NCBI GenBank assembly: GCA_045661145.1
Contig: JAZRFC010000048.1
Span: 2,071-66,070, forward strand
Direction: 5' to 3'
Source of the DNA: Clostridia bacterium
GTDB lineage: Bacteria; Bacillota; Clostridia; UMGS1883
DNA: 64,000 nucleotides
How positions within the stretch are numbered: the first letter of the stretch is position 1; every line of letters starts with the position of its first letter. Shown one piece after another: positions 1 to 64,000 of this stretch. The translations under genes were made by a program, and so were the position numbers. The notes beneath the pieces were generated by a model, which did not search any database, was not told the origin of the DNA, and saw only the letters and a list, made by a program, of their open reading frames with translations.

Positions 1-608
1 CTGTCTATATCAATTGCAAGGTAAATATAGTCGTAGGGGCTTTCCTCGGGCCTGCTTTCACTGTCGAGCAGGCTTCGCGTTTTTCCCGTAGTGCGCACCG
101 TTTCAATGGCGCGGACAACTCTTTTTATATCGTTGGGATGAAGAATTTTTGCCGCTTCGGGGTCTTCCGCAAGGAGAATCTCAAACAAAGCCTCATTCCC
201 GTTTTCCTCTGCATAACGGATAAGCTCATGGGAGAGCTTATCATCCCTCTTGGGCGCAGAAAATGTTGTTGCATAAACCGTATTATCAGCATAAAGTCCC
301 GTGCCGCCAACCATTATGGGGAGCTTACCCCGATTATGTATGTCGCGGATTATACCATGTGCCATAGAACAGTATCTTTCTACGCTGAATTCCTCCCACG
401 GCTCCGCCACGTCAATCATATGGTGGGGTATGTTTCCCGTTTCTTCCTTTGTGGGTTTTGCCGTGCCTATGGATAGGTTTTTGTAAACTTGCATTGAGTC
501 GCAGGAGATAACCTCACCGTCAAATTTTTCGGCTAAGGCTATTCCAAGCCCCGTCTTTCCCGAGGCTGTTGCACCTGCAACTATTACAAGGGGTATCTTT
601 TTTGTCAT
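1..608 (-). CDS. miaA: tRNA dimethylallyltransferase MiaA, C-terminus cut by the window edge
   Basis: Manual translation from ATG (complement of 606-608) gives MTKKIPLVIVAGATASGKTGLGIALAEKF... The P-loop GATASGKT plus DSMQVYK..IGTAKP and GGTGLY motifs are typical of MiaA. It lies 13 nt downstream of mutL. Confidence 0.9.
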   Translation of the reverse strand, partial: MTKKIPLVIVAGATASGKTGLGIALAEKFDGEVISCDSMQVYKNLSIGTAKPTKEETGNIPHHMIDVAEPWEEFSVERYCSMAHGIIRDIHNRGKLPIMVGGTGLYADNTVYATTFSAPKRDDKLSHELIRYAEENGNEALFEILLAEDPEAAKILHPNDIKRVVRAIETVRTTGKTRSLLDSESRPEESPYDYIYLAIDID

Positions 609-621
609 AGCCATACCCCCG

Positions 622-2529
622 TCAGACAATTCTGCCAAACATTTTCTCTATCTGGTAACGGGTAAGCTTTACTGTAATAGGTCTTCCGTGGGGGCAGGTT
701 GTAATGCCTTCAAGAGAAGATGCCTCAGCGTAAAGTTTTTCAAGCTCGGGAAGAGAAAGCTTCTGATGTGCTTTAATGGCACTTCGGCAGGCAATTGTGT
801 AAATTGCCTTGTCAAGCATTGCACAAATCTCTCCCGGCTCGCCTCCTGCCAGAACACCAAGTATTTCGATAAACAATCCCTCGCCCTCGTGGAAAGGGCA
901 GTCAGAGGGAAGAGAACGCAATACTACGCTGTTTGTCCCGAAATCCTCAACCTGAAACCCCATAGAGAGAAGAAGCTCGCTTTGTTCAAGAGAAAGTGTC
1001 TTTTCCTCGGGAGTAAGGTTTACGGTAATTGGCATCAGCAAAAGCTGAGTATCTGTCCTATATCCGCTTCTGCGGATTTCCTCGTAACGGATTCTTTCGT
1101 GGGCGGCGTGTTGGTCCATCAGGAAAAATTCGCCGTCGCCCTCCGCAAGTATATATGTGTCGAAAAGCTGACCGATAATTTTCACATCGCAAGTGGTATC
1201 GGGTTTCTTTTGGGCTCGTGCTTTTTCAATAGCTTCCTGAATTTCCTTAGAAAAATCAATTTTCCTCTCTTTTTCCACAGGCGGTGCAGGTTTTATATTC
1301 TGTACTCCCTCAATCTCTCTTACCGGAAGCTTGCCGTCAAATGAACTTACTTCTTCGCGAATCTGATTTTGGGTAAGAATCCTGGGTTTGGGAGGTTCCT
1401 TTGGGGGAGTGTAGGGGGTAAATGCCGACTTTATCACCTCTGCCTTGGGCTTGGTGAAGGAAATCTGCTCGGCATTTTTTATGGTAACGGGCATCTTGAA
1501 TGCTTCCTTGTTCTTAAAAACGCCCACATCTCTCGGTGCGGCAACTTCTGTAAGTGCATTTTTTACAGCCCAATAAGCCGCCTCGTACACCTCCTGCTCG
1601 GAAGCAAATTTAACCTCTGTTTTACCGGGATGTACATTCACATCCACAAGGGCGGGGTCTATTTCCACGTTCAGTATACATACGGGGAATCTTCCTACCA
1701 TAAGTTCGTTCTTGTAGGCCTCGCTTACAGCGGCAAGAAGTGTTTTGTTTACCACAAATCTGCCATTTATAAAGATTACCTGCATCAGTCTGTTCGGCCT
1801 TGAAAGGTTGTTTTTGCCCGTCAGACCGAAAACACGGATACCGTTTTTTGTGTAGTCAACCAAAGCGGTGGAATTTGCTATATCCTTGCCGTAAACCGAG
1901 TGAACAGCGTTTTTCAGGGTGTTATCTCCCGGAGAGAAAAGCACGTCCTTGCCGTCACGGATAAGACGGATTGAAACATCGGGATGGCTGAGTGCCTGCT
2001 TATTGCAGACATCTGTTACGGCAGAAGCTTCAACGGAATCCTTTTTCAAAAACTTCATTCTCGCAGGGGTGTTGAAGAAAAGGTTTTTCACAATTATTGT
2101 TGTTCCGTCTGGACAGCCTGCACCCTCGAAAAGCTTTTCCTCTCCGCCCTCAACCACTACATGGGTACCCTCGTCGGAAGTGCGTTGCTTTGTAAAAAGC
2201 TCCGTACGGCTCACTGCTGCAATGGAACAAAGTGCCTCTCCACGGAAACCGAGGGTGGCAATATGCTCTAAATCCTTGTCAGTTTTTATCTTGCTTGTGG
2301 CGTGGCGTAAAAATGCTGTACGGGCATCTTCTTTATCCATACCGCTGCCGTTGTCGGCAACTCGCATATATGTGCTGCCACCGTCTTTGATTTCAACGGT
2401 GACGGTTGTAGCACCTGCATCAATGGCATTTTCCACCAGCTCTTTTATAACGCTGGCAGGTCGTTCTACAACTTCACCTGCCGCAATTTTTTCAGCAGTA
2501 AATTTGTCAAGTACATTAATTTTTCCCAT
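622..2529 (-). CDS. mutL: DNA mismatch repair protein MutL
   Basis: 635 aa ORF. The N-terminal GHKL ATPase motifs (IAAGEVVERPASVIKELVENAIDAG, DNGSGM, GFRGEAL) and the C-terminal dimerisation region are present. Confidence 0.95.
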   Translation of the reverse strand: MGKINVLDKFTAEKIAAGEVVERPASVIKELVENAIDAGATTVTVEIKDGGSTYMRVADNGSGMDKEDARTAFLRHATSKIKTDKDLEHIATLGFRGEALCSIAAVSRTELFTKQRTSDEGTHVVVEGGEEKLFEGAGCPDGTTIIVKNLFFNTPARMKFLKKDSVEASAVTDVCNKQALSHPDVSIRLIRDGKDVLFSPGDNTLKNAVHSVYGKDIANSTALVDYTKNGIRVFGLTGKNNLSRPNRLMQVIFINGRFVVNKTLLAAVSEAYKNELMVGRFPVCILNVEIDPALVDVNVHPGKTEVKFASEQEVYEAAYWAVKNALTEVAAPRDVGVFKNKEAFKMPVTIKNAEQISFTKPKAEVIKSAFTPYTPPKEPPKPRILTQNQIREEVSSFDGKLPVREIEGVQNIKPAPPVEKERKIDFSKEIQEAIEKARAQKKPDTTCDVKIIGQLFDTYILAEGDGEFFLMDQHAAHERIRYEEIRRSGYRTDTQLLLMPITVNLTPEEKTLSLEQSELLLSMGFQVEDFGTNSVVLRSLPSDCPFHEGEGLFIEILGVLAGGEPGEICAMLDKAIYTIACRSAIKAHQKLSLPELEKLYAEASSLEGITTCPHGRPITVKLTRYQIEKMFGRIV

Positions 2530-2564
2530 GGAAAGCCTCCTTTCCCGAATGATTGGTTTAAATG

Positions 2565-5159
2565 TTATATAAGTTTCTGTAATTCGTAGAGCTTATTCAT
2601 TGCTTCTATCGGAGTAAGGGTGGTTACGTCAATAGCCCTAAGTGCTTCCACAACTTTGCTGTTTTCCATATCGGCAAAGCCTATCTGCATGGAAGCATCA
2701 TCTTTTTCAGATATATCTGCGGCAATTTTTCCGCCTGTTTCACTTGCACGGGTATTTCCCTCAACAGAAGCCAAAACTTCCTTTGCTCTTTTGATAACGC
2801 TTTCGGGAACACCTGCAAGCTTGGCAACCTCAATACCGAAGCTATCGTCTGTGCCGCCACGGACAATTCTTCTGAGGAATGTGATGTCGTCTCCCCTCTT
2901 TTTGCAGGCAGTGTTATAATTCACAACTCCCGAAAGAGTGCCCTCAAGTGCAGTAAGCTCGTGATAATGTGTGGCAAACAGTGTTTTTGCCCCTACTTTT
3001 TTTGCAATATGTTCAATAACTGCCCAGGCAATGGAAAGCCCGTCAAAGGTGCTTGTACCTCTGCCTATTTCGTCAAGAATACAAAGGCTCTTCTTCGTAG
3101 CGTTTTTAAGGATATAGCTGACCTCGTTCATTTCCAGCATAAATGTACTCTGTCCCGAAGCAAGGTCGTCGGAAGCACCGATTCTTGTAAATATCTTGTC
3201 AATAATTCCGCACTCTGCACTCTGCGCAGGAACGAAAGAGCCAATCTGTGCCATAAGGACAATGAGTGCCGTCTGGCGCATATATGTTGATTTACCTGCC
3301 ATGTTAGGGCCGGTAATAACTGACATTCTGTTATCCTTGCAGTCAAGGATTGTATCATTGGGAACGAAAAGACTGTCGGAGAGAACCTTTTCCACAACGG
3401 GATGTCTGCCCTCTTTTATTACAAGCTTGTCCGAAAGGTTAACCTCGGGCTTTTTGTAGCCGTTTTTAACAGCCGCCTCTGCAAGGGAATAGATAGTATC
3501 TGTTACGGCAATAGCGTGGGCTGTTTTTTCAATTCGTTCCATATGCTCGCAGATTCTCTCGCGGATACGTTGAAATTCCTCATACTCAAGCTGAACAAGT
3601 TTTTCGCTTGCACCGAGGACACTGCTCTCAATATCTTTAAGCTCTGCCGTGATAAACCTCTCTCCGTTGGTGAGAGTCTGCTTTCTCATATAATCATCGG
3701 GTACCTTTGAAAGCTGAGAGGTTGAAACCTCAATAAAGTAACCGAAAACCTTGTTGAATTTAACCTTTAAGGTTTTGATTCCCGTTCTTTCGCGCTCTCT
3801 CGCTTCAAGCTCTGCAATGAAATTACTTCCACCCCGGGTGATACTTCTGAGTCTATCAATCTCTTCAAGGAAACCGTCGCGGATAATGTTACCCTCGCGA
3901 AGTGTTATGGGAGGCTCAGGATTAATAGCCCTCTCGAGCAAATCTCTCAAATCTTCAAGGGTGTCAAGGTTTGCCGCCTGAACACTTAAAATAGTGCTTC
4001 TCGTTCTGCACAGAATTTTGTGCAGAAATGGAAGCCGGGCAAAGGACACACACAAGGATGCAAGGTCACGGGCATTTGCCGTTCCGACACTCAGTCGGCT
4101 CATAAGCCTTTCAATATCGTTTACACCTGTAAGTGCATCGGAAAGGTCATCACGAATGTCCATTGCGGATACCAATTCCTCAACGCCGGAAAGACGGTTG
4201 TTAACAGATGCCGCATTTACCAAGGGGCGTAAAATCCATTGCTTGAGCATTCTCGTACCCATGGATGTCTTTGTATTGTCAAGCACCCAGAAAAGACTGC
4301 CACGCTTGGATTTGTCCCGCATTGTTTCAACGAGTTCAAGATTTCTTACCGTTGCGGCATCGAGGTCCACAAACTCTTGAGAAGTGTAAATATCCATTGT
4401 GTGGATATGTGCCATTTTTGCTTTCTGTGTTTCTAAAATGTACTGAATGAGTGCAGTTGCGGAAACCCTGAGAAGTCTGTCGGAAATATCATTACTGTTT
4501 TTAAGCTGTGATGCCAAAAGCTCACGTGATTCTTTTTCCGCGTCCTCAAAATCGTATGTAAAGGTGAGAGCATCTGTACGGCTCTCGATATACTCTGTGA
4601 TTTTCTTATTCTGAAAGGAGTTTCCTCCAAGGGCAATTTCAACAGGGGAGAAGCGAGCAAGCTCGTTTATAAGCTTGTCGCAGGTAATATCGTCATAAAG
4701 GGTTGTTCCCAAAAGCTCGCCTGTTGAAACATCCACAAATGACACACCGCAATCGTTGCCGATTCGGCAAACGGATGCCATATAATTTGTCTTTCGGGAG
4801 TTAAGGAGTGAATCATCAAGAATTGTGCCGGGTGTGACAATACGGATAATGTCACGCTTTACAATTCCCTTGACCGACCTGGGGTCTTCCATCTGCTCGC
4901 AGATGGCAACCTTGTGCCCCTTGGCAACGAGTCTTGCAATATATGTGTCCGCCGCATGGAAAGGGACACCGCACATGGGAGCACGCTCCTCCTGACCGCA
5001 GTCACGGCCCGTGAGGGTGATTTCAAGGTCCCTGGAAGCCACAATTGCATCTTCAAAGAACATTTCATAAAAATCGCCCAGCCTGAACATCAGGATAGTG
5101 TCAGGGCACTTTTTCTTTATTTCCATGTATTGCTTCATCATTGGAGTAAGCTCTGCCAT
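2565..5159 (-). CDS. mutS: DNA mismatch repair protein MutS
   Basis: 864 aa ORF starting MAELTPMMKQYMEIKKK...FRLGDFYEMF. Walker A GPNMAGKST and DEIGRGTSTFDG are present. Confidence 0.96.
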   Translation of the reverse strand: MAELTPMMKQYMEIKKKCPDTILMFRLGDFYEMFFEDAIVASRDLEITLTGRDCGQEERAPMCGVPFHAADTYIARLVAKGHKVAICEQMEDPRSVKGIVKRDIIRIVTPGTILDDSLLNSRKTNYMASVCRIGNDCGVSFVDVSTGELLGTTLYDDITCDKLINELARFSPVEIALGGNSFQNKKITEYIESRTDALTFTYDFEDAEKESRELLASQLKNSNDISDRLLRVSATALIQYILETQKAKMAHIHTMDIYTSQEFVDLDAATVRNLELVETMRDKSKRGSLFWVLDNTKTSMGTRMLKQWILRPLVNAASVNNRLSGVEELVSAMDIRDDLSDALTGVNDIERLMSRLSVGTANARDLASLCVSFARLPFLHKILCRTRSTILSVQAANLDTLEDLRDLLERAINPEPPITLREGNIIRDGFLEEIDRLRSITRGGSNFIAELEARERERTGIKTLKVKFNKVFGYFIEVSTSQLSKVPDDYMRKQTLTNGERFITAELKDIESSVLGASEKLVQLEYEEFQRIRERICEHMERIEKTAHAIAVTDTIYSLAEAAVKNGYKKPEVNLSDKLVIKEGRHPVVEKVLSDSLFVPNDTILDCKDNRMSVITGPNMAGKSTYMRQTALIVLMAQIGSFVPAQSAECGIIDKIFTRIGASDDLASGQSTFMLEMNEVSYILKNATKKSLCILDEIGRGTSTFDGLSIAWAVIEHIAKKVGAKTLFATHYHELTALEGTLSGVVNYNTACKKRGDDITFLRRIVRGGTDDSFGIEVAKLAGVPESVIKRAKEVLASVEGNTRASETGGKIAADISEKDDASMQIGFADMENSKVVEALRAIDVTTLTPIEAMNKLYELQKLI

Positions 5160-5201
5160 GGGTTTTCCTCCTTAGTAGTAAATTACAAAAGGCTGACTTT
5201 G

Positions 5202-5591
5202 TTAGCCGCAACTTGAACAAGAAGAGCAATTTCCTGTGCAACCGCCGGGGATTTTACCTGTAATGTGGAATGAAAGAATGTTGTTCATCTGGTCAATTAC
5301 TGCCTGAAATGTTCTCTGTGCATTGATGTATGCAGTAATTGTGTCGTTTGTTGTCATTTTGGAATAAGCCTCTTCAAGCTCCTCGCGGATTTCGGCAATT
5401 CTTTCTTCGGAAACATCGCCTTTCTGAATTTCTGCGCCAAGGCGTGTTCTTACATCGCTGTATTCCTTGAGAAGAGCAAGTGCTTCTTCGTCGTTTTCCT
5501 GCTTAAGCTCTGCCGCTTTAAGTTCTTTGTACTCTTTGCTCTCAATGATTGCTTCACCGAGCTCTCTTGCTTTTTCAAAAATTTCTGCCAT
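5202..5591 (-). CDS. YlbF/YmcA-family (UPF0342-like) helical protein with a Cys-rich C-terminal tail
   Basis: 129 aa, helical, with a YlbF-like N-terminus (AxELGxAIxESxEYxxLKxAE). It ends in GGCTGNCSSCSSCG and lies between miaB and mutS. Confidence 0.7.
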   Translation of the reverse strand: MAEIFEKARELGEAIIESKEYKELKAAELKQENDEEALALLKEYSDVRTRLGAEIQKGDVSEERIAEIREELEEAYSKMTTNDTITAYINAQRTFQAVIDQMNNILSFHITGKIPGGCTGNCSSCSSCG

Positions 5592-5619
5592 TTTTAGTTA
5601 CCGTCCTTTTATATAAATT

Positions 5620-7029
5620 TTATTTTAATTCTCCATACAAAATCCAAGTTTGCGCTTTTGTGATATGCACATCGATGATTTTTCCCACAAGGGAAAAATC
5701 ACCCTTGAAATTTACTATCTTGTTGGCATAGTTTCTGCCCGTCATCATATCAGGGTCAGTTTTGCTCTGCCCCTCTACAAGGATTTTTTCAATATTGCCC
5801 TCATGCCGCAGATTAAGCTTGTAACTTATCTCGTTCTGCTTGTCAAGGAGTGTGCGGAATCTTTTGTCAATTACCTCCTTGGTGGAAACATTTTCCCACT
5901 CTGCCGCTTTAGTACCCTCTCTGGGGGAGTAGATGAATGAGAAAATAGAATCAAATCCAACCTCGCTGAGAATAGAGAGCGTGTCCTCAAAATCCTTGTC
6001 CGTTTCTGTGGGGAATCCGACAATAATATCTGTGGTAAGGGAAAGGTCGGGCATAAGCTCCTTTGCCTTTTTAACAATCCCCATATATTTTTCACGGTCA
6101 TAATGTCTGTTCATATCCGAAAGAACCTTGCTGCTTCCAGACTGCAGGGGAAGATGAAGACTCTTGCATATCTTTTCTTCCTGAGCCATTACCCCGAGAA
6201 GCTCCTCGGAAATATCCTTAGGATGGCTGGACATAAAGCGGATTCTTTCAATTCCGTCAATAAGACACACCTTTTTAAGGAGATTTGCAAATCCGTTTTC
6301 CTCGCCACGGTCCTTGCCGTAGGAGTTTACGTTCTGACCAAGGAGCATCACTTCCTTGACACCGCTTTTTGCAAGCATCTCAATTTCGGAGAGGATGTCC
6401 TCTTCCATTCGGCTTCTTTCACGTCCGCGTACGTACGGTACGATGCAGTAGGAACAGAAATTATTACAGCCGTACATAACAGATACAAATGCCTTTGCAC
6501 CGCCGTCGTAATTTACGGGGATTCCCTCACAAATTACTCCCTCGCCCGAAATGTCAATAACCCTTTCCCTGTGCTCCATAACATCGGACAGGAGAGAGGG
6601 GAATTTCCAAAGCACGTGTGTGCCGAAAATAAGGTCCACGTGGCGGTATTTTGACTTAACCCTTTTGGCAATCTGTGGCTGTTGTACCATACAACCGCAG
6701 ATGCCGATTATAAGTGAGGGCTTCCTCGCTTTTACGTGTTTTAATGCACCAAGGTTTCCGTACACCCTCTCGTGGGCGTTTTCACGGATGGCACAGGTGT
6801 TGAAAATTATCACATCTGCCTTTTCTCTGTCATCTGTCAGGTTAAAGCCCATCTCAAGGAGCATTCCCTCGATTCTCTGTGAATCGTTGACATTCTGCTG
6901 ACAGCCATAGGTTTCCACCATCGCGTACTTAGGTTCTCCCGAAAGAGAAGTTTTTATTGAGTTTATATATTCTTTCTGAAGAGCCTTATCCTCAGGAGAG
7001 ATAAATATTTTTTCAGCCAAAAAACTCAT
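5620..7029 (-). CDS. miaB: tRNA (N6-isopentenyl-A37) methylthiotransferase MiaB
   Basis: 469 aa. UPF0004 N-domain (YGCQQNVNDS), radical SAM CxxxCxxC (CNNFCSYC) and a C-terminal TRAM domain. Confidence 0.93.
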   Translation of the reverse strand: MSFLAEKIFISPEDKALQKEYINSIKTSLSGEPKYAMVETYGCQQNVNDSQRIEGMLLEMGFNLTDDREKADVIIFNTCAIRENAHERVYGNLGALKHVKARKPSLIIGICGCMVQQPQIAKRVKSKYRHVDLIFGTHVLWKFPSLLSDVMEHRERVIDISGEGVICEGIPVNYDGGAKAFVSVMYGCNNFCSYCIVPYVRGRERSRMEEDILSEIEMLAKSGVKEVMLLGQNVNSYGKDRGEENGFANLLKKVCLIDGIERIRFMSSHPKDISEELLGVMAQEEKICKSLHLPLQSGSSKVLSDMNRHYDREKYMGIVKKAKELMPDLSLTTDIIVGFPTETDKDFEDTLSILSEVGFDSIFSFIYSPREGTKAAEWENVSTKEVIDKRFRTLLDKQNEISYKLNLRHEGNIEKILVEGQSKTDPDMMTGRNYANKIVNFKGDFSLVGKIIDVHITKAQTWILYGELK

Positions 7030-7073
7030 CCAATCTTTTTATTATAAATGTACACTTTATTATATAATATATA

Positions 7074-7118
7074 ATAAAAAAAGTCAAAGGAAAAACGATG
7101 TTTTCTTTGACTTTTTTC
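7074..7118 (-). terminator. Intrinsic terminator after the M20 dipeptidase gene; flanking A/T runs make it potentially bidirectional
   Basis: Stem AAGTCAAAG (7081-7089) pairs with CTTTGACTT (7105-7113), flanked by an A-run and a T-run. Confidence 0.6.
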
Positions 7119-7124
7119 GCTATA

Positions 7125-8381
7125 TTAGAGTTTTATAATTGCGTCGGAAATTATGTCGAAATTTATATCAATGCTTCTAAAACTCCAGAACTCGTCGGGG
7201 GCGTGCATTGTTTCAGGTTCGTCGGGGAGCATTGCGCCGAATGCAACGCAGTTTTTAAAGGCTTTCGCATAGGTTCCTCCGCCGATTGCAACAGGTTCCA
7301 GAGCCTCTCCCGAATGCTTTCTGTATATGTCTGAAAGTGTAGTTACAAGGTGACTGTCACGGGGAACATAGAGGGGCTTGTCATGAAAGAATATGTCCGC
7401 CGTAAGCCCTTTTTCTTCTGCCGCTTTTTTGATGTTTGAGATAACCTCTTCTCCGTCTGCTGTAATGGGATAGCGGATGTCGTAGCAAAGCTCGCATTTT
7501 GTGCTGTCGGCACAGATTACTGAGGGGTTAACGCTGATTTTTGTCATATCGTCGGCAATATTAATCCCAAGGGCATCAGCCGTGGTAAGAGAACACAGTT
7601 TTGCGAATGTGGAATCGGGATAAAGCGAGGAGATTTTACACGCCAATTTTAAAATTGCATTTTCACCCTTTTCAGGAGTGCTTCCGTGGGCAGATTTACC
7701 CTTTGCATGAAGCTCATTTCCGTCTATAAACGCAGTTGCTTCGTCGGGAACGATATTTATAACTTTGCCACCCTCAAACTTAAAGTCGGGAGCAATATTT
7801 TTTTCAACGCCTGAAATTTTTACACGGAGAAGACCTTTTTCACCGAAAACAACGGGATAATCCGCATCAGGAGAAAAAGCAATTGTGGGAAGCTCTTCTG
7901 TTTCTTTGTATGCCTGCATACATTTCCAGCTCCCAGCTTCTTCATCACCGCCGATTATAAGGCGTACCCTCTTGGAAAGCTCAATTCCACTGTCTTTTAT
8001 GGCTTTCATACAGTAAAGAGCAAGCAGGGCAGGTCCCTTGTTGTCAATTACACCTCTGCCGTAAACTCCGTCGTCGGTTACAGTACACTCGAGAGCAGGA
8101 TAGCTCCAGCCGTCACCCGTTTCAACGGTGTCGGTATGGACAATTATTCCTAGCATTTTATCGCCCTCGCCCATTTCAACAAAGCCACAGTAACCGCCTA
8201 CATTTTTCGTCCTGAATCCAAATCTTTTGCCAATGGACAAAAATTCTTCAATAGCATCGTTTATACCCTTTCCCAAGGGTGCCAAATCGGTCTTTTCACC
8301 GCAGTTTCCGTTAATGCTATTGATTGCAATAAGCTTTTTTAAGTCTTCCAAAAATTCTGTTTTGTTAAGTGTAAATTCCAT
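7125..8381 (-). CDS. M20-family dipeptidase (PepV/Sapep-like)
   Basis: 418 aa with HTDTV, GRGVIDNKGP and GGDEEAGS metal-ligand motifs of M20 peptidases. Confidence 0.85.
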   Translation of the reverse strand: MEFTLNKTEFLEDLKKLIAINSINGNCGEKTDLAPLGKGINDAIEEFLSIGKRFGFRTKNVGGYCGFVEMGEGDKMLGIIVHTDTVETGDGWSYPALECTVTDDGVYGRGVIDNKGPALLALYCMKAIKDSGIELSKRVRLIIGGDEEAGSWKCMQAYKETEELPTIAFSPDADYPVVFGEKGLLRVKISGVEKNIAPDFKFEGGKVINIVPDEATAFIDGNELHAKGKSAHGSTPEKGENAILKLACKISSLYPDSTFAKLCSLTTADALGINIADDMTKISVNPSVICADSTKCELCYDIRYPITADGEEVISNIKKAAEEKGLTADIFFHDKPLYVPRDSHLVTTLSDIYRKHSGEALEPVAIGGGTYAKAFKNCVAFGAMLPDEPETMHAPDEFWSFRSIDINFDIISDAIIKL

Positions 8382-8396
8382 ATTTATTCTCCTAAA

Positions 8397-9557
8397 TCAA
8401 ATATATGACGTTTCTACTGTAATAACCGCATAATAATTTTCGTCAATTTCCGTGATGCATTTTTCAAGCTCTGCAGAAATTTTATCCTTAGCAAAAAATC
8501 TCTCTGCAGGGACAATCAAATCAAAAATTACATTGGTGTGAGTAGGCCCCGGAACAATCCTGAGGTCGTGAACATTCCCCTCAGGACAAACTATGTCCAG
8601 CCTTTTCTGGAGCGTGGTGTAAATTTCTTTCAAAATAGGATTATTAACATCGATGGGGTCCATATGAATAAGTGCTTCGCAGCCAAGCTCTTCGGAAATC
8701 TGTCTTTCCACAAGGTCTGCCGCATCGTGGAGCAGAAAAATCTCCTTGCTTCCGTCAACCTCCATATGAAGAGATACGAAAATCTTGTTGGGACCGTAAT
8801 CGTGTACGACAAGGTCGTGAATCCCTACCGTTTCGGGATTTTGACGAACAATTTCCTCAACTCTTTTCACAAATTCATGGTCGGGAGTGCCTCCAAGCAG
8901 GGGAGAGGAGGTCTTTATGACAGCATCAAGCCCCGATTTTATAATCAGGAGGGAAACAATAACACCGGCAAAACCATCTATCTTAATATTTGTAAAGTGC
9001 ATAACAACAGAGGAAAAAAGGATTGTTGCCGTTGCAATGGCATCGCTTATAGAGTCGGTTGCAACAGCAAAAAGGACAGAAGAGTGTATCTTTTTGCCGC
9101 AATGACGATTGTAGTATGCCATATAAAGCTTAACCAATATGGAAATAACCAATACAACTGCAACATATTTATTAAAAACAAATTCTCCGGGGTGGATAAT
9201 TTTGCTTATTGATGAACGGACAAGCTCGACACCGACAAAAATAATAGCAATGGATATAAACATTCCTGCAATATACTCGATTCTGCCGTGTCCGAAAGGA
9301 TGTTCCTTATCGGCTTTCTGGCCCGAAAGGATGAATCCGAAAAGGCTTATAACAGAAGAGCCTGCATCAGTTAAGTTGTTGAATGCATCGGCGGTTATTG
9401 CAATTGAAGAACTGACAAAACCTATGAAAAGCTTTATCGCAAACAGGAACAGGTTCAAAAATATCCCTGCTCCTCCGCAGACATAACCGTATATAGTTCT
9501 GACTGTTTTTTGGTCGGCATCTTCGGGAAGAAAACGCCCCAGAAGCAGGGATATCAT
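8397..9557 (-). CDS. Cation diffusion facilitator (CDF) family metal efflux transporter
   Basis: 386 aa with six predicted TM segments, ADAFNNLTD and HPFGHGRIEY motifs and a C-terminal cytoplasmic domain. Confidence 0.88.
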   Translation of the reverse strand: MISLLLGRFLPEDADQKTVRTIYGYVCGGAGIFLNLFLFAIKLFIGFVSSSIAITADAFNNLTDAGSSVISLFGFILSGQKADKEHPFGHGRIEYIAGMFISIAIIFVGVELVRSSISKIIHPGEFVFNKYVAVVLVISILVKLYMAYYNRHCGKKIHSSVLFAVATDSISDAIATATILFSSVVMHFTNIKIDGFAGVIVSLLIIKSGLDAVIKTSSPLLGGTPDHEFVKRVEEIVRQNPETVGIHDLVVHDYGPNKIFVSLHMEVDGSKEIFLLHDAADLVERQISEELGCEALIHMDPIDVNNPILKEIYTTLQKRLDIVCPEGNVHDLRIVPGPTHTNVIFDLIVPAERFFAKDKISAELEKCITEIDENYYAVITVETSYI

Positions 9558-9575
9558 ATTATTCCTCCAAATTTT

Positions 9576-10532
9576 TTAGAATGGAAGCATCTCGTATGCT
9601 CTTAAAATAATATATATAACGTAAACGACATATATAACTACGCCGAGGAGTCCCACGGGACGGGAAACCTTGTTTCTTGCCTTGTAGATAAAGAACATAA
9701 GGGCGCTCATACCTATAAGAAGAATGGTGTCAATAACTGCACCGAAATCACAGGTAAGAGGGTGAACAATGCCACTCATACCAAGGATAAAGAGAATGTT
9801 GAATATGTTGGAGCCTACAACATTACCCAAAGCAATTTCGCTTTCACCCTTCTTTGCTGCAACAACACTTGTTACAAGTTCGGGAAGACTTGTTCCCACC
9901 GCAACAATGGTAAGACCGATTAAAAGCTCACTCATATTAAATGCTCTTGCAAAGAATGTTGCGGAATCAACGGTAAGAGTTCCGCCGGCAACGATGCCGA
10001 CAATACCGATTATGATAAAAATAATGCTCTTTAAGGGAGAAAGGGTTTTGTATTCATCAGCACTTTCCTGAGTTCGATTCTTAAGAGCAGAGCGTACAAG
10101 AATGAGAATGTAAACGATAAACAGAACGAAAAGAACAATTGCTTCTGCAACCGAAAGCGTTCTGTCCCACATCATTATAGCTAAAATTACCGCAGAAAGA
10201 ATGCTTAGGGGGAAGTCCCTTTTCATAATTACCTTATCAACAACAAATGGGCAAATAAAAGCAGAAACGCCTACAACACCCAAAAGATTAAAAATATTAG
10301 AGCCAACCACATTGGCAATGGAAAGGTCATAAGCACCTTTGATTGATGCGGAAATACTTACAGCCGCCTCGGGAAGAGAAGTTCCAATAGAAACGATTGT
10401 AAGACCAATTATAACAGCGGGAATCTTAAGCAGTTTCGCAACGGAACTGCTTCCGTCAACAAACAGGTCTGCACCCTTGATAAGAAAGGAAAAACCTAAA
10501 ACTAAAAGGAATAAATTCAATACGTAATCCAT
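9576..10532 (-). CDS. CaCA-family (YrbG-like) cation/Ca2+ antiporter, riboswitch-controlled paralog
   Basis: 318 aa with two alpha-repeats (GTSLPE...GSNIFN, twice). It is highly similar to the ORF at 10762-11715. Confidence 0.88.
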   Translation of the reverse strand: MDYVLNLFLLVLGFSFLIKGADLFVDGSSSVAKLLKIPAVIIGLTIVSIGTSLPEAAVSISASIKGAYDLSIANVVGSNIFNLLGVVGVSAFICPFVVDKVIMKRDFPLSILSAVILAIMMWDRTLSVAEAIVLFVLFIVYILILVRSALKNRTQESADEYKTLSPLKSIIFIIIGIVGIVAGGTLTVDSATFFARAFNMSELLIGLTIVAVGTSLPELVTSVVAAKKGESEIALGNVVGSNIFNILFILGMSGIVHPLTCDFGAVIDTILLIGMSALMFFIYKARNKVSRPVGLLGVVIYVVYVIYIILRAYEMLPF

Positions 10533-10591
10533 AAAAAATCACCTCATAAAAAATTTTTGTGTGGTGAGTCTTTAGTGTATCTCCTTTGCAC

Positions 10592-10634
10592 AAAAAAAGA
10601 CTTTTACCGCACAAATATAATGCAGTAAAAGTCT
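10592..10634 (-). terminator. Intrinsic terminator forming the expression platform of the Mn2+ riboswitch
   Basis: The minus-strand RNA reads AGACUUUUACUGC-loop-GCGGUAAAAGUCU followed by U7. Its 5' arm reuses the 3' strand of the riboswitch P1 helix (CUUUUAC). Confidence 0.75.
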
Positions 10635-10722
10635 TGCTGTTTAATACAAAGGCGGGCAATAGGATTGCCGTACTGACGCCATTGTACCGAATTACATAAA
10701 CTCGGTAGCTACTCCCTTTTAC
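10625..10722 (-). promoter_or_regulatory. yybP-ykoY (Mn2+) riboswitch aptamer
   Basis: The minus-strand RNA is GUAAAAGGGAGUAGCUACCGAG...UAUUAAACAGCAAGACUUUUAC. It has the 5' AAGGGAGUAGC and 3' CAGCAAGAC signatures, a closing P1 (GUAAAAG/CUUUUAC) and internal hairpins UACCGA/UCGGUA and GGCAAU/AUUGCC. Confidence 0.7.
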
Positions 10723-10729
10723 GGAGAGA

Positions 10730-10758
10730 ATTTTAACATAAAAATTACCATTTGTCAA
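10730..10758 (-). promoter_or_regulatory. Sigma-A type promoter for the riboswitch-led operon
   Basis: On the minus strand: TTGACA (10753-10758), a 17 nt spacer, then TAAAAT (10730-10735). Confidence 0.7.
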
Positions 10759-10761
10759 TAA

Positions 10762-11715
10762 TCAAAAAGGCAGTATCTCAAACGCTCTCAATACAGTATA
10801 TGCAACATATATCACATATATTACTACGCAGACAAGTCCCTCGGGACGGTTAACCTTTTTGTTTGTTAGACAAGCAAAATACATAACTACATTTACAAAG
10901 ATAAGAATTATCGTGTCAATGAGGGCTTCTGTTCCGCAATTAAGAGGATGGACAAGACCACTCATACCTAAAATAAACACAATATTGAACAGGCAGGAGC
11001 CTACCACATTGCCGAGGGCAATCTCACTTTCGCCCTTCTTAGCCGCAACAATACTTGTTACAAGCTCGGGAAGAGATGTTCCCACAGCAACTACCGTAAG
11101 GCCGATAAGCATTTCGCTCATACCAAAGGCACCTGCAAAAAATTTGGCACTGTCAACGGTAAATGTTCCTCCAATAATTATACCTGCACCGCCCAGCAGA
11201 ATGAAAACAAGGCTTTTTAAAACGGACATAGGCCTATCATCGCTTTCAGTCTGATGAGGGTTTTTAAGGGCAGACCTTACCAATATAATCATATATGCTA
11301 TAAAAACTACGAACAGAATTACTGCCTCAATACGGGAGAGCGTTCTGTCAATAAGCATAACACCTAATACAACAGTTATTCCTATACAAAGGGGGAAATC
11401 TCTCTTCATAATCATCTTATCCACAACAAAGGGGCAGATAAGAGCGGAAAACCCAACAACCATCAATAAATTAAATATGTTAGAACCTATAACATTTGCG
11501 ATAGAAAGGTCGTAGCTTCCCTGAAGTGATGATGTAATACTTACAGCCGCCTCGGGAAGAGAAGTTCCGATAGAAACTATTGTAAGACCAATTATAACCG
11601 ACGGAATTTTAAATATTTTCGCAACGGAGCTGCTTCCGTCAACGAATAGGTCAGCACCTTTTACAAGAAGAAAAAAACCGCCGATAAGTAAGACTAAATT
11701 CAGAATATAATCCAT
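10762..11715 (-). CDS. CaCA-family (YrbG-like) cation/Ca2+ antiporter, upstream paralog
   Basis: 317 aa and colinear with the 9576-10532 product over its full length (MDYxLNLxLL...GADLFVDGSSSVAK...). Confidence 0.88.
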   Translation of the reverse strand: MDYILNLVLLIGGFFLLVKGADLFVDGSSSVAKIFKIPSVIIGLTIVSIGTSLPEAAVSITSSLQGSYDLSIANVIGSNIFNLLMVVGFSALICPFVVDKMIMKRDFPLCIGITVVLGVMLIDRTLSRIEAVILFVVFIAYMIILVRSALKNPHQTESDDRPMSVLKSLVFILLGGAGIIIGGTFTVDSAKFFAGAFGMSEMLIGLTVVAVGTSLPELVTSIVAAKKGESEIALGNVVGSCLFNIVFILGMSGLVHPLNCGTEALIDTIILIFVNVVMYFACLTNKKVNRPEGLVCVVIYVIYVAYTVLRAFEILPF

Positions 11716-11763
11716 AATTGCACCTCTTTCGATTAGATATTCTATATCTGAAACGAGGAGTTG

Positions 11764-12528
11764 TCAAGAATAAAAACAAAGCTCGACAAAAATTCCGCCA
11801 AGCTCCCTTATATAATACATAGGGAGAAGATAAAGCGGAGTATCGCCCGAAACGCCGTATACTTCAACTCCGTATCTTTTGGCAACTTTCTGTGCTCTGT
11901 ACTGATGAAAATTATTTGTAATCAGGGTAACGGCATGGGGGAGCTTTTCCGTTGCTATTATTTCCTTTGAAAAAGAAAGGTTTTCCTGTGTGGACGTGGA
12001 TTTGTCCTCTATATAAAGTCTTTCTTTTTCAATACCCTTTTCAGTAAGCCAATCATACATTGCCTGTGCCTCGCTGATATGCTCGTCAGAACCTTGTCCG
12101 CCTGATAGAATACAAGGAACTTCGGGATTTTCGCTAAGGTAGGAATATGCCGCCTCCAACCTTTTAAGAAGTGACAGGCTGGGACCATTGGGATTTACCT
12201 TGCAGCCAAGGACAATTACGGTAGTTTTTTTGTCAGGGGAGTTATATGCCGCACGAATCATATTAAATGTGGCAAAGCCCGTGAATATAATGCAAAGTGC
12301 AAGAATGAGTGAAACTGCCGAAAAAACTGCTTTCCAGAGCTTGTTTTTCCACAAAGCCTTGATTGTACAATTGATTTTACCGTACAATGCCCCATAGAAA
12401 AATAAAACTGCACCCAAAAGAAGCCCTGCAATATTTCCTATGTTAAGAATCCCGAACATCGTAAAGGGAAGCAGGAAAATAAAAAACAAAAATAATGAAA
12501 TTGTGATTAGTAAATAATTCTTTTTCAT
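11764..12528 (-). CDS. DUF218 (YdcF/ElyC/SanA-like) membrane-anchored protein
   Basis: The start was moved to the internal ATG (MKKNYLLITISLF...) because the upstream part of the 297 aa ORF overlaps the XRE gene. VIVLGCKVNPNGPS and SGGQGSDE are typical of DUF218. Confidence 0.75.
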   Translation of the reverse strand: MKKNYLLITISLFLFFIFLLPFTMFGILNIGNIAGLLLGAVLFFYGALYGKINCTIKALWKNKLWKAVFSAVSLILALCIIFTGFATFNMIRAAYNSPDKKTTVIVLGCKVNPNGPSLSLLKRLEAAYSYLSENPEVPCILSGGQGSDEHISEAQAMYDWLTEKGIEKERLYIEDKSTSTQENLSFSKEIIATEKLPHAVTLITNNFHQYRAQKVAKRYGVEVYGVSGDTPLYLLPMYYIRELGGIFVELCFYS

Positions 12529-12532
12529 AACA

Positions 12533-12733
12533 TTAACTCTTGAACTCTTTTCCATTAATAAGAAAATCAATGGAAACGTTAAAATATTCAGACATTTTGA
12601 TAAGCATATCAATACTTGGTTCACGTTTACCATTTTCATAATGAGAAAGTGCTTCACGAGTAATGTTTAAATCCATAGCAACCTTTAACTGTGTCAAACG
12701 ACGTTCTTTTCTGATTTGTTTTAATCCTTTCAA
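12533..12733 (-). CDS. XRE-family helix-turn-helix transcriptional regulator (66 aa)
   Basis: TTG start preceded by AGAGGTGA. The HTH reads RRLTQLKVAMDLNITREALSHYENGKREPSIDMLIKMSEYFNVSIDFL. Confidence 0.8.
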   Translation of the reverse strand: MKGLKQIRKERRLTQLKVAMDLNITREALSHYENGKREPSIDMLIKMSEYFNVSIDFLINGKEFKS

Positions 12734-12763
12734 AAAAAATCACCTCTTGATAGAGATATTATG

Positions 12764-13231
12764 TTATAATGTGTCGCTTTTCCCCAAATTGCATTTAGAA
12801 CAAAGAGTCTGTAAATTATCTATTGTTGTTTTCCCGCCTTTTGACCAAGGTATAATGTGGTCAATATGTAATTCAAGAGAAGAGTCTTTCGCAGGAGAAG
12901 AACCGCAAGCACAGCATTTAAAGTTATCTCTCTTCAGAACCTGATACCTTAATTTGACAGATATATTTCTTGAGGAGTTGCGAGAATTCTTTTCTGTCTT
13001 TTGTTGGCACTTCGGACACTTTCTCAACCATACATCACATCCGTTTGCGAAATATTTATGCCCGCAATTAAGACATTCCATTTCAAAGAATTTTTGGTTG
13101 TAATGAGTTTCGGAAATGCCTGCATAACCAAGATTCTTTTGATTGTTTTTGTTTATGTACCCTGTATCTGTTGTTTTCATAGTTTTCCACTCCGCCCTAA
13201 TGCTTGTCCTGTGAAAATCATTTGTATTCAC
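12764..13231 (-). CDS. HNH endonuclease with an N-terminal zinc-ribbon
   Basis: 155 aa. CLNCGH...CPKCQ is followed by the HNH core CCACGS...HIDHIIPWSKGGKTTIDNLQTLCSKCN. Confidence 0.85.
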   Translation of the reverse strand: MNTNDFHRTSIRAEWKTMKTTDTGYINKNNQKNLGYAGISETHYNQKFFEMECLNCGHKYFANGCDVWLRKCPKCQQKTEKNSRNSSRNISVKLRYQVLKRDNFKCCACGSSPAKDSSLELHIDHIIPWSKGGKTTIDNLQTLCSKCNLGKSDTL

Positions 13232-13254
13232 ACTTCCTGTTTTGAAGATATGTT

Positions 13255-13893
13255 TTATTTTTTATGTAGACACTCTGCGACCTGCTCGGAAATTTGTTTC
13301 ATTCCTAACTCGGTAGGATGACCGTTTTCTTTGTCTATTTCTTTAAGATATAAATATTTGACGTTGTTTTTTTCGCAGGCTTCTATAAAGCCATTGGTAA
13401 TCTCTTCTTTCAAATCAGTGTTTATGATAACGATTATATCCTGAGCAACTTTTTTTGCTTTGTCAATCAGATAGCAAAATGCAGGCAACACGCACTTTAA
13501 TTCCTCGGCAGTCCAATCTGAATACTTAAGATTCCCGATAGGAGCATCTATCCAGGAATCGTTAGTTCCTCCGAATATAAGCATTGTGTCGATTTTGTTT
13601 TCAATAAAAACTTTTTCCAATATATATTTGTCTAGTCTGTTAATGAATGATGATTCGTCAGGAAGAGTCGGCCTTACCGTATTACAAATTGTTGAACCCG
13701 AAAAACTATCGTTAAGTATTATGTTAAGGCTGTTTTCGTTTGCGAATATATGCCACCAGGTTTTTTCTACGCCTTTGACGATTGGCTTGTCTTTCCTTTC
13801 GTCGCAATAATAAGCGTGATGTCCTTCGGGAATATATCCCGCATAAGTTGAGTAACTGTCGCCCATTATAAATATGTTTTTCTTAGTTTTCAT
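13255..13893 (-). CDS. SGNH/GDSL-family hydrolase
   Basis: 212 aa with block I GDSYS, block II SGST, block III GGTNDS and a C-terminal GHPT. Confidence 0.75.
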   Translation of the reverse strand: MKTKKNIFIMGDSYSTYAGYIPEGHHAYYCDERKDKPIVKGVEKTWWHIFANENSLNIILNDSFSGSTICNTVRPTLPDESSFINRLDKYILEKVFIENKIDTMLIFGGTNDSWIDAPIGNLKYSDWTAEELKCVLPAFCYLIDKAKKVAQDIIVIINTDLKEEITNGFIEACEKNNVKYLYLKEIDKENGHPTELGMKQISEQVAECLHKK

Positions 13894-13917
13894 TTCTCAC
13901 ACCCCATTTGAATTTAA

Positions 13918-13965
13918 TTATATTTGGCACAGCAACACACAGCACTGAACGTGGGTTGTGCTGTG
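13918..13965 (-). pseudogene. Relic duplicate of the last ~13 codons of the RumA-type methyltransferase gene
   Basis: The minus-strand reading directly after the stop at 13975-13977 is CRRHSTTHVQCCVLLCQI*. The functional C-terminus at 15325-15366 reads QTSHVECCVLLCRT*. Confidence 0.6.
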
Positions 13966-13974
13966 TCTGCGACA

Positions 13975-15126
13975 CTATTGCTTATGACAGTGTTTTCTTA
14001 TAACACATCTGTCGCAATTAGGTTCTGCTGTGCAAATTTTTGCTTGACCATCCGCACAATAGCTCCAAAGAAAATTGTCTAATTCTGCATAAAGTTTATT
14101 TGTGCTATCCTTCATGTCTGTCATAACAGCAAAAAAATCATCATCGGAAATATTTATGTTGTTAGAAATGTTTAATCTCTCGGGGGAGAGTATCCTTTTC
14201 AGGTGAACGTCAGGCTTTGCACCGTCTATGCCGACATTTCGCAAATATTCCCACGCCAATGCAGGGCCTATTGTTTTCATCTTCAAGTTGCTCTCGTTAG
14301 AGGATAACTTTTCAACAATTTTGAATGCTGGTTCGGATAAAAGAAAACCATCAACAGAACCATATAATTTTTCAATCTCGATAAGTTTTCTGATGTTTTG
14401 ATGCAAATTATTAAAATCTCTATTTGTTACTTGACTTCCACATTTGATGTTTTTTATTTGCTCTACAAAGTAATGTTCATCACATTCAAGTATTTTTTTA
14501 TAGTCATAGTCAAAGAAAATCTTTTGTATTATATCTAATTTTTCTTCTATGCGTTGCCATTTTTGCCGATTGCTTAATTTGGACAATATTAATGCTTTGC
14601 AGTGTTCGTTCAAGTCGTAAAATTTTCCTGATTTTCTTAATTTATACTCTTTCAAAGCGATTGAAGGATATAAAAGGTCTGGGTATGTTTCAAAAAACTT
14701 TTCCAAATCATATATAAAATCGTACTTATTTATTCGTGTTTTGTGTTGCAATTCATTGTGTTCTTTGTTCTTTGCTTTGATCTGCTTGCTTTTCGCAGTA
14801 GTGACGGATGCAATCAACTTTCTTCTTATTGTTCCGCATTTGTTAGTTAATGACTTATATACAATTTCAGCAATCTTATTTTTGCGAAACAACAATTCTA
14901 ACCAATATTCAGTTTCAAAACTTTCCTTTAAGGCTATTTCTAATTTGTTTATAAAATCAGCCTTGCTTTGAGCGTATTTTGCCTCGTGAAGGTTTGCACC
15001 TATTGACGAAGAACATCTTAACAATTGATTTACATACACAGAACAACCTTTAATGTTATCGCAAATGTCGGATATTTCTATTGCAAAATTTATAGTTTCT
15101 TCTCTTAATAAGTTTTTCTGGCCCAT
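13975..15126 (-). CDS. Fusion of a four-helix-bundle (23S rRNA IVS / Avd-like) domain to an HhH-type DNA glycosylase-like domain with an Fe-S cluster loop
   Basis: 383 aa single ORF. The N-terminal ~115 aa match the four-helix-bundle family (QLLRCSSSIGANLHEAKYAQSKADFINKLEIALKESFETEYWLELL). The C-terminus has GPALAWEYLRNVGIDGAKPDVHLKRIL (EndoIII-like HhH plus DxH) and CTAEPNCDRCVIRKHC. Confidence 0.65.
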   Translation of the reverse strand: MGQKNLLREETINFAIEISDICDNIKGCSVYVNQLLRCSSSIGANLHEAKYAQSKADFINKLEIALKESFETEYWLELLFRKNKIAEIVYKSLTNKCGTIRRKLIASVTTAKSKQIKAKNKEHNELQHKTRINKYDFIYDLEKFFETYPDLLYPSIALKEYKLRKSGKFYDLNEHCKALILSKLSNRQKWQRIEEKLDIIQKIFFDYDYKKILECDEHYFVEQIKNIKCGSQVTNRDFNNLHQNIRKLIEIEKLYGSVDGFLLSEPAFKIVEKLSSNESNLKMKTIGPALAWEYLRNVGIDGAKPDVHLKRILSPERLNISNNINISDDDFFAVMTDMKDSTNKLYAELDNFLWSYCADGQAKICTAEPNCDRCVIRKHCHKQ

Positions 15127-15140
15127 ACACTTTTCTCCTT

Positions 15141-15320
15141 TGTCGATATACTCGCTTTGCTCGTTCGATATATTTTGCTTCGCAAAATTCGATATAACCT
15201 CGCTTTGCTCGGTTTCGATATGATATAAATCTCGTTGCCGTAAGGCAACATATCGAGCCGTTAGGCATATCGAGTTCTAACAGAACATATCAAAAATCTC
15301 GCAAGAGATTTATATCGATG
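15141..15320. repeat. Repeat field of eight TCGATAT / ATATCGA heptamers in two opposed sets, with GNRA-loop hairpins
   Basis: TCGATAT(A/G) occurs at 15143, 15165, 15189 and 15215. (C/T)ATATCGA(G/T) occurs at 15249, 15266 and 15311, with a degenerate copy at 15286. CTCGCTTTGCTCG occurs twice. Hairpins seen: TTGCC-GTAA-GGCAA, ATCTC-GCAA-GAGAT, ATTTTGC-TTC-GCAAAAT. Confidence 0.8.
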
Positions 15321-15324
15321 AGTG

Positions 15325-16668
15325 CTATGTGCGACATAATAGCACACAGCACTCAACATGTGAAGTTTGTGGGAATTGGTCGAACACGTGGACTTCCTTT
15401 AGTATATATCCGTTTTGACATAGGTATTTTGTATCCCTTGCCATTGTGGCAGGGTCGCAGGAAACATAAACAATTCTCTCCGGCTTCATTTCTGCAATAG
15501 AGGAGAGAAGCTTTTCATCGCATCCTTTTCTGGGTGGGTCGAGAACAACTACGTCGGCTTTTTCACCGTTTCTTATAAGCTTCGGCGCAACATCCTCTGC
15601 AGGCCCACAATAAAATTCCGTGTTGTCAATGCCGTTTAATTCTGCGTTTTCCTTTGCGTTTTTCACGGCATCCTCTACTATTTCAATGCCTATAACTTTC
15701 TTCGCTTTTGGGGCAAGGAAAAGACTGATGCTTCCCGTTCCGCAGTAAAGGTCGAACACGGTTTTTTCTTTATCAAGGGCAGCAAGCTCCAACGCTTTTT
15801 CGTAAAGCAGTCTGGTGGTGCAGGGGTTTACCTGATAAAAACTTTTATAATGCACCTTATATTTAACTTCGCCAACATTATCGATAATGTACGGAACTCC
15901 ATATATTACCTTATCTCTGTCGCCGTACACATTATTTGTTCTGTCGGGGTTTATGTTTACAACAATCCCTTTCACAAAAGGAAATTTTTCCGTAATTGCA
16001 TCAACAAGGATTTCGGTAGAGGGGAGCGACTTTTTTGCAACAAGTACAAGCACCGCCTCGTCTTTACCTGTTCGCATACATATTCTGCGAAGATTTCCCG
16101 AAGCCGTTTCTTCATCATAAATATCTATGCCGTTATCGGTTGCCCATTTGCATACGGCACCGACAACCTCGTTTGTTCTTACGTCCTGCAAACTGCATGC
16201 CTCGGGGACAACAACTCTGTGGCTGTGTGGTGCGTAGAAGCCTGCACAAACCTCTCCGTCAATAACTGTTACGGGAAACTGTGCCTTATTTCTGTAATTA
16301 TAGCAAGGATTGCTTCCCGTGACAGAATCAATTTTAGCACCGGAAAATCCGCCGATTCTTACAAGGGCGTCAAGGACTTTATTCTTTTTGTACTCAAGCT
16401 GATAGCTGTATTCAACACTCTGCATACTGCAGCCGCCGCACTTCTGGAAAACCTCACAACGGGGAGTGGTTCTCAGCGGTGACGGTTCTATAACCTCCAG
16501 AAGCTTGCCGTAGCCGTAATTCTTCTTTTCCTTAACAATCAGAATTTTTGCAATATCGCCCTTGACTGCACCGGGTACAAATACCGTAAAACCGTCAGGC
16601 TTGGCAATTCCCTCGCCATCGGAGCCGAATCCAATAATCTCTGTTATATGTTCTGTATTTTTGTACAT
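15325..16668 (-). CDS. 23S rRNA (uracil-C5)-methyltransferase, RumA/RlmD/TrmA family
   Basis: 447 aa with an N-terminal TRAM domain, Fe-S cysteines (CEVFQKCGGC), a SAM-binding DLYCGTGS motif and a C-terminal DPPRKG...SCDPATMARD. Confidence 0.9.
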   Translation of the reverse strand: MYKNTEHITEIIGFGSDGEGIAKPDGFTVFVPGAVKGDIAKILIVKEKKNYGYGKLLEVIEPSPLRTTPRCEVFQKCGGCSMQSVEYSYQLEYKKNKVLDALVRIGGFSGAKIDSVTGSNPCYNYRNKAQFPVTVIDGEVCAGFYAPHSHRVVVPEACSLQDVRTNEVVGAVCKWATDNGIDIYDEETASGNLRRICMRTGKDEAVLVLVAKKSLPSTEILVDAITEKFPFVKGIVVNINPDRTNNVYGDRDKVIYGVPYIIDNVGEVKYKVHYKSFYQVNPCTTRLLYEKALELAALDKEKTVFDLYCGTGSISLFLAPKAKKVIGIEIVEDAVKNAKENAELNGIDNTEFYCGPAEDVAPKLIRNGEKADVVVLDPPRKGCDEKLLSSIAEMKPERIVYVSCDPATMARDTKYLCQNGYILKEVHVFDQFPQTSHVECCVLLCRT

Positions 16669-18599
16669 TTGTCCTGCTTCCTTTCGGGAGTAAATATTCT
16701 GTATGAAAGGGGATGAATTTCCATAGAAAGATTATGACCGTCAGTTATTTTTTCTCCGCTTAATGTGTCGGAAAGAGAAGTAATTCTCCAGGGAGATAAA
16801 TTAAGGTCTATATATTGATTATCGTTGCCTGCATTAACGATAATGATAGTCTCTTCCCCATTTTGTTTGTTGCCGAAAGCATCCTTGCCGTTTTCAAAGT
16901 TTCGCATAAAGGCAAAGACTCCGCCTTCTGCAAAGATAGTTGAACATAGACCCGTACGGAGAGAGGGGGCTTCGTTTCTTAATTTAGTGAAAAGCTTTAA
17001 CTGTCTCATTATCTCGCTTTCGCCATGCTCCCAATCCATGGGTGCACGGTTAAAGGGGTCTGCAAATCCCGTCATTTCCATTTCGTCCCCGTAGTATACG
17101 GTAGGGGCACCGGGGAGAGTCATCTGCAGACATATTGCAAGGACCATTCGCCTTTTTGCAAGGTTCAGCTTATCCTCAGATATAACATAGTCGTGTTGCT
17201 CCTGCCTTGAAAGTGTGCGGAAATCAGGAGTGTCTGCAAGCACCGTAAGTGCTCTCGGTACATCATGAGAGGAAAGAAGATTCATAGCAGTGTAAAGAGC
17301 TTCTTTCGGGTAATTCTCCAGAAGAGAATGTATCTTTCCCGAAAACGCTTTTGCATCTCCCGTTGTAAGATAGGAAAGTACCCCGTCGCGAAAAACATAA
17401 TTCATCACGCTGTCCAGCTCATCACCCATCAAAAAGTGACGGTTTTCCCCGTAGCTTACCTTATTGGAAGCATCTTCCCATACCTCACCAATCAGAAGTG
17501 AATCGGGATTTTCCTCTTTAAGAGATTTTCTGAGAATTTTTATAAATTTGTCAGGAAGCTCGTCTGCTACATCAAGACGGAAGCCTGATGCCCCGCGGCG
17601 AAGCCATTTTTTTATAACGCTGTCTTTTCCCTCTGCAATATATTCTGTAAAATTCTTATCCAATTCATTAACATTGGGAAGTGTATCGAACCCCCACCAG
17701 GATTCATATTTGTCGGGGTAAGAGGTAAAGTTATACCAACTGTAAAAAGGAGATTTCTTGCTTTGATATGCGCCAATACTGTCGTAGTGACCGTATTTGT
17801 TGAAATATCTGCTGTCGGCACCCGTATGGCTGAAAACCCCGTCAAGGATAATACGGATTCCCTGTCTTTTTGCTTCTTTGGAAAGCTCCTCAAAATCCTT
17901 TACACTGCCCAAAAGCTCATCAGGGGTTTCATAATCTCCCGTGTCGTATCGGTGGTTAGAAAAAGCCTTGGAAATGGGGTTTAAATATATTGCAGTGATC
18001 CCCAAATCCTTAAGGTAGGGAAGCTTCTTTTTTATACCGTCAAAATTGCCACCAAAAAAGTCGTTGGAAAGATACTCTCCTCCGAATTGGTCGGGACGGT
18101 AGAAAGGCTCGTCATTCCATTTCCTTTCTATTCCATGGAAAGGAGTTTCTTTCCCTCTCATAAACCTGTCGGGGAAAATCTGGTACACAACTGCATTTTT
18201 CATCCAATCAGGTGTTTTAAAGTTCTTGTTGTAAACCGTTATCTGATACATACTGACAGGCACCGAAATACATTCTTCACCCAAACCGCCCGTATGCGCG
18301 GAATTGTTCCCGTAATAGAGTATACATCCGTCAGCACATACCTTAAAATAGTAAAACAAAAGTCTTCCCTCAGAGGGTGTTTCTATTTTGCACTCATAGA
18401 TTTTGTTCCCGTTTGCTTCGAAAGAAAACGCCATCTCCGTTTCGACATTATCGATAATGCAACAAACTTTCTCGGGAACGGAAAAGGACTCCACACAAAG
18501 TCTTAATATAATCTCTGTATCAGTAGGGCAGGCACCAAAAGGGGTGCGGTAAAAAAGCTCGCCCGAATTATGTTCTATACGCAATGTATACCACCTCAA
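16644..18599 (-). CDS. GH13 alpha-glycosidase (neopullulanase / cyclomaltodextrinase-like)
   Basis: 651 aa. GH13 conserved regions DGVFSHTG, GFRLDVADE, EVWED and LLSSHDVPR are present, plus an N-terminal beta-sandwich domain. Confidence 0.88.
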   Translation of the reverse strand: MRWYTLRIEHNSGELFYRTPFGACPTDTEIILRLCVESFSVPEKVCCIIDNVETEMAFSFEANGNKIYECKIETPSEGRLLFYYFKVCADGCILYYGNNSAHTGGLGEECISVPVSMYQITVYNKNFKTPDWMKNAVVYQIFPDRFMRGKETPFHGIERKWNDEPFYRPDQFGGEYLSNDFFGGNFDGIKKKLPYLKDLGITAIYLNPISKAFSNHRYDTGDYETPDELLGSVKDFEELSKEAKRQGIRIILDGVFSHTGADSRYFNKYGHYDSIGAYQSKKSPFYSWYNFTSYPDKYESWWGFDTLPNVNELDKNFTEYIAEGKDSVIKKWLRRGASGFRLDVADELPDKFIKILRKSLKEENPDSLLIGEVWEDASNKVSYGENRHFLMGDELDSVMNYVFRDGVLSYLTTGDAKAFSGKIHSLLENYPKEALYTAMNLLSSHDVPRALTVLADTPDFRTLSRQEQHDYVISEDKLNLAKRRMVLAICLQMTLPGAPTVYYGDEMEMTGFADPFNRAPMDWEHGESEIMRQLKLFTKLRNEAPSLRTGLCSTIFAEGGVFAFMRNFENGKDAFGNKQNGEETIIIVNAGNDNQYIDLNLSPWRITSLSDTLSGEKITDGHNLSMEIHPLSYRIFTPERKQDKCTKIQNI

Positions 18600-18704
18600 T
18601 GTTATATTATATCCTATTTCAGTTAAAAGGGCAATAAATTTCTTGTAAAACTGTCTTATTTATTATATAATACAATAGATATATAATGTTTTGGAGGAAA
18701 TTCC

Positions 18705-19829
18705 ATGTCATCTAAGCGACTTCTTCTGACTATACCGACCTTTTTTGGTACGGAAGCAACCCTTGCCCACGAGGTGCGTTCCTTAGGATACGAAACTACT
18801 GAGGTTACAGACGGCAGAGTGACTTTTGAGGGCGATTTTGAAGCAATTGCCCTTGCCAATGTGAATGTACGCTCGGGACAGCGCGTCCTTATAAAAATGG
18901 CTCAGTTCAAGGCAACCACCTTTGAGGAGCTTTTTCAGGGAGTGTACAATATAGAGTGGGAAAATTTCATACAGCAGGACTGTGCATTTCCCGTCAAAGG
19001 AACATCGCTTAAAAGTCAGCTTTCCAGCGTGCCTGCCTGCACAAGTATCGTTAAAAAAGCAGTTGTAAAAAGACTCGCGGCAAAGTACAGAATTGAACAG
19101 TTTGAGGAAACAGGACCCATGATGCGCATTCAGTTCTCCCTGATGCGTGATGTTGCGACAATATACCTTGATACCACGGGAGAACCTCTTTACAAGCGAG
19201 GATACAGAGCCCAGGGTGTAGTTGCTCCTATGCGTGAAACTCTGGCATTCTCTATGATAGATATTACCCGTTGGCGTGGGGACAGACCTTTTATTGACCC
19301 GTTCTGCGGAAGCGGAACAATTCCCATAGAGGCGGCACTGTATGCAAAGAAAATTGCCCCCGGTCTTAACCGAAGCTTTGTCAGCGAAAAATGGCGTGTA
19401 ATGGGAAGAGGCCTCTATGATGATGTTCGTGAGGAAGCACGTTCCATTATCGATAATGTGATTGAGCCGACGATTTTTGCTTCTGATATTGATAAGGAAG
19501 CGGTCAGACTTGCAATGGAAAACGCACGGAAAGCCGGTGTTGACAAATATATCCGCTTTTCTGTGTGTGATGCGGCAAAGGTTCCTCTTTTTGAGGAAAA
19601 AGGCGTTCTTGTTTCCAATCCCCCTTACGGAGAAAGGCTTATGGACAACACGAGCTGCGAAAGTCTTTACAGAAGAATCGGCAAGCACTTCTCGAAGCAT
19701 ACAAACATCGGCAAGTATATACTTACATCCCACGAGGGGTTTGAGGAATGTTATGGCAGACCTGCCGACAAAAAGAGAAAGCTCTACAACGGAATGCTGA
19801 AATGTTACCTCTATCAGTATTTTAAATGA
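18705..19829 (+). CDS. THUMP-domain class I SAM-dependent RNA methyltransferase (RlmL N-half / YpsC-like)
   Basis: 374 aa with THUMP-like N-terminus, DPFCGSGTI and NPPYGERL motifs. Confidence 0.85.
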   Translation: MSSKRLLLTIPTFFGTEATLAHEVRSLGYETTEVTDGRVTFEGDFEAIALANVNVRSGQRVLIKMAQFKATTFEELFQGVYNIEWENFIQQDCAFPVKGTSLKSQLSSVPACTSIVKKAVVKRLAAKYRIEQFEETGPMMRIQFSLMRDVATIYLDTTGEPLYKRGYRAQGVVAPMRETLAFSMIDITRWRGDRPFIDPFCGSGTIPIEAALYAKKIAPGLNRSFVSEKWRVMGRGLYDDVREEARSIIDNVIEPTIFASDIDKEAVRLAMENARKAGVDKYIRFSVCDAAKVPLFEEKGVLVSNPPYGERLMDNTSCESLYRRIGKHFSKHTNIGKYILTSHEGFEECYGRPADKKRKLYNGMLKCYLYQYFK

Positions 19830-19862
19830 TTTTTTCGCATACCTTGTACAGAGGTGAGCGAA

Positions 19863-20066
19863 ATGAAAGAAAAAACAAAAAAATACCTTATAATGCTTGC
19901 ATACAGAACAGCCTTTGCAATTGGTATTTTCGTTATTTTATTTGTAATCGGAATTTTTGCGTCGGGATTTATTGAAAAATTGAGTCCCGTCTGGACAAAA
20001 AGTATAAATATACGGAAAGCGGGAGGTTTCTTTTTAAACTTTTTAAAGGAGATTTTTCCTTTCTGA
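19863..20066 (+). CDS. Small hypothetical membrane protein (67 aa)
   Basis: ATG is preceded by GAGGTGA. It has one hydrophobic helix (AFAIGIFVILFVIGIFASGFI) and ends in KEIFPF. Confidence 0.4.
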   Translation: MKEKTKKYLIMLAYRTAFAIGIFVILFVIGIFASGFIEKLSPVWTKSINIRKAGGFFLNFLKEIFPF

Positions 20067-20083
20067 AAACACAGGAGAATAAG

Positions 20084-21937
20084 ATGAACACTTTACAAAA
20101 TCTAGATAAGCTTTTTTCAAAAATACAGAAAGCAACTCACTACGCTGGTGGGGAGCTTAACAGCGTAATAAAAAACCCCGAAGATGTTAAAATCCGCTAT
20201 GCTTTTGCCTTTCCCGACACCTACGAGGTGGGGATGAGCCACCTGGGTATGAAAATCCTTTACCATATTTTGAATGAGAGGGAGGATACCTACTGCGAGC
20301 GTGTTTTTGCTCCATGGATTGATATGGAGGAGGAAATGCGAAAAGCCGGCGTACCCCTTTTTACAAACGAAACCCACACTCCCGTAAAAGAGTTTGATTT
20401 CCTCGGAATAACACTCCAATACGAAATGTGCTATTCAAATGTCCTCAATATGCTTTCTCTTGCAGGTATACCGCTTCTTTCATCCGAACGTGGGGAGGAT
20501 GACCCCTTTGTAAACGGCGGAGGTCCCTGTGCATACAACCCCGAACCTCTTGCTGATATTTTCGACTTTTTCACTATGGGTGAGGGGGAAGATGTAATCG
20601 GTGAGCTGATGGACGCTTTCAACGAATGGAAAGAAGAGGGCGGTACAAGGAAAGACTACCTTAAAAAAATTGCAAAGATTGAGGGTATATATGTCCCCTC
20701 GCTCTACGACGTTTCATATAACGAAGACGGCACAATAAAGAGTATGATTCCCAACTGTCCCGAAGCATCTGAAAAGGTTAAAAAGAGAATTATCTCTGAT
20801 TTGGACAAGGTTACTTATCCCGACAAATTTATTGTTCCTTTCTCCGATATTGTGCACGACAGAAGTAATATCGAGGTTTTCCGCGGTTGTATCCGTGGTT
20901 GCAGATTCTGTCAGGCAGGTATGATTTACCGTCCCGTCAGGGAAAAAAGTGCAGATACCCTTGTAAAGGATGCCTGTGCCCTTATTGAATCCACGGGGTA
21001 TGAGGAAATGGGGCTTTCCAGCCTTTCTACGAGTGACTACACACAGCTTCCCGAGCTTACGGACAAGCTGTTGGCTCTTACGGAAAAGGGGAAAGTCAGC
21101 CTTTCTCTGCCATCGCTTAGGGTGGATAATTTCAGCCTTGACCTTATGGAAAGAGTGCAGAAGGTCAGGAAAAGCGGACTTACTTTTGCTCCCGAAGCAG
21201 GAAGTCAGCGTATGCGTGATGTTATAAACAAAAATGTTTCCGAGGAAGACCTTATAAAATCGGCAACCCTTGCCTTTGAGGGCGGTTGGAACAGCGTGAA
21301 GCTGTACTTTATGATTGGACTTCCCTACGAGGATTACCCTGATATAAAGGGAATTTCCGAGCTTGCGGAAAAGGTTGTGGAATGCTTCTACAAAAGTGAT
21401 AAAACCAACAAACGCCGTCCCCCGTCAGTGACGCTTAGTGTTGCAAGCTTTGTGCCTAAGCCATTTACTCCTTTCCAATGGGCGGCTCAGGACAGTATTG
21501 AAACTCTTTCGGAAAAACAGCTCTTCCTGAAAAATGAAATCAGGAACCGTAAAATCCGCTATAACTACCACCAGAGTGATGTCAGTGTGCTTGAGGGCGT
21601 GTTTGCCCGCGGTGACAGAAAATTAAACAAGGTGCTTTTACGTGCTCACGAGCTAGGATGTAAGCTTGACGGCTGGAACGAATGCTTCAGCCTCGAAAAG
21701 TGGGAGCAGGCATTTAGTGACTGTGGTATAGATATGGAATTTTACACCCGTGCTCGTGATTACGACGAAATTCTTCCTTGGGATTTCGTGGACATCGGTG
21801 TAACGAGAGAATTTATGATAAACGAAAACGAAAAGGCAAAGCAGGCACTTACAACACCCAACTGCCGTGAAAAATGCAGCGGCTGCGGTGCGGCAAAGCT
21901 GTGCAAGGAAAAGAAAGGATGTGTGTGCTTTGAATAA
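20084..21937 (+). CDS. B12-binding-domain radical SAM protein (TIGR03960-like)
   Basis: 617 aa with the radical SAM CxxxCxxC motif (CIRGCRFCQAG). It is followed by the usual partner gene. Confidence 0.85.
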   Translation: MNTLQNLDKLFSKIQKATHYAGGELNSVIKNPEDVKIRYAFAFPDTYEVGMSHLGMKILYHILNEREDTYCERVFAPWIDMEEEMRKAGVPLFTNETHTPVKEFDFLGITLQYEMCYSNVLNMLSLAGIPLLSSERGEDDPFVNGGGPCAYNPEPLADIFDFFTMGEGEDVIGELMDAFNEWKEEGGTRKDYLKKIAKIEGIYVPSLYDVSYNEDGTIKSMIPNCPEASEKVKKRIISDLDKVTYPDKFIVPFSDIVHDRSNIEVFRGCIRGCRFCQAGMIYRPVREKSADTLVKDACALIESTGYEEMGLSSLSTSDYTQLPELTDKLLALTEKGKVSLSLPSLRVDNFSLDLMERVQKVRKSGLTFAPEAGSQRMRDVINKNVSEEDLIKSATLAFEGGWNSVKLYFMIGLPYEDYPDIKGISELAEKVVECFYKSDKTNKRRPPSVTLSVASFVPKPFTPFQWAAQDSIETLSEKQLFLKNEIRNRKIRYNYHQSDVSVLEGVFARGDRKLNKVLLRAHELGCKLDGWNECFSLEKWEQAFSDCGIDMEFYTRARDYDEILPWDFVDIGVTREFMINENEKAKQALTTPNCREKCSGCGAAKLCKEKKGCVCFE

Positions 21938-22559
21938 TAATTACTACCTCCGCTACGAAAAAACGGAAAATGTAAAGTATGTATCGCACCTTGACTTTGT
22001 CAGGATGTTCGGCAGAGCACTCCGCCGTGCACATCTTCCCATTGCCTATTCCGAGGGATTCAATCCACATCCGCTTTTAGGTTTTGCTCTGCCCTTGTCG
22101 GTAGGATACACAAGTGAGTGCGAAATTCTCGAAATAGCACTTACGGAAGAAATTGCCCCCGACGAAATTATGGAAAGGTTTAACAGGGTTTTGCCCGACG
22201 GTGTTAAAATTCTTTCTGTTCACGAGGGAAAGAGCAATATGAAAAAACTTGACATTGCCCTTTATCAGGTGTTCCCCGAAAAAACACCTGCAGGAATTGC
22301 AGCGTTTCTTGCTATGGACGAAATTCTTATTGAAAAGAAAACGAAAAGCGGAATTAAGGAAACTGACATCCGCCCCGACATCAAGGATATAAAAGTAACC
22401 TTGGGCAAAATAGAAATGACACTTTCTGCGGGAAGCCGAAGTAACCTTAAGCCTGAGGTTGTAATTGCGGCAATGAACAAATACATTGCAGGATATAACA
22501 GCGGCGACTGCCGTTATCACAGAAAACAGATTTTTGATTTAGAAATGAATGTGATTTAA
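21930..22559 (+). CDS. Radical SAM-associated DUF2344 protein (TIGR03936-like)
   Basis: YLRYEKTENVKYVSHLDFVRMFGRALRRAHLPIAYSEGFNPHP is typical of the family. The start is uncertain: TTG 21930 or GTG 21921 was chosen over the long overlapping ORF start at 21867. Confidence 0.75.
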   Translation: MNNNYYLRYEKTENVKYVSHLDFVRMFGRALRRAHLPIAYSEGFNPHPLLGFALPLSVGYTSECEILEIALTEEIAPDEIMERFNRVLPDGVKILSVHEGKSNMKKLDIALYQVFPEKTPAGIAAFLAMDEILIEKKTKSGIKETDIRPDIKDIKVTLGKIEMTLSAGSRSNLKPEVVIAAMNKYIAGYNSGDCRYHRKQIFDLEMNVI

Positions 22560-24034
22560 TGAAAAAGCAAAGCTTTCTTTACGGTGCGACGGTACTTGCC
22601 GCCGCATCCATACTGTGCAAAATAATGAGTGCTGCACTTAAAATTCCTCTGGACAGGCTGTTTCTTCACGAGGAGGGGATAGGTGTTTACCAGAGTGCCT
22701 ATGCTATATATAATGTAGTGCTGGCTTTCTGTGTGACGGGTATTCCCATTGCACTTTCAAGCCTTATTGCAGGAAGTGACGAAAAAGAGGCATCCTCACT
22801 TTGCAAATCAACTCTTTTATTCGTTACGGTTATAACCACACTTGCGGGAATACTGCTCTTTGTATTTGCGGAGCCGTTGGCAAGGATTCTTTCAGGAGGT
22901 GGAGATGCTTTTGCCGCACCGTCACTAAGAGTCCTTTCGATAGCCTTTCCCTTTATGGGAATAATCAGCTCGCGAAGAGGCTATTTTCAGGGAAAAAGCA
23001 TAATGACTCCCTCGGGAATAAGCCAGCTTGCAGAAAGTCTGGCAAAGGTAATCCTGGGAATAGGCATTTGTGCAATGACATATAAAATGGGTATTTCCTA
23101 TGGTGCCGCAGGGGCAATAGCAGGCGTAAGTGCAGGTGCAATTTTTGCCTCGCTTGTTCTTGAAATTTCGTTCCGTCGTGAAAGAATCGAAAAAGGAGAA
23201 GTTTCCTTAAAAAAAGCGTGGTCGGTATTTAAAATTTCAGTTCCGATGACCTTGGGTGCTTTCGGCTTTACGGCAGTAATGCTCCTTGATACGGTAAGCG
23301 TTCCTCAGATTCTTTCCCGTATAGGGATTGTGGAGGGAGAAAGACTTAAGCTTTTCGGTTACCTGACCCGTGCAAACACAATCTATAACCTGCCTGCTAC
23401 TGTAATTTCAGCCTTTACGGCAAGTGCTGTGCCCGTGCTGGCATTTTCAAAAGGCGACAGAAGAGCCCTCGGTGAAAACAGCGTCAGGGTAATAAAGCTC
23501 ATATTCCTTGCGGCACTTCCCTGTGCGCTTGGAATGATTCTTTTTCCCAAAGAGCTTCTTCTTTTGATATACTCCTCACAAAATCATTGGGGGCTTCTGG
23601 CACTTACGGGCGTAACGGTAATGGTTATACCTTATATGCAAACCGTTACGGCAATGCTTCAGACTCTCGGCAAGGTGTGGTCGCCAATATGGATAACCAT
23701 GGGTGCAGTTATACTGAAGTTTGCTCTTAATATCTTTTTTATAAATCTCTACGGAGTGGAGGGAGCCGTTCTTTCAACGGCAGCAGCATTTGGAACGGGT
23801 GCAATTTTAAATACCCTGCTTCTCCTTAAAATTACCCCTCTTTCAGGCGGTGGAAAGATTATAGGGAAGCTGATTGCGTGTGCACTCATTGCCTGTATGG
23901 GAGCAAAAACCCTGCATCTTTTTACGGGCGGCACACTGATGCTTCTTGTAAGCATAGCTCTTGCAGCGGCAGTGTATTTTGTGCTTGTGATTAAAACAAG
24001 GTGTATTGTTAAGGAAGAATTTAAAAGGGGATGA
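22559..24034 (+). CDS. MOP-superfamily flippase (YabM / SpoVB / MurJ-like polysaccharide biosynthesis protein)
   Basis: 491 aa with about 14 TM segments. The synteny with mazG resembles B. subtilis yabM-yabN. Confidence 0.8.
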   Translation: MKKQSFLYGATVLAAASILCKIMSAALKIPLDRLFLHEEGIGVYQSAYAIYNVVLAFCVTGIPIALSSLIAGSDEKEASSLCKSTLLFVTVITTLAGILLFVFAEPLARILSGGGDAFAAPSLRVLSIAFPFMGIISSRRGYFQGKSIMTPSGISQLAESLAKVILGIGICAMTYKMGISYGAAGAIAGVSAGAIFASLVLEISFRRERIEKGEVSLKKAWSVFKISVPMTLGAFGFTAVMLLDTVSVPQILSRIGIVEGERLKLFGYLTRANTIYNLPATVISAFTASAVPVLAFSKGDRRALGENSVRVIKLIFLAALPCALGMILFPKELLLLIYSSQNHWGLLALTGVTVMVIPYMQTVTAMLQTLGKVWSPIWITMGAVILKFALNIFFINLYGVEGAVLSTAAAFGTGAILNTLLLLKITPLSGGGKIIGKLIACALIACMGAKTLHLFTGGTLMLLVSIALAAAVYFVLVIKTRCIVKEEFKRG

Positions 24035-24038
24035 CAGT

Positions 24039-24680
24039 ATGGAAAAGAAAATAGATTTTTACGAATTTTGTGATATAATCGAAAAGCTCCGTGCACCGGG
24101 CGGATGCCCCTGGGACAGAGAGCAGACCCATAAATCCCTCGCAACCTGTCTCCTTGAAGAAGCTTATGAGGCAAATGATGCAATTGACGAGGGGGACCCA
24201 ATGAAAATTGCGGACGAGCTTGGTGACGTGCTTTTGCAGGTGGTTATGCACGCACAGATTGGAAAGGAAGAGGGGACATTCACCATTGATGATGTTACCG
24301 ATGCCGTAGCGAAAAAAATGATAGAGCGTCATCCTCATGTATTTGGAGATGTCTCGGTGAAAAACAGCGAGGAAGTTCTGGATAATTGGGAGAAAATCAA
24401 AAAGAGCCAGAGGGGACAGAAAACTGTGTATGAGGCAATAGAATCCATCACAAAATCCCTCCCGTCACTTTCAAGAGCAACCAAGGTTATAGGAAAGGCT
24501 GTTAAGGCAGAACTTTACACTTTTGACAGTGAAGAAAAGCTTTCGGGAGAGGAAATCGGAGCCAAACTTTTTGAGATTTGTGCCCTTGCCCGTAAAAATG
24601 GGGTAGACCCCGAGGCAGAATTGGCGTTATTTACAAAAAAATTTATCAAAAATTTCAAGAATATTGAAGAAAACACTTGA
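24039..24680 (+). CDS. mazG: MazG nucleoside triphosphate pyrophosphohydrolase
   Basis: Internal ATG start (MEKKIDFYEFCDIIEKLRAPGGCPWDREQTHKSL), with EExYEaxDAI and ELGDVLLQV motifs. Confidence 0.88.
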   Translation: MEKKIDFYEFCDIIEKLRAPGGCPWDREQTHKSLATCLLEEAYEANDAIDEGDPMKIADELGDVLLQVVMHAQIGKEEGTFTIDDVTDAVAKKMIERHPHVFGDVSVKNSEEVLDNWEKIKKSQRGQKTVYEAIESITKSLPSLSRATKVIGKAVKAELYTFDSEEKLSGEEIGAKLFEICALARKNGVDPEAELALFTKKFIKNFKNIEENT

Positions 24681-24774
24681 ATATAGGCAAAAAATATGGT
24701 ATTATAAGGAAGACATCAAAGTGCGATATAATCGCAAGATTTATATTTTACAAAAAATAAAAGGAGGAAAAATT

Positions 24775-25047
24775 ATGAATAAGACAGAACTCGTAGCAGC
24801 AATTGCAGCAAATGCAGAGCTTTCCAAGAAGGATGCTGAAAAGGCTCTCAACGCTTTTGTTGGTGCTGTTGAAGATGCTCTTAAGAAGGGTGACAAGATT
24901 CAGCTCGTTGGCTTCGGTACATTCGAAGTTAGAGAAAGAGCTGCTCGTGAATGCATCAATCCCCAGACTAAGGCTAAGGTTAAGGTTCCTGCTTCTAAGG
25001 TTCCCGCTTTCAAGGCTGGTCAGGCTCTTAAGAACATCGTTAAATAA
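24775..25047 (+). CDS. hup: HU-family DNA-binding protein
   Basis: 90 aa reading MNKTELVAAIA...GFGTFEVRERAARECINPQT..., with an AAGGAGG RBS 7 nt upstream. Confidence 0.95.
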   Translation: MNKTELVAAIAANAELSKKDAEKALNAFVGAVEDALKKGDKIQLVGFGTFEVRERAARECINPQTKAKVKVPASKVPAFKAGQALKNIVK

Positions 25048-25066
25048 TTTAGCGATAAATAAAAAA

Positions 25067-25095
25067 GGCAGTACGCATAGCGTACTGCCTTTTTG
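25067..25095 (+). terminator. Intrinsic terminator of hup
   Basis: GGCAGTACGC-ATA-GCGTACTGCC followed by TTTTT. Confidence 0.85.
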
Positions 25096-25112
25096 TTTGT
25101 GTAAAGCGAGCT

Positions 25113-25140
25113 AAAAAAGCCGTTCTCATTCGAGAACGGC
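25113..25140 (-). terminator. Intrinsic terminator of the convergent membrane-protein gene
   Basis: GCCGTTCTC-ATTC-GAGAACGGC, with a U-run on the minus strand (A-run 25113-25118). Confidence 0.75.
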
Positions 25141-25160
25141 TTTCCCATATTTCAACAAAC

Positions 25161-25655
25161 TTAAAAGGGAAGAATTTCCCAGAAACGGGGTTCTGCTGCT
25201 GCAACAACAAGTATTGCAATGCTTACAAATGTAACGGACAAAAACGCGATTTTCCAACCACCCTCATACTTTCTGCGGATTTTAAGAGCGTAATAAACCT
25301 GTGTAAGCACAAATGCAATTAAAAGACCTAAATAAGCAATCATATACGCTCTGTTATCCTGAAGCGGTGAACGGATAATTTGCATACTGAGGAAAACAAA
25401 CAGGAACATACCGCTGTAAAGATAGTAGCCCTTTCTGTCCTTATACGCACTCCATGCGGCACAAACCATCGCACCCGCAAGAGAAATCCATTTGAGAAAA
25501 TCCATGAACGTTATTGCTCCTAAAACTGTTGAGGAGAACGAGCACATTCTTCTGAAAAACATAAGAAGCAATGCATATAAAATTATAAATGAAGAAAGCA
25601 GGACAATTCTGTTGCTGAGTTTTTCTTTATCCTGTTTTGTAAAATCGTTTTTCAT
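25161..25655 (-). CDS. Hypothetical polytopic membrane protein (164 aa)
   Basis: Four to five hydrophobic segments and no recognisable motif. It ends in RFWEILPF. Confidence 0.6.
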   Translation of the reverse strand: MKNDFTKQDKEKLSNRIVLLSSFIILYALLLMFFRRMCSFSSTVLGAITFMDFLKWISLAGAMVCAAWSAYKDRKGYYLYSGMFLFVFLSMQIIRSPLQDNRAYMIAYLGLLIAFVLTQVYYALKIRRKYEGGWKIAFLSVTFVSIAILVVAAAEPRFWEILPF

Positions 25656-25747
25656 TTTATCCCTCCGAGAGATTTTATCTACCCTCTTATTTTACAATGT
25701 ATAGTGTAAAAAGTCAATCTTTTTCCTAAAAATTTCATATATTTAGG

Positions 25748-26809
25748 TCAGATTTTGTCGGTGCTCTGTGAGTAAAATTTCCTTATTATATCCTCATAAA
25801 CTCCGTCGGTTCTTGTAAAATCCATTGCATCAATATAAAAGGCTTCCAAATCGTCGTGTATATCCTTTGCCTTTTTTACAAGGGCACAAGCCTTGCCCAG
25901 AAGCTCTTTTGCGTATTTCTGTCTTGATGCACATTCTTCCGTAGAGGAAAGCGGACTGTAAAAACTTTCTTCCGCTGCATTTTCATTAAAGCGGAGAAAA
26001 CTATTCTGAGTGACTACCGCAACACGGCTGTCTGGAAAAATCAGGTGGTCGCATTTTCTGGGCATTACGGAACAGGGGCAGTAAATAAAGCTTTCTCCTT
26101 TAAGCTTTGCTCCGCAGGAGATTGCTTTCATAATAAAATCGGAAGCTGCTCCCATATCGTCATCAATTATAAATACTTTGTCGGCAAAGACAGACGGTGT
26201 CTCGGGAAACATCTTTATTTCTCCTACGCTGACGGCACTTAACAGCCTTTTTTCTGTTCTTGACTCCTCTGCCCCCTTAAGCTTTTCAATAACGCTGTTT
26301 GCAAAGGCAAGAGCCTTTTTTTTGAGGATATAACTTTCCGCATACCTCATATTTTCGGAAAGGAGTGCGGCGGCACTCTTTATATATGCCCCTGCCCCCT
26401 TGTGACAGTCGGAAACATCTATCGTGAGCCTTTCTATTTCACGGTTATTGGCAGAAAGCTTTGTTGTATCCCATAAATCACCCGTGTATACGATGTGGTG
26501 CCTTGCCCCCGGAAGATAAGGGTCCTCTGTATGCGGTGCTGTACCGTCCATCATTGCAAAAGAGGCGGTGTGGTCAATTACCGCATCTAAGGAGCTTGGG
26601 TCCGAGGCACAGGCAATAGCCTCAATTGTGTGCCCTTTGGCTTCGGCAAATTTCATAACCCTTTTCATAAGGGATGACTTTCCGCTGCCCGGTCCTCCTT
26701 TGAAAATAAGCAGCTGCATAGAACAATTCTGTCTTTGCAGCTGCTTAAAATAAGTAACAAAATCACTCCCCGAATTAGCACCGAGGAAAAATCTGATTTT
26801 TGAATCCAT
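25748..26809 (-). CDS. P-loop NTPase of unknown function (PRK06851-like)
   Basis: 353 aa with Walker A GGPGSGKSS near the N-terminus and Walker B-like VFIIDDD. Confidence 0.6.
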   Translation of the reverse strand: MDSKIRFFLGANSGSDFVTYFKQLQRQNCSMQLLIFKGGPGSGKSSLMKRVMKFAEAKGHTIEAIACASDPSSLDAVIDHTASFAMMDGTAPHTEDPYLPGARHHIVYTGDLWDTTKLSANNREIERLTIDVSDCHKGAGAYIKSAAALLSENMRYAESYILKKKALAFANSVIEKLKGAEESRTEKRLLSAVSVGEIKMFPETPSVFADKVFIIDDDMGAASDFIMKAISCGAKLKGESFIYCPCSVMPRKCDHLIFPDSRVAVVTQNSFLRFNENAAEESFYSPLSSTEECASRQKYAKELLGKACALVKKAKDIHDDLEAFYIDAMDFTRTDGVYEDIIRKFYSQSTDKI

Positions 26810-26873
26810 AATATCATCCTCCCTATCGCTTTTAGTATATTCAAAAAGGATGAATTATGTGTGTTTTTTTATT

Positions 26874-27284
26874 TTATTTTACTGTAACTGTGGATGTTGC
26901 TTCGTCGAAACTTACCTCTACGCCGAATGCTTTTGCAATAACATCGCCTGTTACGAAAGTTCTGTCAATTACCAAAACGGGAGCAACCTGAGCATTTATA
27001 ACCTCATTAGAAGTAAAGATGCTTGAGTTTCCTATCTGCAGAGTTGTCACAACGTCACCAAGAGCTGTAAATACAGTCTTTGTATCTCCGTCCCATGCAA
27101 CTGTTGCACCAAGTTTTTCTGCAACGAAGCGGTAAGGAATCATAACATTTTCGCCCTCCATATAAGGCTGGCGGTCAAATGTAACAACCTCATCGTTTAC
27201 CTTTACCGTAATGTCTGCGGCAAATGCTGCAGTAGCACCGAATACTGTAATAAGTGCTATAAGTACTGCCAAAATCTTTTTCAT
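26874..27284 (-). CDS. Secreted protein with a copper-amine-oxidase N-terminal-like (stalk) domain
   Basis: Signal peptide MKKILAVLIALITVFGATAAFA, followed by VKVNDEVVTFDRQPYMEGENVMIPYRFVAEKLGATVAWDGDTKTV. Confidence 0.7.
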   Translation of the reverse strand: MKKILAVLIALITVFGATAAFAADITVKVNDEVVTFDRQPYMEGENVMIPYRFVAEKLGATVAWDGDTKTVFTALGDVVTTLQIGNSSIFTSNEVINAQVAPVLVIDRTFVTGDVIAKAFGVEVSFDEATSTVTVK

Positions 27285-27320
27285 GAAAATCTCTCCTTTT
27301 GTTTTTATATATTTAAATAA

Positions 27321-29039
27321 TTAATTTAAATCAATCTCATAGAAAACCCGTCCAGAGGGCGTGTTTGTGTACCACATTACCTTGCCGTCAATCTGGGTAG
27401 GCTGACAATCTGCTGAAAGATAACCCTCTGCAGCTTTTGCCTCGCCCAAAAGGTTTCCGTTTTTGTCTAAAAATGCATAGCAGAAAATATTGCTTGTATT
27501 TGACCTTTCGTCAAATCTTTGCCATAACACCATAAATTTGCCGCTTTCAAGCTTTACAAGATAGGGTACAGATGCCGTCTTTCCCTCTCCGGAGTAGTAG
27601 GTGAGGACTGTCTTTTTTGTTTCCTTGCTGTCCTTGTCGGTTGACAGTATGACAATATCTCTTTCCTCGGAATTTATGCCCTCAATTGCCGTATCGGAAT
27701 AATCCGTAGCAAGAGAATGGTCAATAGAACTCAGTGCCGTAATATATGAATTGCCCGAAATCCCGAAACCGCCCGGCATTGCACCTGTACAGTTTGCGGA
27801 AGCAGGTCCCGGAACCTTGAATATACTTTTTGTTGAAAGAAGCTTTCCGTCAAGGTCCATTTCGTGGATAAATGCACCTCTCACGGGATTTGCATCAGAG
27901 TAGTTAAGAGTGACAATTTTATCTCTGTCAAAATCTGCATACCCTTTAAGGGCATGGCTTGTGTGGTTAGGCTGGAACTTGTCAAGGGAGTTTACAACAG
28001 TCCAACTGCTTTTATCTATAACTACTGTAAGCTGTGTCTGGGGATTTGTGCCGTTTTCTTCCTTGTATTGGCTTCTTGCCGTGTGAAGAACAAGAAGATT
28101 GCCGTTTTCCGCCAATGAAACATTGGAAGCATCGAAAGGAACAGAAGTCTTACAGTCCTTTATGGGAATGTCCTTGACCTTTTTGAATTTCTTGTCGTAA
28201 ACGGATATGTTTATAACCGCAAGAGTGTCACTCTCTTTCTGATTTTCCTGACCGCATACCACATAGTTGTATTCAAGTCCTGCCAGAAAACCACCGAAAA
28301 TGGGGTAATCAAGCTTAATTTTCTGGGAAGAGATGTGTTTGAAATCACTGTCATACTGTTCAATATTCAGTCCGCCCGAAAATTCGATTGTGCTGTATGT
28401 CCCGTCTTCGTTTTGCACAAGATAACTTTTTTGAGATCTTCCCCAACGAACCATCGTGTCACCTTTTGAGATGATGCTTTCATTTGCAGGAAGCTTGGCA
28501 GTGGTTTGCTTGCTGAACGCTTCACCCTTTGCCTCGTCTTTCTGCCTGAAAATATCAACTGCACGGGTGTCCTCGTTAAATGTGTACCGACCGTAAAGTG
28601 TTGCAAGGTCAGTTGCATAAATACAGGTGAATCCGCCTATATTAAAGCTTTCTAATTTTTTCCCCTGATAGAAAGTTTCAATATCCGTGTAAAGAACATC
28701 CATAATCGGAGTTCCGATAGGTGCAGAGGATTCGTTGTCGGCAAAGTGGAAATAATCCCTCTCGCCGCCTTTACCCTCGGAAATTGAAAGAGTGCGGGTA
28801 GTATCGTCATACCAGACCTCAAAGGGAAGTTCCATTGCGTTGAGGTTTTCTACAACAACGGCTGTACGGCCTGCAATATTGAAAGAGGGCACCTTTACCC
28901 CCTCGATATATGTCACAATATCCGTGGACAAAACATCGCCTGTTTTATCGCCTACGTTTGCGGAAAAAGCACACGGCACAGCCGAAAAAACTGCAATCGC
29001 AAGAAAGGCACAGGTAAATTTTTTAATTGTGTTTTTCAT
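27321..29039 (-). CDS. Secreted hypothetical protein with two N-terminal repeat modules
   Basis: 572 aa with a signal peptide. Repeats DVLSTDIVTYIEGVKVPSFNIAGRTAVVVENL... and DVLYTDIETFYQGKKLESFNIGGFTCIYATDL... are followed by ~400 aa of uncharacterised sequence. Confidence 0.6.
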   Translation of the reverse strand: MKNTIKKFTCAFLAIAVFSAVPCAFSANVGDKTGDVLSTDIVTYIEGVKVPSFNIAGRTAVVVENLNAMELPFEVWYDDTTRTLSISEGKGGERDYFHFADNESSAPIGTPIMDVLYTDIETFYQGKKLESFNIGGFTCIYATDLATLYGRYTFNEDTRAVDIFRQKDEAKGEAFSKQTTAKLPANESIISKGDTMVRWGRSQKSYLVQNEDGTYSTIEFSGGLNIEQYDSDFKHISSQKIKLDYPIFGGFLAGLEYNYVVCGQENQKESDTLAVINISVYDKKFKKVKDIPIKDCKTSVPFDASNVSLAENGNLLVLHTARSQYKEENGTNPQTQLTVVIDKSSWTVVNSLDKFQPNHTSHALKGYADFDRDKIVTLNYSDANPVRGAFIHEMDLDGKLLSTKSIFKVPGPASANCTGAMPGGFGISGNSYITALSSIDHSLATDYSDTAIEGINSEERDIVILSTDKDSKETKKTVLTYYSGEGKTASVPYLVKLESGKFMVLWQRFDERSNTSNIFCYAFLDKNGNLLGEAKAAEGYLSADCQPTQIDGKVMWYTNTPSGRVFYEIDLN

Positions 29040-29124
29040 AATAAACCTCCAAATAAAGGCTAACTCTAGTTATTATAGCACATAAAGTACATTTCTTCAA
29101 GTGGTTTTCAGTGATTTTATCTGC

Positions 29125-29153
29125 TTGACTTATGAATATAAAAATGGTAAAAT
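29125..29153 (+). promoter_or_regulatory. Sigma-A type promoter of thyA-folA
   Basis: TTGACT (29125-29130), 17 nt spacer, then TG-n-TAAAAT (29148-29153). Confidence 0.6.
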
Positions 29154-29181
29154 TAACAGGTACGAAAGCGAGGTAGCAGTT

Positions 29182-30012
29182 ATGAGCTATGCTGATATTG
29201 TTTTTAAGAAAAATTGCGAGGAAATATTAAACCACGGATACTCTGATGAATTGCTGGATGTCCGCCCCGTGTGGGAGGATGGAGTGAAGGCACATACGGT
29301 TAAAAAATTCTGTATTGTAAACCGCTACGATTTGCAAAAGGAGTTTCCCGTAATCACCCTCCGCAAGACCAATCTTTCTGCCGCAGTTGATGAGCTTTTG
29401 TGGATATGGCAGAAAAAGAGTAATAATATTAAAGATTTGGGAAGCCATATCTGGGATTCGTGGGCAGATGAACACGGCACTATCGGTAAGGCATACGGCT
29501 ATCAGCTGGGTGTTAAGCATCAGTATAAAGAGGGCGAGTTTGACCAGGTTGACAGAGTGCTCTTTGACCTTAAAAACAATCCACAGAGCCGCAGAATTAT
29601 GACAAATATCTACAACCATCAGGACCTTAATGAGATGGGGCTGTACCCTTGTGCATATTCTATGACCTTTAATGTAAGCGGAGATACGCTTAATGCAATT
29701 CTCAATCAGCGTTCACAGGATATGCTCACGGCAAACAATTGGAATGTGTGCCAATATGCAGTGCTTGTCCATATGATGGCACAGGTATCAGGACTTAAGG
29801 TAGGCGAGCTTGTTCACGTAATTGCCGATGCCCATATCTATGACAGACATATTCCTCTCGTGGAGGAAATTCTTTCCAAAACCCCTTACGATGCTCCAGA
29901 ATTTGTAATGGATAAATCCATTGACGATTTCTATAAATTTACGGTAGACAGCTTCAAATTTGAGAACTACAATTTCCACACTTTAGGTAAAAAAATCCCC
30001 GTGGCTATATAA
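29182..30012 (+). CDS. thyA: Thymidylate synthase (ThyA, B. subtilis ThyA-like)
   Basis: Internal ATG start. ELLWIWQKKSNN, RRIMTNIYN, the catalytic-Cys region LYPCAYSMTF and DAHIYDRH are present. Confidence 0.93.
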   Translation: MSYADIVFKKNCEEILNHGYSDELLDVRPVWEDGVKAHTVKKFCIVNRYDLQKEFPVITLRKTNLSAAVDELLWIWQKKSNNIKDLGSHIWDSWADEHGTIGKAYGYQLGVKHQYKEGEFDQVDRVLFDLKNNPQSRRIMTNIYNHQDLNEMGLYPCAYSMTFNVSGDTLNAILNQRSQDMLTANNWNVCQYAVLVHMMAQVSGLKVGELVHVIADAHIYDRHIPLVEEILSKTPYDAPEFVMDKSIDDFYKFTVDSFKFENYNFHTLGKKIPVAI

Positions 30013-30030
30013 AAGATTGGAGCAAATACT

Positions 30031-30519
30031 ATGAAAATGATTGTTTGTGTTGCCGAGGATTTAGGCATCGGAAATAATGGCGACCTTCTTTTTTCTCTTC
30101 CTCCCGATATGAAATTTTTCCGTGGAACCACCATGGGAAAAGTTGTTATTATGGGGAGAGGCACTCTTGATTCTTTCCCAGGTGGAAAACCTCTCAAGAA
30201 CAGAACGAACATTGTCCTTACAAGGGACAAGGATTTTTCAAGAGAAGGTGCCGTTGTTCTTCATTCCAGAGAAGAAATTCTGGATTATGTAAAACAGTTT
30301 GACACCGATGATGTCTTTGTTATCGGCGGAGGGCAGATTTACGGAATGTTTAAGGATGTGTGCGATGAAGCACTTATTACAAAAGTCAGAAAAAGTGTTA
30401 CTGCAGATACATTCTTCTTTGATATTGACAGTGACAGTGAATGGTACCTTTCCTCTGAAAGCGAGGTTATGGAGCACGAAGGACTTTCTTTCAGCTTCTG
30501 TAGTTATAAACGGAAATAA
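30031..30519 (+). CDS. folA: Dihydrofolate reductase
   Basis: 162 aa reading MIVCVAEDLGIGNNGDLLF..., with IMGRGTLDS and VIGGGQIY. It is adjacent to thyA. Confidence 0.9.
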   Translation: MKMIVCVAEDLGIGNNGDLLFSLPPDMKFFRGTTMGKVVIMGRGTLDSFPGGKPLKNRTNIVLTRDKDFSREGAVVLHSREEILDYVKQFDTDDVFVIGGGQIYGMFKDVCDEALITKVRKSVTADTFFFDIDSDSEWYLSSESEVMEHEGLSFSFCSYKRK

Positions 30520-30543
30520 TAACCTTTGAAAGGCGGTTTGATT

Positions 30544-30768
30544 ATGTTTTGTCCCAAATGCGGGAAAATAAATCCCGACAACCACGATTTGTGCAGCAAC
30601 TGCGGTGCAGTGCTTCGCGAGGGGAGAGATAAAACTCCCAAGAAAAGAGATGGAATTGTAAAAGCTATTCTCACTATTTTATTGGCGATTGCAGTTATTG
30701 CTGCATTCGCAGTGTTGCTTAACGGCTGTGACCCCGGAAACATTATGCAGGATAATGTTACTTTCTAA
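30544..30768 (+). CDS. Zinc-ribbon membrane protein (74 aa)
   Basis: MFCPKCGKINPDNHDLCSNCGAVL is followed by one TM helix. Confidence 0.6.
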   Translation: MFCPKCGKINPDNHDLCSNCGAVLREGRDKTPKKRDGIVKAILTILLAIAVIAAFAVLLNGCDPGNIMQDNVTF

Positions 30769-30813
30769 GTCTATCCTCGTATTGTATGAAAACATAACTG
30801 AGTAGGTGTAACT

Positions 30814-32853
30814 TTGGAACGACATAAGAAAAGCGGGAAATTTTTTGCTTTTTTAAAAAACTCATTAGACAATCACCCTATATTGTTTTTTGCCGGACTT
30901 AGCATTTTTGAAAATCTCTTTGTTGAAAGCTTAAGCAGGCATTCTCTTTTTAAAGGCTTGTATCATATGATAACAAGCCCTGTTGTGTTTTTCTACAATT
31001 CCCTGATAATAATGCTTGTGCTGTCCTTTGCCCTGCTTTTCAGACGACGGGTTTTCGGTCTGGTGATGCTCTCTGTTCCGTGGGCAGTATGCGGTATAGC
31101 AAATGCCGCCGTGCTTGCATTCAGGGTAACGCCCATCGGTGCAATTGACTTTCAGATTATGAGGCTTAGTCTGATGCTCATGTATCTTAACAATTGGCAG
31201 AGAGTTTTGCTTTACAGTGTGGTGGGAATTTTTCTTCTGTCAATGATTGCCTTGTGGATTGTAGGGCCGAAAATCAGCGGAAAAATGAACTACGGAAAAA
31301 AGCTTGCCTCAATTGCAGGTATAGGGGTGGCACTTGCAGTGGTTTCGTTTGTGTCCCACAGCATATTTGCCATAGGAACTGATTTTGAAAATATGGCAGG
31401 TGCATATGAAAACTACGGCTTTGTCTACTGCTTTTCCACAAGTGTGCTGGATACGGGTATAGATGAACCGATAGATTATGATAAAGGACAAATGGACGGT
31501 ATACTGTCACTGCTTCCAAAAACTAATGGTACGGTAAACAAGGAAAAGCCTGACGTAATACTGATTCAGATGGAATCCTTTTTTGATACAAGAACCATTA
31601 AGGGACTATCATTCTCCAAAAATCCTGTTCCCGTGCATACATATTTAAAAGAAAACTTTTCTTCGGGATTTATGGAGGTACCGTCATTCGGCGGAGGAAC
31701 AGCCAATACAGAATTTGAAGTTCTGACGGGAATTAATCTTGACAGATTCGGACCTGGTGAATACCCTTATAAAACGGTTTTGCTGAAAGAAACCTGTGAA
31801 ACAATGGCGTATAACTTAAAGGAAAACGGTTACAGCACCCACGCAATTCACAACCACACGGGTGATTTTTACGGCCGTGATAAGGTGTACCCGATGATGG
31901 GGTTTGACAGCTTTCAGTCGATAGAGTATATGAATGACTATGAAACCACCCCCTACGGATGGTGCAAGGACAAGGCTCTTACGAAAGAGATTATGACGGC
32001 ACTCACCTATAAGGACAAGAAAAACAATATAAATTCCAAGACTCCCCGTTTTGTGTGGACTGTTTCCGTGCAGGGACACGGGGCGTATCCGTCAGAGCCT
32101 ATTGAGGGAGAAGCAAACAGCATTAAAATCAAGAGCGATAAGTTTGACGAGAAAGATAAGTGTGCAATTGAGTACTATGTACAGCAGGCATGGGAAATGG
32201 ATATGTTCCTCGGAAACCTTATTTCCGAATTGGAAAAAAGGGATAAGCCCACTCTGCTTATTGCATACGGCGACCACTTGCCATCGCTTAATATCAAGGA
32301 CGAGGACCTTACCACGGGAAGCGTATATATGACGGAATATGTAACGTGGAATAATTTCGGGCTGAAAAAATCCGATAAAAATGTTAAAACATACGAGCTT
32401 TCTGCAGAGATTATGAGCTGGCTCGGTTTTAATAACGGAAACATAACAAAACTGCACCAATACCATTCCTCGGGAAAAAGCAAGCTTTCCGAGGAGGAAT
32501 ATCAGAAGGGCATTACGTTTCTTGCGTATGATATGCTCTATGGAGAGAATTTGCAGTTTGGCGGAAATAAGCCGTACATAAAACAGAATATGCGAATGGG
32601 AACGTTACCCGTAAGTGTGACCGGTGCGGAGGTTCTGGACGGATGCTTGTACATTCATGGAAAAGGCTTTACGGCAAAGAGCAAAATTTTCGTAAACGGA
32701 GAGAAAATCTCTACACAAATGATAAGTGAGCATAGCCTCATGGCGGATGATACAGAGCTTCAGGCAGGGGACATAATAACAGTAGGGCAGACCGACAGTA
32801 AGAGGGATGTTCTGAGTTATTCTGACCCGATAACATATACTCCGAAAGAGTAA
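30814..32853 (+). CDS. LTA synthase family (sulfatase-domain) membrane protein
   Basis: 679 aa with an N-terminal multi-TM domain and an extracellular sulfatase-like domain (IQMESFFD, FGGGTANTEFEVLTG). The TTG start is uncertain. Confidence 0.8.
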   Translation: MERHKKSGKFFAFLKNSLDNHPILFFAGLSIFENLFVESLSRHSLFKGLYHMITSPVVFFYNSLIIMLVLSFALLFRRRVFGLVMLSVPWAVCGIANAAVLAFRVTPIGAIDFQIMRLSLMLMYLNNWQRVLLYSVVGIFLLSMIALWIVGPKISGKMNYGKKLASIAGIGVALAVVSFVSHSIFAIGTDFENMAGAYENYGFVYCFSTSVLDTGIDEPIDYDKGQMDGILSLLPKTNGTVNKEKPDVILIQMESFFDTRTIKGLSFSKNPVPVHTYLKENFSSGFMEVPSFGGGTANTEFEVLTGINLDRFGPGEYPYKTVLLKETCETMAYNLKENGYSTHAIHNHTGDFYGRDKVYPMMGFDSFQSIEYMNDYETTPYGWCKDKALTKEIMTALTYKDKKNNINSKTPRFVWTVSVQGHGAYPSEPIEGEANSIKIKSDKFDEKDKCAIEYYVQQAWEMDMFLGNLISELEKRDKPTLLIAYGDHLPSLNIKDEDLTTGSVYMTEYVTWNNFGLKKSDKNVKTYELSAEIMSWLGFNNGNITKLHQYHSSGKSKLSEEEYQKGITFLAYDMLYGENLQFGGNKPYIKQNMRMGTLPVSVTGAEVLDGCLYIHGKGFTAKSKIFVNGEKISTQMISEHSLMADDTELQAGDIITVGQTDSKRDVLSYSDPITYTPKE

Positions 32854-32865
32854 TAAACAGAAAAA

Positions 32866-32898
32866 GCGGACAAATTTCAAAAGCATTTGTCCGCTTTT
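32866..32898 (+). terminator. Intrinsic terminator of the LtaS-family gene
   Basis: GCGGACAAAT...ATTTGTCCGC followed by TTTT. Confidence 0.8.
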
Positions 32899-32918
32899 AA
32901 AATTTTTCAAAATTTTAC

Positions 32919-32947
32919 TTGACATTCTTATAATCATTAGTTATAAT
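32919..32947 (+). promoter_or_regulatory. Sigma-A type promoter of tRNA-Pro
   Basis: TTGACA (32919-32924), 17 nt spacer, TATAAT (32942-32947). The tRNA starts 16 nt downstream. Confidence 0.75.
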
Positions 32948-32962
32948 AGTCGAGTAGCATAT

Positions 32963-33039
32963 CTGGGTGTAGCGCAGTTTGGTAGCGTGCTTGAATGGGG
33001 TTCAAGAGGCCGGGAGTTCAAGTCTCCCCACTCAGACCA
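32963..33039 (+). tRNA. tRNA-Pro (anticodon GGG)
   Basis: A 77 nt cloverleaf was folded by hand. Acceptor CTGGGTG/CACTCAG has the bacterial tRNA-Pro C1:G72 pair and A73. Anticodon loop is AT-GGG-GT, T-arm is GGGAG-TTCAAGT-CTCCC, and CCA is encoded. Confidence 0.9.
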
Positions 33040-33047
33040 AAAACAGA

Positions 33048-33076
33048 AACCATATCCTTTTGGATATGGTTTTTTG
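33048..33076 (+). terminator. Intrinsic terminator after tRNA-Pro
   Basis: ACCATATCC-TTTT-GGATATGGT followed by TTTTT. Confidence 0.85.
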
Positions 33077-33097
33077 TTTTTGTCGGGGAGACTTGAA

Positions 33098-33128
33098 GAA
33101 AAAGACTTCACGAAAGTGAAGCCTTTTT
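33098..33128 (+). repeat. GAAA-tetraloop hairpin, copy 1 of a repeated terminator-like element
   Basis: AAAGACTTCACGAAAGTGAAG (33101-33121) is identical to 63512-63532 and is followed by a T-run. Confidence 0.7.
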
Positions 33129-33289
33129 GCTTTCTATCTTACGACTCGCTATCTGTTTTAAAGTCCCTTTGGGACACCAAGCGGGGAGCTTACCGCCAGC
33201 CCACTTATCAATAATTAAATATTTCATCATTTGTGTGTATAGCAGTCAGTAAGATTATTTATATATTATCACATAAAAAGTAAAAAGTC

Positions 33290-33323
33290 AATCCGTAAAA
33301 CATATTTATATGTTTTACGGATT
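33290..33323. promoter_or_regulatory. Perfect 16 bp inverted repeat; candidate operator just upstream of the XRE gene
   Basis: AATCCGTAAAACATAT-TT-ATATGTTTTACGGATT ends 11 nt before the ATG at 33335. Confidence 0.45.
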
Positions 33324-33334
33324 GTTTGAAATCA

Positions 33335-33718
33335 ATGTATGAGAGGGTAAACTATACTTGTGAAGTTGATTTTGGAAGTGATAATGTGGAATTAAGCTAT
33401 TATGATATGATTCTTGCAGGAAAAAGAATACAACAAGCACGAAAAGCAATGGGTTATACTCAAGAGAGTCTGGCAGAACTGATAACTATGAATCCCAAGA
33501 ATGTAAGTCGATTGGAAAATGGTACAATGGGTTTATCTCTCTCAACTCTTGTTGCTTTAAGCCGTGTATTGGAGGTTTCTACCGATTATATTCTGTTTGG
33601 AAATGATGGCGGAAAGCTCAATAACACAGCAACTTTGCTATTGTCAAAACTTCCCGAGGAAAAACAAATTCAGGCAGAAAAGGTGCTTCAGGCATTTGTC
33701 GACGCGTACGAAGAATAA
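33335..33718 (+). CDS. XRE-family HTH transcriptional regulator
   Basis: HTH reads RIQQARKAMGYTQESLAELITMNPKNVSRLENGTMGLSLSTLVALSRVLEVSTDYIL. The start is uncertain (TTG 33326, ATG 33335 or an internal ATG). Confidence 0.75.
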   Translation: MYERVNYTCEVDFGSDNVELSYYDMILAGKRIQQARKAMGYTQESLAELITMNPKNVSRLENGTMGLSLSTLVALSRVLEVSTDYILFGNDGGKLNNTATLLLSKLPEEKQIQAEKVLQAFVDAYEE

Positions 33719-33720
33719 TA

Positions 33721-33759
33721 AAAAAGATACAAAAATCTTGGATTTTTGTATCTTTTTTT
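33721..33759 (+). terminator. Intrinsic terminator of the XRE gene
   Basis: AGATACAAAAATC-TTG-GATTTTTGTATCT followed by TTTTTT. Confidence 0.85.
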
Positions 33760-33821
33760 CCACTTGCAATAAATTTTTTATTATGTTACAATACTTTAGG
33801 CTGAAAAAGGAGTTGAGACCT

Positions 33822-34634
33822 ATGAAAAAGTTTGAAGGAATTCTTATTACCACAGACCTTGACGGTACTATTTTAAAAAATGACAAATCAGTTTCTCAAA
33901 AGAATCTTGATGCAATAGAATATTTTAAGGAAAACGGCGGTTTTTTCACTTTTGTAACAGGCAGACCTACATCCATTGTAGAAAGCATTTTTAATACGCT
34001 TCATCCGAATGCCCCCATTGGCTGTTATAACGGCGGAGGTATTTACGATGTGGAGAAGAAAGAGTATTTGTGGCAGGTGCCTCTGTCCCGTGATGCTCTC
34101 CAATTGGTAGAATATATTGACAAGGAATTTCCCGAGATGTCAATTCAGCTTTGCGGTTTTGAAAACTGTTACTTCTGCAAAACCAATGAATCTATGGAAA
34201 AGCATATTTTGTTGGGCGGTTTTCCCGACATCCGCTGTCATTATTCCGAGGTGGAGGAAACTCTTGCAAAGGTGCTTTTTGCAGATTTGTGCGAGGAAAA
34301 TCTCTTTAAGCTTGCAGATTTACTGAAAAATCACCCCATGGCAGATATGTTTGACTTTATCCGTTCAGACCCCGAGTATTACGAAATTCTTCCCAAAGGT
34401 GTAAGCAAGGGCGACCTTCTTATGAAGCTTGCCGACCTTCTGGGCGTAGACAGAAAAAATACCATTGCCGTAGGGGATAACGACAACGACGTATCCATGA
34501 TAAAGGTGGCAGGAGTCGGCTATGCCGTGGCAAATGGCAGCAAGGCGGCAAAGGACGCGGCAGATATTATAACTGTCAGCAACGAAGAGGATGCCATTGC
34601 AGAAATTATAGACGATTTGGATAAAAAAAGGTGA
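33822..34634 (+). CDS. Cof-type HAD-IIB family phosphatase
   Basis: Internal ATG start with an AAAGGAG RBS. DLDGT motif I, TGR and GDNDND motif IV are present. Confidence 0.88.
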   Translation: MKKFEGILITTDLDGTILKNDKSVSQKNLDAIEYFKENGGFFTFVTGRPTSIVESIFNTLHPNAPIGCYNGGGIYDVEKKEYLWQVPLSRDALQLVEYIDKEFPEMSIQLCGFENCYFCKTNESMEKHILLGGFPDIRCHYSEVEETLAKVLFADLCEENLFKLADLLKNHPMADMFDFIRSDPEYYEILPKGVSKGDLLMKLADLLGVDRKNTIAVGDNDNDVSMIKVAGVGYAVANGSKAAKDAADIITVSNEEDAIAEIIDDLDKKR

Positions 34635-34640
34635 TAAAAA

Positions 34641-36029
34641 ATGACTCAGAACACAAAAGAAAATAAAATGGGAACGCAGAAAATCAATTCATTGCTTCTT
34701 TCTATGGCAATTCCCATGATGATTTCAATGCTTGTACAGGCACTCTATAACATTGTGGACACAATGTTTGTATCAAGGCTGGGGCAGGATGCCCTGACGG
34801 CACTCTCCCTTGCATTTCCCGTGCAGAATTTTCTGATTGCCGTAGGCGTAGGTACGGGCGTGGGTGTAAACGCACTGCTTTCAAGGAGTCTTGGTGAAAA
34901 GAATGCTGAAAGGGCAAACCGTACTGCGGAAAACGGAATATTCCTTTTTATAATCAGCTCAATTGTTGTAATGCTTCTTGGAATTTTCTGTGTAAAGCCC
35001 TATTTTCAGTCATTCGGCACTACTGAAAACATTGCAGAGCTGGGTACAGATTACCTCAGCATATGTATGATATTTTCAATCGGTCTTTTCGGGCAGATAA
35101 TGTATGAAAAGCTTCTGCAATCAACGGGCAAAACTGCTTACAGTATGATTATTCAGCTTTTCGGTGCCGTTATTAACATAATACTTGACCCCATTATGAT
35201 TTTCGGTTATATGGGCTTTCCTGCTATGGGTGTAACGGGTGCGGCAATTGCCACCGTTACGGGACAGATAATTGCCCTTTTCGTGGGGATTTTTATAAAC
35301 AGAAGATTCAACCGTGAGATTTCCATATCTCTCAAAAATATTATAAAGCCCAGCGGAGAAATAATAAAAAGAATTTATTCCGTAGGCTTCCCGTCTATTT
35401 GTATGGCATCAATCGGCTCCGTGATGAATGTTGGAATAAATCAGATTATGCGTCTGTTTAGTGCAACAACCGCCGCAACGGGACAGGCTGTATTCGGTGT
35501 GTATTTCAAACTCCAGAGCTTTGTGTTTATGCCAATATTCGGACTTAACAACGGTATGGTGCCCATCGTTGCATACAATTTCGGTGCGAAAAACAAGGAA
35601 CGAATCAAAAAGACCATTCGCCTTGCAATTATTTATGCAACGGGAATTATGCTTGTTGGTTTTGCTCTCTTCCAGATTATTCCCGAGGCGCTCCTTCGAA
35701 TTTTTGATACGGGAACAGACGATATGAAAGCCATCATTGAAATCGGTACTCCCATGATGCGCCTTATTTCAATCAGCTTCCTTGCGGCAGGGTACTGCAT
35801 CGTGGCAGGCTCGGTTTTTCAGGCACTCGGCAGCGGATTTTTAAGTCTGTGGGTGTCAATCTGCAGACAGCTTGCAGTTTTGGTGCCTGTGGCATTTGTG
35901 CTTGCATATTTTACAAGGGATATAAATATTATGTGGCTTTCATTCCCCATTGCGGAGATTGCTTCCTTTGTCCTTTCTATGATTTTTATGAAACGAATTT
36001 ACAAAAAAGAAATAGATATAATTAAATAA
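34641..36029 (+). CDS. MATE-family efflux transporter
   Basis: 462 aa with 12 TM segments and the typical N-terminus (LLSMAIPMMISMLVQALYNIVDTMFVSRLGQDALTA). Confidence 0.9.
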   Translation: MTQNTKENKMGTQKINSLLLSMAIPMMISMLVQALYNIVDTMFVSRLGQDALTALSLAFPVQNFLIAVGVGTGVGVNALLSRSLGEKNAERANRTAENGIFLFIISSIVVMLLGIFCVKPYFQSFGTTENIAELGTDYLSICMIFSIGLFGQIMYEKLLQSTGKTAYSMIIQLFGAVINIILDPIMIFGYMGFPAMGVTGAAIATVTGQIIALFVGIFINRRFNREISISLKNIIKPSGEIIKRIYSVGFPSICMASIGSVMNVGINQIMRLFSATTAATGQAVFGVYFKLQSFVFMPIFGLNNGMVPIVAYNFGAKNKERIKKTIRLAIIYATGIMLVGFALFQIIPEALLRIFDTGTDDMKAIIEIGTPMMRLISISFLAAGYCIVAGSVFQALGSGFLSLWVSICRQLAVLVPVAFVLAYFTRDINIMWLSFPIAEIASFVLSMIFMKRIYKKEIDIIK

Positions 36030-36204
36030 AAATATGGGCGGTAAAATTACCGCCCATACTCTTATTATATAATAGTAAAATGCCCTTTGTAAATACTTTT
36101 TTGAAAGTATGAAAAAAATTCTCCCATTTGCATAAAAAAAGGTTTTTTGATTTTCGGAAAATGCCAATTGAAAACGGTCAAAAAAGCTGTTACACTTAAA
36201 TCAA

Positions 36205-36605
36205 GGAAAGGGAGGTACACTCCGATGGAAAAGTAAGTAAGGAAACTTTTTTAAGAAGTTAATAATCTGATTCACACCTGCGGTAATTGATGGAGTATAT
36301 TAAGAAAACACGGCGGTGTGACGCTTAACATAGATTGTTTGGAATGAAAGGAACAAACAGTGCAGGGAGAGTCGGAAGAGTAACTTTTTAAGAAAGTACA
36401 AAAATTCACCTTTTGCGAAAAACACAGAAAGACCAGGGAATTCTCCTTAGAGAAAAGTAATTGCTGAAACGAGTTCTGTAAACAGTGTAATGGTGAAAGG
36501 TAGACGAAGAAAGAGAGGATAACAAAAGATGTTAGATATCAAGAGTGACCAGAAGTGACCTCTGATTGTTGTAAAGAAAGCAGTCAGAGGTCACTTCTAT
36601 TTTTG
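36205..36605 (+). ncRNA. Candidate ~400 nt purine-rich non-coding RNA or long leader of unknown class
   Basis: The 660 bp gap has no ORF of 60 aa or more on the plus strand and stop codons in all three frames. Also seen: a possible promoter (TTGAAA 36168-36173, 17 nt, TACACT 36191-36196), several hairpins, an internal duplicated ~40 nt module and a perfect 15 bp terminator stem. Confidence 0.35.
36551..36605 (+). terminator. Strong intrinsic terminator at the end of the non-coding region
   Basis: AGAAGTGACCTCTGA (36551-36565) pairs perfectly with TCAGAGGTCACTTCT (36584-36598), followed by ATTTTT. Confidence 0.85.
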
Positions 36606-36688
36606 CCTAAAAATATTCATATTCGTGTTGAAAAAATAAAAAATTGTGGTATACTTAAAAAGGAAGTTTTCAAAAGAGGTGACACAAT

Positions 36689-37840
36689 ATGAATATTACT
36701 CAGGACATCAAGTACATCGGTGTAAACGACCGTGATATAGATTTGTTTGAGGGACAGTACATTGTTCCTAACGGAATGGCATATAATTCTTATGTAATAA
36801 CAGACGACAAAATTGCAGTTATGGACACTGTCGATGCAAGGTTTAAGGATGAATGGCTTTCAAATCTGGAAAAAGCTACAGACGGAAAAGCCCCTGACTA
36901 TCTTATCATTCAGCATATGGAGCCTGACCACAGTGCCAATATCAAGCATTTTGCAGAAAAATATCCCAATGCAAAAATTGTTTCATCTGCAAAGTCTTTT
37001 GTAATGATGAAGGGATTTTTCGGCACAGACTTTCTTGAAAATCAGATTGTAGTGGGAGAGGGGGATACCCTTTCATTGGGAAGTCACACCCTCACCTTTG
37101 TAACTGCACCCATGGTGCATTGGCCCGAGGTTATCGTAACCTACGATTCCAAAGACAAGGTGCTTTTCTCAGCCGACGGCTTCGGTAAATTCGGTGCATA
37201 CGATACAGACGAGGATTGGGCTTGCGAGGCAAGACGCTACTATATTGGTATAGTGGGCAAATACGGACAGCAGGTGCAGGCACTTCTTAAAAAGGCGGCA
37301 GGACTTGATATAGAAATTATCTGTCCTCTCCACGGCCCCGTTCTGACAGAAAATCTTGGATACTATATTAATCTTTACGATATATGGTCAAGTTACCGTG
37401 TTGAGTCGGAGGGTGTTGTAATTGCGTACACTTCCGTTTACGGAAACACGAAAAAGGCTGTTGAAATTCTTCGTGACAAGCTCACGGAAAAGGGAGTCAA
37501 GGTTGTTGTAAACGACCTTGCCAGATGCGATATGGCAGAAGCGGTGGAGGATAGCTTCCGCTACTCGGTAACGGTGCTTGCGACAACAACATATAATGCC
37601 GATATTTTCCCTTTTATGAGGGAGTTTATAAACCATCTTACAGAGCGTAACTTCCAAAGCAGAACAGTTGCATTTATCGAAAACGGAAGCTGGGCACCTA
37701 TGGCAACCAAGGTTATGAAGGGTATGCTTGAAAAGAGCAAGAATCTTACCTATGCTGAAAACGAGGTAAAGATTATGTCTGCTCTTAATGAAGAAAGTGA
37801 AAAACAGCTCGAAGCACTTGCTGAAGAGTTGTGTAAATAA
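36689..37840 (+). CDS. FprA-family A-type flavodiiron protein (O2/NO reductase)
   Basis: 383 aa with a metallo-beta-lactamase-like domain (HMEPDHS) and a C-terminal flavodoxin-like domain. Confidence 0.88.
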   Translation: MNITQDIKYIGVNDRDIDLFEGQYIVPNGMAYNSYVITDDKIAVMDTVDARFKDEWLSNLEKATDGKAPDYLIIQHMEPDHSANIKHFAEKYPNAKIVSSAKSFVMMKGFFGTDFLENQIVVGEGDTLSLGSHTLTFVTAPMVHWPEVIVTYDSKDKVLFSADGFGKFGAYDTDEDWACEARRYYIGIVGKYGQQVQALLKKAAGLDIEIICPLHGPVLTENLGYYINLYDIWSSYRVESEGVVIAYTSVYGNTKKAVEILRDKLTEKGVKVVVNDLARCDMAEAVEDSFRYSVTVLATTTYNADIFPFMREFINHLTERNFQSRTVAFIENGSWAPMATKVMKGMLEKSKNLTYAENEVKIMSALNEESEKQLEALAEELCK

Positions 37841-37861
37841 AGATATTTTGGAGGTAAAATT

Positions 37862-38020
37862 ATGAAAAAGTATGTATGTGACATTTGCGGTTGGATTTAT
37901 GACGAGGCTGAGGGTGCTCCCGATATGGGAATCGAGCCTGGTACAAAGTTTGAAGACCTTCCCGAAGATTTTGTCTGCCCCCTTTGCGGAGTAGGTAAGG
38001 ATAGCTTCTCAGAAGAATAA
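37862..38020 (+). CDS. Rubredoxin (52 aa; too short for the supplied ORF track)
   Basis: Manual translation gives [52 protein letters not shown], with both CxxCG knuckles. A GGAGG RBS lies upstream. Confidence 0.9.
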
Positions 38021-38046
38021 AAAAAGGGGGATTCCCCCTTTTTTTG
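38021..38046 (+). terminator. Intrinsic terminator of the fprA-rubredoxin operon
   Basis: AAAAAGGGGG-ATT-CCCCCTTTTTTT. Confidence 0.85.
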
Positions 38047-38065
38047 ATAATATGAGGTGATTTTT

Positions 38066-38818
38066 ATGTCTATGGTTTTATTAACCGCGCTGGGAGTCGG
38101 CGGTGCTACGGTATTCGGTGCATTTATAGGCTTTATGTTTAAGAAAATGAGCCACAAATTTTCCGATATAATTCTTTCCTTTGCAGCAGGTGTTATGCTT
38201 GCAGCAGCGGTGCTGGGACTTATTATGCCCTCTCTGGAATACGGCGGAAAGTTTGGGCTTCTGACAACTGTTGCAGGGATTTTTACAGGAGCAATCTGTC
38301 TTAATCTTATTGATAAGCTTGTACCTCATCTTCATAAAATGGCAGGTCAGGAATTGGAGGAGCATAGTAATACCAAGCTTTCAAAGGTGCTTCTTTTTGT
38401 TACCGCCATTGCAATACATAATCTGCCCGAGGGTATTGCGGCAGGTGTAGGCTTTGGCTCGGGGAATACATCTCAGGCACTTTTAATTGCGGGGGGTATC
38501 GCACTTCAGAATATCCCCGAGGGTATGGTTATAATTGCCCCTATGCTTGCGGCAGGAGTTTCTCCCAAGAGAACCTTTGTAATTGCCATGCTGACAGGAC
38601 TTGTTGAGGTTATAGGAACATTCATGGGCTATTTTGCAGTAAGCATATCTTCCTTGATTCTGCCTTTTGCACTTGCCTTTGCAGGCGGTACTATGCTTTA
38701 TGTAATAAGCGATGAAATGATTCCCGAAACCCACGCCCACGGAGAACAGAGATGGGCGACATATGCTCTTTTAATCGGATTTTGCATAATGCTTGTAAGC
38801 GATGTTTTGTTAGGGTGA
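38066..38818 (+). CDS. ZIP-family divalent metal transporter (ZupT-like)
   Basis: About 250 aa with IAIHNLPEGIA and ALQNIPEGM signatures. The ATG follows GAGGTGA. Confidence 0.85.
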   Translation: MSMVLLTALGVGGATVFGAFIGFMFKKMSHKFSDIILSFAAGVMLAAAVLGLIMPSLEYGGKFGLLTTVAGIFTGAICLNLIDKLVPHLHKMAGQELEEHSNTKLSKVLLFVTAIAIHNLPEGIAAGVGFGSGNTSQALLIAGGIALQNIPEGMVIIAPMLAAGVSPKRTFVIAMLTGLVEVIGTFMGYFAVSISSLILPFALAFAGGTMLYVISDEMIPETHAHGEQRWATYALLIGFCIMLVSDVLLG

Positions 38819-38822
38819 TATT

Positions 38823-39695
38823 ATGATAGATTATCAGATAGAATTTCTTAGATTACTCGAGGGTATGAGAACGGACTTCCTTATCAGCTTTTTTGAATTA
38901 ATCACAATGCTCGCGGAAGAAACGCTGATGATTTTTGCCGTAGTTACATTGTGGTTTGCCGTTGATAAAAGGATTGCGCAAAAATTATTTTTTGTTACAG
39001 CCTTTTCCCTTGGGGTAAACGGAATTATAAAAAATTTTGTGAAAATGCCCCGACCTTTTGCTGACGGAAAAGTTTCCTGCGTAAGAGAGCATACCGCAAC
39101 GGGATACTCTTTTCCAAGCGGACACACACAGAATTTTGCAACCTGGAGTACGCTTATTGCGCTTAAGATAAAGAGAATTTCGGTATGGACAGTGACGGTT
39201 GTACTTATCCTTCTGGTTGCGTTTTCGAGGATGTTTCTGGGTGCTCATTACCCGATGGATGTTATTGCAGGTGCACTGCTGGGTGTTCTGTTTGCAATTA
39301 TCGGAAACTCGGTTTACGATAAAACTGACGATAAAAATAAACTGTTTTTGTGGGCTTCGGCAATTTTTACGCCCTTTATAATATGGTTTATAATTTTCCC
39401 GAATCCGCTGTATGGGGATTTTCTCAAGGTGTACGGTATGTTGGCAGGAACCTGTGTGGGAATAAGATTCGAGGAAAAGCATGCCCCTCTAAATTACAAT
39501 ATCCCTGTATTCAAAAAAGTGATAAGAGTAGTATTGGGTATAATAATTGCGTTGGTTTTCAAGGCAGGACTCAAAACGCTTTTTGCCACGGATATTGTAC
39601 GTCTTGGGCTGGTTTTTGATGCGGTACGGTATTTTGTGCTTTTGTTTATAATGGTGGGACTTTGTCCGTTGCTTTTTAAAAAATTGAAGATTTGA
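38823..39695 (+). CDS. PAP2-family lipid phosphate phosphatase (possible undecaprenyl-diphosphatase)
   Basis: 290 aa with PAP2 motifs KxxxxxxRP (KNFVKMPRP), PSGHT and SRMFLGAHYPMDV. Confidence 0.82.
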   Translation: MIDYQIEFLRLLEGMRTDFLISFFELITMLAEETLMIFAVVTLWFAVDKRIAQKLFFVTAFSLGVNGIIKNFVKMPRPFADGKVSCVREHTATGYSFPSGHTQNFATWSTLIALKIKRISVWTVTVVLILLVAFSRMFLGAHYPMDVIAGALLGVLFAIIGNSVYDKTDDKNKLFLWASAIFTPFIIWFIIFPNPLYGDFLKVYGMLAGTCVGIRFEEKHAPLNYNIPVFKKVIRVVLGIIIALVFKAGLKTLFATDIVRLGLVFDAVRYFVLLFIMVGLCPLLFKKLKI

Positions 39696-39698
39696 GAA

Positions 39699-39729
39699 AA
39701 GCGTGCTGAATTTTTCAGCACGCTTTTTA
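39699..39729 (+). terminator. Intrinsic terminator after the PAP2 gene
   Basis: GCGTGCTGAA-TTT-TTCAGCACGC followed by TTTTT. Confidence 0.85.
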
Positions 39730-39848
39730 GTACGAAGAAATATATATTGCTAAGTGTAAACAGTTATGCTATAATGAAATTAAGTATACTCAATTAGCCC
39801 AAGCATAGTTTTTAAGGCTTTTTGAAGTGCAGAAAGAAGGGGACAGAA

Positions 39849-40472
39849 ATGCATGGTATCGGGAAAAGACTTTTTGCTGTCATAAACTATCCGAGAACGC
39901 TTCCGGTTTATTTGTGTGCAATATGTTCCAGACAAAAACATCTGATTAAAGCAGATGTTGCCAGATGGAATGAAATTGACCAGATAAAATTCAATTTATT
40001 TGAATCGATTAATTGGTATATGACGTATAAAAAGGAGTTTCGCAATCTTATTCAGCATCGTTTGAAAAATCCATCACGCACATTTGCAGCTATGGTGCAT
40101 TTCGTAATTGCCCGCATTTTATGGAAACCGATGGAAAGCCTTTACATATACACAGAAAATATAGGCGGAGGCCTTTATATTCAGCATGGCTTTGCCACTA
40201 TTATAACGGCTGAAAGAATAGGCGAAAACTGCAGAATATACCAGCAGGTAACTATTGGCTATAAAAACGGAGCCTCTCCCCCTGTTTTAGAAGATAATGT
40301 TTCTGTTACCTGCGGTGCAAAAGTGCTGGGTGATATAACAATGCATTCGGGCAGTTTGGCAGCGGCAGGTGCTGTTGTTGTTAAGGATGTTCCCGAAAAT
40401 GCCATCGTGGCAGGTGTTCCTGCTAAGGTGATTGGGTACAAGGATGAAAAAAACCTCAATTTTCAGGGCTGA
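39849..40472 (+). CDS. Left-handed beta-helix O-acetyltransferase (serine acetyltransferase-like)
   Basis: Hexapeptide repeats (IGENCRIYQQVTIG...VSVTCGAKVLGDITMHSGSLAAAGAVVVKDVPENAIVAGVPAKVI). Confidence 0.8.
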   Translation: MHGIGKRLFAVINYPRTLPVYLCAICSRQKHLIKADVARWNEIDQIKFNLFESINWYMTYKKEFRNLIQHRLKNPSRTFAAMVHFVIARILWKPMESLYIYTENIGGGLYIQHGFATIITAERIGENCRIYQQVTIGYKNGASPPVLEDNVSVTCGAKVLGDITMHSGSLAAAGAVVVKDVPENAIVAGVPAKVIGYKDEKNLNFQG

Positions 40473-40590
40473 AGACAGTGATTATATAGGAAAAAATAAC
40501 AATCATATACTTGTGGAAGCAAGAACTTTATGGTATAATTAATAAGATAATGGCATTTTTTTACATATTACAGAAAGAAGATGCAAATAT

Positions 40591-42891
40591 ATGGCAAAAA
40601 CTTATGAAAGAAAAAAAGAAAGGCAAAATAATATTTTGTATACCGTTGTCACTGCAATTTTAATTTGTGCGGTGTTTTTTGCTATGGTTGTTTCATTTTA
40701 TTTTGAAGCTGAGGACGAAGCATATGAAATGCTTCACATTCAGACAAAACAGATTAAAGACGACCTTACTTTGCAGATGAAGTCAGACAAAGAAAATCTT
40801 GTTACCATGGCGAACTTTGCGGCAAAGCTCTATGCAGACGGTGAAAGTTATGAGCGTATGTTTGACTCATTTAAGCCTATCGGCTTATTCTCGAGAATCG
40901 GTATTTTAAACCCTGACGGCACCTTTATTACCAAGGATGAAACCGTTAATTTAAGAGATAGGCTCTCTTTTGAGGAAGAAGCCTTAAAGGGTGAACATAT
41001 CACAGGCAGAACACAGAGCTACTCAAGACCGGGGGAGGAGGTAGTTCGAAGCGTTGTTCCCTTTCAGGTAAACGGGGAAACCGTCGGTATTATATACGGT
41101 ATCATTAAGATTGAAACCATCAACGAAAAATACAATAACATGGCTCGGGAATTAGATGCGCAGCTTTTCGTTTATGATAAAGAAACCGGAAAGTTTATTA
41201 TAGATACAATTGATAAAAATCCCGGTGAGTTGTCAAATTTTAAAGACAGAGAATATAATGACGGCTATTCCTATGAGGCTTTGGAAACTACTGACAAAGG
41301 ATATTCCTCGTTCAAATCCAAGTTTACAGGTGAAGATTTGTATATTCACTATTCTACGATTGAAGATTTTAATTGGGGTATAATGCTTGCCCGCTATGAA
41401 ACACAGGTGTTTGCGGAAACACATAAAATTTTCCGAAATTTAGTTTTTAGTTTTACTTTAGTAATTTTAATTATAGCTGTTTACCTGCAGTTGGTTTTAA
41501 AAAGAGAGAGAGACAGAACGAAACTGCAGGCAGAATCTTCAACTATCAGAAAGCTTCTTCTGGAAATAGCTGAAGAGTACACAAATGTTACTGAAGCGAT
41601 GAAGAAAATTAAGGAATTTTCAAACGCACGTTCTGCTTTTTTTGCGGATACGGACGGGGAAGATTTCTTCTATATCAAACCGTCTTTAAGAGAAAAGCTT
41701 TTAGTAGGAGCTGACAGGAAATATTTCCAAACAGAGCTTTTCAGGTATGCTGCAAATATTCATAATAAAAGAAAATCAGCTATTGGTTTTATGCAGATTG
41801 TCCCGAACAAGCACCTTGCTAAAACCAATCGGGAACTATATCAATTTTTAATAAATCACAATATCAATGACATATCCTTTGCAATTGTCACAGATAAGAA
41901 TAACCATGCGGGAATTCTGGGAACGATTAATCCGAAGAAAAGCTCTTTTACCCGAAAACTCCTTGAGGAAGTTGCAGTTTGTTTTTCTATTGCTATGTAC
42001 AATAAAAAACATCTTAATAAAACAGAGCTTGCCGCAACAACTGATTCTCTTACAGGGGCATTAAATCGTGTGGCATATAAAAAAGATATTTTGAAATTAG
42101 ACGATGAGAAACCTGAAGAATTTTCCTGTATTTATATTGACGTAAATGAACTTCATCTCAGAAACAACAAATACGGACATGCTGCAGGCGATGAAATGCT
42201 TATCTATATTGCCAATACCTTGAAAGAGGTGTTCTACGGACATAGTATTTACCGTATGGGCGGAGATGAGTTTTTAGTATTCACAAAGGATACCACACAG
42301 GAAAAGATTAAAGAGAATATAGAAATATTTATCAGCCAATTAAAACCCATGGGATATAATGTGGCAATAGGTATGTCTTACAGAAGCCAGAATACAAACT
42401 GCGAAGAAATGGTTCGCGAAGCTGAAATAAGAATGTATGAAGCGAAAGCACAGTACTATCAGAATAAAGACAATAGCAGTGTATCTGAGGATAAAGACAA
42501 AGAATATGTGTATACAAAAACGGGCATCAAAGAAATTGATACAATGATATCTGTCATAAAGGAAAACTACAACGGCATTTACAGAGTGTCTCTTGAGAAT
42601 GATAATGCTCATCGCATACTTATGCCTGCATATCTCGGATATAACGAAGATGAAGAAAACTTTTCAAAACTTTTGGCAAAATACATTGATGAGATTGTGC
42701 ATCCCGATTTCCACAGAGCTGTTATGAGCTTTCTGAATTATGATGCATTAAGAAGACAATTGCTGGAAGGCAAAGTACCGACAATTACATATAAAAAAAT
42801 ACACGGTGAAGCAGTTACACTCAGTGTCTATAATTTAACCGATGATAAAGGCGACGTAAAAGATACTCTTTGGGTTTTTGCTAACGAGTGA
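40591..42891 (+). CDS. Membrane sensor diguanylate cyclase: TM, Cache-like, TM, GAF-like, GGDEF, then a C-terminal PAS-like domain
   Basis: 766 aa. The extracytoplasmic region between two TM helices resembles dCache. An intact GGDEF domain is present (DSLTGALNRVAY, IDVNELHLRNNKYGHAAGDE, YRMGGDEFLVF), followed by ~150 extra C-terminal residues. Confidence 0.85.
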   Translation: MAKTYERKKERQNNILYTVVTAILICAVFFAMVVSFYFEAEDEAYEMLHIQTKQIKDDLTLQMKSDKENLVTMANFAAKLYADGESYERMFDSFKPIGLFSRIGILNPDGTFITKDETVNLRDRLSFEEEALKGEHITGRTQSYSRPGEEVVRSVVPFQVNGETVGIIYGIIKIETINEKYNNMARELDAQLFVYDKETGKFIIDTIDKNPGELSNFKDREYNDGYSYEALETTDKGYSSFKSKFTGEDLYIHYSTIEDFNWGIMLARYETQVFAETHKIFRNLVFSFTLVILIIAVYLQLVLKRERDRTKLQAESSTIRKLLLEIAEEYTNVTEAMKKIKEFSNARSAFFADTDGEDFFYIKPSLREKLLVGADRKYFQTELFRYAANIHNKRKSAIGFMQIVPNKHLAKTNRELYQFLINHNINDISFAIVTDKNNHAGILGTINPKKSSFTRKLLEEVAVCFSIAMYNKKHLNKTELAATTDSLTGALNRVAYKKDILKLDDEKPEEFSCIYIDVNELHLRNNKYGHAAGDEMLIYIANTLKEVFYGHSIYRMGGDEFLVFTKDTTQEKIKENIEIFISQLKPMGYNVAIGMSYRSQNTNCEEMVREAEIRMYEAKAQYYQNKDNSSVSEDKDKEYVYTKTGIKEIDTMISVIKENYNGIYRVSLENDNAHRILMPAYLGYNEDEENFSKLLAKYIDEIVHPDFHRAVMSFLNYDALRRQLLEGKVPTITYKKIHGEAVTLSVYNLTDDKGDVKDTLWVFANE

Positions 42892-42911
42892 TTAAACGGA
42901 GGAACAACAAA

Positions 42912-43298
42912 GTGATACTGCAACTAATCAAATTTGGAGTGGTAGGCGTTATTGCTACCTTTGTAGACGTGGGAGTTCTTGTCGTATTAAAGGAACTGCT
43001 TCACGTGGATATTTTGCTTGCTTCGGCAATTTCCTTTTGTGCTTCCGTTACAGTAAATTACATTTTGAGTATGTCCTTTGTTTTCAAAAGAAAAAAACAA
43101 AGCAAGCTCAAGGAATTTATTATATTTGTATTACTCAGTATTGGCGGACTGTGCTTAAACCAATTGATTTTATGGATTGGAGTTAAGTTTACGTCTGTGT
43201 ATTATCTGATAGTAAAATTGTTTGCCGTGGTAATTGTACCGATTTACAATTTTATAACAAGAAAAATTTTTTTAGAGGCAAAAGGGAAATCGTTATGA
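42912..43298 (+). CDS. GtrA-family membrane protein (polyprenyl-phosphate sugar translocase-like)
   Basis: LIKFGVVGVIATFVDVGVLVVL and four TM segments. GTG 42912, preceded by GGAGG, was preferred over GTG 42888. Confidence 0.8.
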   Translation: MILQLIKFGVVGVIATFVDVGVLVVLKELLHVDILLASAISFCASVTVNYILSMSFVFKRKKQSKLKEFIIFVLLSIGGLCLNQLILWIGVKFTSVYYLIVKLFAVVIVPIYNFITRKIFLEAKGKSL

Positions 43299-43840
43299 AC
43301 AGTGTTTTTAAAAAAGACCTATACAGATATTACGGTGAAAGCGGAGAACCGTTTTTGAAAAAGGTGTTCCTTCCCCTCGAAATAAAATACATATCTGTAT
43401 TCCGAAAAGCAAATATGTGTAAATTCCTGCCTCTAAAACTTTTTTATATGTTAAGGCTCATGCATATGTCGAGCAGGACACAAATTCAGATTCCTGCAAG
43501 AACAAGCATAGGTGAGGGGCTGTATATCGGGCATCTCGGCCGTGTGATAATTCATCCCGATGCAAAATTGGGTAAAAACATTAATATTGCAACAGGTGTA
43601 ACAATAGGGATGGAAAACCGCGGAAAAAGAAAAGGTGTGCCCGAAATTTCTGACAATTGCTGGATTGGTACAAATGCCGTCATAGTGGGAAATATTAAAA
43701 TAGGCAGTGATGTTCTCATTGCACCGCTTACCTATGTTAATTTTGATGTTCCCGACCACAGCATTGTTATAGGAAATCCCGGAAAAATAATTCCTAAGGA
43801 AAATGCCACCGCAGACTATATTTGCAACTGCATACATTAA
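43295..43840 (+). CDS. Left-handed beta-helix O-acetyltransferase (second copy)
   Basis: 181 aa with hexapeptide repeats (IGEGLYIGHLGRVIIHPDAKLGKNINIATGVTIG...IGTNAVIVGNIKIGSDVLIAP). Confidence 0.8.
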   Translation: MNSVFKKDLYRYYGESGEPFLKKVFLPLEIKYISVFRKANMCKFLPLKLFYMLRLMHMSSRTQIQIPARTSIGEGLYIGHLGRVIIHPDAKLGKNINIATGVTIGMENRGKRKGVPEISDNCWIGTNAVIVGNIKIGSDVLIAPLTYVNFDVPDHSIVIGNPGKIIPKENATADYICNCIH

Positions 43841-43855
43841 TAAGGGAGTGGCGAA

Positions 43856-45361
43856 TTGAATAATAAAGATTCAAGAATTAAAAATAATTTAATATCGTCA
43901 CTTGTTTATCAGGTTGTGCTTATATCACTGAGTTTCCTCCTGCCGAGATTATATCTTGAAAATTTTGGTTCAGAGGTTAACGGTGTACTTTCGACCATAA
44001 AACAGATTTTTATGTATCTGTTCCTTTTGGAAGCTGGCGTAGGTCTTGCCACAACACAGGCTCTTTATAAAAGAATCGGGGAAAAGGATTACAAGAGTGC
44101 AAACGAAGTTCTTTCTGCCACCAATTCTTATTATATCAAAACAGGAATAATTTACCTAGCCATCGTACTTGTTATTGCCATTGTATATGCTTATGTAATA
44201 CCAACCTCAATAGACAGCAATGTAGTGTTTTTAATAATTATATTAACTGCTTTGCCCGCACTTTTCAGTTATTTTGTTCAGGCAAAATACAGAATACTTA
44301 TGGAGGTTGACGGAAGAAAGTATGTAATAAATAACTCTGAAACAATTCTTCAGCTTGCTTCAAATGCAGGCAAAATACTTGTTTTGGTTTTAACAGACAG
44401 TCTTCTTCTTATTCAGCTGGTTTATTGCATAATGTCACTTATTCAGCTTGCATATTTATATTTTTATGCAAGGCAGAGATATAAATGGCTTGATTTAAAT
44501 GTAAAACCTGATTTTGAGGCTATTTCACAGAAAAACTCGGTATTGGTACATCAGCTTTCAGGTATGGTATTCAATAATACCGACGTAATACTTATTTCCG
44601 TTCTTTGCGATTTTAAGGCGGTAAGTATTTATGCCATATATAATATTTTCTTTTCTCAGGTGCAGAATTTTATAACAAGTGTGGTTTCGTCCTTTACTTT
44701 CGCATTGGGACAGATGTTTCATACTGACAGAGAAAAGTTTGACAAGCTGTTTAATGTATACGAAACTTTTTACATAATGGCAACTTCTCTCATTTATACT
44801 CTTATGGCAGTATTTTTATTGCCTTTGATACAGATATATACGAGCGGAATAAACGATGCACAGTACACAAACACATTACTTGTATTGCTTTTTGTAATAA
44901 TGAATTTGCTCTCCAACTGTAAAATCCCTGCCAACAGTGTTATTGAATATTCGGGCGATTTTGAAAAAACCCGTTCCTATGCAATATGGGAAATGGTTAT
45001 AAATATCACGGTTTCCATTGCCGCAATTCTTTATATGGGAATATGCGGGGCAATAGTAGGAACAATTGCGGCGCTTTTATACCGCGGAGCAGTTACAATT
45101 TACTATTCAAACAGAAAAGTTCTTAAAAGAAGTCAGATGCATACATATAAAACCCTGATTTCAAACTGTGCGGTATTTGCTCTGATTATGGGAATATTTT
45201 TTGTTGACACATTCAGTAATGTTTCCTTCTTACAATTGCTAGCAAAAGGAGTTGTACACTCGGTATGGATTGCAGGATTGTACTTACTTGTAAACCTTGT
45301 ATTCAATAAGTCTGCTTTTAAAACTATTTTTGAAGTATACAGGGGGAATAAAAATCAATGA
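43856..45361 (+). CDS. Wzx-type oligosaccharide flippase (MOP superfamily)
   Basis: 501 aa with about 12-14 TM segments, inside the glycosyltransferase cluster. Confidence 0.8.
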   Translation: MNNKDSRIKNNLISSLVYQVVLISLSFLLPRLYLENFGSEVNGVLSTIKQIFMYLFLLEAGVGLATTQALYKRIGEKDYKSANEVLSATNSYYIKTGIIYLAIVLVIAIVYAYVIPTSIDSNVVFLIIILTALPALFSYFVQAKYRILMEVDGRKYVINNSETILQLASNAGKILVLVLTDSLLLIQLVYCIMSLIQLAYLYFYARQRYKWLDLNVKPDFEAISQKNSVLVHQLSGMVFNNTDVILISVLCDFKAVSIYAIYNIFFSQVQNFITSVVSSFTFALGQMFHTDREKFDKLFNVYETFYIMATSLIYTLMAVFLLPLIQIYTSGINDAQYTNTLLVLLFVIMNLLSNCKIPANSVIEYSGDFEKTRSYAIWEMVINITVSIAAILYMGICGAIVGTIAALLYRGAVTIYYSNRKVLKRSQMHTYKTLISNCAVFALIMGIFFVDTFSNVSFLQLLAKGVVHSVWIAGLYLLVNLVFNKSAFKTIFEVYRGNKNQ

Positions 45362-46092
45362 GTATTCCAAAAGTAATTCACTACTGCTGGTTTGGAAAAG
45401 GCAAAATGCCTGCACTTTCTGAAAAATGCATTGAAAGCTGGAAAAAATACTGCCCTGAATATAAAATAGTTTGCTGGAACGAAGACAATTTTGATATAAC
45501 ACAAAACAATTATGCCAGGGAAGCGTATGAGGCAGGTAAATGGGCTTTTGTCAGCGATTACGTCAGACTTAAAGTCTTGTATGACGAGGGCGGAATTTAT
45601 CTTGACACAGATGTAGAGCTTATAAAACCCCTTGACAAGCTTATAGAAAAAAGCGGATATATGGGATTTGATGATAACGGAGTTATATCAACAGGTCTTG
45701 GATTTGCCTGCGAAAAGGGAAATGAACTTATAGGTGCTCTTCTGAAAGATTATGAAGATATACATTTTTTGCTTTCTGACGGCACTTATGACCTTACTCC
45801 ATGCCCTGACAGAAATACAAAAACTATGCAAGAACTAGGACTTGATATCAGTATCCAAAAACAGCGTTTTATGGGGATACAAATGCTTCCCGAAGAATAT
45901 CTTTGCCCTATGAAATATTATACGGGAAAAAAGATAATAACCGAAAATACTTATTCCATACATCATTTTTGTGCATCGTGGACATCAAAAACCGCCAAGC
46001 GGACCCTGTTTGTAAAGCGGATTATAGGTGTAAAGCTGTACGATAAACTGTACGGAAAATTTTTACATAAAGTTAAATGGCTGGAGTGGTAA
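45358..46092 (+). CDS. GT32-like glycosyltransferase (DXD sugar-transferase family)
   Basis: IPKVIHYCWFGKG...VSDYVRLKVLYDEGGIYLDTDVE. Confidence 0.8.
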   Translation: MSIPKVIHYCWFGKGKMPALSEKCIESWKKYCPEYKIVCWNEDNFDITQNNYAREAYEAGKWAFVSDYVRLKVLYDEGGIYLDTDVELIKPLDKLIEKSGYMGFDDNGVISTGLGFACEKGNELIGALLKDYEDIHFLLSDGTYDLTPCPDRNTKTMQELGLDISIQKQRFMGIQMLPEEYLCPMKYYTGKKIITENTYSIHHFCASWTSKTAKRTLFVKRIIGVKLYDKLYGKFLHKVKWLEW

Positions 46093-47645
46093 GTTTGCCC
46101 GAAAAAGTATTGAAAAAACTTAATACACATGTCTTGCCCGAATGGAAGGTTTGCTTTATTTCAGCTCTTTTGGTTGGATTATTTGCCCATTTATACAAGA
46201 TAACAAATTGGCTTCCCAATTGGGATTCATTAGTGTTCAGGTATGATTCACAGAATATGATTACTCTTGGAAGATGGTTTTTGCCTGTTGTCTGCTCGCT
46301 TAGCTCGTTTTATGACCTGCCGTTTTTAAACGGTATAATTGCAATTATTTTTCACGCGTTGAGTGCCGTGTGTATTTGCAGGATACTTAATGTACAGAAA
46401 AAAATTACCGCAGGCTTAATAGGTGCAGTTATCGTTTCGTTTCCGACGGTTACTTCGGTTATGATGTATAACTATGTGGCTGACGGTTACAGTATTGCAT
46501 TCTTCCTTTCAACTCTTGCGGCACTGTATATGACGAAAGAAAAACCGAGGTATCTTCTCTCAGCGGTACTTATTGCTTTATCAACGGGGATTTATCAGGC
46601 GTACATAACCGTTACAATAATGCTTGTTTTACTCCATTTAACAGATGAAATGATTTTCAGTAACACCTCTTTTCGGGTTATTTTGAAAAAGGCTGTGTGT
46701 ATGCTTTTATCGGGAGTTTCAGGTGTAGCATTATACAGCATTATACTTAAAGTAACTCTTGGTCTCTTTTCTGTAGAATTGCTTGATTATCAGGGAGCTA
46801 ATGATGCGGCATCACTTTCAAATATAGATATACTTGCTTCGCTTTACGTTGTTAAAGAAACCTTTATTAAATGCTTCTTTGATTTATCGGGCGGTGTAAA
46901 TGTATATATTGTACTTAATACCGCTATATTGATTTTTACACTCGTGTATTACCTTAAAGGTGTAATAAAGAACAGACTCTATAAAAATCCTGCAAACATC
47001 TTTATGATTATTATTTTGAGTGTTTTGCTCATATTTGGAGCAGGAGCACTTGCTTTTATAAATGCAGGTGTTGACTATCACAACCTGATGCTTATGGGAT
47101 ATGTTGTATTCTATTTGTTTTTCCTGATAATTTATGAAAGAGGGGAAGAAGCAAAGGAAAAACATACTGCTATCAAATGCTGGAGTGTACTTATAACAGC
47201 AGTTGTAATCATCGCAAATCAGGTTGTCATATCGAATGTAAGCTACCATAAAGCACAGATAGCTTATGAAAAGTCCTATGGGGTTTTGATGCGTATAGCA
47301 GACCGTATAGAACAGACCTCGGGAGCCGCAGATTGTGACAAAATTCTTGTAATCGGTGCTCTTGATAACAGTGACGCATACAGCGTTAATCTCACACCTG
47401 ATATTACGGGAATAACAGATGGATATATAATCCGTGCAGATGATGAAACAGTGGGACAAAGTGTATTCTGCAGTGCTGTTAACGATTACTGCGGTAAGAA
47501 TTACGAATTTGTAAGCGGTAAAGAAAAGAAAAAAATTACTCAAAGAGAAGATGTTAAATCTATGGGAAAATGGCCGTCAGAGGATTGTGTGGCAATCATA
47601 GATGATACAGTTGTTATTAAACTTGGTACAGAGGGTGAAAAGTAA
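46077..47645 (+). CDS. GtrII-type (Glucos_trans_II-like) polytopic membrane glycosyltransferase
   Basis: 522 aa with about 11 TM segments. The N-terminal HLYKITNWLPNWDSLVF motif is typical of glucosyltransferase-domain proteins. The start is uncertain. Confidence 0.65.
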   Translation: MAGVVSLPEKVLKKLNTHVLPEWKVCFISALLVGLFAHLYKITNWLPNWDSLVFRYDSQNMITLGRWFLPVVCSLSSFYDLPFLNGIIAIIFHALSAVCICRILNVQKKITAGLIGAVIVSFPTVTSVMMYNYVADGYSIAFFLSTLAALYMTKEKPRYLLSAVLIALSTGIYQAYITVTIMLVLLHLTDEMIFSNTSFRVILKKAVCMLLSGVSGVALYSIILKVTLGLFSVELLDYQGANDAASLSNIDILASLYVVKETFIKCFFDLSGGVNVYIVLNTAILIFTLVYYLKGVIKNRLYKNPANIFMIIILSVLLIFGAGALAFINAGVDYHNLMLMGYVVFYLFFLIIYERGEEAKEKHTAIKCWSVLITAVVIIANQVVISNVSYHKAQIAYEKSYGVLMRIADRIEQTSGAADCDKILVIGALDNSDAYSVNLTPDITGITDGYIIRADDETVGQSVFCSAVNDYCGKNYEFVSGKEKKKITQREDVKSMGKWPSEDCVAIIDDTVVIKLGTEGEK

Positions 47646-48506
47646 GTGATATATTTTTGTGCTGACGATTATGGTCTGAATGATATATCATCATTGCATA
47701 TACAGGAGTGTATCGATAAAGGTGCACTTAATAAGGTTAGTGTGTTTCCCAATTTTGAACAAGTTGATTTGGGCAAAATATCAGAAAATAAAAACATCAG
47801 AATTTCTCTGCACTTAAACCTTGTTGAGGGGAAGTGTATGGCAGAGGCAGGCGAAATAAATCTGCTTGCAGACGAAAACGGGAATTTTAAGCATACCTTT
47901 GTAGGTCTTTTTAAACTCAGTTTATTTCACAGAAAAAAACTTGAGGAGGAAGCGTATAAAGAAATCAAGGCACAGGTTTTATTCTGGAAAAGCATTTTGC
48001 CGGAGGATATACCTTTTTGTATCGACGGCCATCAGCATACTCATATGATTCCGGCTGTGTTTAAAGCCCTGATTAGAGTTTTAAGTGATGAAAAAATCAA
48101 TTTAAAATATATGCGGATTCCGGCAGAACCGATTTTGCCGTATATAAAAACACCATCTCTTTATTTTACATACAGTGCAGTAAATATTATTAAACAATGG
48201 CTTCTTAAATTCTTGTGGCTGATTAATAAAAATCAGTCAGGAAAATACAAAATACCAACATCGCATTTTATGGGAATCCTTTTTTCGGGAAATATGGATG
48301 AAAAAAGAGTAAAAAAAATCCTGCCAAAATACATTAAAATGGCAGAAAAAGACGGCAGGGATATAGAAGTGTTATTCCATCCCGGATATATTGACAAGGA
48401 TGAATTTAAATACGAAAATATAGCTTTTAAGGATTTTTATTTATCGGAAAACAGAAAAACAGAATTTGATTCTGTAATGAAAATATTAGAAAGAAGTGTG
48501 CTGTAA
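47646..48506 (+). CDS. ChbG/HpnK (YdjC-like) carbohydrate deacetylase
   Basis: MIYFCADDYGLN...HLNLVEGK...DGHQHTHMIP. Confidence 0.8.
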   Translation: MIYFCADDYGLNDISSLHIQECIDKGALNKVSVFPNFEQVDLGKISENKNIRISLHLNLVEGKCMAEAGEINLLADENGNFKHTFVGLFKLSLFHRKKLEEEAYKEIKAQVLFWKSILPEDIPFCIDGHQHTHMIPAVFKALIRVLSDEKINLKYMRIPAEPILPYIKTPSLYFTYSAVNIIKQWLLKFLWLINKNQSGKYKIPTSHFMGILFSGNMDEKRVKKILPKYIKMAEKDGRDIEVLFHPGYIDKDEFKYENIAFKDFYLSENRKTEFDSVMKILERSVL

Positions 48507-49186
48507 TGCCCTATATTGATCAGGACAAGGTTGACGCTAAAACAAGAGAAAAATTGGAAGCAATTATCGAAAAATCATACGCCACCTTTTGGAGGGGGAA
48601 AAGACTTTTTGACATCTTTTTTGCTACACTGATTTTGTTGTTTTTCTTACCTTTGATGGCTGTAATTGCCATTGTGATTGTAATTGATGACCCCAGCGCC
48701 GGGCCTTTCTACAAGCAGATAAGAATAGGCCGTCACGGAAAAGAGTTTTATATGTACAAGTTCAGAACTATGCGTGCAAATGCCGACAAAATGATTGAAG
48801 AGCTTGCAAAACAGAACGAAATGGACGGCCCCGTATTTAAAATGAAAGAGGACCCCCGTATAACAAGAGTTGGCAAATATTTAAGAAAGCTTTCTCTTGA
48901 CGAGCTTATGCAGTTTTTTAATGTTCTTAAGGGAGATATGACCCTTGTAGGTCCGAGACCTCCGCTTCCGAGAGAGGTTCAGTATTATACTGATTATCAA
49001 AGACTCAGACTTCTTGTTACTCCCGGACTTACCTGCACATGGCAGATTTCCAAAAACAGAAATGACATCCCCTTTGAACAGTGGGTTGAAATGGATATTG
49101 AATACATACAGACAAGAACGTATCTTAATGATATAAAAATTATGCTTAAAACACCGATAGTTATGCTTACCGCTACCGGACGATAA
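48506..49186 (+). CDS. Undecaprenyl-phosphate sugar phosphotransferase (bacterial sugar transferase; initiating enzyme)
   Basis: 226 aa with KRLFDIFFA..., PFYKQIRIGRHGKEFYMYKFRTM, DELMQFFNVLKGDMTLVGPRP. Confidence 0.9.
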   Translation: MPYIDQDKVDAKTREKLEAIIEKSYATFWRGKRLFDIFFATLILLFFLPLMAVIAIVIVIDDPSAGPFYKQIRIGRHGKEFYMYKFRTMRANADKMIEELAKQNEMDGPVFKMKEDPRITRVGKYLRKLSLDELMQFFNVLKGDMTLVGPRPPLPREVQYYTDYQRLRLLVTPGLTCTWQISKNRNDIPFEQWVEMDIEYIQTRTYLNDIKIMLKTPIVMLTATGR

Positions 49187-49206
49187 CGGAAATTGGGGTG
49201 AAGAAA

Positions 49207-50325
49207 ATGAAAGTTGCTATGATTGGGCACAAGGTTGTTCCGTCAAGACGAGGCGGAATAGAAAATGTTCTTACAACACTATGTCCGATGCTTTGTGAAA
49301 TGGGACTTGACGTAACCTGTTACAATCGTTCATCGGATAAGGTTGAAAATGAATATGTGGGAACCGTTAAGAACAATATGTACAAGGGTGTTAAAATCAA
49401 AAATGCATGGACACTCAATTTTCGGGGATTTGCTGCAATGATAGCATCATTCACAGCGGCAATATCAGCTTCCTTTGGGGACTATGATGTTGTTCATTTT
49501 CATGCGGAGGGTCCCTGTGCAGCGCTCTGGATTCCAAAGCTTTTCGGGAAAAAATGTGTTGCCACGGTTCACGGGCTTGATTGGCAGAGAGAAAAATGGG
49601 GCAAGGGTTTTGCATCAAAGTACATAAAATTCGGCGAAAAAATTCTTGCCAAATATGCAGACGAGGTTATTGTGTTAAGTCAGGCAGCTTATGACTATTT
49701 CAAGGAAACGTATAACCGTGAAACGACTATTATCCATAACGGAATAAGCCGCCCTAAGAGAAAAGATGCGGAGATTATTACAGAAAAGTACGGGCTTACA
49801 AAAGGAAGCTATATAACTGTTGTTTCAAGGCTGACTGCCGAAAAAGGTATTCACTATCTTATTGATGCGTACAGCAAAATCACAACCGATAAAAAGCTTG
49901 TTATTGCAGGAGATACAAGCGATACCGATGATTATGTGAGAATGCTTAAGGAAAAAGCGGAGGGAAATCCCAATATTATTTTTACAGGGTTTATATCAGG
50001 TGATATTTTAAACGAAATATATTCAAATGCCTATATAAACGTATTACCCTCCGACCTTGAAGGAATGTCATTATGTCTTTTGGAGTCGCTTGCATATAGG
50101 AATGCACTCTTGTGCTCGGATATTCCCGAAAACAGTGCAGTTGCTGAAGACAAGGCAATCTACTTTAAGAAAGGGAACATAGACGATCTGGCTGAAAAAC
50201 TTCAGATGCTGTGTGATGACAGCCAGCTTGTTGAAAAACTGAGAGACGGTGCAGACGAATTTATTTTAAACAAATACAGCTGGCAGGATGTTGCAGAGGC
50301 AACCTGCAGGCTTTATGAAAAATAA
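49207..50325 (+). CDS. GT4-family glycosyltransferase
   Basis: N-terminal MKVAMIGHKVVPSRRGGIE. The C-terminal E-x7-E region reads EGMSLCLLESLAY. Confidence 0.85.
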   Translation: MKVAMIGHKVVPSRRGGIENVLTTLCPMLCEMGLDVTCYNRSSDKVENEYVGTVKNNMYKGVKIKNAWTLNFRGFAAMIASFTAAISASFGDYDVVHFHAEGPCAALWIPKLFGKKCVATVHGLDWQREKWGKGFASKYIKFGEKILAKYADEVIVLSQAAYDYFKETYNRETTIIHNGISRPKRKDAEIITEKYGLTKGSYITVVSRLTAEKGIHYLIDAYSKITTDKKLVIAGDTSDTDDYVRMLKEKAEGNPNIIFTGFISGDILNEIYSNAYINVLPSDLEGMSLCLLESLAYRNALLCSDIPENSAVAEDKAIYFKKGNIDDLAEKLQMLCDDSQLVEKLRDGADEFILNKYSWQDVAEATCRLYEK

Positions 50326-50403
50326 GCCGGAAGCGAATAATCCGAACCCGCCTGAAACAGCGTTGTTTCGGTATATTTCGGCTAAAGTAAAGGTTTGGTT
50401 AAT

Positions 50404-51405
50404 ATGGTTAAGAAAATAAGAATATTTAAAAAGAATATTTACGAAGCTTTAAGCCCCGCAATGAAAAAGAATATCAGGGCTCTTAAATTTTTTGCTATCG
50501 GTATGATTTTTGTTTGTATCGCAACAGCTATAATTGTTATTATGTGCAGTTATATCGGTAACAGAAATTTCAGAGAAACCTTTTACAGTGCAAGCAGTAT
50601 CAAGGTTGACAGCCCTGTGCGTGTCATTCAATTATCAGATTTACACGGCTCGTCTTACGGAAAAAACAACAAAAAGCTCCTGGAACGTGTTAAAGCTCTG
50701 GAGCCTGACATAATAATCTGCACGGGCGATATGGTGGATTCTGCGAAGGAGGATGTTGATTTTGCGGTGTCTTTAGGGGAAGAGCTGTCAAAGATTGCTC
50801 CCTCATACTATGTATACGGCAATAATGAAGTGGAAACCATCTATGATTTCCCGCTTAACGAAAAAGAACTTGATAAGAAATTCGGATTTGATAAAAATAA
50901 CCGTGATGAAACCGCACTTTTAAAACTTGAGGACTCTTTTGAAGAAAAGCTTGAAAATGCAGGGATAAAGGTTCTCAAAAACGAAAAGGACACAATAAAG
51001 GTAAAAACCATGTCAATTGATGTGTACGGGGTTTTAAACTCAAATCCCTCTTCATTCTGGTCTTATTCGGAAAAAGCCTTTTTCGATTATATTTATGAAA
51101 ATCCAGATAATCTTAAAATTACAGCAGTACACGAGCCTTTCATTTTTGAAGAGTTCCAACCTGAATTCTGGGGTGATTTACTGCTCTCAGGACATACCCA
51201 CGGCGGAGTTATGCGTATCCCCGTACTCGGTCCTTTGTTTACACGGGAGGGCGGTTTGTTCCCCGAACGAAACGGTAAGTTTGTTTACGGAAGATATGAA
51301 GCCGCAGGAAAGCTTTTAATCGTGAGTGGAGGACTTGAAAATTCAAATGTTTTTCGTATAAACAATCAGCCGGAATTGGTTGTTATCGATATTAACAAAT
51401 TTTAA
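50404..51405 (+). CDS. Membrane-anchored metallophosphoesterase
   Basis: LSDLHG, GDMVD, GNNE and GHTHGG motifs after an N-terminal TM helix. Confidence 0.8.
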   Translation: MVKKIRIFKKNIYEALSPAMKKNIRALKFFAIGMIFVCIATAIIVIMCSYIGNRNFRETFYSASSIKVDSPVRVIQLSDLHGSSYGKNNKKLLERVKALEPDIIICTGDMVDSAKEDVDFAVSLGEELSKIAPSYYVYGNNEVETIYDFPLNEKELDKKFGFDKNNRDETALLKLEDSFEEKLENAGIKVLKNEKDTIKVKTMSIDVYGVLNSNPSSFWSYSEKAFFDYIYENPDNLKITAVHEPFIFEEFQPEFWGDLLLSGHTHGGVMRIPVLGPLFTREGGLFPERNGKFVYGRYEAAGKLLIVSGGLENSNVFRINNQPELVVIDINKF

Positions 51406-51425
51406 TTTTGGGAGGGATACGGACA

Positions 51426-52787
51426 ATGTTTAATGTACTTCAAAAATTAATTATTTTAATTATCGGCGTGTTGTTTGCAACTGCAGTAACAACAATATTT
51501 TTCCGTTCTAAAAATATTAATCGCACAGAACGTACTCAGATTTTCAAAACCGCGGAATATTTTAATGCATGGATAATCCTGATATGCTTTATTGTCACTA
51601 TGATGTATGGAATTTTTAATCATTTTGAACTTAAAAAGTCCGTTCATGCAATCGTTTCTTTGAATTATTCTGAAGCCTCGCAGGCACTCAATTCCAACGG
51701 AACAAGATACAATATGGCAGAAATTATCAGTGACGAGGTTGTGGAAAGAGCTATAAAAAAAGGTGCTCTCCAGGATGTAACGGTAAAACAGCTCAAAAAC
51801 TGCCTTGTAGTTTATCCTTGTGTGCAGGGCGGTGTCGGCGATGAATCGCAGTATCATATTTCCACAGAGTTTGCGGTGGAATACCACGCCTCAAAAGACA
51901 CAGCGCATCTTGATTCGGAAAATGTTATTAAACTGATAACTTCGGCATACAAAGAATACTATATAGGAAAATATACCGATAATTTCAGCCTTGATACCGA
52001 AGTACCTGATTTTAACGAAATGGAGTATATGGATATAGTGTCCTATCTCGATAAGGAAACACAGGCTATTTTGAATTATCTCTATGGTATGGCAGGAAAA
52101 AATCCGAGCTTCGTTACGGAAAACGGAAGCACCTTCAATTCCATTGCAGGAAAGGTGCATCAGTTCAAGGAAACCCAGATAAATCAGAATTTAAAATCTC
52201 TCATTCTGCAAAACGGTATTGCAAGAGATAAAGACGGGTATGTTGACAGATTGTCATATCATAATAAAAATGTAGATTTTGACCGTCGGAAAAACGATGC
52301 ATCCTATAAGCTTTGCAATCAGGCAATTGATATGTACAGCGAGGAAATGACAAGAGTAGTGCTTGTTCCTACATGGGATCAGGCGGGCAAATACTACATG
52401 GGCAGAACGAAAGTCGGTGTCGATGAGCTGTCTGTTATGGCGACGGATTTCAGTAATTATGTTGCATCCAATGAAAAAGAAATTATGGATAATAAATTGG
52501 TGATTGATAAAATTTCTTCAAGCAGTCAGGCATCACAGCTTTATGTGTCCGCAGATTCTCTTATAGATTCTGTTTATGAGAGTATCAAGGGCTTTGAAAA
52601 AGAAGCAATAAGTGCAGGAAGAGAATATTTCCGTCACAAGATGAATCAGTGTATTGCGGTAAGTATTTACGGAATTTCGCTTATGAGTGAACTTAAAACA
52701 CTTATCATATTTGCGGCTTTTGCATACGTGTCGCTTATACTTTATCGGATTTCCAGAAAATTCGATAAAAAGGGAGGATGGCAATGA
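51426..52787 (+). CDS. Hypothetical bitopic membrane protein, possibly a second co-polymerase (PCP/Wzz-like)
   Basis: It has N-terminal TM helices, a ~350 aa extracytoplasmic region (MAEIISDEVVERAIKKGAL resembles the PCP motif) and a C-terminal TM helix. Its stop overlaps the next start (ATGA). Confidence 0.5.
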   Translation: MFNVLQKLIILIIGVLFATAVTTIFFRSKNINRTERTQIFKTAEYFNAWIILICFIVTMMYGIFNHFELKKSVHAIVSLNYSEASQALNSNGTRYNMAEIISDEVVERAIKKGALQDVTVKQLKNCLVVYPCVQGGVGDESQYHISTEFAVEYHASKDTAHLDSENVIKLITSAYKEYYIGKYTDNFSLDTEVPDFNEMEYMDIVSYLDKETQAILNYLYGMAGKNPSFVTENGSTFNSIAGKVHQFKETQINQNLKSLILQNGIARDKDGYVDRLSYHNKNVDFDRRKNDASYKLCNQAIDMYSEEMTRVVLVPTWDQAGKYYMGRTKVGVDELSVMATDFSNYVASNEKEIMDNKLVIDKISSSSQASQLYVSADSLIDSVYESIKGFEKEAISAGREYFRHKMNQCIAVSIYGISLMSELKTLIIFAAFAYVSLILYRISRKFDKKGGWQ

Positions 52788-54649
52788 AAAACTTTCAGAT
52801 TTTAAGATATTTAAAAAAGCTTTTACCCGTCATTGTCGTTTTTTGCCTTTTGGCAACCTATGCTGTTTATTTTAAACTTTCAACATCGAATACATATATA
52901 GCATCTGAGGTTATCCATTATAACGATGAACAGGCGGAAAAAGGTCTTGCACCAACGGGGGATAAGCTGGACGTAAACGAAATCAAATCCTCTGCAGTAA
53001 TGTCAAAAGTGGTTGATAAAATGGGACTTACAGGTATTTATTCGGTTGACAGTCTTATTTCAAGAATTAACATTACCCCTATCGAGGATAAGGATAAGGT
53101 AGCGCAGAAAGATGCAAAGCTTGAAGAAGGCGAAGAATATATATATAAGCCAAGCACATTTATTGTTTCCTTTTCTTCAACAAGCGGTGAGGGACCTGAT
53201 TTTGCAAGAACAATACTTGATGAAACGCTGGACGTTTATTTTGAGCAGTTCAGTCAGAAGTATGTAAATGTAGCTCCTGCAAACAATACTATCGAAAACC
53301 TCAATAAAAATGATTACGATTTTATTGAAATGATGGAGCTCATTGATACAAGTATTGACAACACTCTCACAACCTTGTACCAGAGAATGGAGCAGAACAA
53401 TTATTACAGAGCAACCGAAACAGGCGTGTCGTTTGCCGAGCTTGTGGATGGATTTAACTATTTAAGGCAGGTTAAGGTTTCTGCCCTTTTCTCAAAGATT
53501 TATAAGTATCAGATTACAAAAAATAAGGAAGTCCTCGTTTCTGACTATACAACAAGAATAGACAATAACAATATCTCCAATGCAAAGGACGAAAGTATTG
53601 TCGAGGATGTTGTTACTGTAATAAATGCCTATGTCAAAAAAATGAGAGAGTCGGGGAACACAAATATAAGCTATGAATACATTCTTGATAATCTCCATGA
53701 GAGAAATCTGCAGGATTATGTCGGAGACCAGACTGTAACCTATGATGAATTGATTTATAGCTGGAGGGACCGTAACGAAAGTAAAGAGCACGCAATTATT
53801 GACTCTGCATACTGCAATTATATTTTAAATACATTTACTTCCTGTACGGGTAATTGCAGGGGTGCCTGCAAATCCTCTGACTTGACCTGCGCGGAGCTTA
53901 GTAATAAAGAATATGCAGATATAAGAGAAGATGTTGAGCATGAAATTGATACACTTCTTAATGAGCTGTCTGTTCTTTACGACACAACAATGAAAACCAA
54001 TGATGAATACAACAAATACCTTGGTGCCAGCTATATTTCGGTATTGTCATCGGCATCTGTAAGGGAAAGCGTTAATGTACCCCTTTATACAGCAATTGCA
54101 TTTTTCTTCCTTATGGTTCTTTGTTGCGGAGGTGCAATTATGCTGGTAAGAACGGGAGAGATAGTAAACTACATTTTCTATACAGACCATCTTACAGAAT
54201 TTAATAACAGGGCATATCTTGACAAATACTTAAAATCCAAGGACAAAAAGCTTCTTGATGACGGCGTTGTGTACTGTATGGTTGATATATCCAATCTGAT
54301 ACACATCAACACCGAGTATTCGAGAGATGCGGGTGACGATATTATAAAGATGTTCACAAGCTACATAAAAGAATCCTTTGGCAAATCCAGAACTGAGTAC
54401 ATTTATAATGGAAACGGCAGTTTTGTTATGCTGACAGAAGAGTCTGATTACATTACCGTTGAAGATATAATGAGACTTTTCAGACTCAGACTTGATGAAA
54501 GAGAAGAACGCAGAGAAATTGTTATCGAATATAAGATTGGTATTGCCGAAACCTTTAAAGAAAATAAAACGGCAAGAAAATTGCTCTCGGAGGCAATCGA
54601 AAATAAAAAGAACTATATTTCAGATTTAAAAAGCAAAAGTTCATTGTAA
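52784..54649 (+). CDS. Wzz/PCP-like chain-length determinant fused to a degenerate cytoplasmic GGDEF domain
   Basis: The order is TM, long extracytoplasmic helical region (EIKSSAVMSKVVDKMGLTG), TM, then DHLTEFNNRAYL, VDISNLIHINTEYSRDAGDD and YNGNGSF in place of GGDEF. Confidence 0.7.
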   Translation: MKNFQILRYLKKLLPVIVVFCLLATYAVYFKLSTSNTYIASEVIHYNDEQAEKGLAPTGDKLDVNEIKSSAVMSKVVDKMGLTGIYSVDSLISRINITPIEDKDKVAQKDAKLEEGEEYIYKPSTFIVSFSSTSGEGPDFARTILDETLDVYFEQFSQKYVNVAPANNTIENLNKNDYDFIEMMELIDTSIDNTLTTLYQRMEQNNYYRATETGVSFAELVDGFNYLRQVKVSALFSKIYKYQITKNKEVLVSDYTTRIDNNNISNAKDESIVEDVVTVINAYVKKMRESGNTNISYEYILDNLHERNLQDYVGDQTVTYDELIYSWRDRNESKEHAIIDSAYCNYILNTFTSCTGNCRGACKSSDLTCAELSNKEYADIREDVEHEIDTLLNELSVLYDTTMKTNDEYNKYLGASYISVLSSASVRESVNVPLYTAIAFFFLMVLCCGGAIMLVRTGEIVNYIFYTDHLTEFNNRAYLDKYLKSKDKKLLDDGVVYCMVDISNLIHINTEYSRDAGDDIIKMFTSYIKESFGKSRTEYIYNGNGSFVMLTEESDYITVEDIMRLFRLRLDEREERREIVIEYKIGIAETFKENKTARKLLSEAIENKKNYISDLKSKSSL

Positions 54650-54684
54650 TCTTTTTCTAAAAAAGAAGGGAGGGCAGGGGCAAG

Positions 54685-55989
54685 GTGGAAAATAAAATTC
54701 TTGAAAGAGCAAAAGTGTTTTATTTTATGGTTGTAGCTGTAATGATGTACTATTTTCTCAATGAATACATTGACATAGGCCTGCACGTTACATACCGTCA
54801 TGCATTTGCCCTCGTTCTCTTCGGCTCTGCAACTCTTTTGTTTTTATATAAGCCTGATATTGCAAGAGGATTCACCGCTTTTAAGGAAGCGTGCATTTAC
54901 AGTGCCCCCCTATTAGTTACCACGATAGTTTCACTTTTTATATGGTTTGTGGAAACGGTAGACGTTGGTGTTATTTCAAGAGGTCTTTCAAGCTCCTTTG
55001 TATATGCCAATATGCTTTCATTTGCTTTGGGAGCAGGTGCTCTGCTTTATATTTTCGGAAGAAAAGGTATATGGTATAATCTTGTGGCTATTCTGATTGC
55101 AAATATTTTAATGATAGTTACGGTTATTGCACAGAACGGACTTGGAAGCTATCTTTCTGAATTTGTAACTCTTGTAACCACCTTTGCGGGCGTAACGGGA
55201 GATATTATTGTTCAGGCGGAAATTCACGAGCTTGCTTTTTGCCTTGGTGCATACCTCATTTATATGCTTTATAAACCGCAAAAAAACATAATATATTTTA
55301 TATTGCTTTTCTTAAGTCTTTTCTGTTTTTTATCGGCATTTAAGAGAATTGCAATAATTGCCATAGCAATAGCCCTTGTGTTTGGCTATCTTTTAAAATT
55401 TATTGCACGGTACAACAAGAAAACAGCAAGCAGACTCATTACAATCCTTACATTTCTTGTGGTTATTTTGCTTATAGGCTACATTGCCCTTATAAAGATG
55501 GATGCATTTGAGCTTCTTGAAAATGCAGGAATAAACACAAGCGGGCGTGTTGAGATTTATAATGCAGTAGATGAGTTTTATGAATTCAGCCCGAGCTTTT
55601 TGGGTAACGGAATCGGCTTTCTGACCTATCAGCTGAATACATTTATGAATGTCGGTGTTGCATCTGTTCATAATGACTTTCTTCAGCACTTCATTGATTT
55701 GGGTTTCTGGGGCTATATTATATGGCTTGTGTCTATGACTTTAGTCAGAGTGTGGTATTTCGGAAGGCACGGCAATGTGGAAAACGCCATTATTACATTT
55801 ATGCTTACCATGTATCTCATAGTTGTATCCAGCACAGACAACACTATGAACTATCCGCTCTTAACGGGGGTTCTTGCAATACTTATGATGGGAAACAACT
55901 ATGAGGAAAAGGTACGCCACAGTGAATATAAAATTTTTGGTTATGTTTCGGATGCCAACAAAAAAGAGGAAAGTGATTCATTGTTATGA
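54685..55989 (+). CDS. O-antigen ligase/polymerase family membrane protein (Wzy-like)
   Basis: 434 aa with about 10-12 TM segments and a large loop containing HNDFLQHFIDLGFWG. Confidence 0.75.
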   Translation: MENKILERAKVFYFMVVAVMMYYFLNEYIDIGLHVTYRHAFALVLFGSATLLFLYKPDIARGFTAFKEACIYSAPLLVTTIVSLFIWFVETVDVGVISRGLSSSFVYANMLSFALGAGALLYIFGRKGIWYNLVAILIANILMIVTVIAQNGLGSYLSEFVTLVTTFAGVTGDIIVQAEIHELAFCLGAYLIYMLYKPQKNIIYFILLFLSLFCFLSAFKRIAIIAIAIALVFGYLLKFIARYNKKTASRLITILTFLVVILLIGYIALIKMDAFELLENAGINTSGRVEIYNAVDEFYEFSPSFLGNGIGFLTYQLNTFMNVGVASVHNDFLQHFIDLGFWGYIIWLVSMTLVRVWYFGRHGNVENAIITFMLTMYLIVVSSTDNTMNYPLLTGVLAILMMGNNYEEKVRHSEYKIFGYVSDANKKEESDSLL

Positions 55990-57194
55990 AAATTCTGATG
56001 GTAAATAAATTTCTGTACCCTCGCGGAGGCAGTGAAAGCTATATGCTCTACCTTGGCGAGCATCTTAAAAAGATTGGTCACGAAGTTGAGTATTTCGGTA
56101 TGTACGACGAAAATAATACGGTAGGAAACTCCGCAGGGTTATATACTCAAAATATGGATTTCCACTCAAAAGGACTTGCAAGGTTTTTATATCCCTTTAA
56201 AATAATTTATTCCTTTGAAGCAAAGAAAAAGATTATGCAGGTAATAGATGATTTTAAACCCGATATAGTTCATATGAATAATATAAACTTTCAGCTTACA
56301 CCGTCAATCATCTATGGCATAAAGAAGAAAGGTATATCCCTTGTCCAGACTGTACACGACTATCAGATGATTTGTCCCAATCATCTTCTCTATAACTTTG
56401 ACAAAAACACACCCTGCGAAAAGTGTGTTAAAGGCTCGCATATAAACTGTATTAAGAATAAATGTATTCACGGCTCTCTTGTTAAGAGTATTATAGGTGT
56501 TATAGAAGCAAAGTTTTATTCGATGTTTAAAACCTACAAAAAGGTGGATTTATATGTCTGCCCGAGTAATTTCCTTGAAAACAAGCTTTTGTCGGCAAAG
56601 GGGTATTATGAGGGAAAGACCAAAACAATACATAATTTTATCGACAAAGAAAAATTTTCCAATAATGACCGAAAGGAAGATTCCTATATTGTATTTATAG
56701 GAAGACTATCCAAGGAAAAAGGTATTGAAAATATTGCAGGGGCAGCCAGGCTTCTTCCCCAATATGATTTTGTGGTAGCAGGAAGCGGTCCTGATGAAGA
56801 TATGCTGAAAGATATTCCAAACGTCAATCTGGCAGGCTTTCTTACCGGGGACAAGCTTACAGAACTTATGGGAAATGCAAAAGTTCTTCTTTTGCCGTCT
56901 GTGTGCTATGAAAACTGTCCGCTTTCCATACTTGAGGCACACTCTTTGGGTGTTCCCGTCGTTACCATGAACAGCGGAGGAATGGCAGAGCTTGTAAAAG
57001 ACGGTGTTACAGGAACCCTTGTAAAAGAGCCCACTCCCGAGGGAATTGCACTTAAATTAAAGGAAGCTATTGAAAATGAGGACTATTACAATAGTCTAAG
57101 TGAAAATTGTAAAAAAGAAAAAGACAATATATTAAGTGTTGAAGCATACGCTGATATTTTAATCAAAGAATATGAAAAACTAGCCCGGAGGTGA
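55986..57194 (+). CDS. GT4-family glycosyltransferase
   Basis: MKILMVNKFLYPRGGSE..., with the C-terminal region YENCPLSILEAHSLGVPVV. Confidence 0.85.
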   Translation: MKILMVNKFLYPRGGSESYMLYLGEHLKKIGHEVEYFGMYDENNTVGNSAGLYTQNMDFHSKGLARFLYPFKIIYSFEAKKKIMQVIDDFKPDIVHMNNINFQLTPSIIYGIKKKGISLVQTVHDYQMICPNHLLYNFDKNTPCEKCVKGSHINCIKNKCIHGSLVKSIIGVIEAKFYSMFKTYKKVDLYVCPSNFLENKLLSAKGYYEGKTKTIHNFIDKEKFSNNDRKEDSYIVFIGRLSKEKGIENIAGAARLLPQYDFVVAGSGPDEDMLKDIPNVNLAGFLTGDKLTELMGNAKVLLLPSVCYENCPLSILEAHSLGVPVVTMNSGGMAELVKDGVTGTLVKEPTPEGIALKLKEAIENEDYYNSLSENCKKEKDNILSVEAYADILIKEYEKLARR

Positions 57195-58255
57195 AAAAAG
57201 TGCCGCAGCCGAAAGTAAGCATTATCGTTCCCGTGTATAATGTAGAGAATTATCTTGAAAGATGCATAAATTCCTTGAGAAATCAAACTCTCCGCGATAT
57301 TGAAATAATTCTTGTAGACGATTCTTCAACCGATTCGTCGCTTGAAATATGCAATAAGATGGCAATGGAAGATTCCCGCATAAAGGTTATTCATAAGGTG
57401 AACGGGGGTGCAGGTCTTGCGCGGAATGAGGCACTTCGGATTGCAACGGGGGAGTATATCGGCTTTCTGGATTCTGACGATTTTGTTGAGGAAGATATGT
57501 TTAAAACACTTTATGATAAAGCGGAAAAATATAGTTCAGACCTCGTAATGTCAGGAGTCTTGTTTGTAGACGGAAATATGTTCAGTAAAGAGGGCGAATG
57601 TATCCGCAAAACATATTTTGATAGGGATACTCATTTTGAGACGGAGGAAGAACTGAAAAAATTAAGAATGGGTATTGTGGGCGCATTGCCCGAGGATGCT
57701 GATGACAGTAAATACGGAATGAGCATCTGGAAGAATCTGTTCAAACACCAAGTGATAAAGGACAATAACATTGTTTTTAAATCCGAACGTGAGATGCTTT
57801 CAGAGGATGCGCTTTTTATGATAGATTATATTTCCTGCATTAAAAAGGCAACGGGAATTAACGAAGCATTTTATAATTACTGCAGAAATGAGGATTCAAT
57901 TTCAAAATCGTATAAAAAGGACAGATTTGAAAAAAGCCTTGTCTTTGTAAACGAGGTTCAGAAAAGATTTGAAAAAGATATTGCTCCCGAAGAATATCAG
58001 ATTTATATATGTAGATTCTGGCAGGCAATGTGCAGGGTGATTTGCTCTCAGGAAATAATGTATGCCGCGGATAACAACATTAAATATACTGACTTAAAGA
58101 AAAGGTTAAAGGCAGTGTGCACACACAGTTTAACTGTCAGGGCAATGAATTCATACCCAATTGGAACACTGCCCTTTAAACAAAGAGTGTTTGCATACTG
58201 CATAAAGTACAGATTATACTTTCTGTTAAAAGTGCTTGTAGGATTAAGAAGATAG
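57191..58255 (+). CDS. GT2-family glycosyltransferase
   Basis: VSIIVPVYNVENYLERCINSL...VDDSSTD...LDSDD. The start is GTG 57191 or GTG 57200. Confidence 0.85.
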   Translation: MKKVPQPKVSIIVPVYNVENYLERCINSLRNQTLRDIEIILVDDSSTDSSLEICNKMAMEDSRIKVIHKVNGGAGLARNEALRIATGEYIGFLDSDDFVEEDMFKTLYDKAEKYSSDLVMSGVLFVDGNMFSKEGECIRKTYFDRDTHFETEEELKKLRMGIVGALPEDADDSKYGMSIWKNLFKHQVIKDNNIVFKSEREMLSEDALFMIDYISCIKKATGINEAFYNYCRNEDSISKSYKKDRFEKSLVFVNEVQKRFEKDIAPEEYQIYICRFWQAMCRVICSQEIMYAADNNIKYTDLKKRLKAVCTHSLTVRAMNSYPIGTLPFKQRVFAYCIKYRLYFLLKVLVGLRR

Positions 58256-58264
58256 GAGAAAGAT

Positions 58265-59284
58265 ATGTTTTTTTCTGTAATAGTGCCTGTTTATAAGGTT
58301 GAGAAGTATTTATCGGGATGTATAGAGAGCGTTTTAAATCAGACCTTTTCTGATTTTGAACTTATTCTGGTTGACGACGGCTCTCCTGATACTTGCCCTC
58401 AAATTTGTGAAGAATATGCCAAAAAAGACAACCGCATAAAGGTGCTCCATAAGGAAAACGGCGGACTTGCAAGTGCAAGAAGAGCAGGAATAAAGGTAGC
58501 CGAGGGTGACTATGTATTTAATCTTGATTCAGACGACCTTATTGAAAATGACACTTTGGAATATGCGTATAAGATAATAAAAGAGACGGCTTGTGAAATT
58601 GTAGCTTTCTCATACAGATGGGTTAAAAACGGTCATACTGTAAATATCACAAATGACGGTCTTGATGAGGGTTTATATAATAAAAATGATATTGAAAAAC
58701 AAATTTTCCCAAGGCTTCTTATGGACAAAAATATGAATCATATTTCATATTATCTGTCGGGCAAGGCGGTAAAAAGAGACCTTTTGACACCTCATCAGCT
58801 TAATGTAAGTGAAAAAATATCATTGGGTGAGGATTTATGTTGCACAGTTTCTTGTTATCTTCACGCAAAAAGCGTATACATAAGCAAAAAAACGGCGTAC
58901 TTATACACCGTAAGAGAGGATTCCTTGTCAAAGGAGTTTAACACAAAGCAAATTTATCTCATAGAAGATGTTATAAATGAAATAAGCAAAAATGATATGG
59001 AAAAAGTGGTTGATTTTAACGAACAGCTTTGCCGTTACTCCTGTTTTATGTGCTTTACAATATTAGCATCGGCAGCAGAGGGCAATCACTTTAAAAGTAT
59101 AAAAGCGATAAAGGAAAATATCATAAACTCACTTCATAACGAAAAAATTTTGTGTGCGGAGTTTGACAATATATCAATTAAAAGCAAAATATCCATATTC
59201 TTTATGAAGAAGAACTGTTACAGAACAGTGTTTTATTTCCTTAATCTGTGCAAAAATATCAAGAAAATTCTTAAGAAAGGGTGA
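58265..59284 (+). CDS. GT2-family glycosyltransferase
   Basis: FSVIVPVYKVEKYLSGCIESV...VDDGSPD...LDSDD. Confidence 0.85.
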   Translation: MFFSVIVPVYKVEKYLSGCIESVLNQTFSDFELILVDDGSPDTCPQICEEYAKKDNRIKVLHKENGGLASARRAGIKVAEGDYVFNLDSDDLIENDTLEYAYKIIKETACEIVAFSYRWVKNGHTVNITNDGLDEGLYNKNDIEKQIFPRLLMDKNMNHISYYLSGKAVKRDLLTPHQLNVSEKISLGEDLCCTVSCYLHAKSVYISKKTAYLYTVREDSLSKEFNTKQIYLIEDVINEISKNDMEKVVDFNEQLCRYSCFMCFTILASAAEGNHFKSIKAIKENIINSLHNEKILCAEFDNISIKSKISIFFMKKNCYRTVFYFLNLCKNIKKILKKG

Positions 59285-59292
59285 AACATCTG

Positions 59293-60357
59293 ATGAAGCC
59301 TGAAATATCAGTAATTATGAGTGTGTATAATGGTGAAACATACCTTAGAGAAGCGATAGAAAGTGTCATAAAGCAGACTTTCAGGAGCTGGGAGCTTATT
59401 ATTATAAATGATTGTTCAACGGATTCTACGGGTGAAATTCTTGCGGAATTTGCATCAAAGGATGAACGTATAAAGGTACACCCCAATGAAGTTAATCTCA
59501 GATTACCAACATCGTTAAACAAAGCAATTTCTTTGTGTAACGGTAAATACATAGCAAGAATGGATGCAGATGACATCTGCCTTCCCGACAGACTTCAGAA
59601 GCAATATAAATTTATGGAAGAAAACAGTGATGTGGCATTATCTTCCTGCAGATTTATGACTGTTAAAAATGGTGTGTATTCATCGGGGGGAGCAGGGGGA
59701 AGATGTGACAATAAGGCTTTACGTGCAATGCTTCTCGTTGCAAATCCGATACTTCATCCCGGTGTTATTGCCAGGGCGGAGGTTATGAAAAAGTTTAATT
59801 ATGACACCACCCTTACCTGTACCGAGGACCTTGAATTGTGGACAAGAATGGCAATGGAGAATCAGAAAATTGAGATTCTTCCCGAGTGCCTTTTGATATA
59901 CAGATTGCACGATAAGCAAATTACAAGCACTACCCTTGAAAGACAGCATATTGAGGTGCTTAAAATACAGAATAAATACTATGCTTCGCTTATTCAGGAA
60001 ATGGATAAAGAAATGCAGGAGTTTTATATCAGCGGGATTTATTTTAAAGAGCATACTGATATACATAAATTACTCCAATACGCAAAATGGCTTAGAAGTG
60101 TGGCACCTAAAAACTTTGATAAGCATACCATAAACTATGTACTTTTTGAAATTTTAGCAGAATACAAAAGATGCGGTGTGCCAAAATCCGAGGTTTTAAA
60201 AGCCATGCTCGGGTTTACCCCATTATTTTTAGCAAAAGAAATCATCCGAAGAAAACAAACTGCCCGAAAAGACATTGAAAAATGTATGAGGGTTGCAAAA
60301 AATATTGGTCTTAGACAGACCGCAGGAACGAAGGAGTTTCCAATTTTCGAAAAATAG
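59293..60357 (+). CDS. GT2-family glycosyltransferase
   Basis: ISVIMSVYNGETYLREAIESV...INDCSTD...MDADD. Confidence 0.85.
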   Translation: MKPEISVIMSVYNGETYLREAIESVIKQTFRSWELIIINDCSTDSTGEILAEFASKDERIKVHPNEVNLRLPTSLNKAISLCNGKYIARMDADDICLPDRLQKQYKFMEENSDVALSSCRFMTVKNGVYSSGGAGGRCDNKALRAMLLVANPILHPGVIARAEVMKKFNYDTTLTCTEDLELWTRMAMENQKIEILPECLLIYRLHDKQITSTTLERQHIEVLKIQNKYYASLIQEMDKEMQEFYISGIYFKEHTDIHKLLQYAKWLRSVAPKNFDKHTINYVLFEILAEYKRCGVPKSEVLKAMLGFTPLFLAKEIIRRKQTARKDIEKCMRVAKNIGLRQTAGTKEFPIFEK

Positions 60358-60375
60358 ATTACAGGAGTCTGAAAA

Positions 60376-61743
60376 ATGAAATTTTTTGAATATCCTTATG
60401 TGATTATAACTATTCTTGCGATAATTTTTCTTGCAATGGGACTTATCGGACTGTATTTTACGATGAAATCGGTAAAAACAGCGAAAGGAACAGCGGAGAA
60501 AAATTTTTGCGGGATAGGTAAAATAGAAAATGATTTTGAAAAAGCGGGAGCTTCCAGAAAAAATCGCTCAATTGTATATATTTCAATATCCCTTGACAGT
60601 ATGAAAAGACTGTATTCGGAATCAAAGGCTATAAGAATGTATGAGCAACTTAAAAGAATTTTACTGAGTCATTTTTGCCTTAGTATAGGCGGAGAGATTT
60701 CCCTTTACGGCACAGAAAATTTCATTGCACTAAACGGTCTGGAATCAGCTGAAACAGTTAAGTGTATTGAAAGTTGTTTTGAAGAAATTAACGAAGCTTT
60801 TGTAAACCACGGTGCAGTGGGTGTTGTCCGTATAAATTTTGGATACCACCAGACCAGCTCAACCGAGGTTTCGTTCAAAACTGCCCTTGGGCGAGCAAAA
60901 CAGGCTTGCAGTATGGCAGAAGATAAAGATGTTTTATACTGTCAGTGGGACAGCTCAAACGGAAAAGAATTTGAAAGAAAACTAAAAATCGAAAATAACA
61001 TACAAAACGAGATTGACAACAACAGATTTTTTCTCGAGTATCAGCCCATTTTGGACGCAAAGACAAATAAAATTATGGGTGCAGAGGTACTGTCAAGACT
61101 TAATTCACCTACCGAGGGGGTGTTGACACCGTCAGCGTTCCTTTCTGCGGTAAATAATGTTGGATTAAACGAAAAGTTCGATTATTATATTTTTGAAAAA
61201 AACTGCAAATGGATTTCAAGTGATAAAGAAAACCGAACTAAATATGTATATACAATAAATTTTTCACGCTACACTCTTTGCGACCCGAATCTGGCAGACA
61301 GGATAATAGAAATTGTAGAAAAATACGGCATTGACTATTCGTGTATAGCTGTTGAAATTCTCGAGGATAAAAGTCTCGATAAGGATGAAAAATCCACAAT
61401 GATAAAAAATTTAACCCGTTTAAAAGAAAAAGGAGTTTTAATTCTTCTCGACGATTTCGGAAAGGGCTATACAAGTTTTAGCGATTTAACGGATTTTGAT
61501 ATAAATATTGTAAAAATTGATAAATCAATAACCCAGAACGCAACGAATCAGACAGGACTTTTAATTCTCAAAAATATTATAAGAACCGCACATGACTTGG
61601 GATTTAGGACACTATGCGAGGGCATAGAAACAGAAGAGCACAGAAAAACAGCCGTGGAGTCAGGTTGCGATATGCTTCAGGGATATTATTTTTACCGTCC
61701 GATACCCGTTACACAATTAGAAAAATTATTTGAGAAACAGTAA
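60376..61743 (+). CDS. Membrane-anchored degenerate-GGDEF / EAL protein (putative c-di-GMP phosphodiesterase)
   Basis: An N-terminal TM helix is followed by a GGDEF-like fold with YGTENF in place of GGDEF. The EAL domain landmarks are EYQPIL, EVLSR, EILED, DDFGKGYTS, KIDKS, EGIETEE and QGYYF. Confidence 0.8.
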   Translation: MKFFEYPYVIITILAIIFLAMGLIGLYFTMKSVKTAKGTAEKNFCGIGKIENDFEKAGASRKNRSIVYISISLDSMKRLYSESKAIRMYEQLKRILLSHFCLSIGGEISLYGTENFIALNGLESAETVKCIESCFEEINEAFVNHGAVGVVRINFGYHQTSSTEVSFKTALGRAKQACSMAEDKDVLYCQWDSSNGKEFERKLKIENNIQNEIDNNRFFLEYQPILDAKTNKIMGAEVLSRLNSPTEGVLTPSAFLSAVNNVGLNEKFDYYIFEKNCKWISSDKENRTKYVYTINFSRYTLCDPNLADRIIEIVEKYGIDYSCIAVEILEDKSLDKDEKSTMIKNLTRLKEKGVLILLDDFGKGYTSFSDLTDFDINIVKIDKSITQNATNQTGLLILKNIIRTAHDLGFRTLCEGIETEEHRKTAVESGCDMLQGYYFYRPIPVTQLEKLFEKQ

Positions 61744-61753
61744 GGTGATTTTT

Positions 61754-62677
61754 ATGTTATCTGTCATCATTCCTGCTTATAACGAAGAGAAGTGTATAAA
61801 GCGTGCATATAACGCAATACATTCTTTGTTAGCGGAAAATAACATCGAAAGCGAATTTATTTTTGTGGATGATGGTTCGCAGGACCGGACCTACGAAATG
61901 ATAGCCGTGCTTTCTTCAGAGAAAGACAACGTGGTGGGACTGCATTTTTCCAGAAACTTTGGAAAAGAATCTGCTATATCTGCAGGTTTATCCGCAGTAA
62001 ACGGTGCTTGTGCAGTCGTCATTGACTGTGACCTTCAGCACCCTCCCGAAAAAATAGTTGAAATGTACCGTTTGTGGGAACAAGGATACGAAATTGTTGA
62101 GGGGATAAAAAAAGAGCGCGGACAGGAAAAGAAGATGCACAGTATCGGCGCAAAGTTTTTCTATTCCCTTATCAGCCGTATGGCAGGCTTTGATATGGCT
62201 AATTCATCAGATTTCAAACTTCTGGACAGAAAAGTGGTGGATGTGCTGAATAAAATGCCCGAAAGAGGATTTTTCAGAGCGATCTCTTATTGGGTAGGAT
62301 ATAACAAGGCAACAGTTGAATATGATGTCGGGGAACGCGTGGACGGCGAATCCAAATGGTCAACAATGGGACTTGTAAAGTATGCACTTTCAAACATTTC
62401 ATCATTCTCTACTGCGCCAATGCAAACAGTAACAATTCTTGGATTTATAATGCTGGTAATATCAGTTATTTTCGGAGTATGGGCACTTATTGATAAAATA
62501 GTCGGAAGAGCTCTTGAAGGTATGACAACGGTTATAATTATAACTATCTTCATAGGAAGTATAATTATGATAAGCCTTGGCATTATAGGATACTATATTG
62601 CCCGTATTTACGAAGAAATCAAAGGCAGACCCAAATATATAATATCATCAACCACAAAGAGCACAGAGAGAAACTAG
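61754..62677 (+). CDS. GtrB/ArnC-like polyprenyl-phosphate glycosyltransferase (GT2 with C-terminal TM pair)
   Basis: LSVIIPAYNEE...VDDGSQD...SRNFGKESA...DCDLQHPPE, plus two C-terminal TM helices. The ATG at 61754 follows AAGGTGA. Confidence 0.88.
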   Translation: MLSVIIPAYNEEKCIKRAYNAIHSLLAENNIESEFIFVDDGSQDRTYEMIAVLSSEKDNVVGLHFSRNFGKESAISAGLSAVNGACAVVIDCDLQHPPEKIVEMYRLWEQGYEIVEGIKKERGQEKKMHSIGAKFFYSLISRMAGFDMANSSDFKLLDRKVVDVLNKMPERGFFRAISYWVGYNKATVEYDVGERVDGESKWSTMGLVKYALSNISSFSTAPMQTVTILGFIMLVISVIFGVWALIDKIVGRALEGMTTVIIITIFIGSIIMISLGIIGYYIARIYEEIKGRPKYIISSTTKSTERN

Positions 62678-62723
62678 GCAACTTTCATATACTAAATAAA
62701 TTGTATAAGGAGATTGTACGAGA

Positions 62724-63497
62724 ATGGAAAAGGTAATCACAAAAAGCATTTTAAAAGGTCTTGAAAATAATGAGTTTAAGATGTACTTGCAGTTTATAGT
62801 AGATAATAAATCTAAAAATATTATTTCCGCGGAAGCACTTTCAAGATGGGATAACCCGGAAAAAGGTGTTATAGGTCCGGGAAATTATATTGGAAATATG
62901 GAAGCAGAAGGACTTATCAGCAGGCACGATTTCTATATGTTTGAGCTTGCCTGCCGTCAGCTTGAAAAATGGAAAAATACTGAGTATGAAGATATTTCAA
63001 TCTCTTGTAACTTTACAAGAATAACTCTTTCTGAAGAGGATTGCATTGACAAACTTAAAACGATTTCCGAGTGCTATGATTTCGATAAATCAAAGCTTGC
63101 AATCGAAATAACCGAAGATGCAATGGAAAAGGATAGAGAAACTGCAAAGAAAAATGTCAGACTCTGCAAAGAGCTCGGTTTCAGAATTTATCTTGACGAC
63201 ATGGGATGCGGATATACATCTTTGGTTAACCTTTGTGACTATCCGATTGATGTCGTTAAAATTGACCGTGATATTCTGCTCAGAACCAATACTTCAAGAG
63301 GAAAAGCTTTGTTTTCAGGAATTGTGGCACTTGCTCACAGCCTGAATATATCTGTAATATGCGAGGGCGTGGAAACAGAAGAACAAAATACACTCGTATC
63401 CAAATCTGACTGTGATTATATTCAGGGGTGGTATTACGCAAAAGCTCTTCCTTTAGAAGAATGTGAAGCGTTTGTAGAAGACTATCATAAAATATAA
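62724..63497 (+). CDS. Stand-alone EAL-domain protein (putative c-di-GMP phosphodiesterase)
   Basis: 257 aa with EALSRW, CNFT, EITED, DDMGCGYTS, KIDRD, EGVETEEQ and QGWYY. Confidence 0.85.
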   Translation: MEKVITKSILKGLENNEFKMYLQFIVDNKSKNIISAEALSRWDNPEKGVIGPGNYIGNMEAEGLISRHDFYMFELACRQLEKWKNTEYEDISISCNFTRITLSEEDCIDKLKTISECYDFDKSKLAIEITEDAMEKDRETAKKNVRLCKELGFRIYLDDMGCGYTSLVNLCDYPIDVVKIDRDILLRTNTSRGKALFSGIVALAHSLNISVICEGVETEEQNTLVSKSDCDYIQGWYYAKALPLEECEAFVEDYHKI

Positions 63498-63506
63498 TAT
63501 AGATTT

Positions 63507-63542
63507 AAAAGAAAGACTTCACGAAAGTGAAGTCTTTCTTTG
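63507..63542. terminator. GAAA-tetraloop hairpin between convergent genes; copy 2 of the repeated element
   Basis: GAAAGACTTCAC-GAAA-GTGAAGTCTTTC (63511-63538), flanked by A-rich and T-rich runs. Confidence 0.75.
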
Positions 63543-63569
63543 TTGGTCGAAATAAAAACAGTTTGAAGA

Positions 63570-64000
63570 CTAAAACAGAGCTTTAATATCATTGGTTGGA
63601 GGCAGACAATTGTAGCTTTTACATACATAAAATGTTGTCTGATTGTTTAAAAGAGGGTAATTTTTGTTTTCTGTAACTACCGATACGTTTGCTATAAAAG
63701 GCAGTTTTTCTGTTATTTGTTTTAAATCAGAGTCCTTTTTCAGTGCAATCGTAATATGAGGTATGGAATTTTCATATAACAACATTGCAATTAAAAACAT
63801 ACTGTTACCTGACGGATATTCGTATGTTCGGGCAGACATAAAAGTTATCTGCTTCTCAAAAAGCTCCTTATATTCATTTTTCTCTGTGATTTGATACAAT
63901 CTGACCAAATTATATGCCATAACCGAATTTCCGCTGGGGATTGCTCCGTCATAAGTTTCCTTTGGATTTATAAACAGGTCTGTATTATTGGGGTCAGAAA
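63570..64000 (-). CDS. Thioredoxin-domain / YyaL (DUF255, six-hairpin glycosidase-like) protein; C-terminal part only, N-terminus off-window
   Basis: The reading frame stays open to the window edge. Upstream of the track's Met it reads ...YDGAIPSGNSVMAYNLVRLY, and the C-terminus is FYVCKSYNCLPPTND. Both are typical of YyaL-like proteins. Confidence 0.75.
   Translation of the reverse strand, partial: SDPNNTDLFINPKETYDGAIPSGNSVMAYNLVRLYQITEKNEYKELFEKQITFMSARTYEYPSGNSMFLIAMLLYENSIPHITIALKKDSDLKQITEKLPFIANVSVVTENKNYPLLNNQTTFYVCKSYNCLPPTNDIKALF

Follow-up and report, generated by a model that had tools for sequence, protein, structure and literature searches.

Why is the 3' end of a conserved housekeeping gene met twice on the same strand at this locus? 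In the window (the whole stretch of DNA analysed here, 64,000 nt), an intact rlmD/rumA gene for a 447-aa 23S rRNA (uracil-C5)-methyltransferase occupies 15325-16668 on the minus strand (TIGR00479 rumA, E = 4e-135; PF05958 and TRAM), with orthologues in 39/39 genomes of the genus. Its 3' end translates on the minus strand as ...FPQTSHVECCVLLCRT (asterisks mark stop codons), and the functional gene end HVECCVLLCRT spans 15325-15360, from a His codon at 15358-15360 to the stop at 15325-15327. Exactly 1,407 bp downstream on the same strand lies a displaced tail, the relic, reading HVQCCVLLCQI* (13918-13953, minus strand), whose stop falls at the equivalent position and which directly follows the TAG stop of a 383-aa gene, in frame with that gene (minus-strand translation across the two: ...RKHCHKQ*CRRHSTTHVQCCVLLCQI*). 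The first-pass annotation had reported a second, diverged copy of the rlmD C-terminal codons from 13918 on; minus-strand translation and a repeat finder both recovered it, the latter pairing 13919-13953 with 15326-15360 (35 nt, 71% identity, 1,407 bp spacing), with a core residue match of 8/11 (HVECCVLLCRT vs. HVQCCVLLCQI), or 9/13 with the two preceding residues, in place of the 9/11 originally claimed.

At the nucleotide level, the likeness between relic and gene end is not significant alone (longest exact run 11 nt; blastn-short E = 10). When the 13-residue gene end was compared as peptide with six-frame translations of the whole 1.52-Mb genome, nothing but the gene itself scored as high as the relic (9/13 residues), and the four runners-up reached 7/13. 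The settling point is comparative: the insertion footprint at the window rlmD is real, because the relic layout recurs in relatives. We found the same layout, cut at the same codons, in at least 8 other genomes from three families (G014, G008, G080 with two relics, G084, G077, G037, G425, and a type-B case in G015), with different and unrelated cargo such as a membrane ORF, an HNH gene, an acyltransferase, and an MBL-fold protein. Only the last ~12-17 rlmD codons are ever duplicated, always from the same boundary, and the third base of the Val codon at the junctions varies freely (GTT, GTG, GTC, GTA).

Two comparisons bear out the earlier proposal that an element sits in the 3' end of a conserved gene and supplies its own replacement end. 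In the first, G080 and G077 form a filled/empty pair: G080 carries an extra 1,019 bp, placed exactly at the His codon, and its relic and downstream genes are 83% identical in nucleotides to the functional rlmD end and downstream genes of G077 (vs. 73.5% for rlmD itself). In the second, the tail moves with the cassette: G037, from another family, and G006 have rlmD bodies that are 60.6% identical in nucleotides and 30-nt tails that are identical, and the window tail is of the same type as these two (identical over 30 nt). The last ~10 codons of the window rlmD are cassette-supplied, with the replacement tail running from the Glu codon onward. The relic itself, a near-match to the first G080 relic (HVECCVLLCHK*), is probably the tail of an earlier ECCVLLC-type cassette rather than a pristine gene end, and the site would therefore be layered. 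The first-pass annotation predicted empty sites in which the SGNH gene comes straight after the relic tail, and none of the collections searched contained one: as a functional rlmD end, the relic sequence retrieved only G080's relic from GTDB species genomes and five unrelated tandem-repeat matches from JGI metagenome contigs.

The cassette extends from 13954 to 15360 (1,407 bp) and carries one gene, a four-helix-bundle::glycosylase-like fusion, with integration and transfer genes absent; in agreement with the earlier reading, a profile search finds no recombinase domain in 13954-15360. At its left junction, where the rlmD body meets the foreign tail, a tail hairpin (15319-15355, minus strand) has the ECCV codons as its 5' arm and RT* with the bases just past the stop as its 3' arm; it corresponds to inverted repeat I15 (14-nt arms, 93% complementary; folding dG -23.9 kcal/mol), and ~18/22 rlmD ends in relatives have a counterpart hairpin that differs in sequence. 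Behind it lies a 176-nt leader (15142-15317, minus strand) that we term the ladder, the "repeat field" of the first-pass annotation, whose 7-8-nt words and covarying hairpins can be read directly from the sequence: in order, four TCGATAT(G) words that each precede a short GC hairpin, the sequence GAGATTTATATC, and four ATATCGA words in inverted orientation, again with hairpins. The ladder folds with a z-score of -5.7, and a consensus fold of 18 copies contains 50 pairs, 18 of them with compensatory changes. No Rfam family matched the ladder in a search of positions 9000-17000 at E up to 1. The motif is dispersed, occurring in 30/87 genomes of the order at up to 8 copies per genome, with none in a reversed control. 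A promoter and terminator scan gave nothing above shuffled background.

The cargo gene (13975-15126, minus strand; 383 aa) joins an N-terminal four-helix bundle (23S_rRNA_IVP/TIGR02436) to a helix-hairpin-helix domain that resembles EndoIII/OGG and carries a Cys4 motif at its C-terminus. The N-terminal assignment is above the curated cut-offs (PF05635, E = 5.5e-19, 68.8 bits vs. 33.8; TIGR02436, E = 1.9e-21, 76.3 bits vs. 24) and is matched by PDB 2rld (E = 2e-21). The glycosylase-like domain gives weak matches, namely PF03352 at 18 bits (below the cut-off of 25), PDB 9o02, an 8-oxoguanine glycosylase (E = 0.41), and PADLOC OGG (E = 1e-6, residues 282-314). Its C-terminus reads C-X5-C-X2-C-X5-C; the iron-sulfur loop of EndoIII/MutY is C-X6-C-X2-C-X5-C. 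Full-length homologues of the fusion fall into at least 8 clusters.

At the right junction, a conserved block of 23-26 nt, the R-end (AGTGTCGCAGACACAGCACAACC; 13954-13976, minus strand), meets the displaced tail. G014, G080, G084, G037, and G425 carry near-identical copies, G008 and G077 looser ones. Each genome has a single copy, and an rlmD-type tail invariably lies ~1 to 2.6 kb upstream of it; a reversed control gave 0 matches. Its last 15 nt mimic the rlmD codons Q-T-S-H-V (13/15), and we read it as the putative P arm of an attR-type junction. A candidate short repeat at the two junctions (CATGTTGAG vs. CACGTTCAG) matches at 7/9 positions in the window and at 8/9 in G008, G080, and G084. 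A longer imperfect direct repeat noted earlier at both junctions is present, with coordinates that needed shifting by one base (to 13959-13982 and 15322-15343), and is a likeness of the distal half of the tail hairpin to the conserved right end. We also considered a conserved attR hairpin formed by right end and relic, and dropped it because the pairing, good in the window, G008, and G014, is not maintained elsewhere among seven cases inspected by eye.

Comparison across genomes demonstrates that the cassette ends have spread horizontally. The ladder is 86-92% identical in nucleotides between genomes whose rlmD genes are 64-74% identical, the window matches G425, from another family, at 85.8% over 579 nt, and in the rlmD tree full elements fall in five separate clades, with sister genomes in other states. 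The window and G014 have the cassette, relic, and SGNH gene in common; the window insertion may thus be an old, inherited event and not a recent one.

The flank beyond the relic carries, on the minus strand, an SGNH hydrolase (13255-13893) and an HNH endonuclease (12764-13231), a block at 12764-13893 that is absent from the close relatives G006, G077, and G024. The window HNH matches one inside the G084 cassette (77% by tblastn; 79.5% in nucleotides), located there between the four-helix-bundle gene and the R-end, and the SGNH and HNH genes probably survive from an older cassette layer that has lost its right end. Farther on, an HTH gene (12533-12733) and a DUF218 gene (11764-12657), together 11764-12733 on the minus strand, form a flank common to close relatives: in G024 rlmD (...HVESAILLCKEK*) is followed directly by DUF218, and in G077 an island is followed by HTH and then DUF218.

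A large serine integrase, absent from the window segment, lies at one end of the element in two relatives, with attR inside the integrase gene. The rlmD gene of G003 carries a fused foreign extension of 93 aa, and at the other flank the integrase C-terminus reads into ...ESAILLCKEK*, followed by DUF218; G024 provides the matching empty site. G425, the one further case from an R-end scan of the class (401 genomes), has a homologous integrase C-terminus that reads ...DNETT/LECCVLLCRT*, ending in the window's own ECCVLLCRT*, and then a window-type hairpin, ladder, and four-helix-bundle gene, so that integrase element, cassette, and older relic stand in tandem. In addition, the right end of the type-B cassette in G015 is identical at 19/26 nt to the 3' end of the G425 integrase gene. 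These integrase-bearing elements at the same codon boundary, together with the lack of a recombinase in the segment, fit the earlier suggestion of a decayed or trans-mobilised element. Pattern scans of 87 order genomes, 401 class genomes, and IMG/VR revealed no integrase with an attP matching the type-A right end, and neither the right end nor the ladder motif matched any IMG/VR viral contig. Among candidates tried and rejected, the serine recombinases of this genome (92%-complete assembly) are only distant (21-23% identical), with 3' ends unlike the R-end, and a recombinase candidate on G003:C29 proved to be an unrelated small gene. Cassettes that have the same right end differ in their left arm (P'), which counts against a single serine integrase with quasi-symmetric half-sites.

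Taken together, we consider it likely that the segment is an integrase-less, CIME-like cassette that accretion has stacked at rumA/rlmD, a known attachment site for large serine integrases. Under this model, site-specific recombination would have placed the cassette in rlmD at the Val/Glu codon boundary of the conserved ...HVE... motif. Its left end would provide the replacement C-terminus ECCVLLCRT*, and rlmD therefore stays intact; its right end would imitate, in the manner of an attP P arm, the stretch of rlmD that immediately precedes the crossover, and the previous gene end would be pushed downstream, to survive as a relic. Such a cassette would be non-autonomous, moving only with a cognate recombinase in trans, for instance from an integrase-bearing element landing alongside, and repeated landings would stack layers, the newest adjoining rlmD, with deletions eroding the older ones. 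A circular or tandem form would be expected to join the right end to the tail (...CGCAGACAC[AG/CA]CACAACC-CAYGTN-GAGTGCTGTGTGCT...). We infer that a serine integrase made the window insertion and that the cassette is still mobilisable.

The dispersal of the ladder invites a different account, in which the unit of ladder and four-helix-bundle gene is itself the mobile agent, inserts behind hairpins by recognising their structure, and anchors at this locus on a hairpin that it either makes or takes over from the last rlmD codons, the relic being a by-product. A hairpin of unrelated sequence does stand immediately before every one of the ~30 type-A ladder copies examined: some belong to tRNA terminators, some come after a -10 box, and some are rlmD tails. 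The units come in four word types (TCGATAT, GTGAAGTT, GCTAAAT, CATGAAT), three right at RumA-family gene ends, and the ladder is dispersed in up to 8 copies per genome. However, the G037 and G077 cassettes have the same tail and right end without ladder or four-helix-bundle gene, the right end is confined to rlmD junctions and missing from other ladder copies, the non-rlmD copies inspected lack flanking duplications, and no enzyme for such a mechanism is known or evident, so we regard this account as quite unlikely. We also regard as unlikely, if with somewhat less doubt, that the unit is more than cargo, a structure-directed element that settles directly behind stable hairpins (those of terminators, tRNA ends, or the rlmD tail), which it would use as the first helix of its own RNA or ssDNA fold, with the rlmD cassettes as its vehicle between families; if true, this would unite 23S rRNA intervening sequences, dispersed word-array repeats, and the PF05635 family.

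Homing by an HNH enzyme, which would cut element-free rlmD alleles at the HVE codons and have repair copy the cassette in, draws on the HNH genes that lie inside the G084 and G008 cassettes, directly against the right end, and on the 77%-identical HNH two genes downstream in the window. Yet an HNH gene is missing from the cassettes of the window, G014, G080, G037, and G425, the two HNH genes in G008 and G084 are not related to each other (no tblastn match), and homing would leave neither a displaced, duplicated gene end nor stacked layers, making it improbable. More improbable still is that no insertion took place and that the second copy is either a conserved hairpin, terminator or regulatory, with a mere likeness to the coding end (named by the first-pass annotation as an outcome that would overturn its reading) or the remnant of a decayed tandem RumA paralogue. 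The weak nucleotide match taken alone would allow this, as would the 9-bp hairpin that relic and right end can form in the window, but such pairing is not kept across the right junctions inspected, the terminator scan is not above chance, and the duplication is confined to those few terminal codons, with one fixed boundary; the homology of the G080 relic and downstream genes to the functional G077 end and its neighbours contradicts this account directly. Finally, DGR-like retrohoming, with the gene end as variable repeat, the downstream copy as template repeat, and the four-helix-bundle protein (of a family related to Avd) as Avd-like accessory, superficially fits the order in which gene end, hairpin, Avd-like gene, and second copy are arranged, but is rejected as next to impossible, as there is no reverse transcriptase (RVT_1) anywhere in the genome, the differences between the copies include C/T and G/C changes and are not confined to adenines, and the copies are only ~36 nt long.

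Returning to the integrase-less cassette, the rumA/rlmD tail is already known as a landing site for mobile DNA in Firmicutes, seen here in miniature. A textbook landing site of large conjugative elements is filled by kilobase-sized cassettes whose ends are conserved and whose interchangeable cargo frequently consists of defence-like genes, nucleases and glycosylases among them; such cassettes are common to at least three families of uncultured Clostridia. Were they moved by a visiting integrase, the site would act as a serine-recombinase-driven, integron-like system and a route by which small accessory genes spread without machinery of their own. The locus also gives a datable, comparable setting, with filled and empty sites and layered scars, for an rRNA-IVS-type four-helix-bundle gene and its structured leader. 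For annotation, it matters that the last rlmD codons are foreign in many of these genomes, with the stop codon within the repeat leader.

Several known systems invite comparison. The ORF-bearing intervening sequences of 23S rRNA (Leptospira; the S23p IVS of Coxiella burnetii, PMC4990558) encode the same family, PF05635, as the cargo N-terminal domain, and in both settings the gene is accompanied by a long-range base-paired structure of short repeated words. Unlike them, the cassette does not lie inside rRNA, its paired words and hairpins are all upstream of the gene rather than enclosing it, and its protein is fused to a glycosylase-like domain. Like integron cassettes, the units at rlmD are small, mostly single-gene, free of a recombinase of their own, and stacked with the newest adjoining the attachment point; they differ in lacking an IntI and the attC cores RYYYAAC/GTTRRRY at their junctions, and in having their site within the coding end of a housekeeping gene. 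An integron reading was rejected on the lack of attC cores and of IntI on the contig that contains the window (C48); all five tyrosine recombinase matches are on contigs C65, C75, and C80, with none on C48.

The closest parallels are found among ICEs and IMEs that use the same target gene (Tn1549/CTn5-type elements and the streptococcal ICE_..._rumA; PMC4701971, PMC4320837). Single serine integrases that target rumA swap the 3' parts of rumA and the integrase gene (PMC4701971), and CTn5 carries a rumA C-terminus (PMC4320837). As in these elements, insertion is near the 3' end, 3' parts are exchanged reciprocally, and the element supplies the C-terminus, and in the relatives G003 and G425 an integrase runs into an rlmD-type tail at the same Val/Glu boundary. 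The rumA elements have a short direct repeat of 2-21 bp at both junctions, for which the 7/9 match in the window is a candidate counterpart. In contrast to them, the window cassette is 1.4 kb long, without integrase, transfer, or mobilisation genes, and its right end is the 23-26-nt block, not an integrase gene. CIMEs and tandem accretion at att sites have been described, including in the ICESt1/ICESt3 family (PMC5704250), and like CIMEs the cassette has attL- and attR-like junctions at its ends, carries no genes for integration or transfer, and is stacked at one site (two relics in G080; integrase element, cassette, and older relic in G425). Joint excision or transfer with an adjoining ICE or IME, a further trait of CIMEs, is hinted at only by the G425 tandem. 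CIMEs are usually described as decay products of several kb beside a related ICE, whereas the units at rlmD, whose mobilisation is only proposed here, keep a minimal chassis with conserved ends and swapped cargo in three families, and they look more like a cassette pool than like one-off decay.

The 1,407-bp segment at 13954-15360 of the window is best read as a CIME-like cassette (CIME, integrase-less cis-mobilisable element) sitting at the rumA/rlmD attachment site. Every gene of this region lies on the minus strand: a glycoside hydrolase gene (16644-18599), rlmD/rumA (15325-16668; TIGR00479, E = 4e-135), a non-coding stretch (15127-15324), a 383-aa cargo gene (13975-15126) followed by a short spacer, an SGNH hydrolase gene (13255-13893) and an HNH endonuclease gene (12764-13231), beyond which come, in order, genes for a small HTH protein, a DUF218 protein and two Na/Ca-exchanger paralogues. 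The rlmD translation ends in ...FPQTSHVECCVLLCRT and a stop codon, and the spacer past the 383-aa gene, read in the frame of that gene's stop, translates as ...KQ, stop, CRRHSTTHVQCCVLLCQI, stop. A repeat finder pairs 13919-13953 with 15326-15360 (35 nt, 71% identity, 1,407 bp apart), a nucleotide match that alone is not significant; in a six-frame translation of the whole 1.52-Mb genome, however, this displaced copy of the gene end (the relic) is the top non-self match to the 13-residue end of rlmD, with 9/13 residues against 7/13 for the runners-up. For the second gene end proposed in the first-pass annotation, 8 rather than 9 of 11 core residues match; the junction-repeat coordinates reported there were off by one base.

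In the inserted segment, the tail of rlmD makes a 14-bp hairpin from its Glu codon on (fold dG -23.9 kcal/mol), its 5' arm formed by the ECCV codons and its 3' arm by RT, the stop and the bases past it. After this hairpin come CAT and a 176-nt structured non-coding leader, the ladder (15142-15317, minus), whose first half holds four copies of the word TCGATAT(G), every copy trailed by a small GC-rich hairpin capped by a stable tetraloop, whose middle (GAGATTTATATC) is the complement of the first word plus its extension, and whose second half holds four copies of the inverted word ATATCGA, hairpins again interleaved. Both word arrays lie upstream of the four-helix-bundle cargo gene, with a ribosome-binding site and then the 383-aa frame past the inverted words. 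Folded as RNA, the ladder forms nested word/anti-word helices with the small hairpins as branches (z = -5.7), and 18 distinct copies give a consensus structure of 50 pairs, 18 of them with compensatory changes; an Rfam search of the ladder returned no matching family. The four-helix-bundle domain of the cargo protein belongs to the 23S rRNA intervening-sequence-protein family (PF05635, E = 5.5e-19; PDB 2rld, E = 2e-21) and is joined to a putative EndoIII/OGG-like domain that has weak matches and a C-terminal Cys4 motif. The fusion itself is genuine, because full-length homologues form at least 8 clusters and a homologue in genome G085 is 80% identical. The last block of the cassette is its conserved right end, the R-end (AGTGTCGCAGACACAGCACAACC, 13954-13976, minus).

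For all 38 other members of the genus and several genomes of the sister family, we compared rlmD together with the DNA beyond it, and found the same order of parts (rlmD, replacement tail, cargo, R-end, relic) again in G014, G008, G084, G080, G077, G037 (sister family), G425 (third family) and G015. The relic reads HVECVVRLCR in G014, HVETVVLLSKLKSS in G008 and HVETVALLARTL in G084, each followed by a stop; G080 carries two stacked relics, G077, G037 and G425 each retain a relic, and so does G015, whose ladder word differs (GTGAAGTT, type B). Among type-A cases (ladder word, where a ladder is present, TCGATAT), the R-end is near-identical throughout and the relic tails differ. As a search pattern, the R-end is limited to rlmD-type junctions, with one occurrence per genome: 5 of the 87 order genomes and 2 of the 401 class genomes have it, and the reversed control gave zero matches. 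Cargo varies among cassettes, taking in a small membrane ORF, an acyltransferase, two HNH genes unrelated to each other, and an MBL-fold protein accompanied by others, and the G037 and G077 cassettes have neither ladder nor four-helix-bundle gene, so the insertion system is defined by its two ends rather than by that cargo.

Several comparisons point to these cassettes being insertions that have spread horizontally. G080 and G077 form a filled/empty pair in which rlmD homology ends at the HVE codons; the 1,019-bp insert of G080 holds a tail hairpin, ladder, four-helix-bundle gene, one ORF and R-end, and past it the relic and downstream genes align to the functional end and downstream genes of G077 at 83% nucleotide identity, with rlmD of the two genomes only 73.5% identical. 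The non-coding ladder is 86-92% identical across genomes whose rlmD genes are at 64-74%, the window and G425, from different families, match at 85.8% over 579 nt (102/115 residues in common in the four-helix-bundle domain), and G006 and G037 share the 30-nt tail CATGTGGAGTGCTGTGTGCTACTATGTCGA without a single difference despite rlmD bodies at 60.6%. Full elements fall into five separate clades of the rlmD tree, and the genomes sister to them have stubs, different word types or nothing. Stubs such as those of G020 and G076, which retain the tail hairpin plus the ladder's first hairpin, resemble deletion derivatives. The closest relative, G006 (92% aa), keeps the ECCVLLCRT tail and its stop and has lost all else down to the antiporter leader; its site is a secondary deletion, not an empty site. 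Separately, G080 (locus L082, ~2480-5030) and G077 (L098, ~1340-3960; oriented coordinates) have in common a type of island, at 83% nucleotide identity against 73.5% for rlmD, that contains a 246-aa ORF, a membrane protein and a 401-aa MBL-fold protein, is without ladder or four-helix-bundle gene, and has an ECCVLL-type tail at one border and a right end at the other.

The type-A ladder (CGATATAAATCTC-N4-GAGATTT...) is also a dispersed structured repeat of ~175 nt, found in 30 of the 87 order genomes at up to 8 copies each (window 15142-15317, L052-L081 and L086-L089). A hairpin always directly precedes it, be it a tRNA terminator, a -10 box plus hairpin or the rlmD tail, and most dispersed copies are without the four-helix-bundle gene. 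Ladder units of three different word types are placed exactly at RumA-family gene ends, their first hairpin built from the gene's last codons, and in many genomes the rlmD stop falls within the first ladder word (...SSI and stop, TCG ATA TAA). This dispersal, the constant hairpin and the placement at RumA-family ends give rise to a minority reading, in which the ladder/four-helix-bundle unit has its own structure-directed mobility. Elsewhere in the window's genome, a second four-helix-bundle gene (L002, ~1740-1960 minus; 56% identical) has a ladder of the same design with the word GCTAAAT / ATTTAGC. It is not at rlmD: it lies past a terminator, in an ordinary intergenic region. On three of three unrelated contigs examined (L118, L119, L120), a RumA-family methyltransferase gene is immediately followed by a homologue of the four-helix-bundle::glycosylase fusion; two have a fourth word type (CATGAAT / ATTCATG), and one sits behind a 389-aa TRAM-less paralogue whose surroundings are quite different.

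Returning to the reading of the window locus as a two-ended cassette, the relic HVQCCVLLCQI (13918-13953, minus) is probably the tail of an earlier layer and not the ancestral gene end, because the same ECCVLLC type travels with cassettes (G037, G425 and relic 1 of G080). The SGNH and HNH genes behind it (12764-13893) fit this and appear to be what is left of an older, eroded cassette: the HNH gene is 77% identical to one inside the G084 cassette, both genes are absent from close relatives, and the HNH stop directly abuts the HTH leader, with no right end left for the older layer. The window and G014 have cassette, relic and SGNH gene in common at about the identity of rlmD, so the insertion may be old. 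The window's assembly encodes five tyrosine recombinases and two distant serine recombinases, and searching it for a reverse transcriptase and for homologues of the rumA-type integrase C-terminus gave none of either; if still movable, the cassette needs an incoming element.

Further along, Na/Ca-exchanger genes in relatives are preceded by a conserved leader, GGGGAGTAGC...ACAACGGCGTCAGTACGG..., present in the window at 10577-10709 (minus) and just downstream of rlmD at L033, L043, L046 and L040. It may be a metal-sensing riboswitch-like candidate; between the two window paralogues, Rfam matches are weak and sub-threshold (SSRC10, E = 2.5e-4).

Two genomes link the site to serine integrases. 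In G003 (91% aa identity), rlmD past HVE reads into a 93-aa foreign extension (...LKPDD...ATYEEIK..., L034), and the other flank, on a second contig (L115), carries an ORF fragment ...FIERVDIYPEEQADGRILKSIKFNFPIFF...WDNEAHD|ESAILLCKEK ending in a stop, with DUF218 directly after. The fragment matches C-termini of annotated recombinases/integrases, among them a full-length 562-aa large serine recombinase that itself ends in ...WDNESTDETVVCLQKEKG and a stop, and the corresponding empty site is that of G024, where rlmD ends in ...HVESAILLCKEK and a stop, then DUF218. G003 carries a large element at the same codon boundary as the window cassette, with the large-serine-integrase C-terminus of its second flank running on into the displaced tail. 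In G425 (L121), a homologous integrase C-terminus, ...SLDNETT|LECCVLLCRT, has as its tail the window's exact ECCVLLCRT and stop, and beyond it come a window-type hairpin, ladder, four-helix-bundle gene, cargo ORF, R-end and an older relic with a ladder stub. An integrase-bearing element has therefore inserted at the Val|Glu boundary, immediately upstream of a window-type cassette; the site has three layers, in a genome of another family.

The right end of the type-B cassette of G015 and the G425 integrase gene's 3' end agree at 19/26 nt. The last 15 nt of the type-A R-end mimic the rlmD codons Q-T-S-H-V (13/15), and the end of the G003 integrase does the same for the rlmD stretch upstream of the crossover (17/26). 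Pattern scans of the 87 order genomes, 401 class genomes and IMG/VR found no integrase matching the type-A right end, and the left arm differs between cassettes having one common right end. Among known systems, rumA is a target of single serine integrases, with attR inside the integrase gene and the 3' parts of both genes swapped (PMC4701971), a rumA C-terminus is carried by CTn5 (PMC4320837), and CIMEs have lost the integrase, keep attL and attR, and stack with newcomers by accretion (PMC5704250).

Follow-up and report, generated by a model that had tools for sequence, protein, structure and literature searches.

A gap between a MATE gene (34641-36029) and fprA (36689-37840), in a 64,000-nt stretch of DNA from a gut Clostridia bacterium (the window), poses the question of what is transcribed there, and for what. 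An earlier, sequence-only reading had proposed a non-coding transcript that was either an independent small RNA or a long regulatory leader of the oxidative-stress operon that begins with fprA. We conclude from sequence comparison that positions 36168-36604 (+ strand) are an autonomous gene for a structured RNA of ~400 nt, belonging to a family that is undescribed.

An independent transcription unit upstream of fprA

As had been reported, the plus strand between the two flanking genes holds no ORF of 60 aa or more, and the only listed frame is one of 45 aa with a GTG start (36555-36692). The unit is delimited by two signals of its own, both kept in the family described below, which bears out the proposal that it is independent:

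36168-36196, + strand: sigma-A type promoter, with TTGAAA, a 17-nt spacer and an extended -10, TGtTACACT
36551-36604, + strand: intrinsic terminator, with a 20-pair stem (36551-36570/36579-36598) and a T-run (36600-36604), supported by covariation in 39 clusters

The promoter (-35 TTGAAA at 36168-36173, TG at 36188-36189, -10 TACACT at 36191-36196) places the predicted transcription start at ~36203. Taken alone, the earlier promoter call is not above chance, with 4 promoter-like sites in the region against 3.1 expected, but its position is conserved: the arrangement recurs in ~27 of 31 family clusters, 22-33 nt 5' of the first AUG, as TTGaAA or TTGCAA followed by a spacer of 17 nt (16 nt in a few) and TGnTAnnnT. 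A palindrome 5' of the -35 is also conserved (TTTGTACAAAAT; ATTTTCGGAAAAT in the window). The RNA folds better than shuffled sequences, at z = -7.5 for the whole transcript and z = -4.1 once the terminator is left out. At 63% purine, the transcript is purine-rich, as had been said.

Searches for other RNA types were negative. ARAGORN found no tRNA-like domain or tag frame of the tmRNA kind in 35500-37200, and GGA triplets, which would mark a CsrB/RsmZ-type sponge, were not enriched (11 in the window element against 9.5 ± 2.4 expected from base composition; counts in L050 and L019 were below expectation). The 64-kb window holds no second copy of the element; a look-alike at 13411 (- strand) was rejected as it lies inside a 212-aa ORF.

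The element defines a family in gut Clostridia

Homologues were found as 121 matches in 41 sequence clusters on gut-metagenome contigs, in three Clostridia MAGs and in cultured Vescimonas fastidiosa MM35, where the copy sits in an unannotated intergenic region (NZ_AP023416.1, ~65.0-65.5 kb, - strand; L201:2290-2600). The hosts are gut Clostridia of the Oscillospiraceae and their relatives. The element is single-copy per contig, and its short form (L097, ~130 nt) holds little beyond the two Shine-Dalgarno (SD)/ORF modules described below.

The sequence-only reading could match the transcript to no known RNA family, and the Rfam 15 check agrees: at the gathering threshold, with T-box, THF, glycine, c-di-GMP, 6S, OLE, ROOL and raiA among the models, the window gave only a tRNA (32963-33036), with nothing on the element. 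Lowering the threshold to E ≤ 10 on 36000-36720 brought up only terminator-hairpin look-alikes, and 15 diverse family members gave no match on the element. Peptide and nucleotide strings of the family matched nothing among the papers searched, and the family strings did not occur in the first 200 supplementary files of a survey of gut structured RNAs.

Genomic context bears directly on the proposal of a cis leader, that is, a riboswitch or leader-peptide attenuator governing the fprA-rubredoxin operon through regulated terminator read-through. Its attractions are that the element lies 83 nt 5' of the fprA promoter on the same strand, that a short ORF ends in the terminator in attenuator-like fashion and that two relatives lie within ~3 kb of oxidative-stress genes, although these loci were fetched via FprA and are biased to that extent. 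Yet 77 of the 80 fetched FprA loci are without the element, and only L001, from a near-identical genome, has it 5' of fprA; in L019 and L050 it lies ~3 kb downstream of the FprA gene on the opposite strand. Both of these relatives carry the two end modules, 5' and 3', in loci that are otherwise unrelated. Beyond trivially related contigs, no neighbour gene family is shared across the 41 clusters. In 33 of them the flanking sequence is long enough to show what follows the element, and in 12 of these the next gene is convergent. Across the family, synteny of the element with a particular gene, be it fprA, MATE or another, is absent. The fprA gene has its own promoter, as previously noted, which matches at 10 of 12 positions and scores better than that of the element; the terminator, with 20 pairs, is very strong, and an antiterminator is unsupported in the window. 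A riboswitch would join a conserved aptamer to a conserved class of downstream genes; here the structured domains conserved in subfamilies are followed only by ORF2 and the terminator, with unrelated genes around the element. Because the neighbours differ from locus to locus and often converge on the element, the leader reading fails, and we consider it highly improbable.

The same homologues revealed no decayed protein gene, the outcome that had been named as one that would overturn the earlier reading. That genomic position varies between organisms is the one point we found in favour of a decayed gene or mobile-element remnant, an explanation whose probability we regard as negligible. Against it, conservation is centred on the promoter, SDs, tiny ORFs and paired helices, the longest ORF is 45 aa, the element is single-copy and phage matches are lacking. 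Viral contigs and phage genomes gave no family match, and a phage or plasmid origin was rejected, the sole 'plasmid' match being an 861-kb Vescimonas replicon. Within one species-level cluster the unit is conserved and the flanks vary; by this comparison, purifying selection within the species is confined to the unit.

A strong Shine-Dalgarno and a mini-ORF at the 5' end

The RNA begins with a compact module:

36205-36215, + strand: SD1, an extended Shine-Dalgarno (GGAAAGGGAGG), from the predicted 16S duplex and family consensus
36225-36236, + strand: ORF1, a mini-ORF ATG GAA AAG TAA (MEK*), its SD, ATG and stop kept in the family

GGGAGG (36210-36215), CUCC (36220-36223) and the mini-ORF are all present as first described, and CUCC can pair with part of SD1, a GGAG/CUCC pairing that appears in the minimum free energy (MFE) structure. 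SD1 begins ~2-3 nt past the predicted transcription start and has the family consensus GAAAGGGTGAtaCC(A/G)ATG. In the window, its pairing with the 16S 3' tail is predicted at -14.6 kcal/mol, against a mean of -8.4 for long ORFs of the same loci, and the family energy for ORF1 is -12.7 against a background of -8.4; these energies assume a 16S 3' tail of the Bacillus type.

The mini-ORF had been flagged as a candidate for translation, and across the family it is kept as an ORF with changing codons. An SD, ATG, 1-3 variable codons and a stop occur at the equivalent site in ~31 of 41 clusters, encoding MT, MY, MYK, MYR, MQR, MNR, MAK, MFK, MG and others. This unit is present in 2-4 tandem copies in six members (L177, L117, L190, L119, L168 and L176); a recognisable mini-ORF1 is missing from ~10 of 41 clusters, and L096 has a 12-codon ORF at its position. 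We rejected a switch in which occupancy of ORF1 controls the second SD (SD2), as forcing the ORF1 footprint to be unpaired in thermodynamic models of 10 members left SD2 accessibility unchanged.

A structured, lineage-specific body

Between the two SD/ORF modules the body of the RNA is variable and lineage-specific. Its features in the window are:

36245-36281, + strand: 5' strands of long-range helix P1 (36245-36261) and its extension P1b (36266-36281), from the MFE structure
36307-36335, + strand: motif 1, AACACGGCGGTGTGACGCTTAACATAGAT, with the local hairpin ACAC-GGCG-GTGT (36308-36319), near-invariant in the subfamily
36334-36361, + strand: variable hairpin after motif 1 (ATTGTTTG...CAAACAGT), from the MFE structure
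36362-36397, + strand: 3' strands of P1b (36362-36376) and P1 (36381-36397), from the MFE structure and a cognate-duplex test
36403-36416, + strand: motif 2, AATTCACCTTTTGC, in which ACCTTTT (36408-36414) is the 5' strand of helix P3
36441-36454, + strand: hairpin TTCTC-CTTA-GAGAA, from the MFE structure

What had been seen as a ~40-nt module occurring twice comes down to a 10-nt exact direct repeat, the two copies being the two strands of the long-range helix. P1 pairing survives 5 substitutions in L001. Throughout the subfamily the segment just 3' of the ORF1 stop pairs with the segment just 5' of motif 2, and the mean energy is -25.9 kcal/mol for cognate P1-type duplexes but -13.1 ± 5.0 when the strands are non-cognate.

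Motif 1 is near-invariant in the window's subfamily (L001, L098, L168, L199, L119, L148, L137, L175 and L176), takes a variant form in the group of L114, L153, L104 and L134 and is invariant among 40 distinct sequences of the L114 cluster. An earlier hairpin, TCACACC...GGTGTGA, is absent from the MFE structure and competes with the family-conserved ACAC-GGCG-GUGU within this motif; the earlier TGTTTG...CAAACA hairpin does appear in the MFE structure. Read by eye, the alignment places a hairpin at the site of the variable hairpin in other subfamily members too, differing in sequence. Motif 2 has the subfamily form AATTC(G/A)CCTTTTGC, and RNAalifold pairs it, as P3, with the segment just 5' of SD2; the first P3 pair covaries (A-U 4, G-C 4, G-U 3). 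By alignment reading only, the hairpin at 36441-36454 has changed pairs in relatives (UCCUC/GAGGA in L199, GUCUC/GAGAC in L137, UUUC/GAAA in L119 and L161). A pseudoknot between GGCGG in the motif 1 loop and CGCC of motif 2 is not supported, because the window, L001, L137 and L157 have CACC with no compensating change.

A second tiny ORF runs into the terminator

A second SD and a near-invariant ORF lie at the 3' end and had been overlooked:

36495-36519, + strand: 3' strand of P3, GAAAGGT (36495-36501), running into SD2 (TAGACGAAGAAAGAGAGGA), from RNAalifold and 39 clusters
36529-36558, + strand: ORF2, ATG TTA GAT ATC AAG AGT GAC CAG AAG TGA (MLDIKSDQK*), from family conservation

SD2 (36501-36519) contains AAAG and GAGG, which are invariant or nearly so in 39 clusters. 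With a Bacillus-type 16S tail assumed, its pairing with the anti-SD is -13.2 kcal/mol in the window; in the family the mean is -14.0, a value within the top 6% of the background. ORF2 has the family form AUG UUA GAU AUC AAG AGU GAN, encoding MLDIKSE/D plus 0-2 residues; its first 20 nt, and the G just before the start codon (-1), are invariant throughout the family. Codon counts in the 41 clusters are TTA 38, GAT 41, ATC 39, AAG 36, AGT 38 and GAN 41. Wobble positions are almost fixed across hosts of 40-58% GC, which points to selection on the RNA or codon sequence and not on the peptide alone. Most homologues were gathered with a pattern permitting only synonymous changes in ORF2, so conservation of amino acids and of nucleotides cannot be cleanly separated; the unbiased sample is three sequences (L001, L019 and L050, found without the codon pattern), in which the 20 nt of ORF2 are identical.

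The frame closes after 7-9 codons with TGA, TAA or TAG (one exception has 15 codons), and in the window the stop (36556-36558) falls within the 5' arm of the terminator. The perfect 15-bp stem previously described is the core of the 20 pairs. In 39 clusters 97% of the cells of this stem are paired, with compensatory changes at 16 of 17 pairs, covariation that was reached by 0 of 500 shuffles (controls slid along the alignment were 35-44% paired); mean stem dG is -28.6 kcal/mol. The element is both structured and conserved. Measured from the first base of the stem, the ORF2 stop is found at -3 to +7 nt in 35 of 39 clusters, and three of the four exceptions are stem fits that also included downstream sequence.

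The AGTGACC repeat near the terminator, earlier read as an antiterminator partner, is real, and its first copy is ORF2 codons 6-7; the regulatory role is not supported for the window. ORF2 codons 4-6 can pair with the terminator 5' arm in some lineages, with 9 perfect pairs in L119 and L176, but over the family the tendency to form such an antiterminator is weak and non-universal (mean z -0.8), and the window shows none (z = -0.27).

Alternative products of the gene

These data leave three readings of the product to be weighed. A tiny-protein gene would make fMLDIKS(E/D)..., for instance an intracellular regulator or signal, with the rest of the RNA serving stability and expression. Residues M-L-D-I-K-S-(E/D) are indeed kept, ORF2 position 7 uses all four GAN codons and is always acidic, the frame always closes and its SD is very strong. 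This reading is nevertheless unlikely: near-invariance extends to wobble positions and to the non-coding G at -1 even at 57-58% GC, where TTA, GAT and AGT would be disfavoured, the C terminus varies in length and sequence, peptides of 7-9 aa carry no signal sequence, export, processing or receptor genes are not linked and the body is conserved within subfamilies. Mimicry of the start of seryl-tRNA synthetase (MLDIK...) was considered too; serS does not occur in the fetched DNA, nor does rRNA, to which the invariant 21-mer of ORF2 might be complementary.

Nucleotide-level constraint that includes the G at -1, an invariant block directly 5' of the terminator and a body with helix-level covariation would all suit a purely non-coding structured sRNA acting by base pairing or protein binding, in which the SDs and tiny ORFs are incidental or protective and the invariant 21-mer is a seed or protein site. 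The earlier label 'non-coding' is doubtful: the parts of the RNA conserved best are two tiny strong-SD ORFs. Start, frame and stop of both ORFs are kept while other ORF features change, in-frame stops of three kinds are spread over three positions and in every case sit at the base of the stem, and the complement of the 21-mer is not found in the 64-kb window at ≤3 mismatches, a weak test. We judge this reading distinctly unlikely.

The RNA might instead be abundant and titrate ribosomes or tRNAs, with super-strong decoy initiation sites and minigenes that sequester 30S/70S particles or, as lambda bar minigenes do, drain particular tRNAs by peptidyl-tRNA drop-off and so tune global translation. 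Each RNA has 2-5 extended-SD modules, the two module types look related (UAGAC-AAGAAAG-(SD)-AUG), mini-ORF codons vary and the ~130-nt L097 form is hardly more than two modules. Titration leaves the invariant ORF2 and conserved structured domains unexplained, however, and stoichiometric sequestering of ribosomes would require very high copy number; we consider it improbable.

Comparison with known systems

Leader-peptide attenuators and antibiotic-sensing upstream ORFs (trpL; ermCL; the cat-86 and cmlA leaders; E. coli toiL) share with the family a very short ORF with a strong SD before, and overlapping, a stable hairpin or terminator, so that a translating or stalled ribosome would decide hairpin formation. 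The short ORF at an intrinsic terminator is found in the window and family-wide. Unlike attenuators, the family has no conserved same-strand gene downstream to be regulated, and what follows is often a convergent gene. A consistent antiterminator and runs of regulatory codons are likewise missing; a second tiny ORF at the 5' end and a conserved structured body are additional. The conserved end of the ORF2 core, ...K-S-E, may resemble chloramphenicol-type stalling contexts (penultimate Ser, Thr or Ala), and the cat-leader peptides MKKSE and MVKTD may resemble this core.

RNAIII/hld, SR1/SR1P and SgrS/SgrT are dual-function sRNAs and, like the family, independent small transcripts that combine structured domains with a small ORF. 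In the family the promoter and terminator are conserved, and translation is suggested by conservation of SD, start, frame and stop. With 3 and 9 codons its ORFs are much shorter, the constraint on ORF2 acts on nucleotides and the Rfam searches gave no sequence or structural homology to these RNAs.

The 5' module has counterparts in Bacillus stabilisers. Strong SDs give ribosome-dependent protection of RNA 5' ends (PMC5737220, PMC12067863, PMC4113751), as in the cryIIIA STAB-SD, hbs and the spyTA (yrzI) R-T4 species (PMC4113751, PMC5737220, PMC12067863), where bound ribosomes block RNase J1. These share with the family an SD of long complementarity near the RNA 5' end; SD1 shows such extended 16S complementarity, given the predicted start and the assumed 16S tail. 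The family differs in that its SD is followed by a conserved 2-4-codon ORF that may be tandemly repeated, and in that the RNA that would be stabilised codes for no normal protein.

In other short ORFs, ribosomes pause at the stop codon and this pausing matters for function (PMC12407103). In the spyA (S1025) and bmrX short ORFs, Rae1 cleaves at ribosomes paused on the stop (PMC12407103, PMC10351889); these are likewise tiny Firmicutes ORFs in which the stop position, and pausing there, control RNA fate. Their peptide (ELLMHYTMEKDQV) differs from the family's MLDIKSE. A Rae1-type site '12 nt upstream of the stop' (PMC12407103) was rejected: ORF2 varies in length (7-9 codons), and with it the spacing between conserved block and stop, so that such a fixed site would not be conserved. 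ORF1 itself recalls the minigene principle of the phage lambda bar type (PMC2490762), with 2-4 codons, a strong SD and usually a UAA stop. Lambda bar minigenes are known through toxicity in Pth-deficient hosts, whereas the mini-ORF of the family belongs to a chromosomal RNA gene, in which it is conserved, and varies in its last sense codon.

A proposed ribosome-loaded small RNA

We favour a reading, which we hold to be evenly poised between right and wrong, in which the element encodes a ribosome-loaded small RNA with a ribosome-dependent stabiliser at its 5' end and, at its 3' end, a tiny ORF that couples translation to the terminator hairpin. Ribosomes would load at both ends of the RNA. The 5' SD and mini-ORF would protect it against 5'-exonucleolytic decay. 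ORF2 would be translated, with selection acting mainly on its RNA or codon sequence and on translation into the terminator hairpin; a diffusible ORF2 peptide as the selected product is less likely. A ribosome on ORF2 codons 4-9 would have to open, and then occupy, the 5' arm of the terminator, and translation status would thereby be coupled to the integrity of the 3' hairpin, whether through RNA lifetime or 3'-end formation. The RNA may thus be a ribosome-engaged small RNA that acts in trans or senses translation, rather than a cis leader of fprA.

A more far-reaching proposal, speculative and rather unlikely, is that the family represents a new class of ribosome-engaging regulatory RNA: stable, abundant and holding ribosomes at two or more super-strong minimal-ORF sites, with ORF2 as a programmed stall or sensor of translation status at the terminator. 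Such an RNA would report or buffer translational capacity without any cis-regulated gene, perhaps as a '6S/CsrB-like' ribosome decoy or a self-contained sensor for compounds in the gut that target the ribosome.

Significance

The element is unannotated and missing from Rfam and the literature searched, though it is common in human and animal gut Clostridia. Frames this tiny are passed over by gene callers and in surveys of small proteins, and tend to be dropped from surveys of structured RNAs. For the element at 36168-36604, the annotation 'leader of the oxidative-stress operon' is false and can be removed. At a minimum, the outcome is a well-defined new RNA family with a testable anatomy. If this RNA exists to load ribosomes on these frames, Firmicutes would have a new means of tying the fate of an RNA, or its regulation, to the state of translation. 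The element would also be a small natural model in which to study mini-ORF translation, stabilisation by strong SDs and the interplay of ribosome and terminator.

A predicted free-standing unit

The element, a candidate small-RNA unit at 36168–36604 (+), lies in a 660-bp gap between a MATE gene and fprA. The promoter-like site, GGGAGG, the three-codon ORF and the terminator with its following T-run were all found where the sequence-only reading had placed them.

34641–36029 (+), MATE transporter gene
36033–36058, the MATE gene's own terminator
36168–36173 and 36191–36196, promoter-like TTGAAA and TACACT, 17 nt apart, with TG at 36188–36189
36210–36215, GGGAGG, part of the 5′ Shine–Dalgarno site (SD1)
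36225–36236, mini-ORF (ORF1, MEK-stop)
36529–36558, tiny ORF (ORF2, MLDIKSDQK-stop)
36551–36598, terminator, T-run next
36628–36655, fprA promoter
36689–37840 (+), flavodiiron gene fprA
37862–38020, rubredoxin gene

The stretch is purine-rich, as described (63% purine), and the gap indeed has no plus-strand ORF of 60 aa or more, the longest being at most 45 aa. Its predicted fold is more stable than that of shuffled sequence, with z = −7.5 when the terminator is included and z = −4.1 without it. The earlier failure to match a known RNA family held up: Rfam 15 at the gathering threshold gave zero matches on the element (hairpin look-alikes only at E ≤ 10) and zero on the element in 15 diverse family members, and ARAGORN found zero on the element. 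Elsewhere in the 64-kb window, the sole Rfam gathering-level match was a tRNA gene (32963–33036, +); a weak L20_leader match (36020–36104, −; 32.8 bits versus a gathering score of 58.7) is the MATE terminator hairpin on the opposite strand. A 216-aa ORF (39822–40472, +) downstream of ZIP and PAP2 genes was without a Pfam match. A look-alike at 13411 (−), considered as a second copy, falls in a coding region.

Among 80 FprA loci sampled from GTDB genomes, every one a gut Clostridia MAG, the same intergenic region was found in one only (L001; 91% identity, FprA 95% identical), while two others (L019 and L050) carried a near-identical 55–62-nt piece elsewhere, on the other strand, ~3 kb from fprA. 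Aligned with the window, these three loci have in common the promoter, the 5′ SD with its mini-ORF and a 3′ block, and the middle varies in length and sequence. The 3′ block consists of a strong SD, ATG TTA GAT ATC AAG AGT GAN and a stop leading directly into the terminator; this ORF2 had been overlooked. At L019, the flavodiiron protein (L019:4001–5791) is a fusion of 596 aa whose C-terminal parts resemble flavin reductase and rubredoxin; a desulfoferrodoxin-like ORF and a rubredoxin ORF come after it.

Scanning metagenome contigs with the pattern GAGG-N6-13-ATGYTNGAYATHAARAGYGA yielded at least 120 loci, the majority of them from the gut of humans and animals. Every match listed had the same arrangement except four, which were spurious long-ORF matches, and the true matches formed at least 41 clusters at 90% identity. 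The element was absent from the viral collection and phage genomes searched. PLSDB gave one match, on an 861-kb replicon (labelled plasmid) of Vescimonas fastidiosa MM35, a cultured isolate from the human gut (L201:2290–2600, that is NZ_AP023416.1, ~65.0–65.5 kb), within an unannotated 700-bp gap from a TetR/AcrR regulator to spoVAC; an EF-G paralogue is next at this locus. Two element-bearing contigs also hold riboswitches unrelated to the element (THF, L111:8019–8115; ZMP/ZTP, L100:1876–1956). The ORF2 peptide and nucleotide strings had no occurrence in the searched literature. The element and these loci make up a widespread family, undescribed in the databases and literature searched.

The sequence-only reading had left open an independent sRNA or a leader of the fprA operon. 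A leader or riboswitch is not supported, because neighbours are unshared (the fprA context recurs in L001 only), the promoter is conserved in position, the flanks are variable and fprA has its own promoter, better than the element's in the window. For 33 clusters among the matches listed, the sequence reached far enough downstream to show the next gene; it lay on the opposite strand in 12, and no recurrent neighbour protein family was found in the 33 beyond near-identical contigs. The promoter was kept in position in ~27 of 31 clusters among the matches listed (TTGaAA or TTGCAA, then TGnTAnnnT, the spacer being 17 nt and in a few 16 nt), 22–33 nt before the first AUG. In one cluster at species level, with 40 distinct sequences, conservation covers the unit from promoter to terminator and both flanks are highly variable, a pattern that points to an independent transcript; the element was present as one copy per contig. 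The conservation pattern also counts against a decayed gene or mobile element.

A palindrome upstream of the −35 is a possible operator, because many lineages have TTTGTACAAAAT-like palindromes in the same position, ~8–10 nt upstream of it. The window has a perfect palindrome, ATTTTC-G-GAAAAT (36150–36162), ending 5 nt ahead of the −35 and resembling the CodY-box consensus, AATTTTCWGAAAATT.

A structured body

The sequence-only reading described a ~40-nt module occurring twice. In the minimum free energy fold the two segments pair with each other, as opposite strands of a 17-bp helix, P1, and its extension, P1b; this pairing survives five differences in L001. A body subfamily (window, L001, L098, L168, L199, L119, L148, L137, L175, L157, L161 and L176) has further features in common.

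36245–36261 with 36381–36397 (+), helix P1
36266–36281 with 36362–36376 (+), helix P1b
36307–36335, motif 1, AACACGGCGGTGTnACGCnTnATATAGAT, common to the subfamily
36403–36416, motif 2, AATTC(G/A)CCTTTTGC, common to the subfamily
36408–36414 with 36495–36501, helix P3, motif 2 with GAAAGG(T/C) before the ORF2 SD (SD2)
36441–36454, small hairpin, common to the subfamily
directly before SD2, GGTAGAC, common to the subfamily

The first pair of P3 covaries (A-U 4, G-C 4, G-U 3). For P1, the 45-nt segments past the ORF1 stop and ahead of motif 2 gave duplexes averaging −25.9 kcal/mol for cognate versus −13.1 ± 5.0 for non-cognate partners, and the cognate partner ranked best in 7 of 9 independent members; by this modelling, P1 is conserved as a predicted structure despite unrelated sequences. 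The body differs in the L114/L153/L096 group (helix AUGRCACC with GGUGYCAU ahead of SD2), and in L097 ~50 nt alone separate the modules. Since bodies differ between lineages, the constant core is the promoter, SD/mini-ORF module(s), SD2–ORF2 and terminator. A CsrB-like sponge was rejected, GGA being without enrichment, as was an ORF1-driven switch of SD2, whose predicted accessibility was unchanged in 10 members.

Two sets of translation signals

At the 5′ end, ~31 of 41 clusters among the matches listed have GAAAGGGTGAtaCC(A/G)ATG, 1–3 sense codons and a stop, usually TAA. The sense codons change in identity (MT, MY, MYK, MYR, MQR, MNR, MAK, MFK, MG; MEK in the window) and the start and stop are kept, which argues that selection may act on translating ORF1 rather than on its peptide. 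SD–mini-ORF modules occur in tandem, two in L119, L168 and L176 and 3–4 in L177 (L177:4423–4900, −), L117 and L190; in the last three they read MPQ, MY, MY and MYK, each with a stop, ~50 nt apart before the ORF2 module. In L096, a 27-contig cluster of a GC-rich lineage, a 12-codon frame, MMPPRTAGVWGK and stop, with a Pro-Pro motif, takes the place of the mini-ORF ~190 nt upstream of ORF2 and runs across a hairpin; in the related L153/Vescimonas form, this hairpin comes after a 2-codon ORF.

Among the matches listed, the first 20 nt of ORF2 and the G before its AUG were invariant or nearly so across 39 aligned clusters. Codon counts in 41 clusters were TTA 38, TTG 2, CTA 1 (codon 2); GAT 41 (codon 3); ATC 39, ATT 2 (codon 4); AAG 36, AAA 5 (codon 5); AGT 38, AGC 3 (codon 6); and GAA 33, GAG 4, GAC 3, GAT 1 (codon 7), in loci of 40–58% GC. 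The rarity of synonymous alternatives is informative because the search pattern permitted them; the pattern is blind to non-synonymous variants, so the sample is biased, and the three pattern-free homologues (L001, L019, L050) have identical 20 nt. With the FprA-derived loci included, ORF2 closes 0–2 codons past codon 7 with TGA, TAA or TAG, except in L019 (15 codons); listed peptides were MLDIKSE, -EG, -ER, -EQ, -EQK, -EQI, -EEK, -EAK, -EMM and -DQK. Its K-S-E resembles chloramphenicol-type stalling contexts and cat leader peptides.

Both ribosome-binding sites are extended complements of the Bacillus-type 16S 3′ tail, assumed here for the hosts; with that tail, mean SD duplexes were −14.0 (ORF2), −12.7 (ORF1) and −8.4 kcal/mol (long ORFs of the same loci). 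A possible 5-pair mini-hairpin around the ORF2 start codon (36528–36541, GAUGU-UAG-AUAUC) is too weak for stability alone; both ATC-to-ATT variants retain the pair as G-U, and the −1 G is invariant. With two sets of putative translation signals, the element is probably not simply non-coding.

A stop codon in the terminator

Terminator stems among the matches listed have 14–25 pairs (mean −28.6 kcal/mol). The covariation check on collected homologues, suggested earlier, bore out the stem: 97% of cells were paired, with both-side changes in 16 of 17 pairs; 0 of 500 shuffles reached the observed values, and slid controls were 35–44% paired. Counted from the first stem base, the ORF2 stop falls between 3 nt outside the stem and 7 nt into it in 35 of 39 clusters among the matches listed; in three of the four exceptions the automatic fold also included downstream sequence. 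With the stop in or against the stem, a ribosome on codons 4–9 would unwind, then occupy, the 5′ arm. Pairing of ORF2 with the 5′ arm as an antiterminator was set aside as a general feature: the tendency is weak over the family (mean z = −0.8) and not supported in the window (z = −0.27), although L119 and L176 have 9 perfect pairs. In the family alignment, many members have semi-conserved stems (GACCCTTGATTGC with GCAGTCAAGGGTC, and a recurrent U-G pair) and loops that contain GUAAAGAAA or GGUGAAAGR, so the hairpin may have a role beyond termination.

Proposed working

By these comparisons, the element has the marks of a conserved RNA that is autonomous and structured; it carries translation signals in two predicted sets, and one of its stop codons sits within the terminator. 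What had been noticed is largely real; the interpretation was half right: the option of an independent transcript matching no family in Rfam 15 holds up, an operon leader is not supported, and the element is probably not simply non-coding. We propose that the 5′ SD and mini-ORF act as a ribosome-dependent 5′ stabiliser, like cryIIIA STAB-SD, hbs and spyTA mRNAs, in which an exceptionally strong SD binds ribosomes that block RNase J1 (PMC4113751, PMC5737220, PMC12067863). ORF2 would be translated, with constraint on its RNA or codon sequence, and its ribosome would melt the terminator stem, linking translation status to the 3′ hairpin and so to RNA lifetime or 3′-end formation. This likens ORF2 to the Bacillus short ORFs spyA and bmrX, where pausing at the stop codon, with Rae1, decides RNA fate (PMC12407103). 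The output may be in trans, or the ribosome–RNA complex itself.

The modules singly have precedents. Their combination, a free-standing structured RNA with a mini-ORF at one end and, at the other, a nucleotide-invariant 7–9-codon ORF ending in the terminator stem, has no known precedent. With V. fastidiosa MM35 as a cultured carrier, study of its expression and function is feasible.

Follow-up and report, generated by a model that had tools for sequence, protein, structure and literature searches.

Control of polysaccharide production by c-di-GMP is itself known, and several described systems resemble parts of the locus reported here, which lies in a 64,000-nucleotide stretch of DNA from a Clostridia bacterium (the window). 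One of its proteins, PCP-dGGDEF, is a polysaccharide co-polymerase-like (PCP) protein with a degenerate GGDEF domain. Its closest counterparts are Wzc (PCP-2a, E. coli group 1 capsule) and CpsC/CpsD (PCP-2b plus BY-kinase, Gram-positive capsule loci). The Wzc-type proteins and PCP-dGGDEF share two transmembrane (TM) segments, a large helical outer domain, a gene beside Wzy, and a cytoplasmic regulatory domain after TM2 that binds nucleotide in the former and may do so in the latter. In Wzc and CpsD this domain is a P-loop tyrosine kinase, whereas in PCP-dGGDEF it is a dead GGDEF fold. Unlike in the Wzc and CpsCD systems, the locus has no CpsB-type phosphatase, PCP-dGGDEF has no tyrosine cluster, and a second PCP paralogue without a cytoplasmic domain always adjoins it.

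Degenerate GGDEF domains act as c-di-GMP receptors in PelD (Pseudomonas; Gram-positive Pel), PssE (Listeria), and YdaK (Bacillus) (PMC4125290, PMC7112168, PMC9800504, PMC8461298). Like PCP-dGGDEF, these are membrane-anchored proteins encoded within polysaccharide operons, Firmicutes included; however, they serve synthase-dependent systems, bind c-di-GMP via an RxxD I-site that PCP-dGGDEF lacks, and have a membrane part that is not a PCP. A cyclase or phosphodiesterase dedicated to one polysaccharide machine, as proposed here, is known from DgcC/PdeK-BcsA and DgcJ-NfrB of E. coli (PMC7397504, PMC8669469). They act on synthases that have PilZ or MshEN receptors, whereas our locus is of the Wzx/Wzy type, has no canonical receptor, and encodes the enzymes inside the operon. 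As in Gtr O-antigen glucosylation (GtrA/GtrB/GtrC), the locus has GtrA, a GtrB-like polyprenol-phosphate glycosyltransferase (GT), and a GtrII-type polytopic GT, but this trio is scattered through a Gram-positive Wzy locus, with two of the three overlapping c-di-GMP genes. In the Caulobacter holdfast pathway, c-di-GMP acts through the soluble GT HfsJ. The proteobacterial Wzy-type products VPS (VpsT/VpsR) and xanthan (Clp) are under c-di-GMP control via transcription factors (PMC3359988). In all three cases c-di-GMP governs a Wzx/Wzy-type product, as we propose for the window locus; unlike that locus, they have neither a PCP-GGDEF fusion nor enzymes embedded in the biosynthetic operon. We found no paper describing a fusion of a chain-length (PCP) protein to a degenerate GGDEF domain.

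A Wzx/Wzy-type locus with four embedded c-di-GMP proteins

The locus (window positions 39822-63497) consists of 21 genes in one direction, mostly overlapping. A preliminary description of the DNA had reported a co-directional Wzx/Wzy locus with four c-di-GMP proteins, and our open reading frames and Pfam/NCBIfam profile searches bear this out at matching coordinates:

39822..40472, +, LbH (hexapeptide) acetyltransferase, EpsC/CysE-like (NCBIfam EpsC 3.2e-27)
40591..42891, +, sensor diguanylate cyclase (DGC), predicted writer (GGDEF 3.6e-20)
42888..43298, +, GtrA-family small membrane protein (PF04138 1.4e-26)
43295..43840, +, second LbH acetyltransferase (Hexapep 1.4e-10)
43856..45361, +, divergent MOP-superfamily flippase, Wzx candidate by remote homology, ~12 TM segments
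45358..46092, +, GT32-like glycosyltransferase, DXD motif (Gly_transf_sug 1.2e-17)
46077..47645, +, GtrII-like polytopic glycosyltransferase (PF14264 1.1e-45)
47646..48506, +, YdjC-family carbohydrate deacetylase-like protein (PF04794 3.4e-34)
48506..49186, +, initiating polyprenol-phosphate sugar-phosphate transferase (Bac_transf 1.6e-64)
49198..50325, +, GT4 glycosyltransferase, DUF1972 N-terminal domain; core gene, conserved in distant loci
50395..51405, +, membrane-anchored metallophosphoesterase (Metallophos 3.4e-12)
51408..52787, +, PCP1, polysaccharide co-polymerase-like, no cytoplasmic domain; paralogue of the PCP-dGGDEF N-terminal part
52784..54649, +, PCP-dGGDEF, candidate reader (GGDEF 2.3e-12; fold; family alignments)
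54685..55989, +, Wzy-type polymerase (Wzy_C 9.3e-10, 38.9 bits versus a cut-off of 31.7)
55986..57194, +, GT4 glycosyltransferase (Glycos_transf_1 7.6e-33); core gene, conserved in distant loci
57191-58255, +, GT2 glycosyltransferase, first of three in tandem (Glycos_transf_2 4e-38)
58265-59284, +, GT2 glycosyltransferase, second in tandem (Glycos_transf_2 9e-37)
59281-60357, +, GT2 glycosyltransferase, third in tandem (GT2c; Glycos_transf_2 4e-36)
60376..61743, +, TM-EAL, membrane-anchored EAL phosphodiesterase with a possible degenerate GGDEF-like linker (EAL 5.5e-60)
61730..62677, +, GtrB/PgfS-like polyprenol-phosphate glycosyltransferase, fourth GT2 (NCBIfam PgfS 5.2e-73, ArnC-like 8.5e-46), two C-terminal TM segments
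62724..63497, +, small soluble EAL phosphodiesterase, predicted eraser (EAL 3.9e-59)

Nearly all junctions along 40591-62677 are of -4, -1, 0, or <20 nt; the only larger gaps in the locus are 118 nt (5' of the DGC gene), 69, 35, and 46 nt, and a search for internal terminators found no convincing one within the locus. The DGC gene overlaps that of GtrA by 4 nt and the TM-EAL gene overlaps that of GtrB by 14 nt, which points to translational coupling of signalling genes to glycosylation genes.

Besides the flippase, Wzy, and the pair of paralogous PCPs, the pathway has a phosphoglycosyl transferase, seven cytoplasmic GTs, a Gtr-type trio for side-chain glycosylation, and enzymes for acetylation and deacetylation. 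Profile matches upheld the initiating transferase, Wzy, YdjC, metallophosphoesterase, and both LbH acetyltransferases of the preliminary description, together with its two GT4 and one GT32-like enzymes; its three GT2 enzymes became four with the GtrB-like protein, and GtrA and the GtrII-like protein had been missed. The flippase had no direct match in Pfam, NCBIfam, or PDB and is recognisable through distant homologues: among eight relatives, three matched Polysacc_synt (best 3e-6), one Polysacc_synt_3, and one MatE. Alignment with the window's own Polysacc_synt protein (hhalign) reached E 0.002, whereas controls gave 0.13 and 0.37. The metallophosphoesterase, a core gene that adjoins PCP-dGGDEF in every clade, has one TM segment (32-50) preceded by a K/R-rich N-terminus, and prediction places its catalytic domain on the outer side of the membrane.

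The DGC is arranged as TM segment (15-33), extracytoplasmic dCache domain, TM segment (284-302), ~170-aa linker, GGDEF domain, and ~130-aa C-terminal domain. Its RMGGDEF motif is intact, as previously noted, and retained in 115 of 121 homologues; the Cache sensor named with it corresponds to a sub-threshold dCache_1 match (1.6e-8). The GGDEF domain has no RxxD I-site, so product feedback is not expected. The C-terminal domain is conserved, matched nothing in Pfam or PDB, and belongs to no assigned family.

Both EAL proteins carry the full set of catalytic motifs, kept in 68 orthologues of TM-EAL and 30 of the small EAL, the latter having been correctly described as a stand-alone protein. From these motifs and those of the DGC (121 orthologues), we infer that the writer and two erasers proposed earlier look enzymatically competent, with TM-EAL acting as an eraser or possibly as a trigger enzyme. 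The EAL domain of TM-EAL is clear; the degenerate GGDEF region once assigned to it is weakly suggested by NCBIfam alignments to GGDEF-EAL proteins that begin at residues 55-88 and by an in-register hhalign match (E 0.11) that sets LYGTENFIAL opposite YRMGGDEFLVF. The small EAL is the counterpart of the EAL part of a relative's degenerate-GGDEF/EAL protein (L143, 467 aa), with 74 % identity to its residues 212-467.

The co-polymerase with a dead GGDEF domain

PCP-dGGDEF consists of TM1, an outer PCP domain of ~400 aa, TM2, and the cytoplasmic degenerate GGDEF domain that the preliminary description had recognised. Neither it nor PCP1, which has a TM segment at each end, matched the Wzz profile directly, and the PCP identity claimed for both is recognisable by remote homology or fold only. 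Wzz matches occurred in 33 of 46 PCP-dGGDEF family members, and PCP1 aligned with the N-terminal family of PCP-dGGDEF over 403 columns (hhalign, 99.8 %, E 1e-29; BLASTP, E 2e-4). Foldseek with residues 1-462 of an AF2 model (pLDDT 77) placed Wzc on top (E 2e-5) and also matched KpsE; the C-terminal part retrieved GGDEF domains including PleD, WspR, and LapD (E 1e-6).

The GGDEF motif has decayed to NGNGSF in the window and reads YNGxGQF family-wide, and the Mg/catalytic positions are lost. The dead domain appears to be maintained, its conservation matching that of the outer domain (86.4 versus 87.1 % in close relatives; 28 versus 31 % in distant ones). N509 and D518 are retained and match by spacing the guanine contacts N335/D344 of PleD, consistent with a preserved guanine pocket. 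The domain has no RxxD I-site, the equivalent stretch being variable and gapped across family alignments. With the Mg/catalytic positions gone, any c-di-GMP binding would need a mode undocumented for receptors.

Other receptors were sought within the locus. As reported before, no PilZ domain was found in its proteins, and neither was MshEN (Pfam, regular expression); the locus has no RxxD I-site, and no locus protein has another receptor-type domain. Rfam likewise gave no riboswitch, with no match at gathering score in the window, locus included, and none at E<=1 over 39000-64000. PCP-dGGDEF is the best candidate for the missing reader, as had been suggested; lack of an I-site and an older, widespread family mostly without c-di-GMP enzymes keep it a candidate.

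Conservation of the locus and possible outputs

Comparative genomics, recommended in the preliminary description, showed the entire set of genes, signalling and polysaccharide alike, to be syntenic in ~80 species-level gut MAGs. TM-EAL is the most constant c-di-GMP gene, present in 50/50 assessable loci and always kept between GT2c and GtrB. The tail EAL lies within the flank in just 24/50, and the DGC and small EAL shift place (head, tail, or head pair). A self-contained local module had been proposed; co-inheritance, linkage, and coupling agree with it, but the module is not strictly self-contained, because at least one relative has the DGC and an EAL partner apart from any polysaccharide genes and about 9/29 assessable loci show neither a DGC nor an EAL gene at the head.

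The wider PCP-dGGDEF family (959 matches in Clostridia) has Wzy, a paralogous PCP, and the metallophosphoesterase as constant neighbours. In most of its loci (L083, L085, L087, L089-L106, L127, L129, L140, L141) no gene for a c-di-GMP enzyme lies within 10 kb, which suggests that the fusion is older than these enzymes and functions where the locus encodes none. In other clades, bona fide HD-GYP genes lie directly beside PCP-dGGDEF or at the locus head, in what appears to be independent recruitment of a different class of c-di-GMP enzyme.

The best explanation of these data, which we hold tentatively, is that an uncultured, Oscillospiraceae-like lineage of gut Clostridia has here a conserved operon for a heteropolysaccharide made by the Wzx/Wzy route, and that this lineage has inserted a dedicated c-di-GMP module into the operon. 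The dCache DGC would produce c-di-GMP at the membrane upon an external ligand, and TM-EAL and the small EAL would break it down. Output would most likely be post-translational, on the polymerase/co-polymerase complex: PCP-dGGDEF would be Wzc-like, with a dead GGDEF in place of the tyrosine kinase, and would sense c-di-GMP, GTP, or the DGC itself (via GGDEF-GGDEF contact), altering the PCP oligomer state and hence Wzy polymerisation or chain length. Supporting this are the tight gene packing, the conserved enzyme motifs, the synteny, the linkage of DGC and small EAL to the locus despite changed positions, the fold of PCP-dGGDEF and the conservation of its dead domain, the HD-GYP recruitment in other clades, the absence of a BY-kinase or CpsB from the window locus and seven distant loci, and the lack of a competing receptor. 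The missing I-site, the lost Mg/catalytic positions, the enzyme-poor wider family, family members of ~450 aa without the GGDEF domain, and the detached DGC-EAL pair weaken it. Another relative has a canonical Wzz/BY-kinase/CpsB set just upstream of the DGC, which makes it less likely that the dead GGDEF stands in for the kinase.

A somewhat less probable account is that the cyclase and phosphodiesterases are genuine and expressed together with the polysaccharide genes, with output elsewhere and the dead GGDEF serving oligomerisation or scaffolding, nucleotide-independent or merely GTP-binding. The receptor could then be encoded beyond the window, be one of the GTs, for which HfsJ is a precedent in a Wzy-type pathway, or be TM-EAL as trigger enzyme; that TM-EAL and not the DGC is invariant fits this account, as do the missing I-site, the enzyme-poor wider family, and the detached pair. 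Against it, the guanine-contact residues are kept, no other locus protein has a receptor-type domain, and GGDEF, EAL, and HD-GYP classes have all been recruited beside the PCP-dGGDEF module in different clades, which would be unlikely by chance if the module were unrelated to c-di-GMP.

The variable position and occasional absence of the DGC and small EAL, like the inconstant tail EAL, would also suit passenger genes that set the global c-di-GMP pool during operon transcription (for example, in a motile-to-sessile switch) with no local or physical coupling to assembly. We consider this unlikely: the DGC and TM-EAL are membrane-anchored, as is the machinery, their genes overlap glycosylation genes, and TM-EAL never leaves its place. 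Control at the RNA or transcription level, as in VPS, xanthan, and several Clostridioides difficile loci, is very improbable, since the locus has neither an Rfam match nor a transcription-factor gene, although regulatory RNA could lie in the 118-nt gap 5' of the DGC gene and in the 127-nt leader that ends at 39822. A promoter-like site (39747-39775) also precedes the 39822 acetyltransferase gene, previously started at an ATG at 39849, and this gene is probably the first of the operon.

Locus layout and polysaccharide genes

All 21 open reading frames (ORFs) of the locus (39822-63497) are on the + strand. From 40591 to 62677, neighboring genes overlap by 1 to 16 nt or lie <20 nt apart, except at two junctions, of 69 and 35 nt; a gap of 118 nt is found upstream of the cyclase gene and one of 46 nt upstream of the last gene. 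A consensus scan revealed a good promoter-like site at 39747-39775 and no convincing terminator within the locus. On the basis of the tight junctions, the promoter-like site, and the lack of a convincing internal terminator, we predict that 39822-63497 has the layout of one long operon. The 3' border can be placed at ∼63497, since in a close relative an SLH/PBP protein gene directly follows the last EAL gene (L001:21378-21866). The genes upstream of the locus are unrelated (PAP2, ZIP, flavoprotein, MATE, HAD, tRNA, LtaS-like sulfatase, and thyA/folA), and the rest of the window consists of housekeeping genes.

Polysaccharide genes of the locus:
42888-43298, +, GtrA flippase-like protein (PF04138, 1.4e-26)
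46077-47645, +, GtrII-like polytopic transferase (PF14264, 1.1e-45)
48506-49186, +, initiating polyprenol-phosphate phosphoglycosyl transferase (Bac_transf, 1.6e-64)
54685-55989, +, Wzy-type polymerase (Wzy_C, 38.9 bits; gathering cutoff, 31.7)
61730-62677, +, fourth GT2, a GtrB/PgfS/ArnC-like polyprenol-phosphate glycosyltransferase (PgfS, 5.2e-73; ArnC-like, 8.5e-46)

Pfam and NCBIfam also confirmed two GT4 genes, a GT32-like glycosyltransferase gene, a YdjC gene, a metallophosphoesterase gene, and two LbH acetyltransferase genes. The preliminary description had the GT4 and GT32-like genes right and counted three GT2 genes, where four are present. The fourth encodes a protein with two transmembrane (TM) helices at its C terminus, and its PgfS and ArnC-like scores are both under the equivalog cutoffs of NCBIfam. 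Each component of a three-component Gtr system (GtrA, GtrB, and a polytopic GtrC/GtrII) has a counterpart among the genes of the locus. As judged by these family matches, the GtrA, GtrII-like, and GtrB-like proteins make up a Gtr-type side-chain glycosylation trio split across the Wzy locus, of which the earlier gene inventory had overlooked GtrA and the GtrII-like protein. Two of the three trio genes overlap with cyclic di-GMP (c-di-GMP) genes, GtrA with the cyclase gene by 4 nt and GtrB with the membrane EAL gene by 14 nt.

The Wzx flippase proposed at 43856-45361 is a 501-aa protein with ∼12 TM segments and no direct match in sequence searches of Pfam, NCBIfam, or PDB. Among its homologs in distant loci (19 to 23% identity), three of eight match Polysacc_synt (best, 3e-6) and others match Polysacc_synt_3 and MatE. 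Alignment of the family profile with the window's own Polysacc_synt protein gave an E value of 0.002, versus 0.13 to 0.37 for control membrane proteins (hhalign). Homology of the candidate to the MOP superfamily is transitive, and we tentatively treat it as a divergent flippase of that group; the earlier Wzx assignment is supported through relatives and not by a direct match.

The co-polymerase with a degenerate GGDEF domain

The protein encoded at 52784-54649 (PCP-dGGDEF) had been described as a polysaccharide co-polymerase (PCP) fused to a degenerate GGDEF domain, and this description was upheld by Wzz matches in relatives and by structural modeling. Two TM helices (residues 13-31 and 437-455) enclose an outer part of ∼400 residues, and the GGDEF-like domain (residues 466-606) lies inside. 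PCP-dGGDEF of the window has no Wzz match itself; 33 of 46 family members do, with a best value of 8.9e-7. The AF2 model (pLDDT 77) displays an α/β base, long helices, and a GGDEF fold. Foldseek with the full model returned GGDEF domains only (PleD, WspR, SiaD, LapD, and FimX; E ∼1e-6), as did a PDB sequence search with the family profile. Because of the Foldseek result, residues 1-462 were modeled separately. The six best matches of this model were to Escherichia coli Wzc (E 2e-5 to 2e-4, probability 1.0), followed by KpsE; the TM-scores were low (0.22), as expected of long flexible helices, and the result supports the fold class, not a match in detail. PCP-dGGDEF has the two-TM helical outer domain homologous to Wzz/Wzc/KpsE by which PCPs are recognized. 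The upstream gene product PCP1 (51408-52787; 459 aa) is a paralog of the PCP part (hhalign 99.8%, E 1e-29, 403 columns); PCP1 had no useful match in a PDB sequence search.

An exhaustive search of a 50%-identity representative library returned 959 matches to the PCP-dGGDEF family, 129 of them below 1e-30; ∼75 matches are full-length clusters at 25 to 48% identity. Family members of ∼450 aa have no GGDEF domain (P0145, P0146, P0150, and others), and members of 800 to 880 aa carry an extra C-terminal ∼200 to 260 residues of no known family (P0272 and P0149).

Across 74 full-length family members, a conserved YNGxGQF replaces the GGDEF signature, and the metal and catalytic positions of the domain are lost in PCP-dGGDEF. 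The RxxD I-site, sought 5 residues upstream of the degenerate motif by alignment and regular-expression search, is absent from PCP-dGGDEF; the position reads KSRT in the window protein and lies in a variable, gapped stretch in the 74 members. N509 and D518 are invariant or nearly so (alignment A5), and by their spacing they match N335 and D344, the guanine contacts of PleD. The identity of the degenerate domain is close to that of the outer domain both in the close clade (86.4% versus 87.1%) and in the distant family (28% versus 31%). This equal conservation points to selection on the dead GGDEF domain for a noncatalytic function. Public records label homologs as "diguanylate cyclase" (P0046, P0047, P0077, P0386, and others); given the family-wide YNGxGQF in place of the catalytic motif, this naming is probably a systematic misannotation.

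PelD, PssE, and YdaK are degenerate-GGDEF receptors in polysaccharide operons, but they belong to synthase-dependent systems and carry an RxxD I-site (PMC8461298, PMC4125290, PMC7112168). Since the RxxD that defines these I-site receptors, together with PopA, is missing from PCP-dGGDEF, we do not class it with PelD, PssE, and YdaK.

The c-di-GMP enzymes and their linkage to the locus

The catalytic motifs of the cyclase, whose GGDEF the preliminary description reported as intact, and of the two EAL proteins are present and kept across orthologs. The cyclase (40591-42891) has an outer domain of 250 aa between two TM helices that matches dCache_1 at 1.6e-8, under the gathering score; the same match is precomputed for many orthologs. 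Its RMGGDEF, DxLTG..NR, and N..GH..GD motifs are all present and are kept in 115 to 121 of 121 homologs, and an intact GG[DE]EF with the substrate- and metal-binding residues predicts an active diguanylate cyclase. The I-site position reads GHSIY, and product inhibition is therefore not expected. The C-terminal ∼130 aa (42496-42888) form a strongly conserved domain (GIYRVSLE...TLWVF) that looks PAS-like by eye and had no match in sequence searches of Pfam or PDB. A docking domain shared with the C terminus of the HD-GYP response regulator of relative L084 was considered and rejected, as the two have no similarity.

In the membrane EAL protein (60376-61743), a single TM helix at the N terminus precedes the EAL domain. 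The domain's EVL, N, ExxE, DD, K, E, and Q residues are all kept in 68 orthologs, and the catalytic residues of the small EAL protein (62724-63497) are likewise intact in 30. With E(A/V)L, N, ExxE, DD, K, E, and Q in place, both are predicted to be active phosphodiesterases. The TM and EAL parts of the membrane protein agree with the preliminary description, and the degenerate GGDEF domain proposed between them is weakly supported: NCBIfam alignments to GGDEF-EAL proteins start at residues 55 to 88, and the linker aligns with the GGDEF profile in register at a nonsignificant E of 0.11, with LYGTENFIAL facing YRMGGDEFLVF (hhalign). The linker probably derives from a former GGDEF domain.

The window comes from a group of uncultured Clostridia that live in the gut of ruminants and humans; records of this group are labeled Oscillospiraceae, Acutalibacteraceae, Congzhengia, and "Ca. 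Aphodoplasma." A relative of PCP-dGGDEF is encoded in at least 270 genomes of the GTDB species set. The diversity of alignments A1 and A3 was too great for the genome scan, which was run with the narrower A2 and A4 and so returned the close clade only. Conservation of the gene set, which the preliminary description had proposed as a check, was borne out, with the whole gene order kept in 80 retrieved close-clade loci (72 to 90% identity). Downstream sequence was sufficient in 50 loci: all of these have the membrane EAL, 41 have GtrB, and 24 have the tail EAL. The 10-kb flank leaves the cyclase out of view in most loci. Where the locus head is visible, GtrA or the second LbH acetyltransferase is directly preceded by the cyclase C terminus in 13 loci, by the small EAL in 5, and by neither in ∼9. 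Variants include a cyclase-EAL pair at the head (L088 and L081), a cyclase at the tail (L035), and a head cyclase of 46% identity (L060).

Loci L143 (9001-12906) and L144 carry a cyclase ortholog (75% identity) with a 467-aa GGDEF(weak)-EAL protein away from polysaccharide genes, flanked by Fur/rubrerythrin and ferredoxin/Crp genes. The EAL half of this 467-aa protein, whose gene follows that of the cyclase, shares 74% identity with the small EAL. These data suggest that the cyclase and the GGDEF(weak)-EAL protein are a mobile writer/eraser pair. The idea of a self-contained local module holds insofar as linkage is strong across related loci; strict self-containment was rejected because of the detached pair.

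The distant loci (Lachnospiraceae and others) share a core of Wzx-like, two GT4, Wzy, PCP1, PCP-dGGDEF, and metallophosphoesterase genes, and they also carry Bac_transf or GT2 genes. No GGDEF or EAL enzymes were found near them. Bona fide HD-GYP genes (HD and HHExxDGKGYP motifs) are present in three: directly after PCP-dGGDEF in L086 (11829-13160) and as REC-HD-GYP at the head of L084/L111 (L084:1-495) and L112 (382-1566). L140, a close relative of L086, is without the HD-GYP gene. One other-clade locus in the set with L086, L112, and L084 has a stand-alone Hpt protein at its head (L087:1018-1368). PS_pyruv_trans pyruvyl transferase and Glyphos_transf genes also occur in distant loci (L086:5702-6790; L140:5686-6756). 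In some clades, the product of the locus may be a wall-associated or SLH-anchoring polymer and not a free exopolysaccharide.

In every clade examined, the metallophosphoesterase gene adjoins PCP-dGGDEF (window 50395-51405; L083-L087, L140, and L141). The protein is membrane-anchored and predicted to face outward, and it had no useful match in a PDB sequence search. The locus encodes no LCP-type ligase. We speculate that the phosphoesterase processes or frees the Und-PP-linked polymer. These comparisons show the unit of PCP-dGGDEF, PCP1, Wzy, and phosphoesterase to be old and widespread, and the active cyclase and EAL enzymes to be an addition particular to the clade of the window.

Readings of the signaling arrangement

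The best argument for a connection of this unit to c-di-GMP is that three classes of c-di-GMP enzyme stand beside it in different clades; it is an argument from association, without formal statistics. The reading that we tentatively put first, and which we stop just short of calling probable, is local, posttranslational control of the co-polymerase complex via the dead GGDEF domain. This domain would either bind a nucleotide noncanonically in what used to be the active-site pocket or make contact with the cyclase. In Wzc, the nearest solved architecture, a regulatory kinase domain sits where the dead GGDEF domain would be. The degenerate-domain reader of the preliminary description fits this reading in its dead GGDEF domain and retained N509 and D518, and not in an I-site; that it binds c-di-GMP we infer.

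A second reading, which is a serious possibility, accepts the enzymes as real but places the reader elsewhere or sees it in the membrane EAL, as a trigger enzyme; the dead GGDEF domain would then be a scaffold or GTP sensor. The missing RxxD and the constant presence of the membrane EAL gene (50 of 50 loci) are compatible with it. Receptors sought elsewhere in the locus were not detected: none of the 21 proteins had a Pfam match to PilZ, MshEN, or GIL at E ≤ 0.01, and regular-expression searches for the PilZ (RxxxR...[DN]xSxxG) and MshEN motifs were negative. A purely global c-di-GMP role of the signaling genes, which the detached pair would allow, we consider improbable; the orthologous loci indicate that the enzymes are linked to the locus strongly, not absolutely, with the membrane EAL fixed. 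Control by an RNA or transcriptional route is very unlikely, as no Rfam family, the c-di-GMP-I/II riboswitches (RF01051 and RF01786) included, gave a match at 39000-64000 even at E ≤ 1, nor was there any c-di-GMP riboswitch match in the window at gathering score. The absence of PilZ, GIL, and riboswitch elements noted earlier was thereby confirmed.

No ParA, AAA_31, or CpsB match was found among window ORFs of at least 150 aa, and the window lacks the PCP-2 and BY-kinase arrangement of tyrosine autokinase and cognate phosphatase. Replacement of a BY-kinase by the dead GGDEF domain was weakened as an explanation by relative L142, where the cyclase gene is closely preceded, in the same direction, by genes for a canonical Wzz (271 aa), a ParA/AAA_31 BY-kinase-like protein, and CpsB (L142:624-3142). 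The L142 cyclase is 83% identical to that of the window; an SLH protein gene follows.

Returning to control via the dead GGDEF domain, a broader and more doubtful version would make PCP-dGGDEF a new class of second-messenger- or GTP-gated co-polymerase. Joined by PCP1 and the outward metallophosphoesterase, it would make up a unit, widespread in and specific to Clostridia, that controls Wzy polymerization; the dead GGDEF domain would take the role of the Wzc kinase domain and read c-di-GMP at a position other than the I-site, and lineages would have plugged in their own GGDEF, EAL, or HD-GYP enzymes.

To our knowledge, Gram-positive control of Wzy-type polymerization beyond tyrosine phosphorylation is poorly understood. 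Through the PCP-dGGDEF family, chain-length control could be coupled directly to a nucleotide signal. The carriers are abundant but uncultured commensals of the human and ruminant gut, and their surface glycans shape host and phage interactions. The locus provides a concrete candidate, widespread and open to testing, for nucleotide control of Wzy-type polymerization in Gram-positive gut bacteria. The finding is no new signaling principle; local cyclase/phosphodiesterase modules are already known for BcsA and NfrB (PMC7397504, PMC8669469). A 2021 review of posttranslational c-di-GMP control of exopolysaccharides covers synthase-dependent polymers only (cellulose, alginate, Pel, and PNAG); Wzx and Wzy go unmentioned in it (PMC8461298). 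In our literature set, which is incomplete, we found neither a PCP/Wzz-GGDEF fusion nor c-di-GMP control of Clostridia Wzy pathways described, and this is absence of evidence only.

Several minor features lie upstream of the locus. A Polysacc_synt/MurJ-like second MOP-family flippase and an LtaS-like sulfatase-family protein are encoded at 22559-24034 and 30814-32853, and a tRNA gene is at 32963-33036. Two ORFs have no Pfam match (27321-29039, −, 572 aa; 25161-25655, −, 164 aa). Paralogous Na_Ca_ex transporter genes stand in tandem at 9576-10532 and 10762-11715 (−). From 10000 to 16000, GC content falls to 0.36 to 0.39, versus ∼0.44 on both sides; this stretch, which may be an island, contains ORFs for an HNH endonuclease (12764-13231), a GDSL-like lipase, and a protein with a 23S_rRNA_IVP domain (13975-15126).
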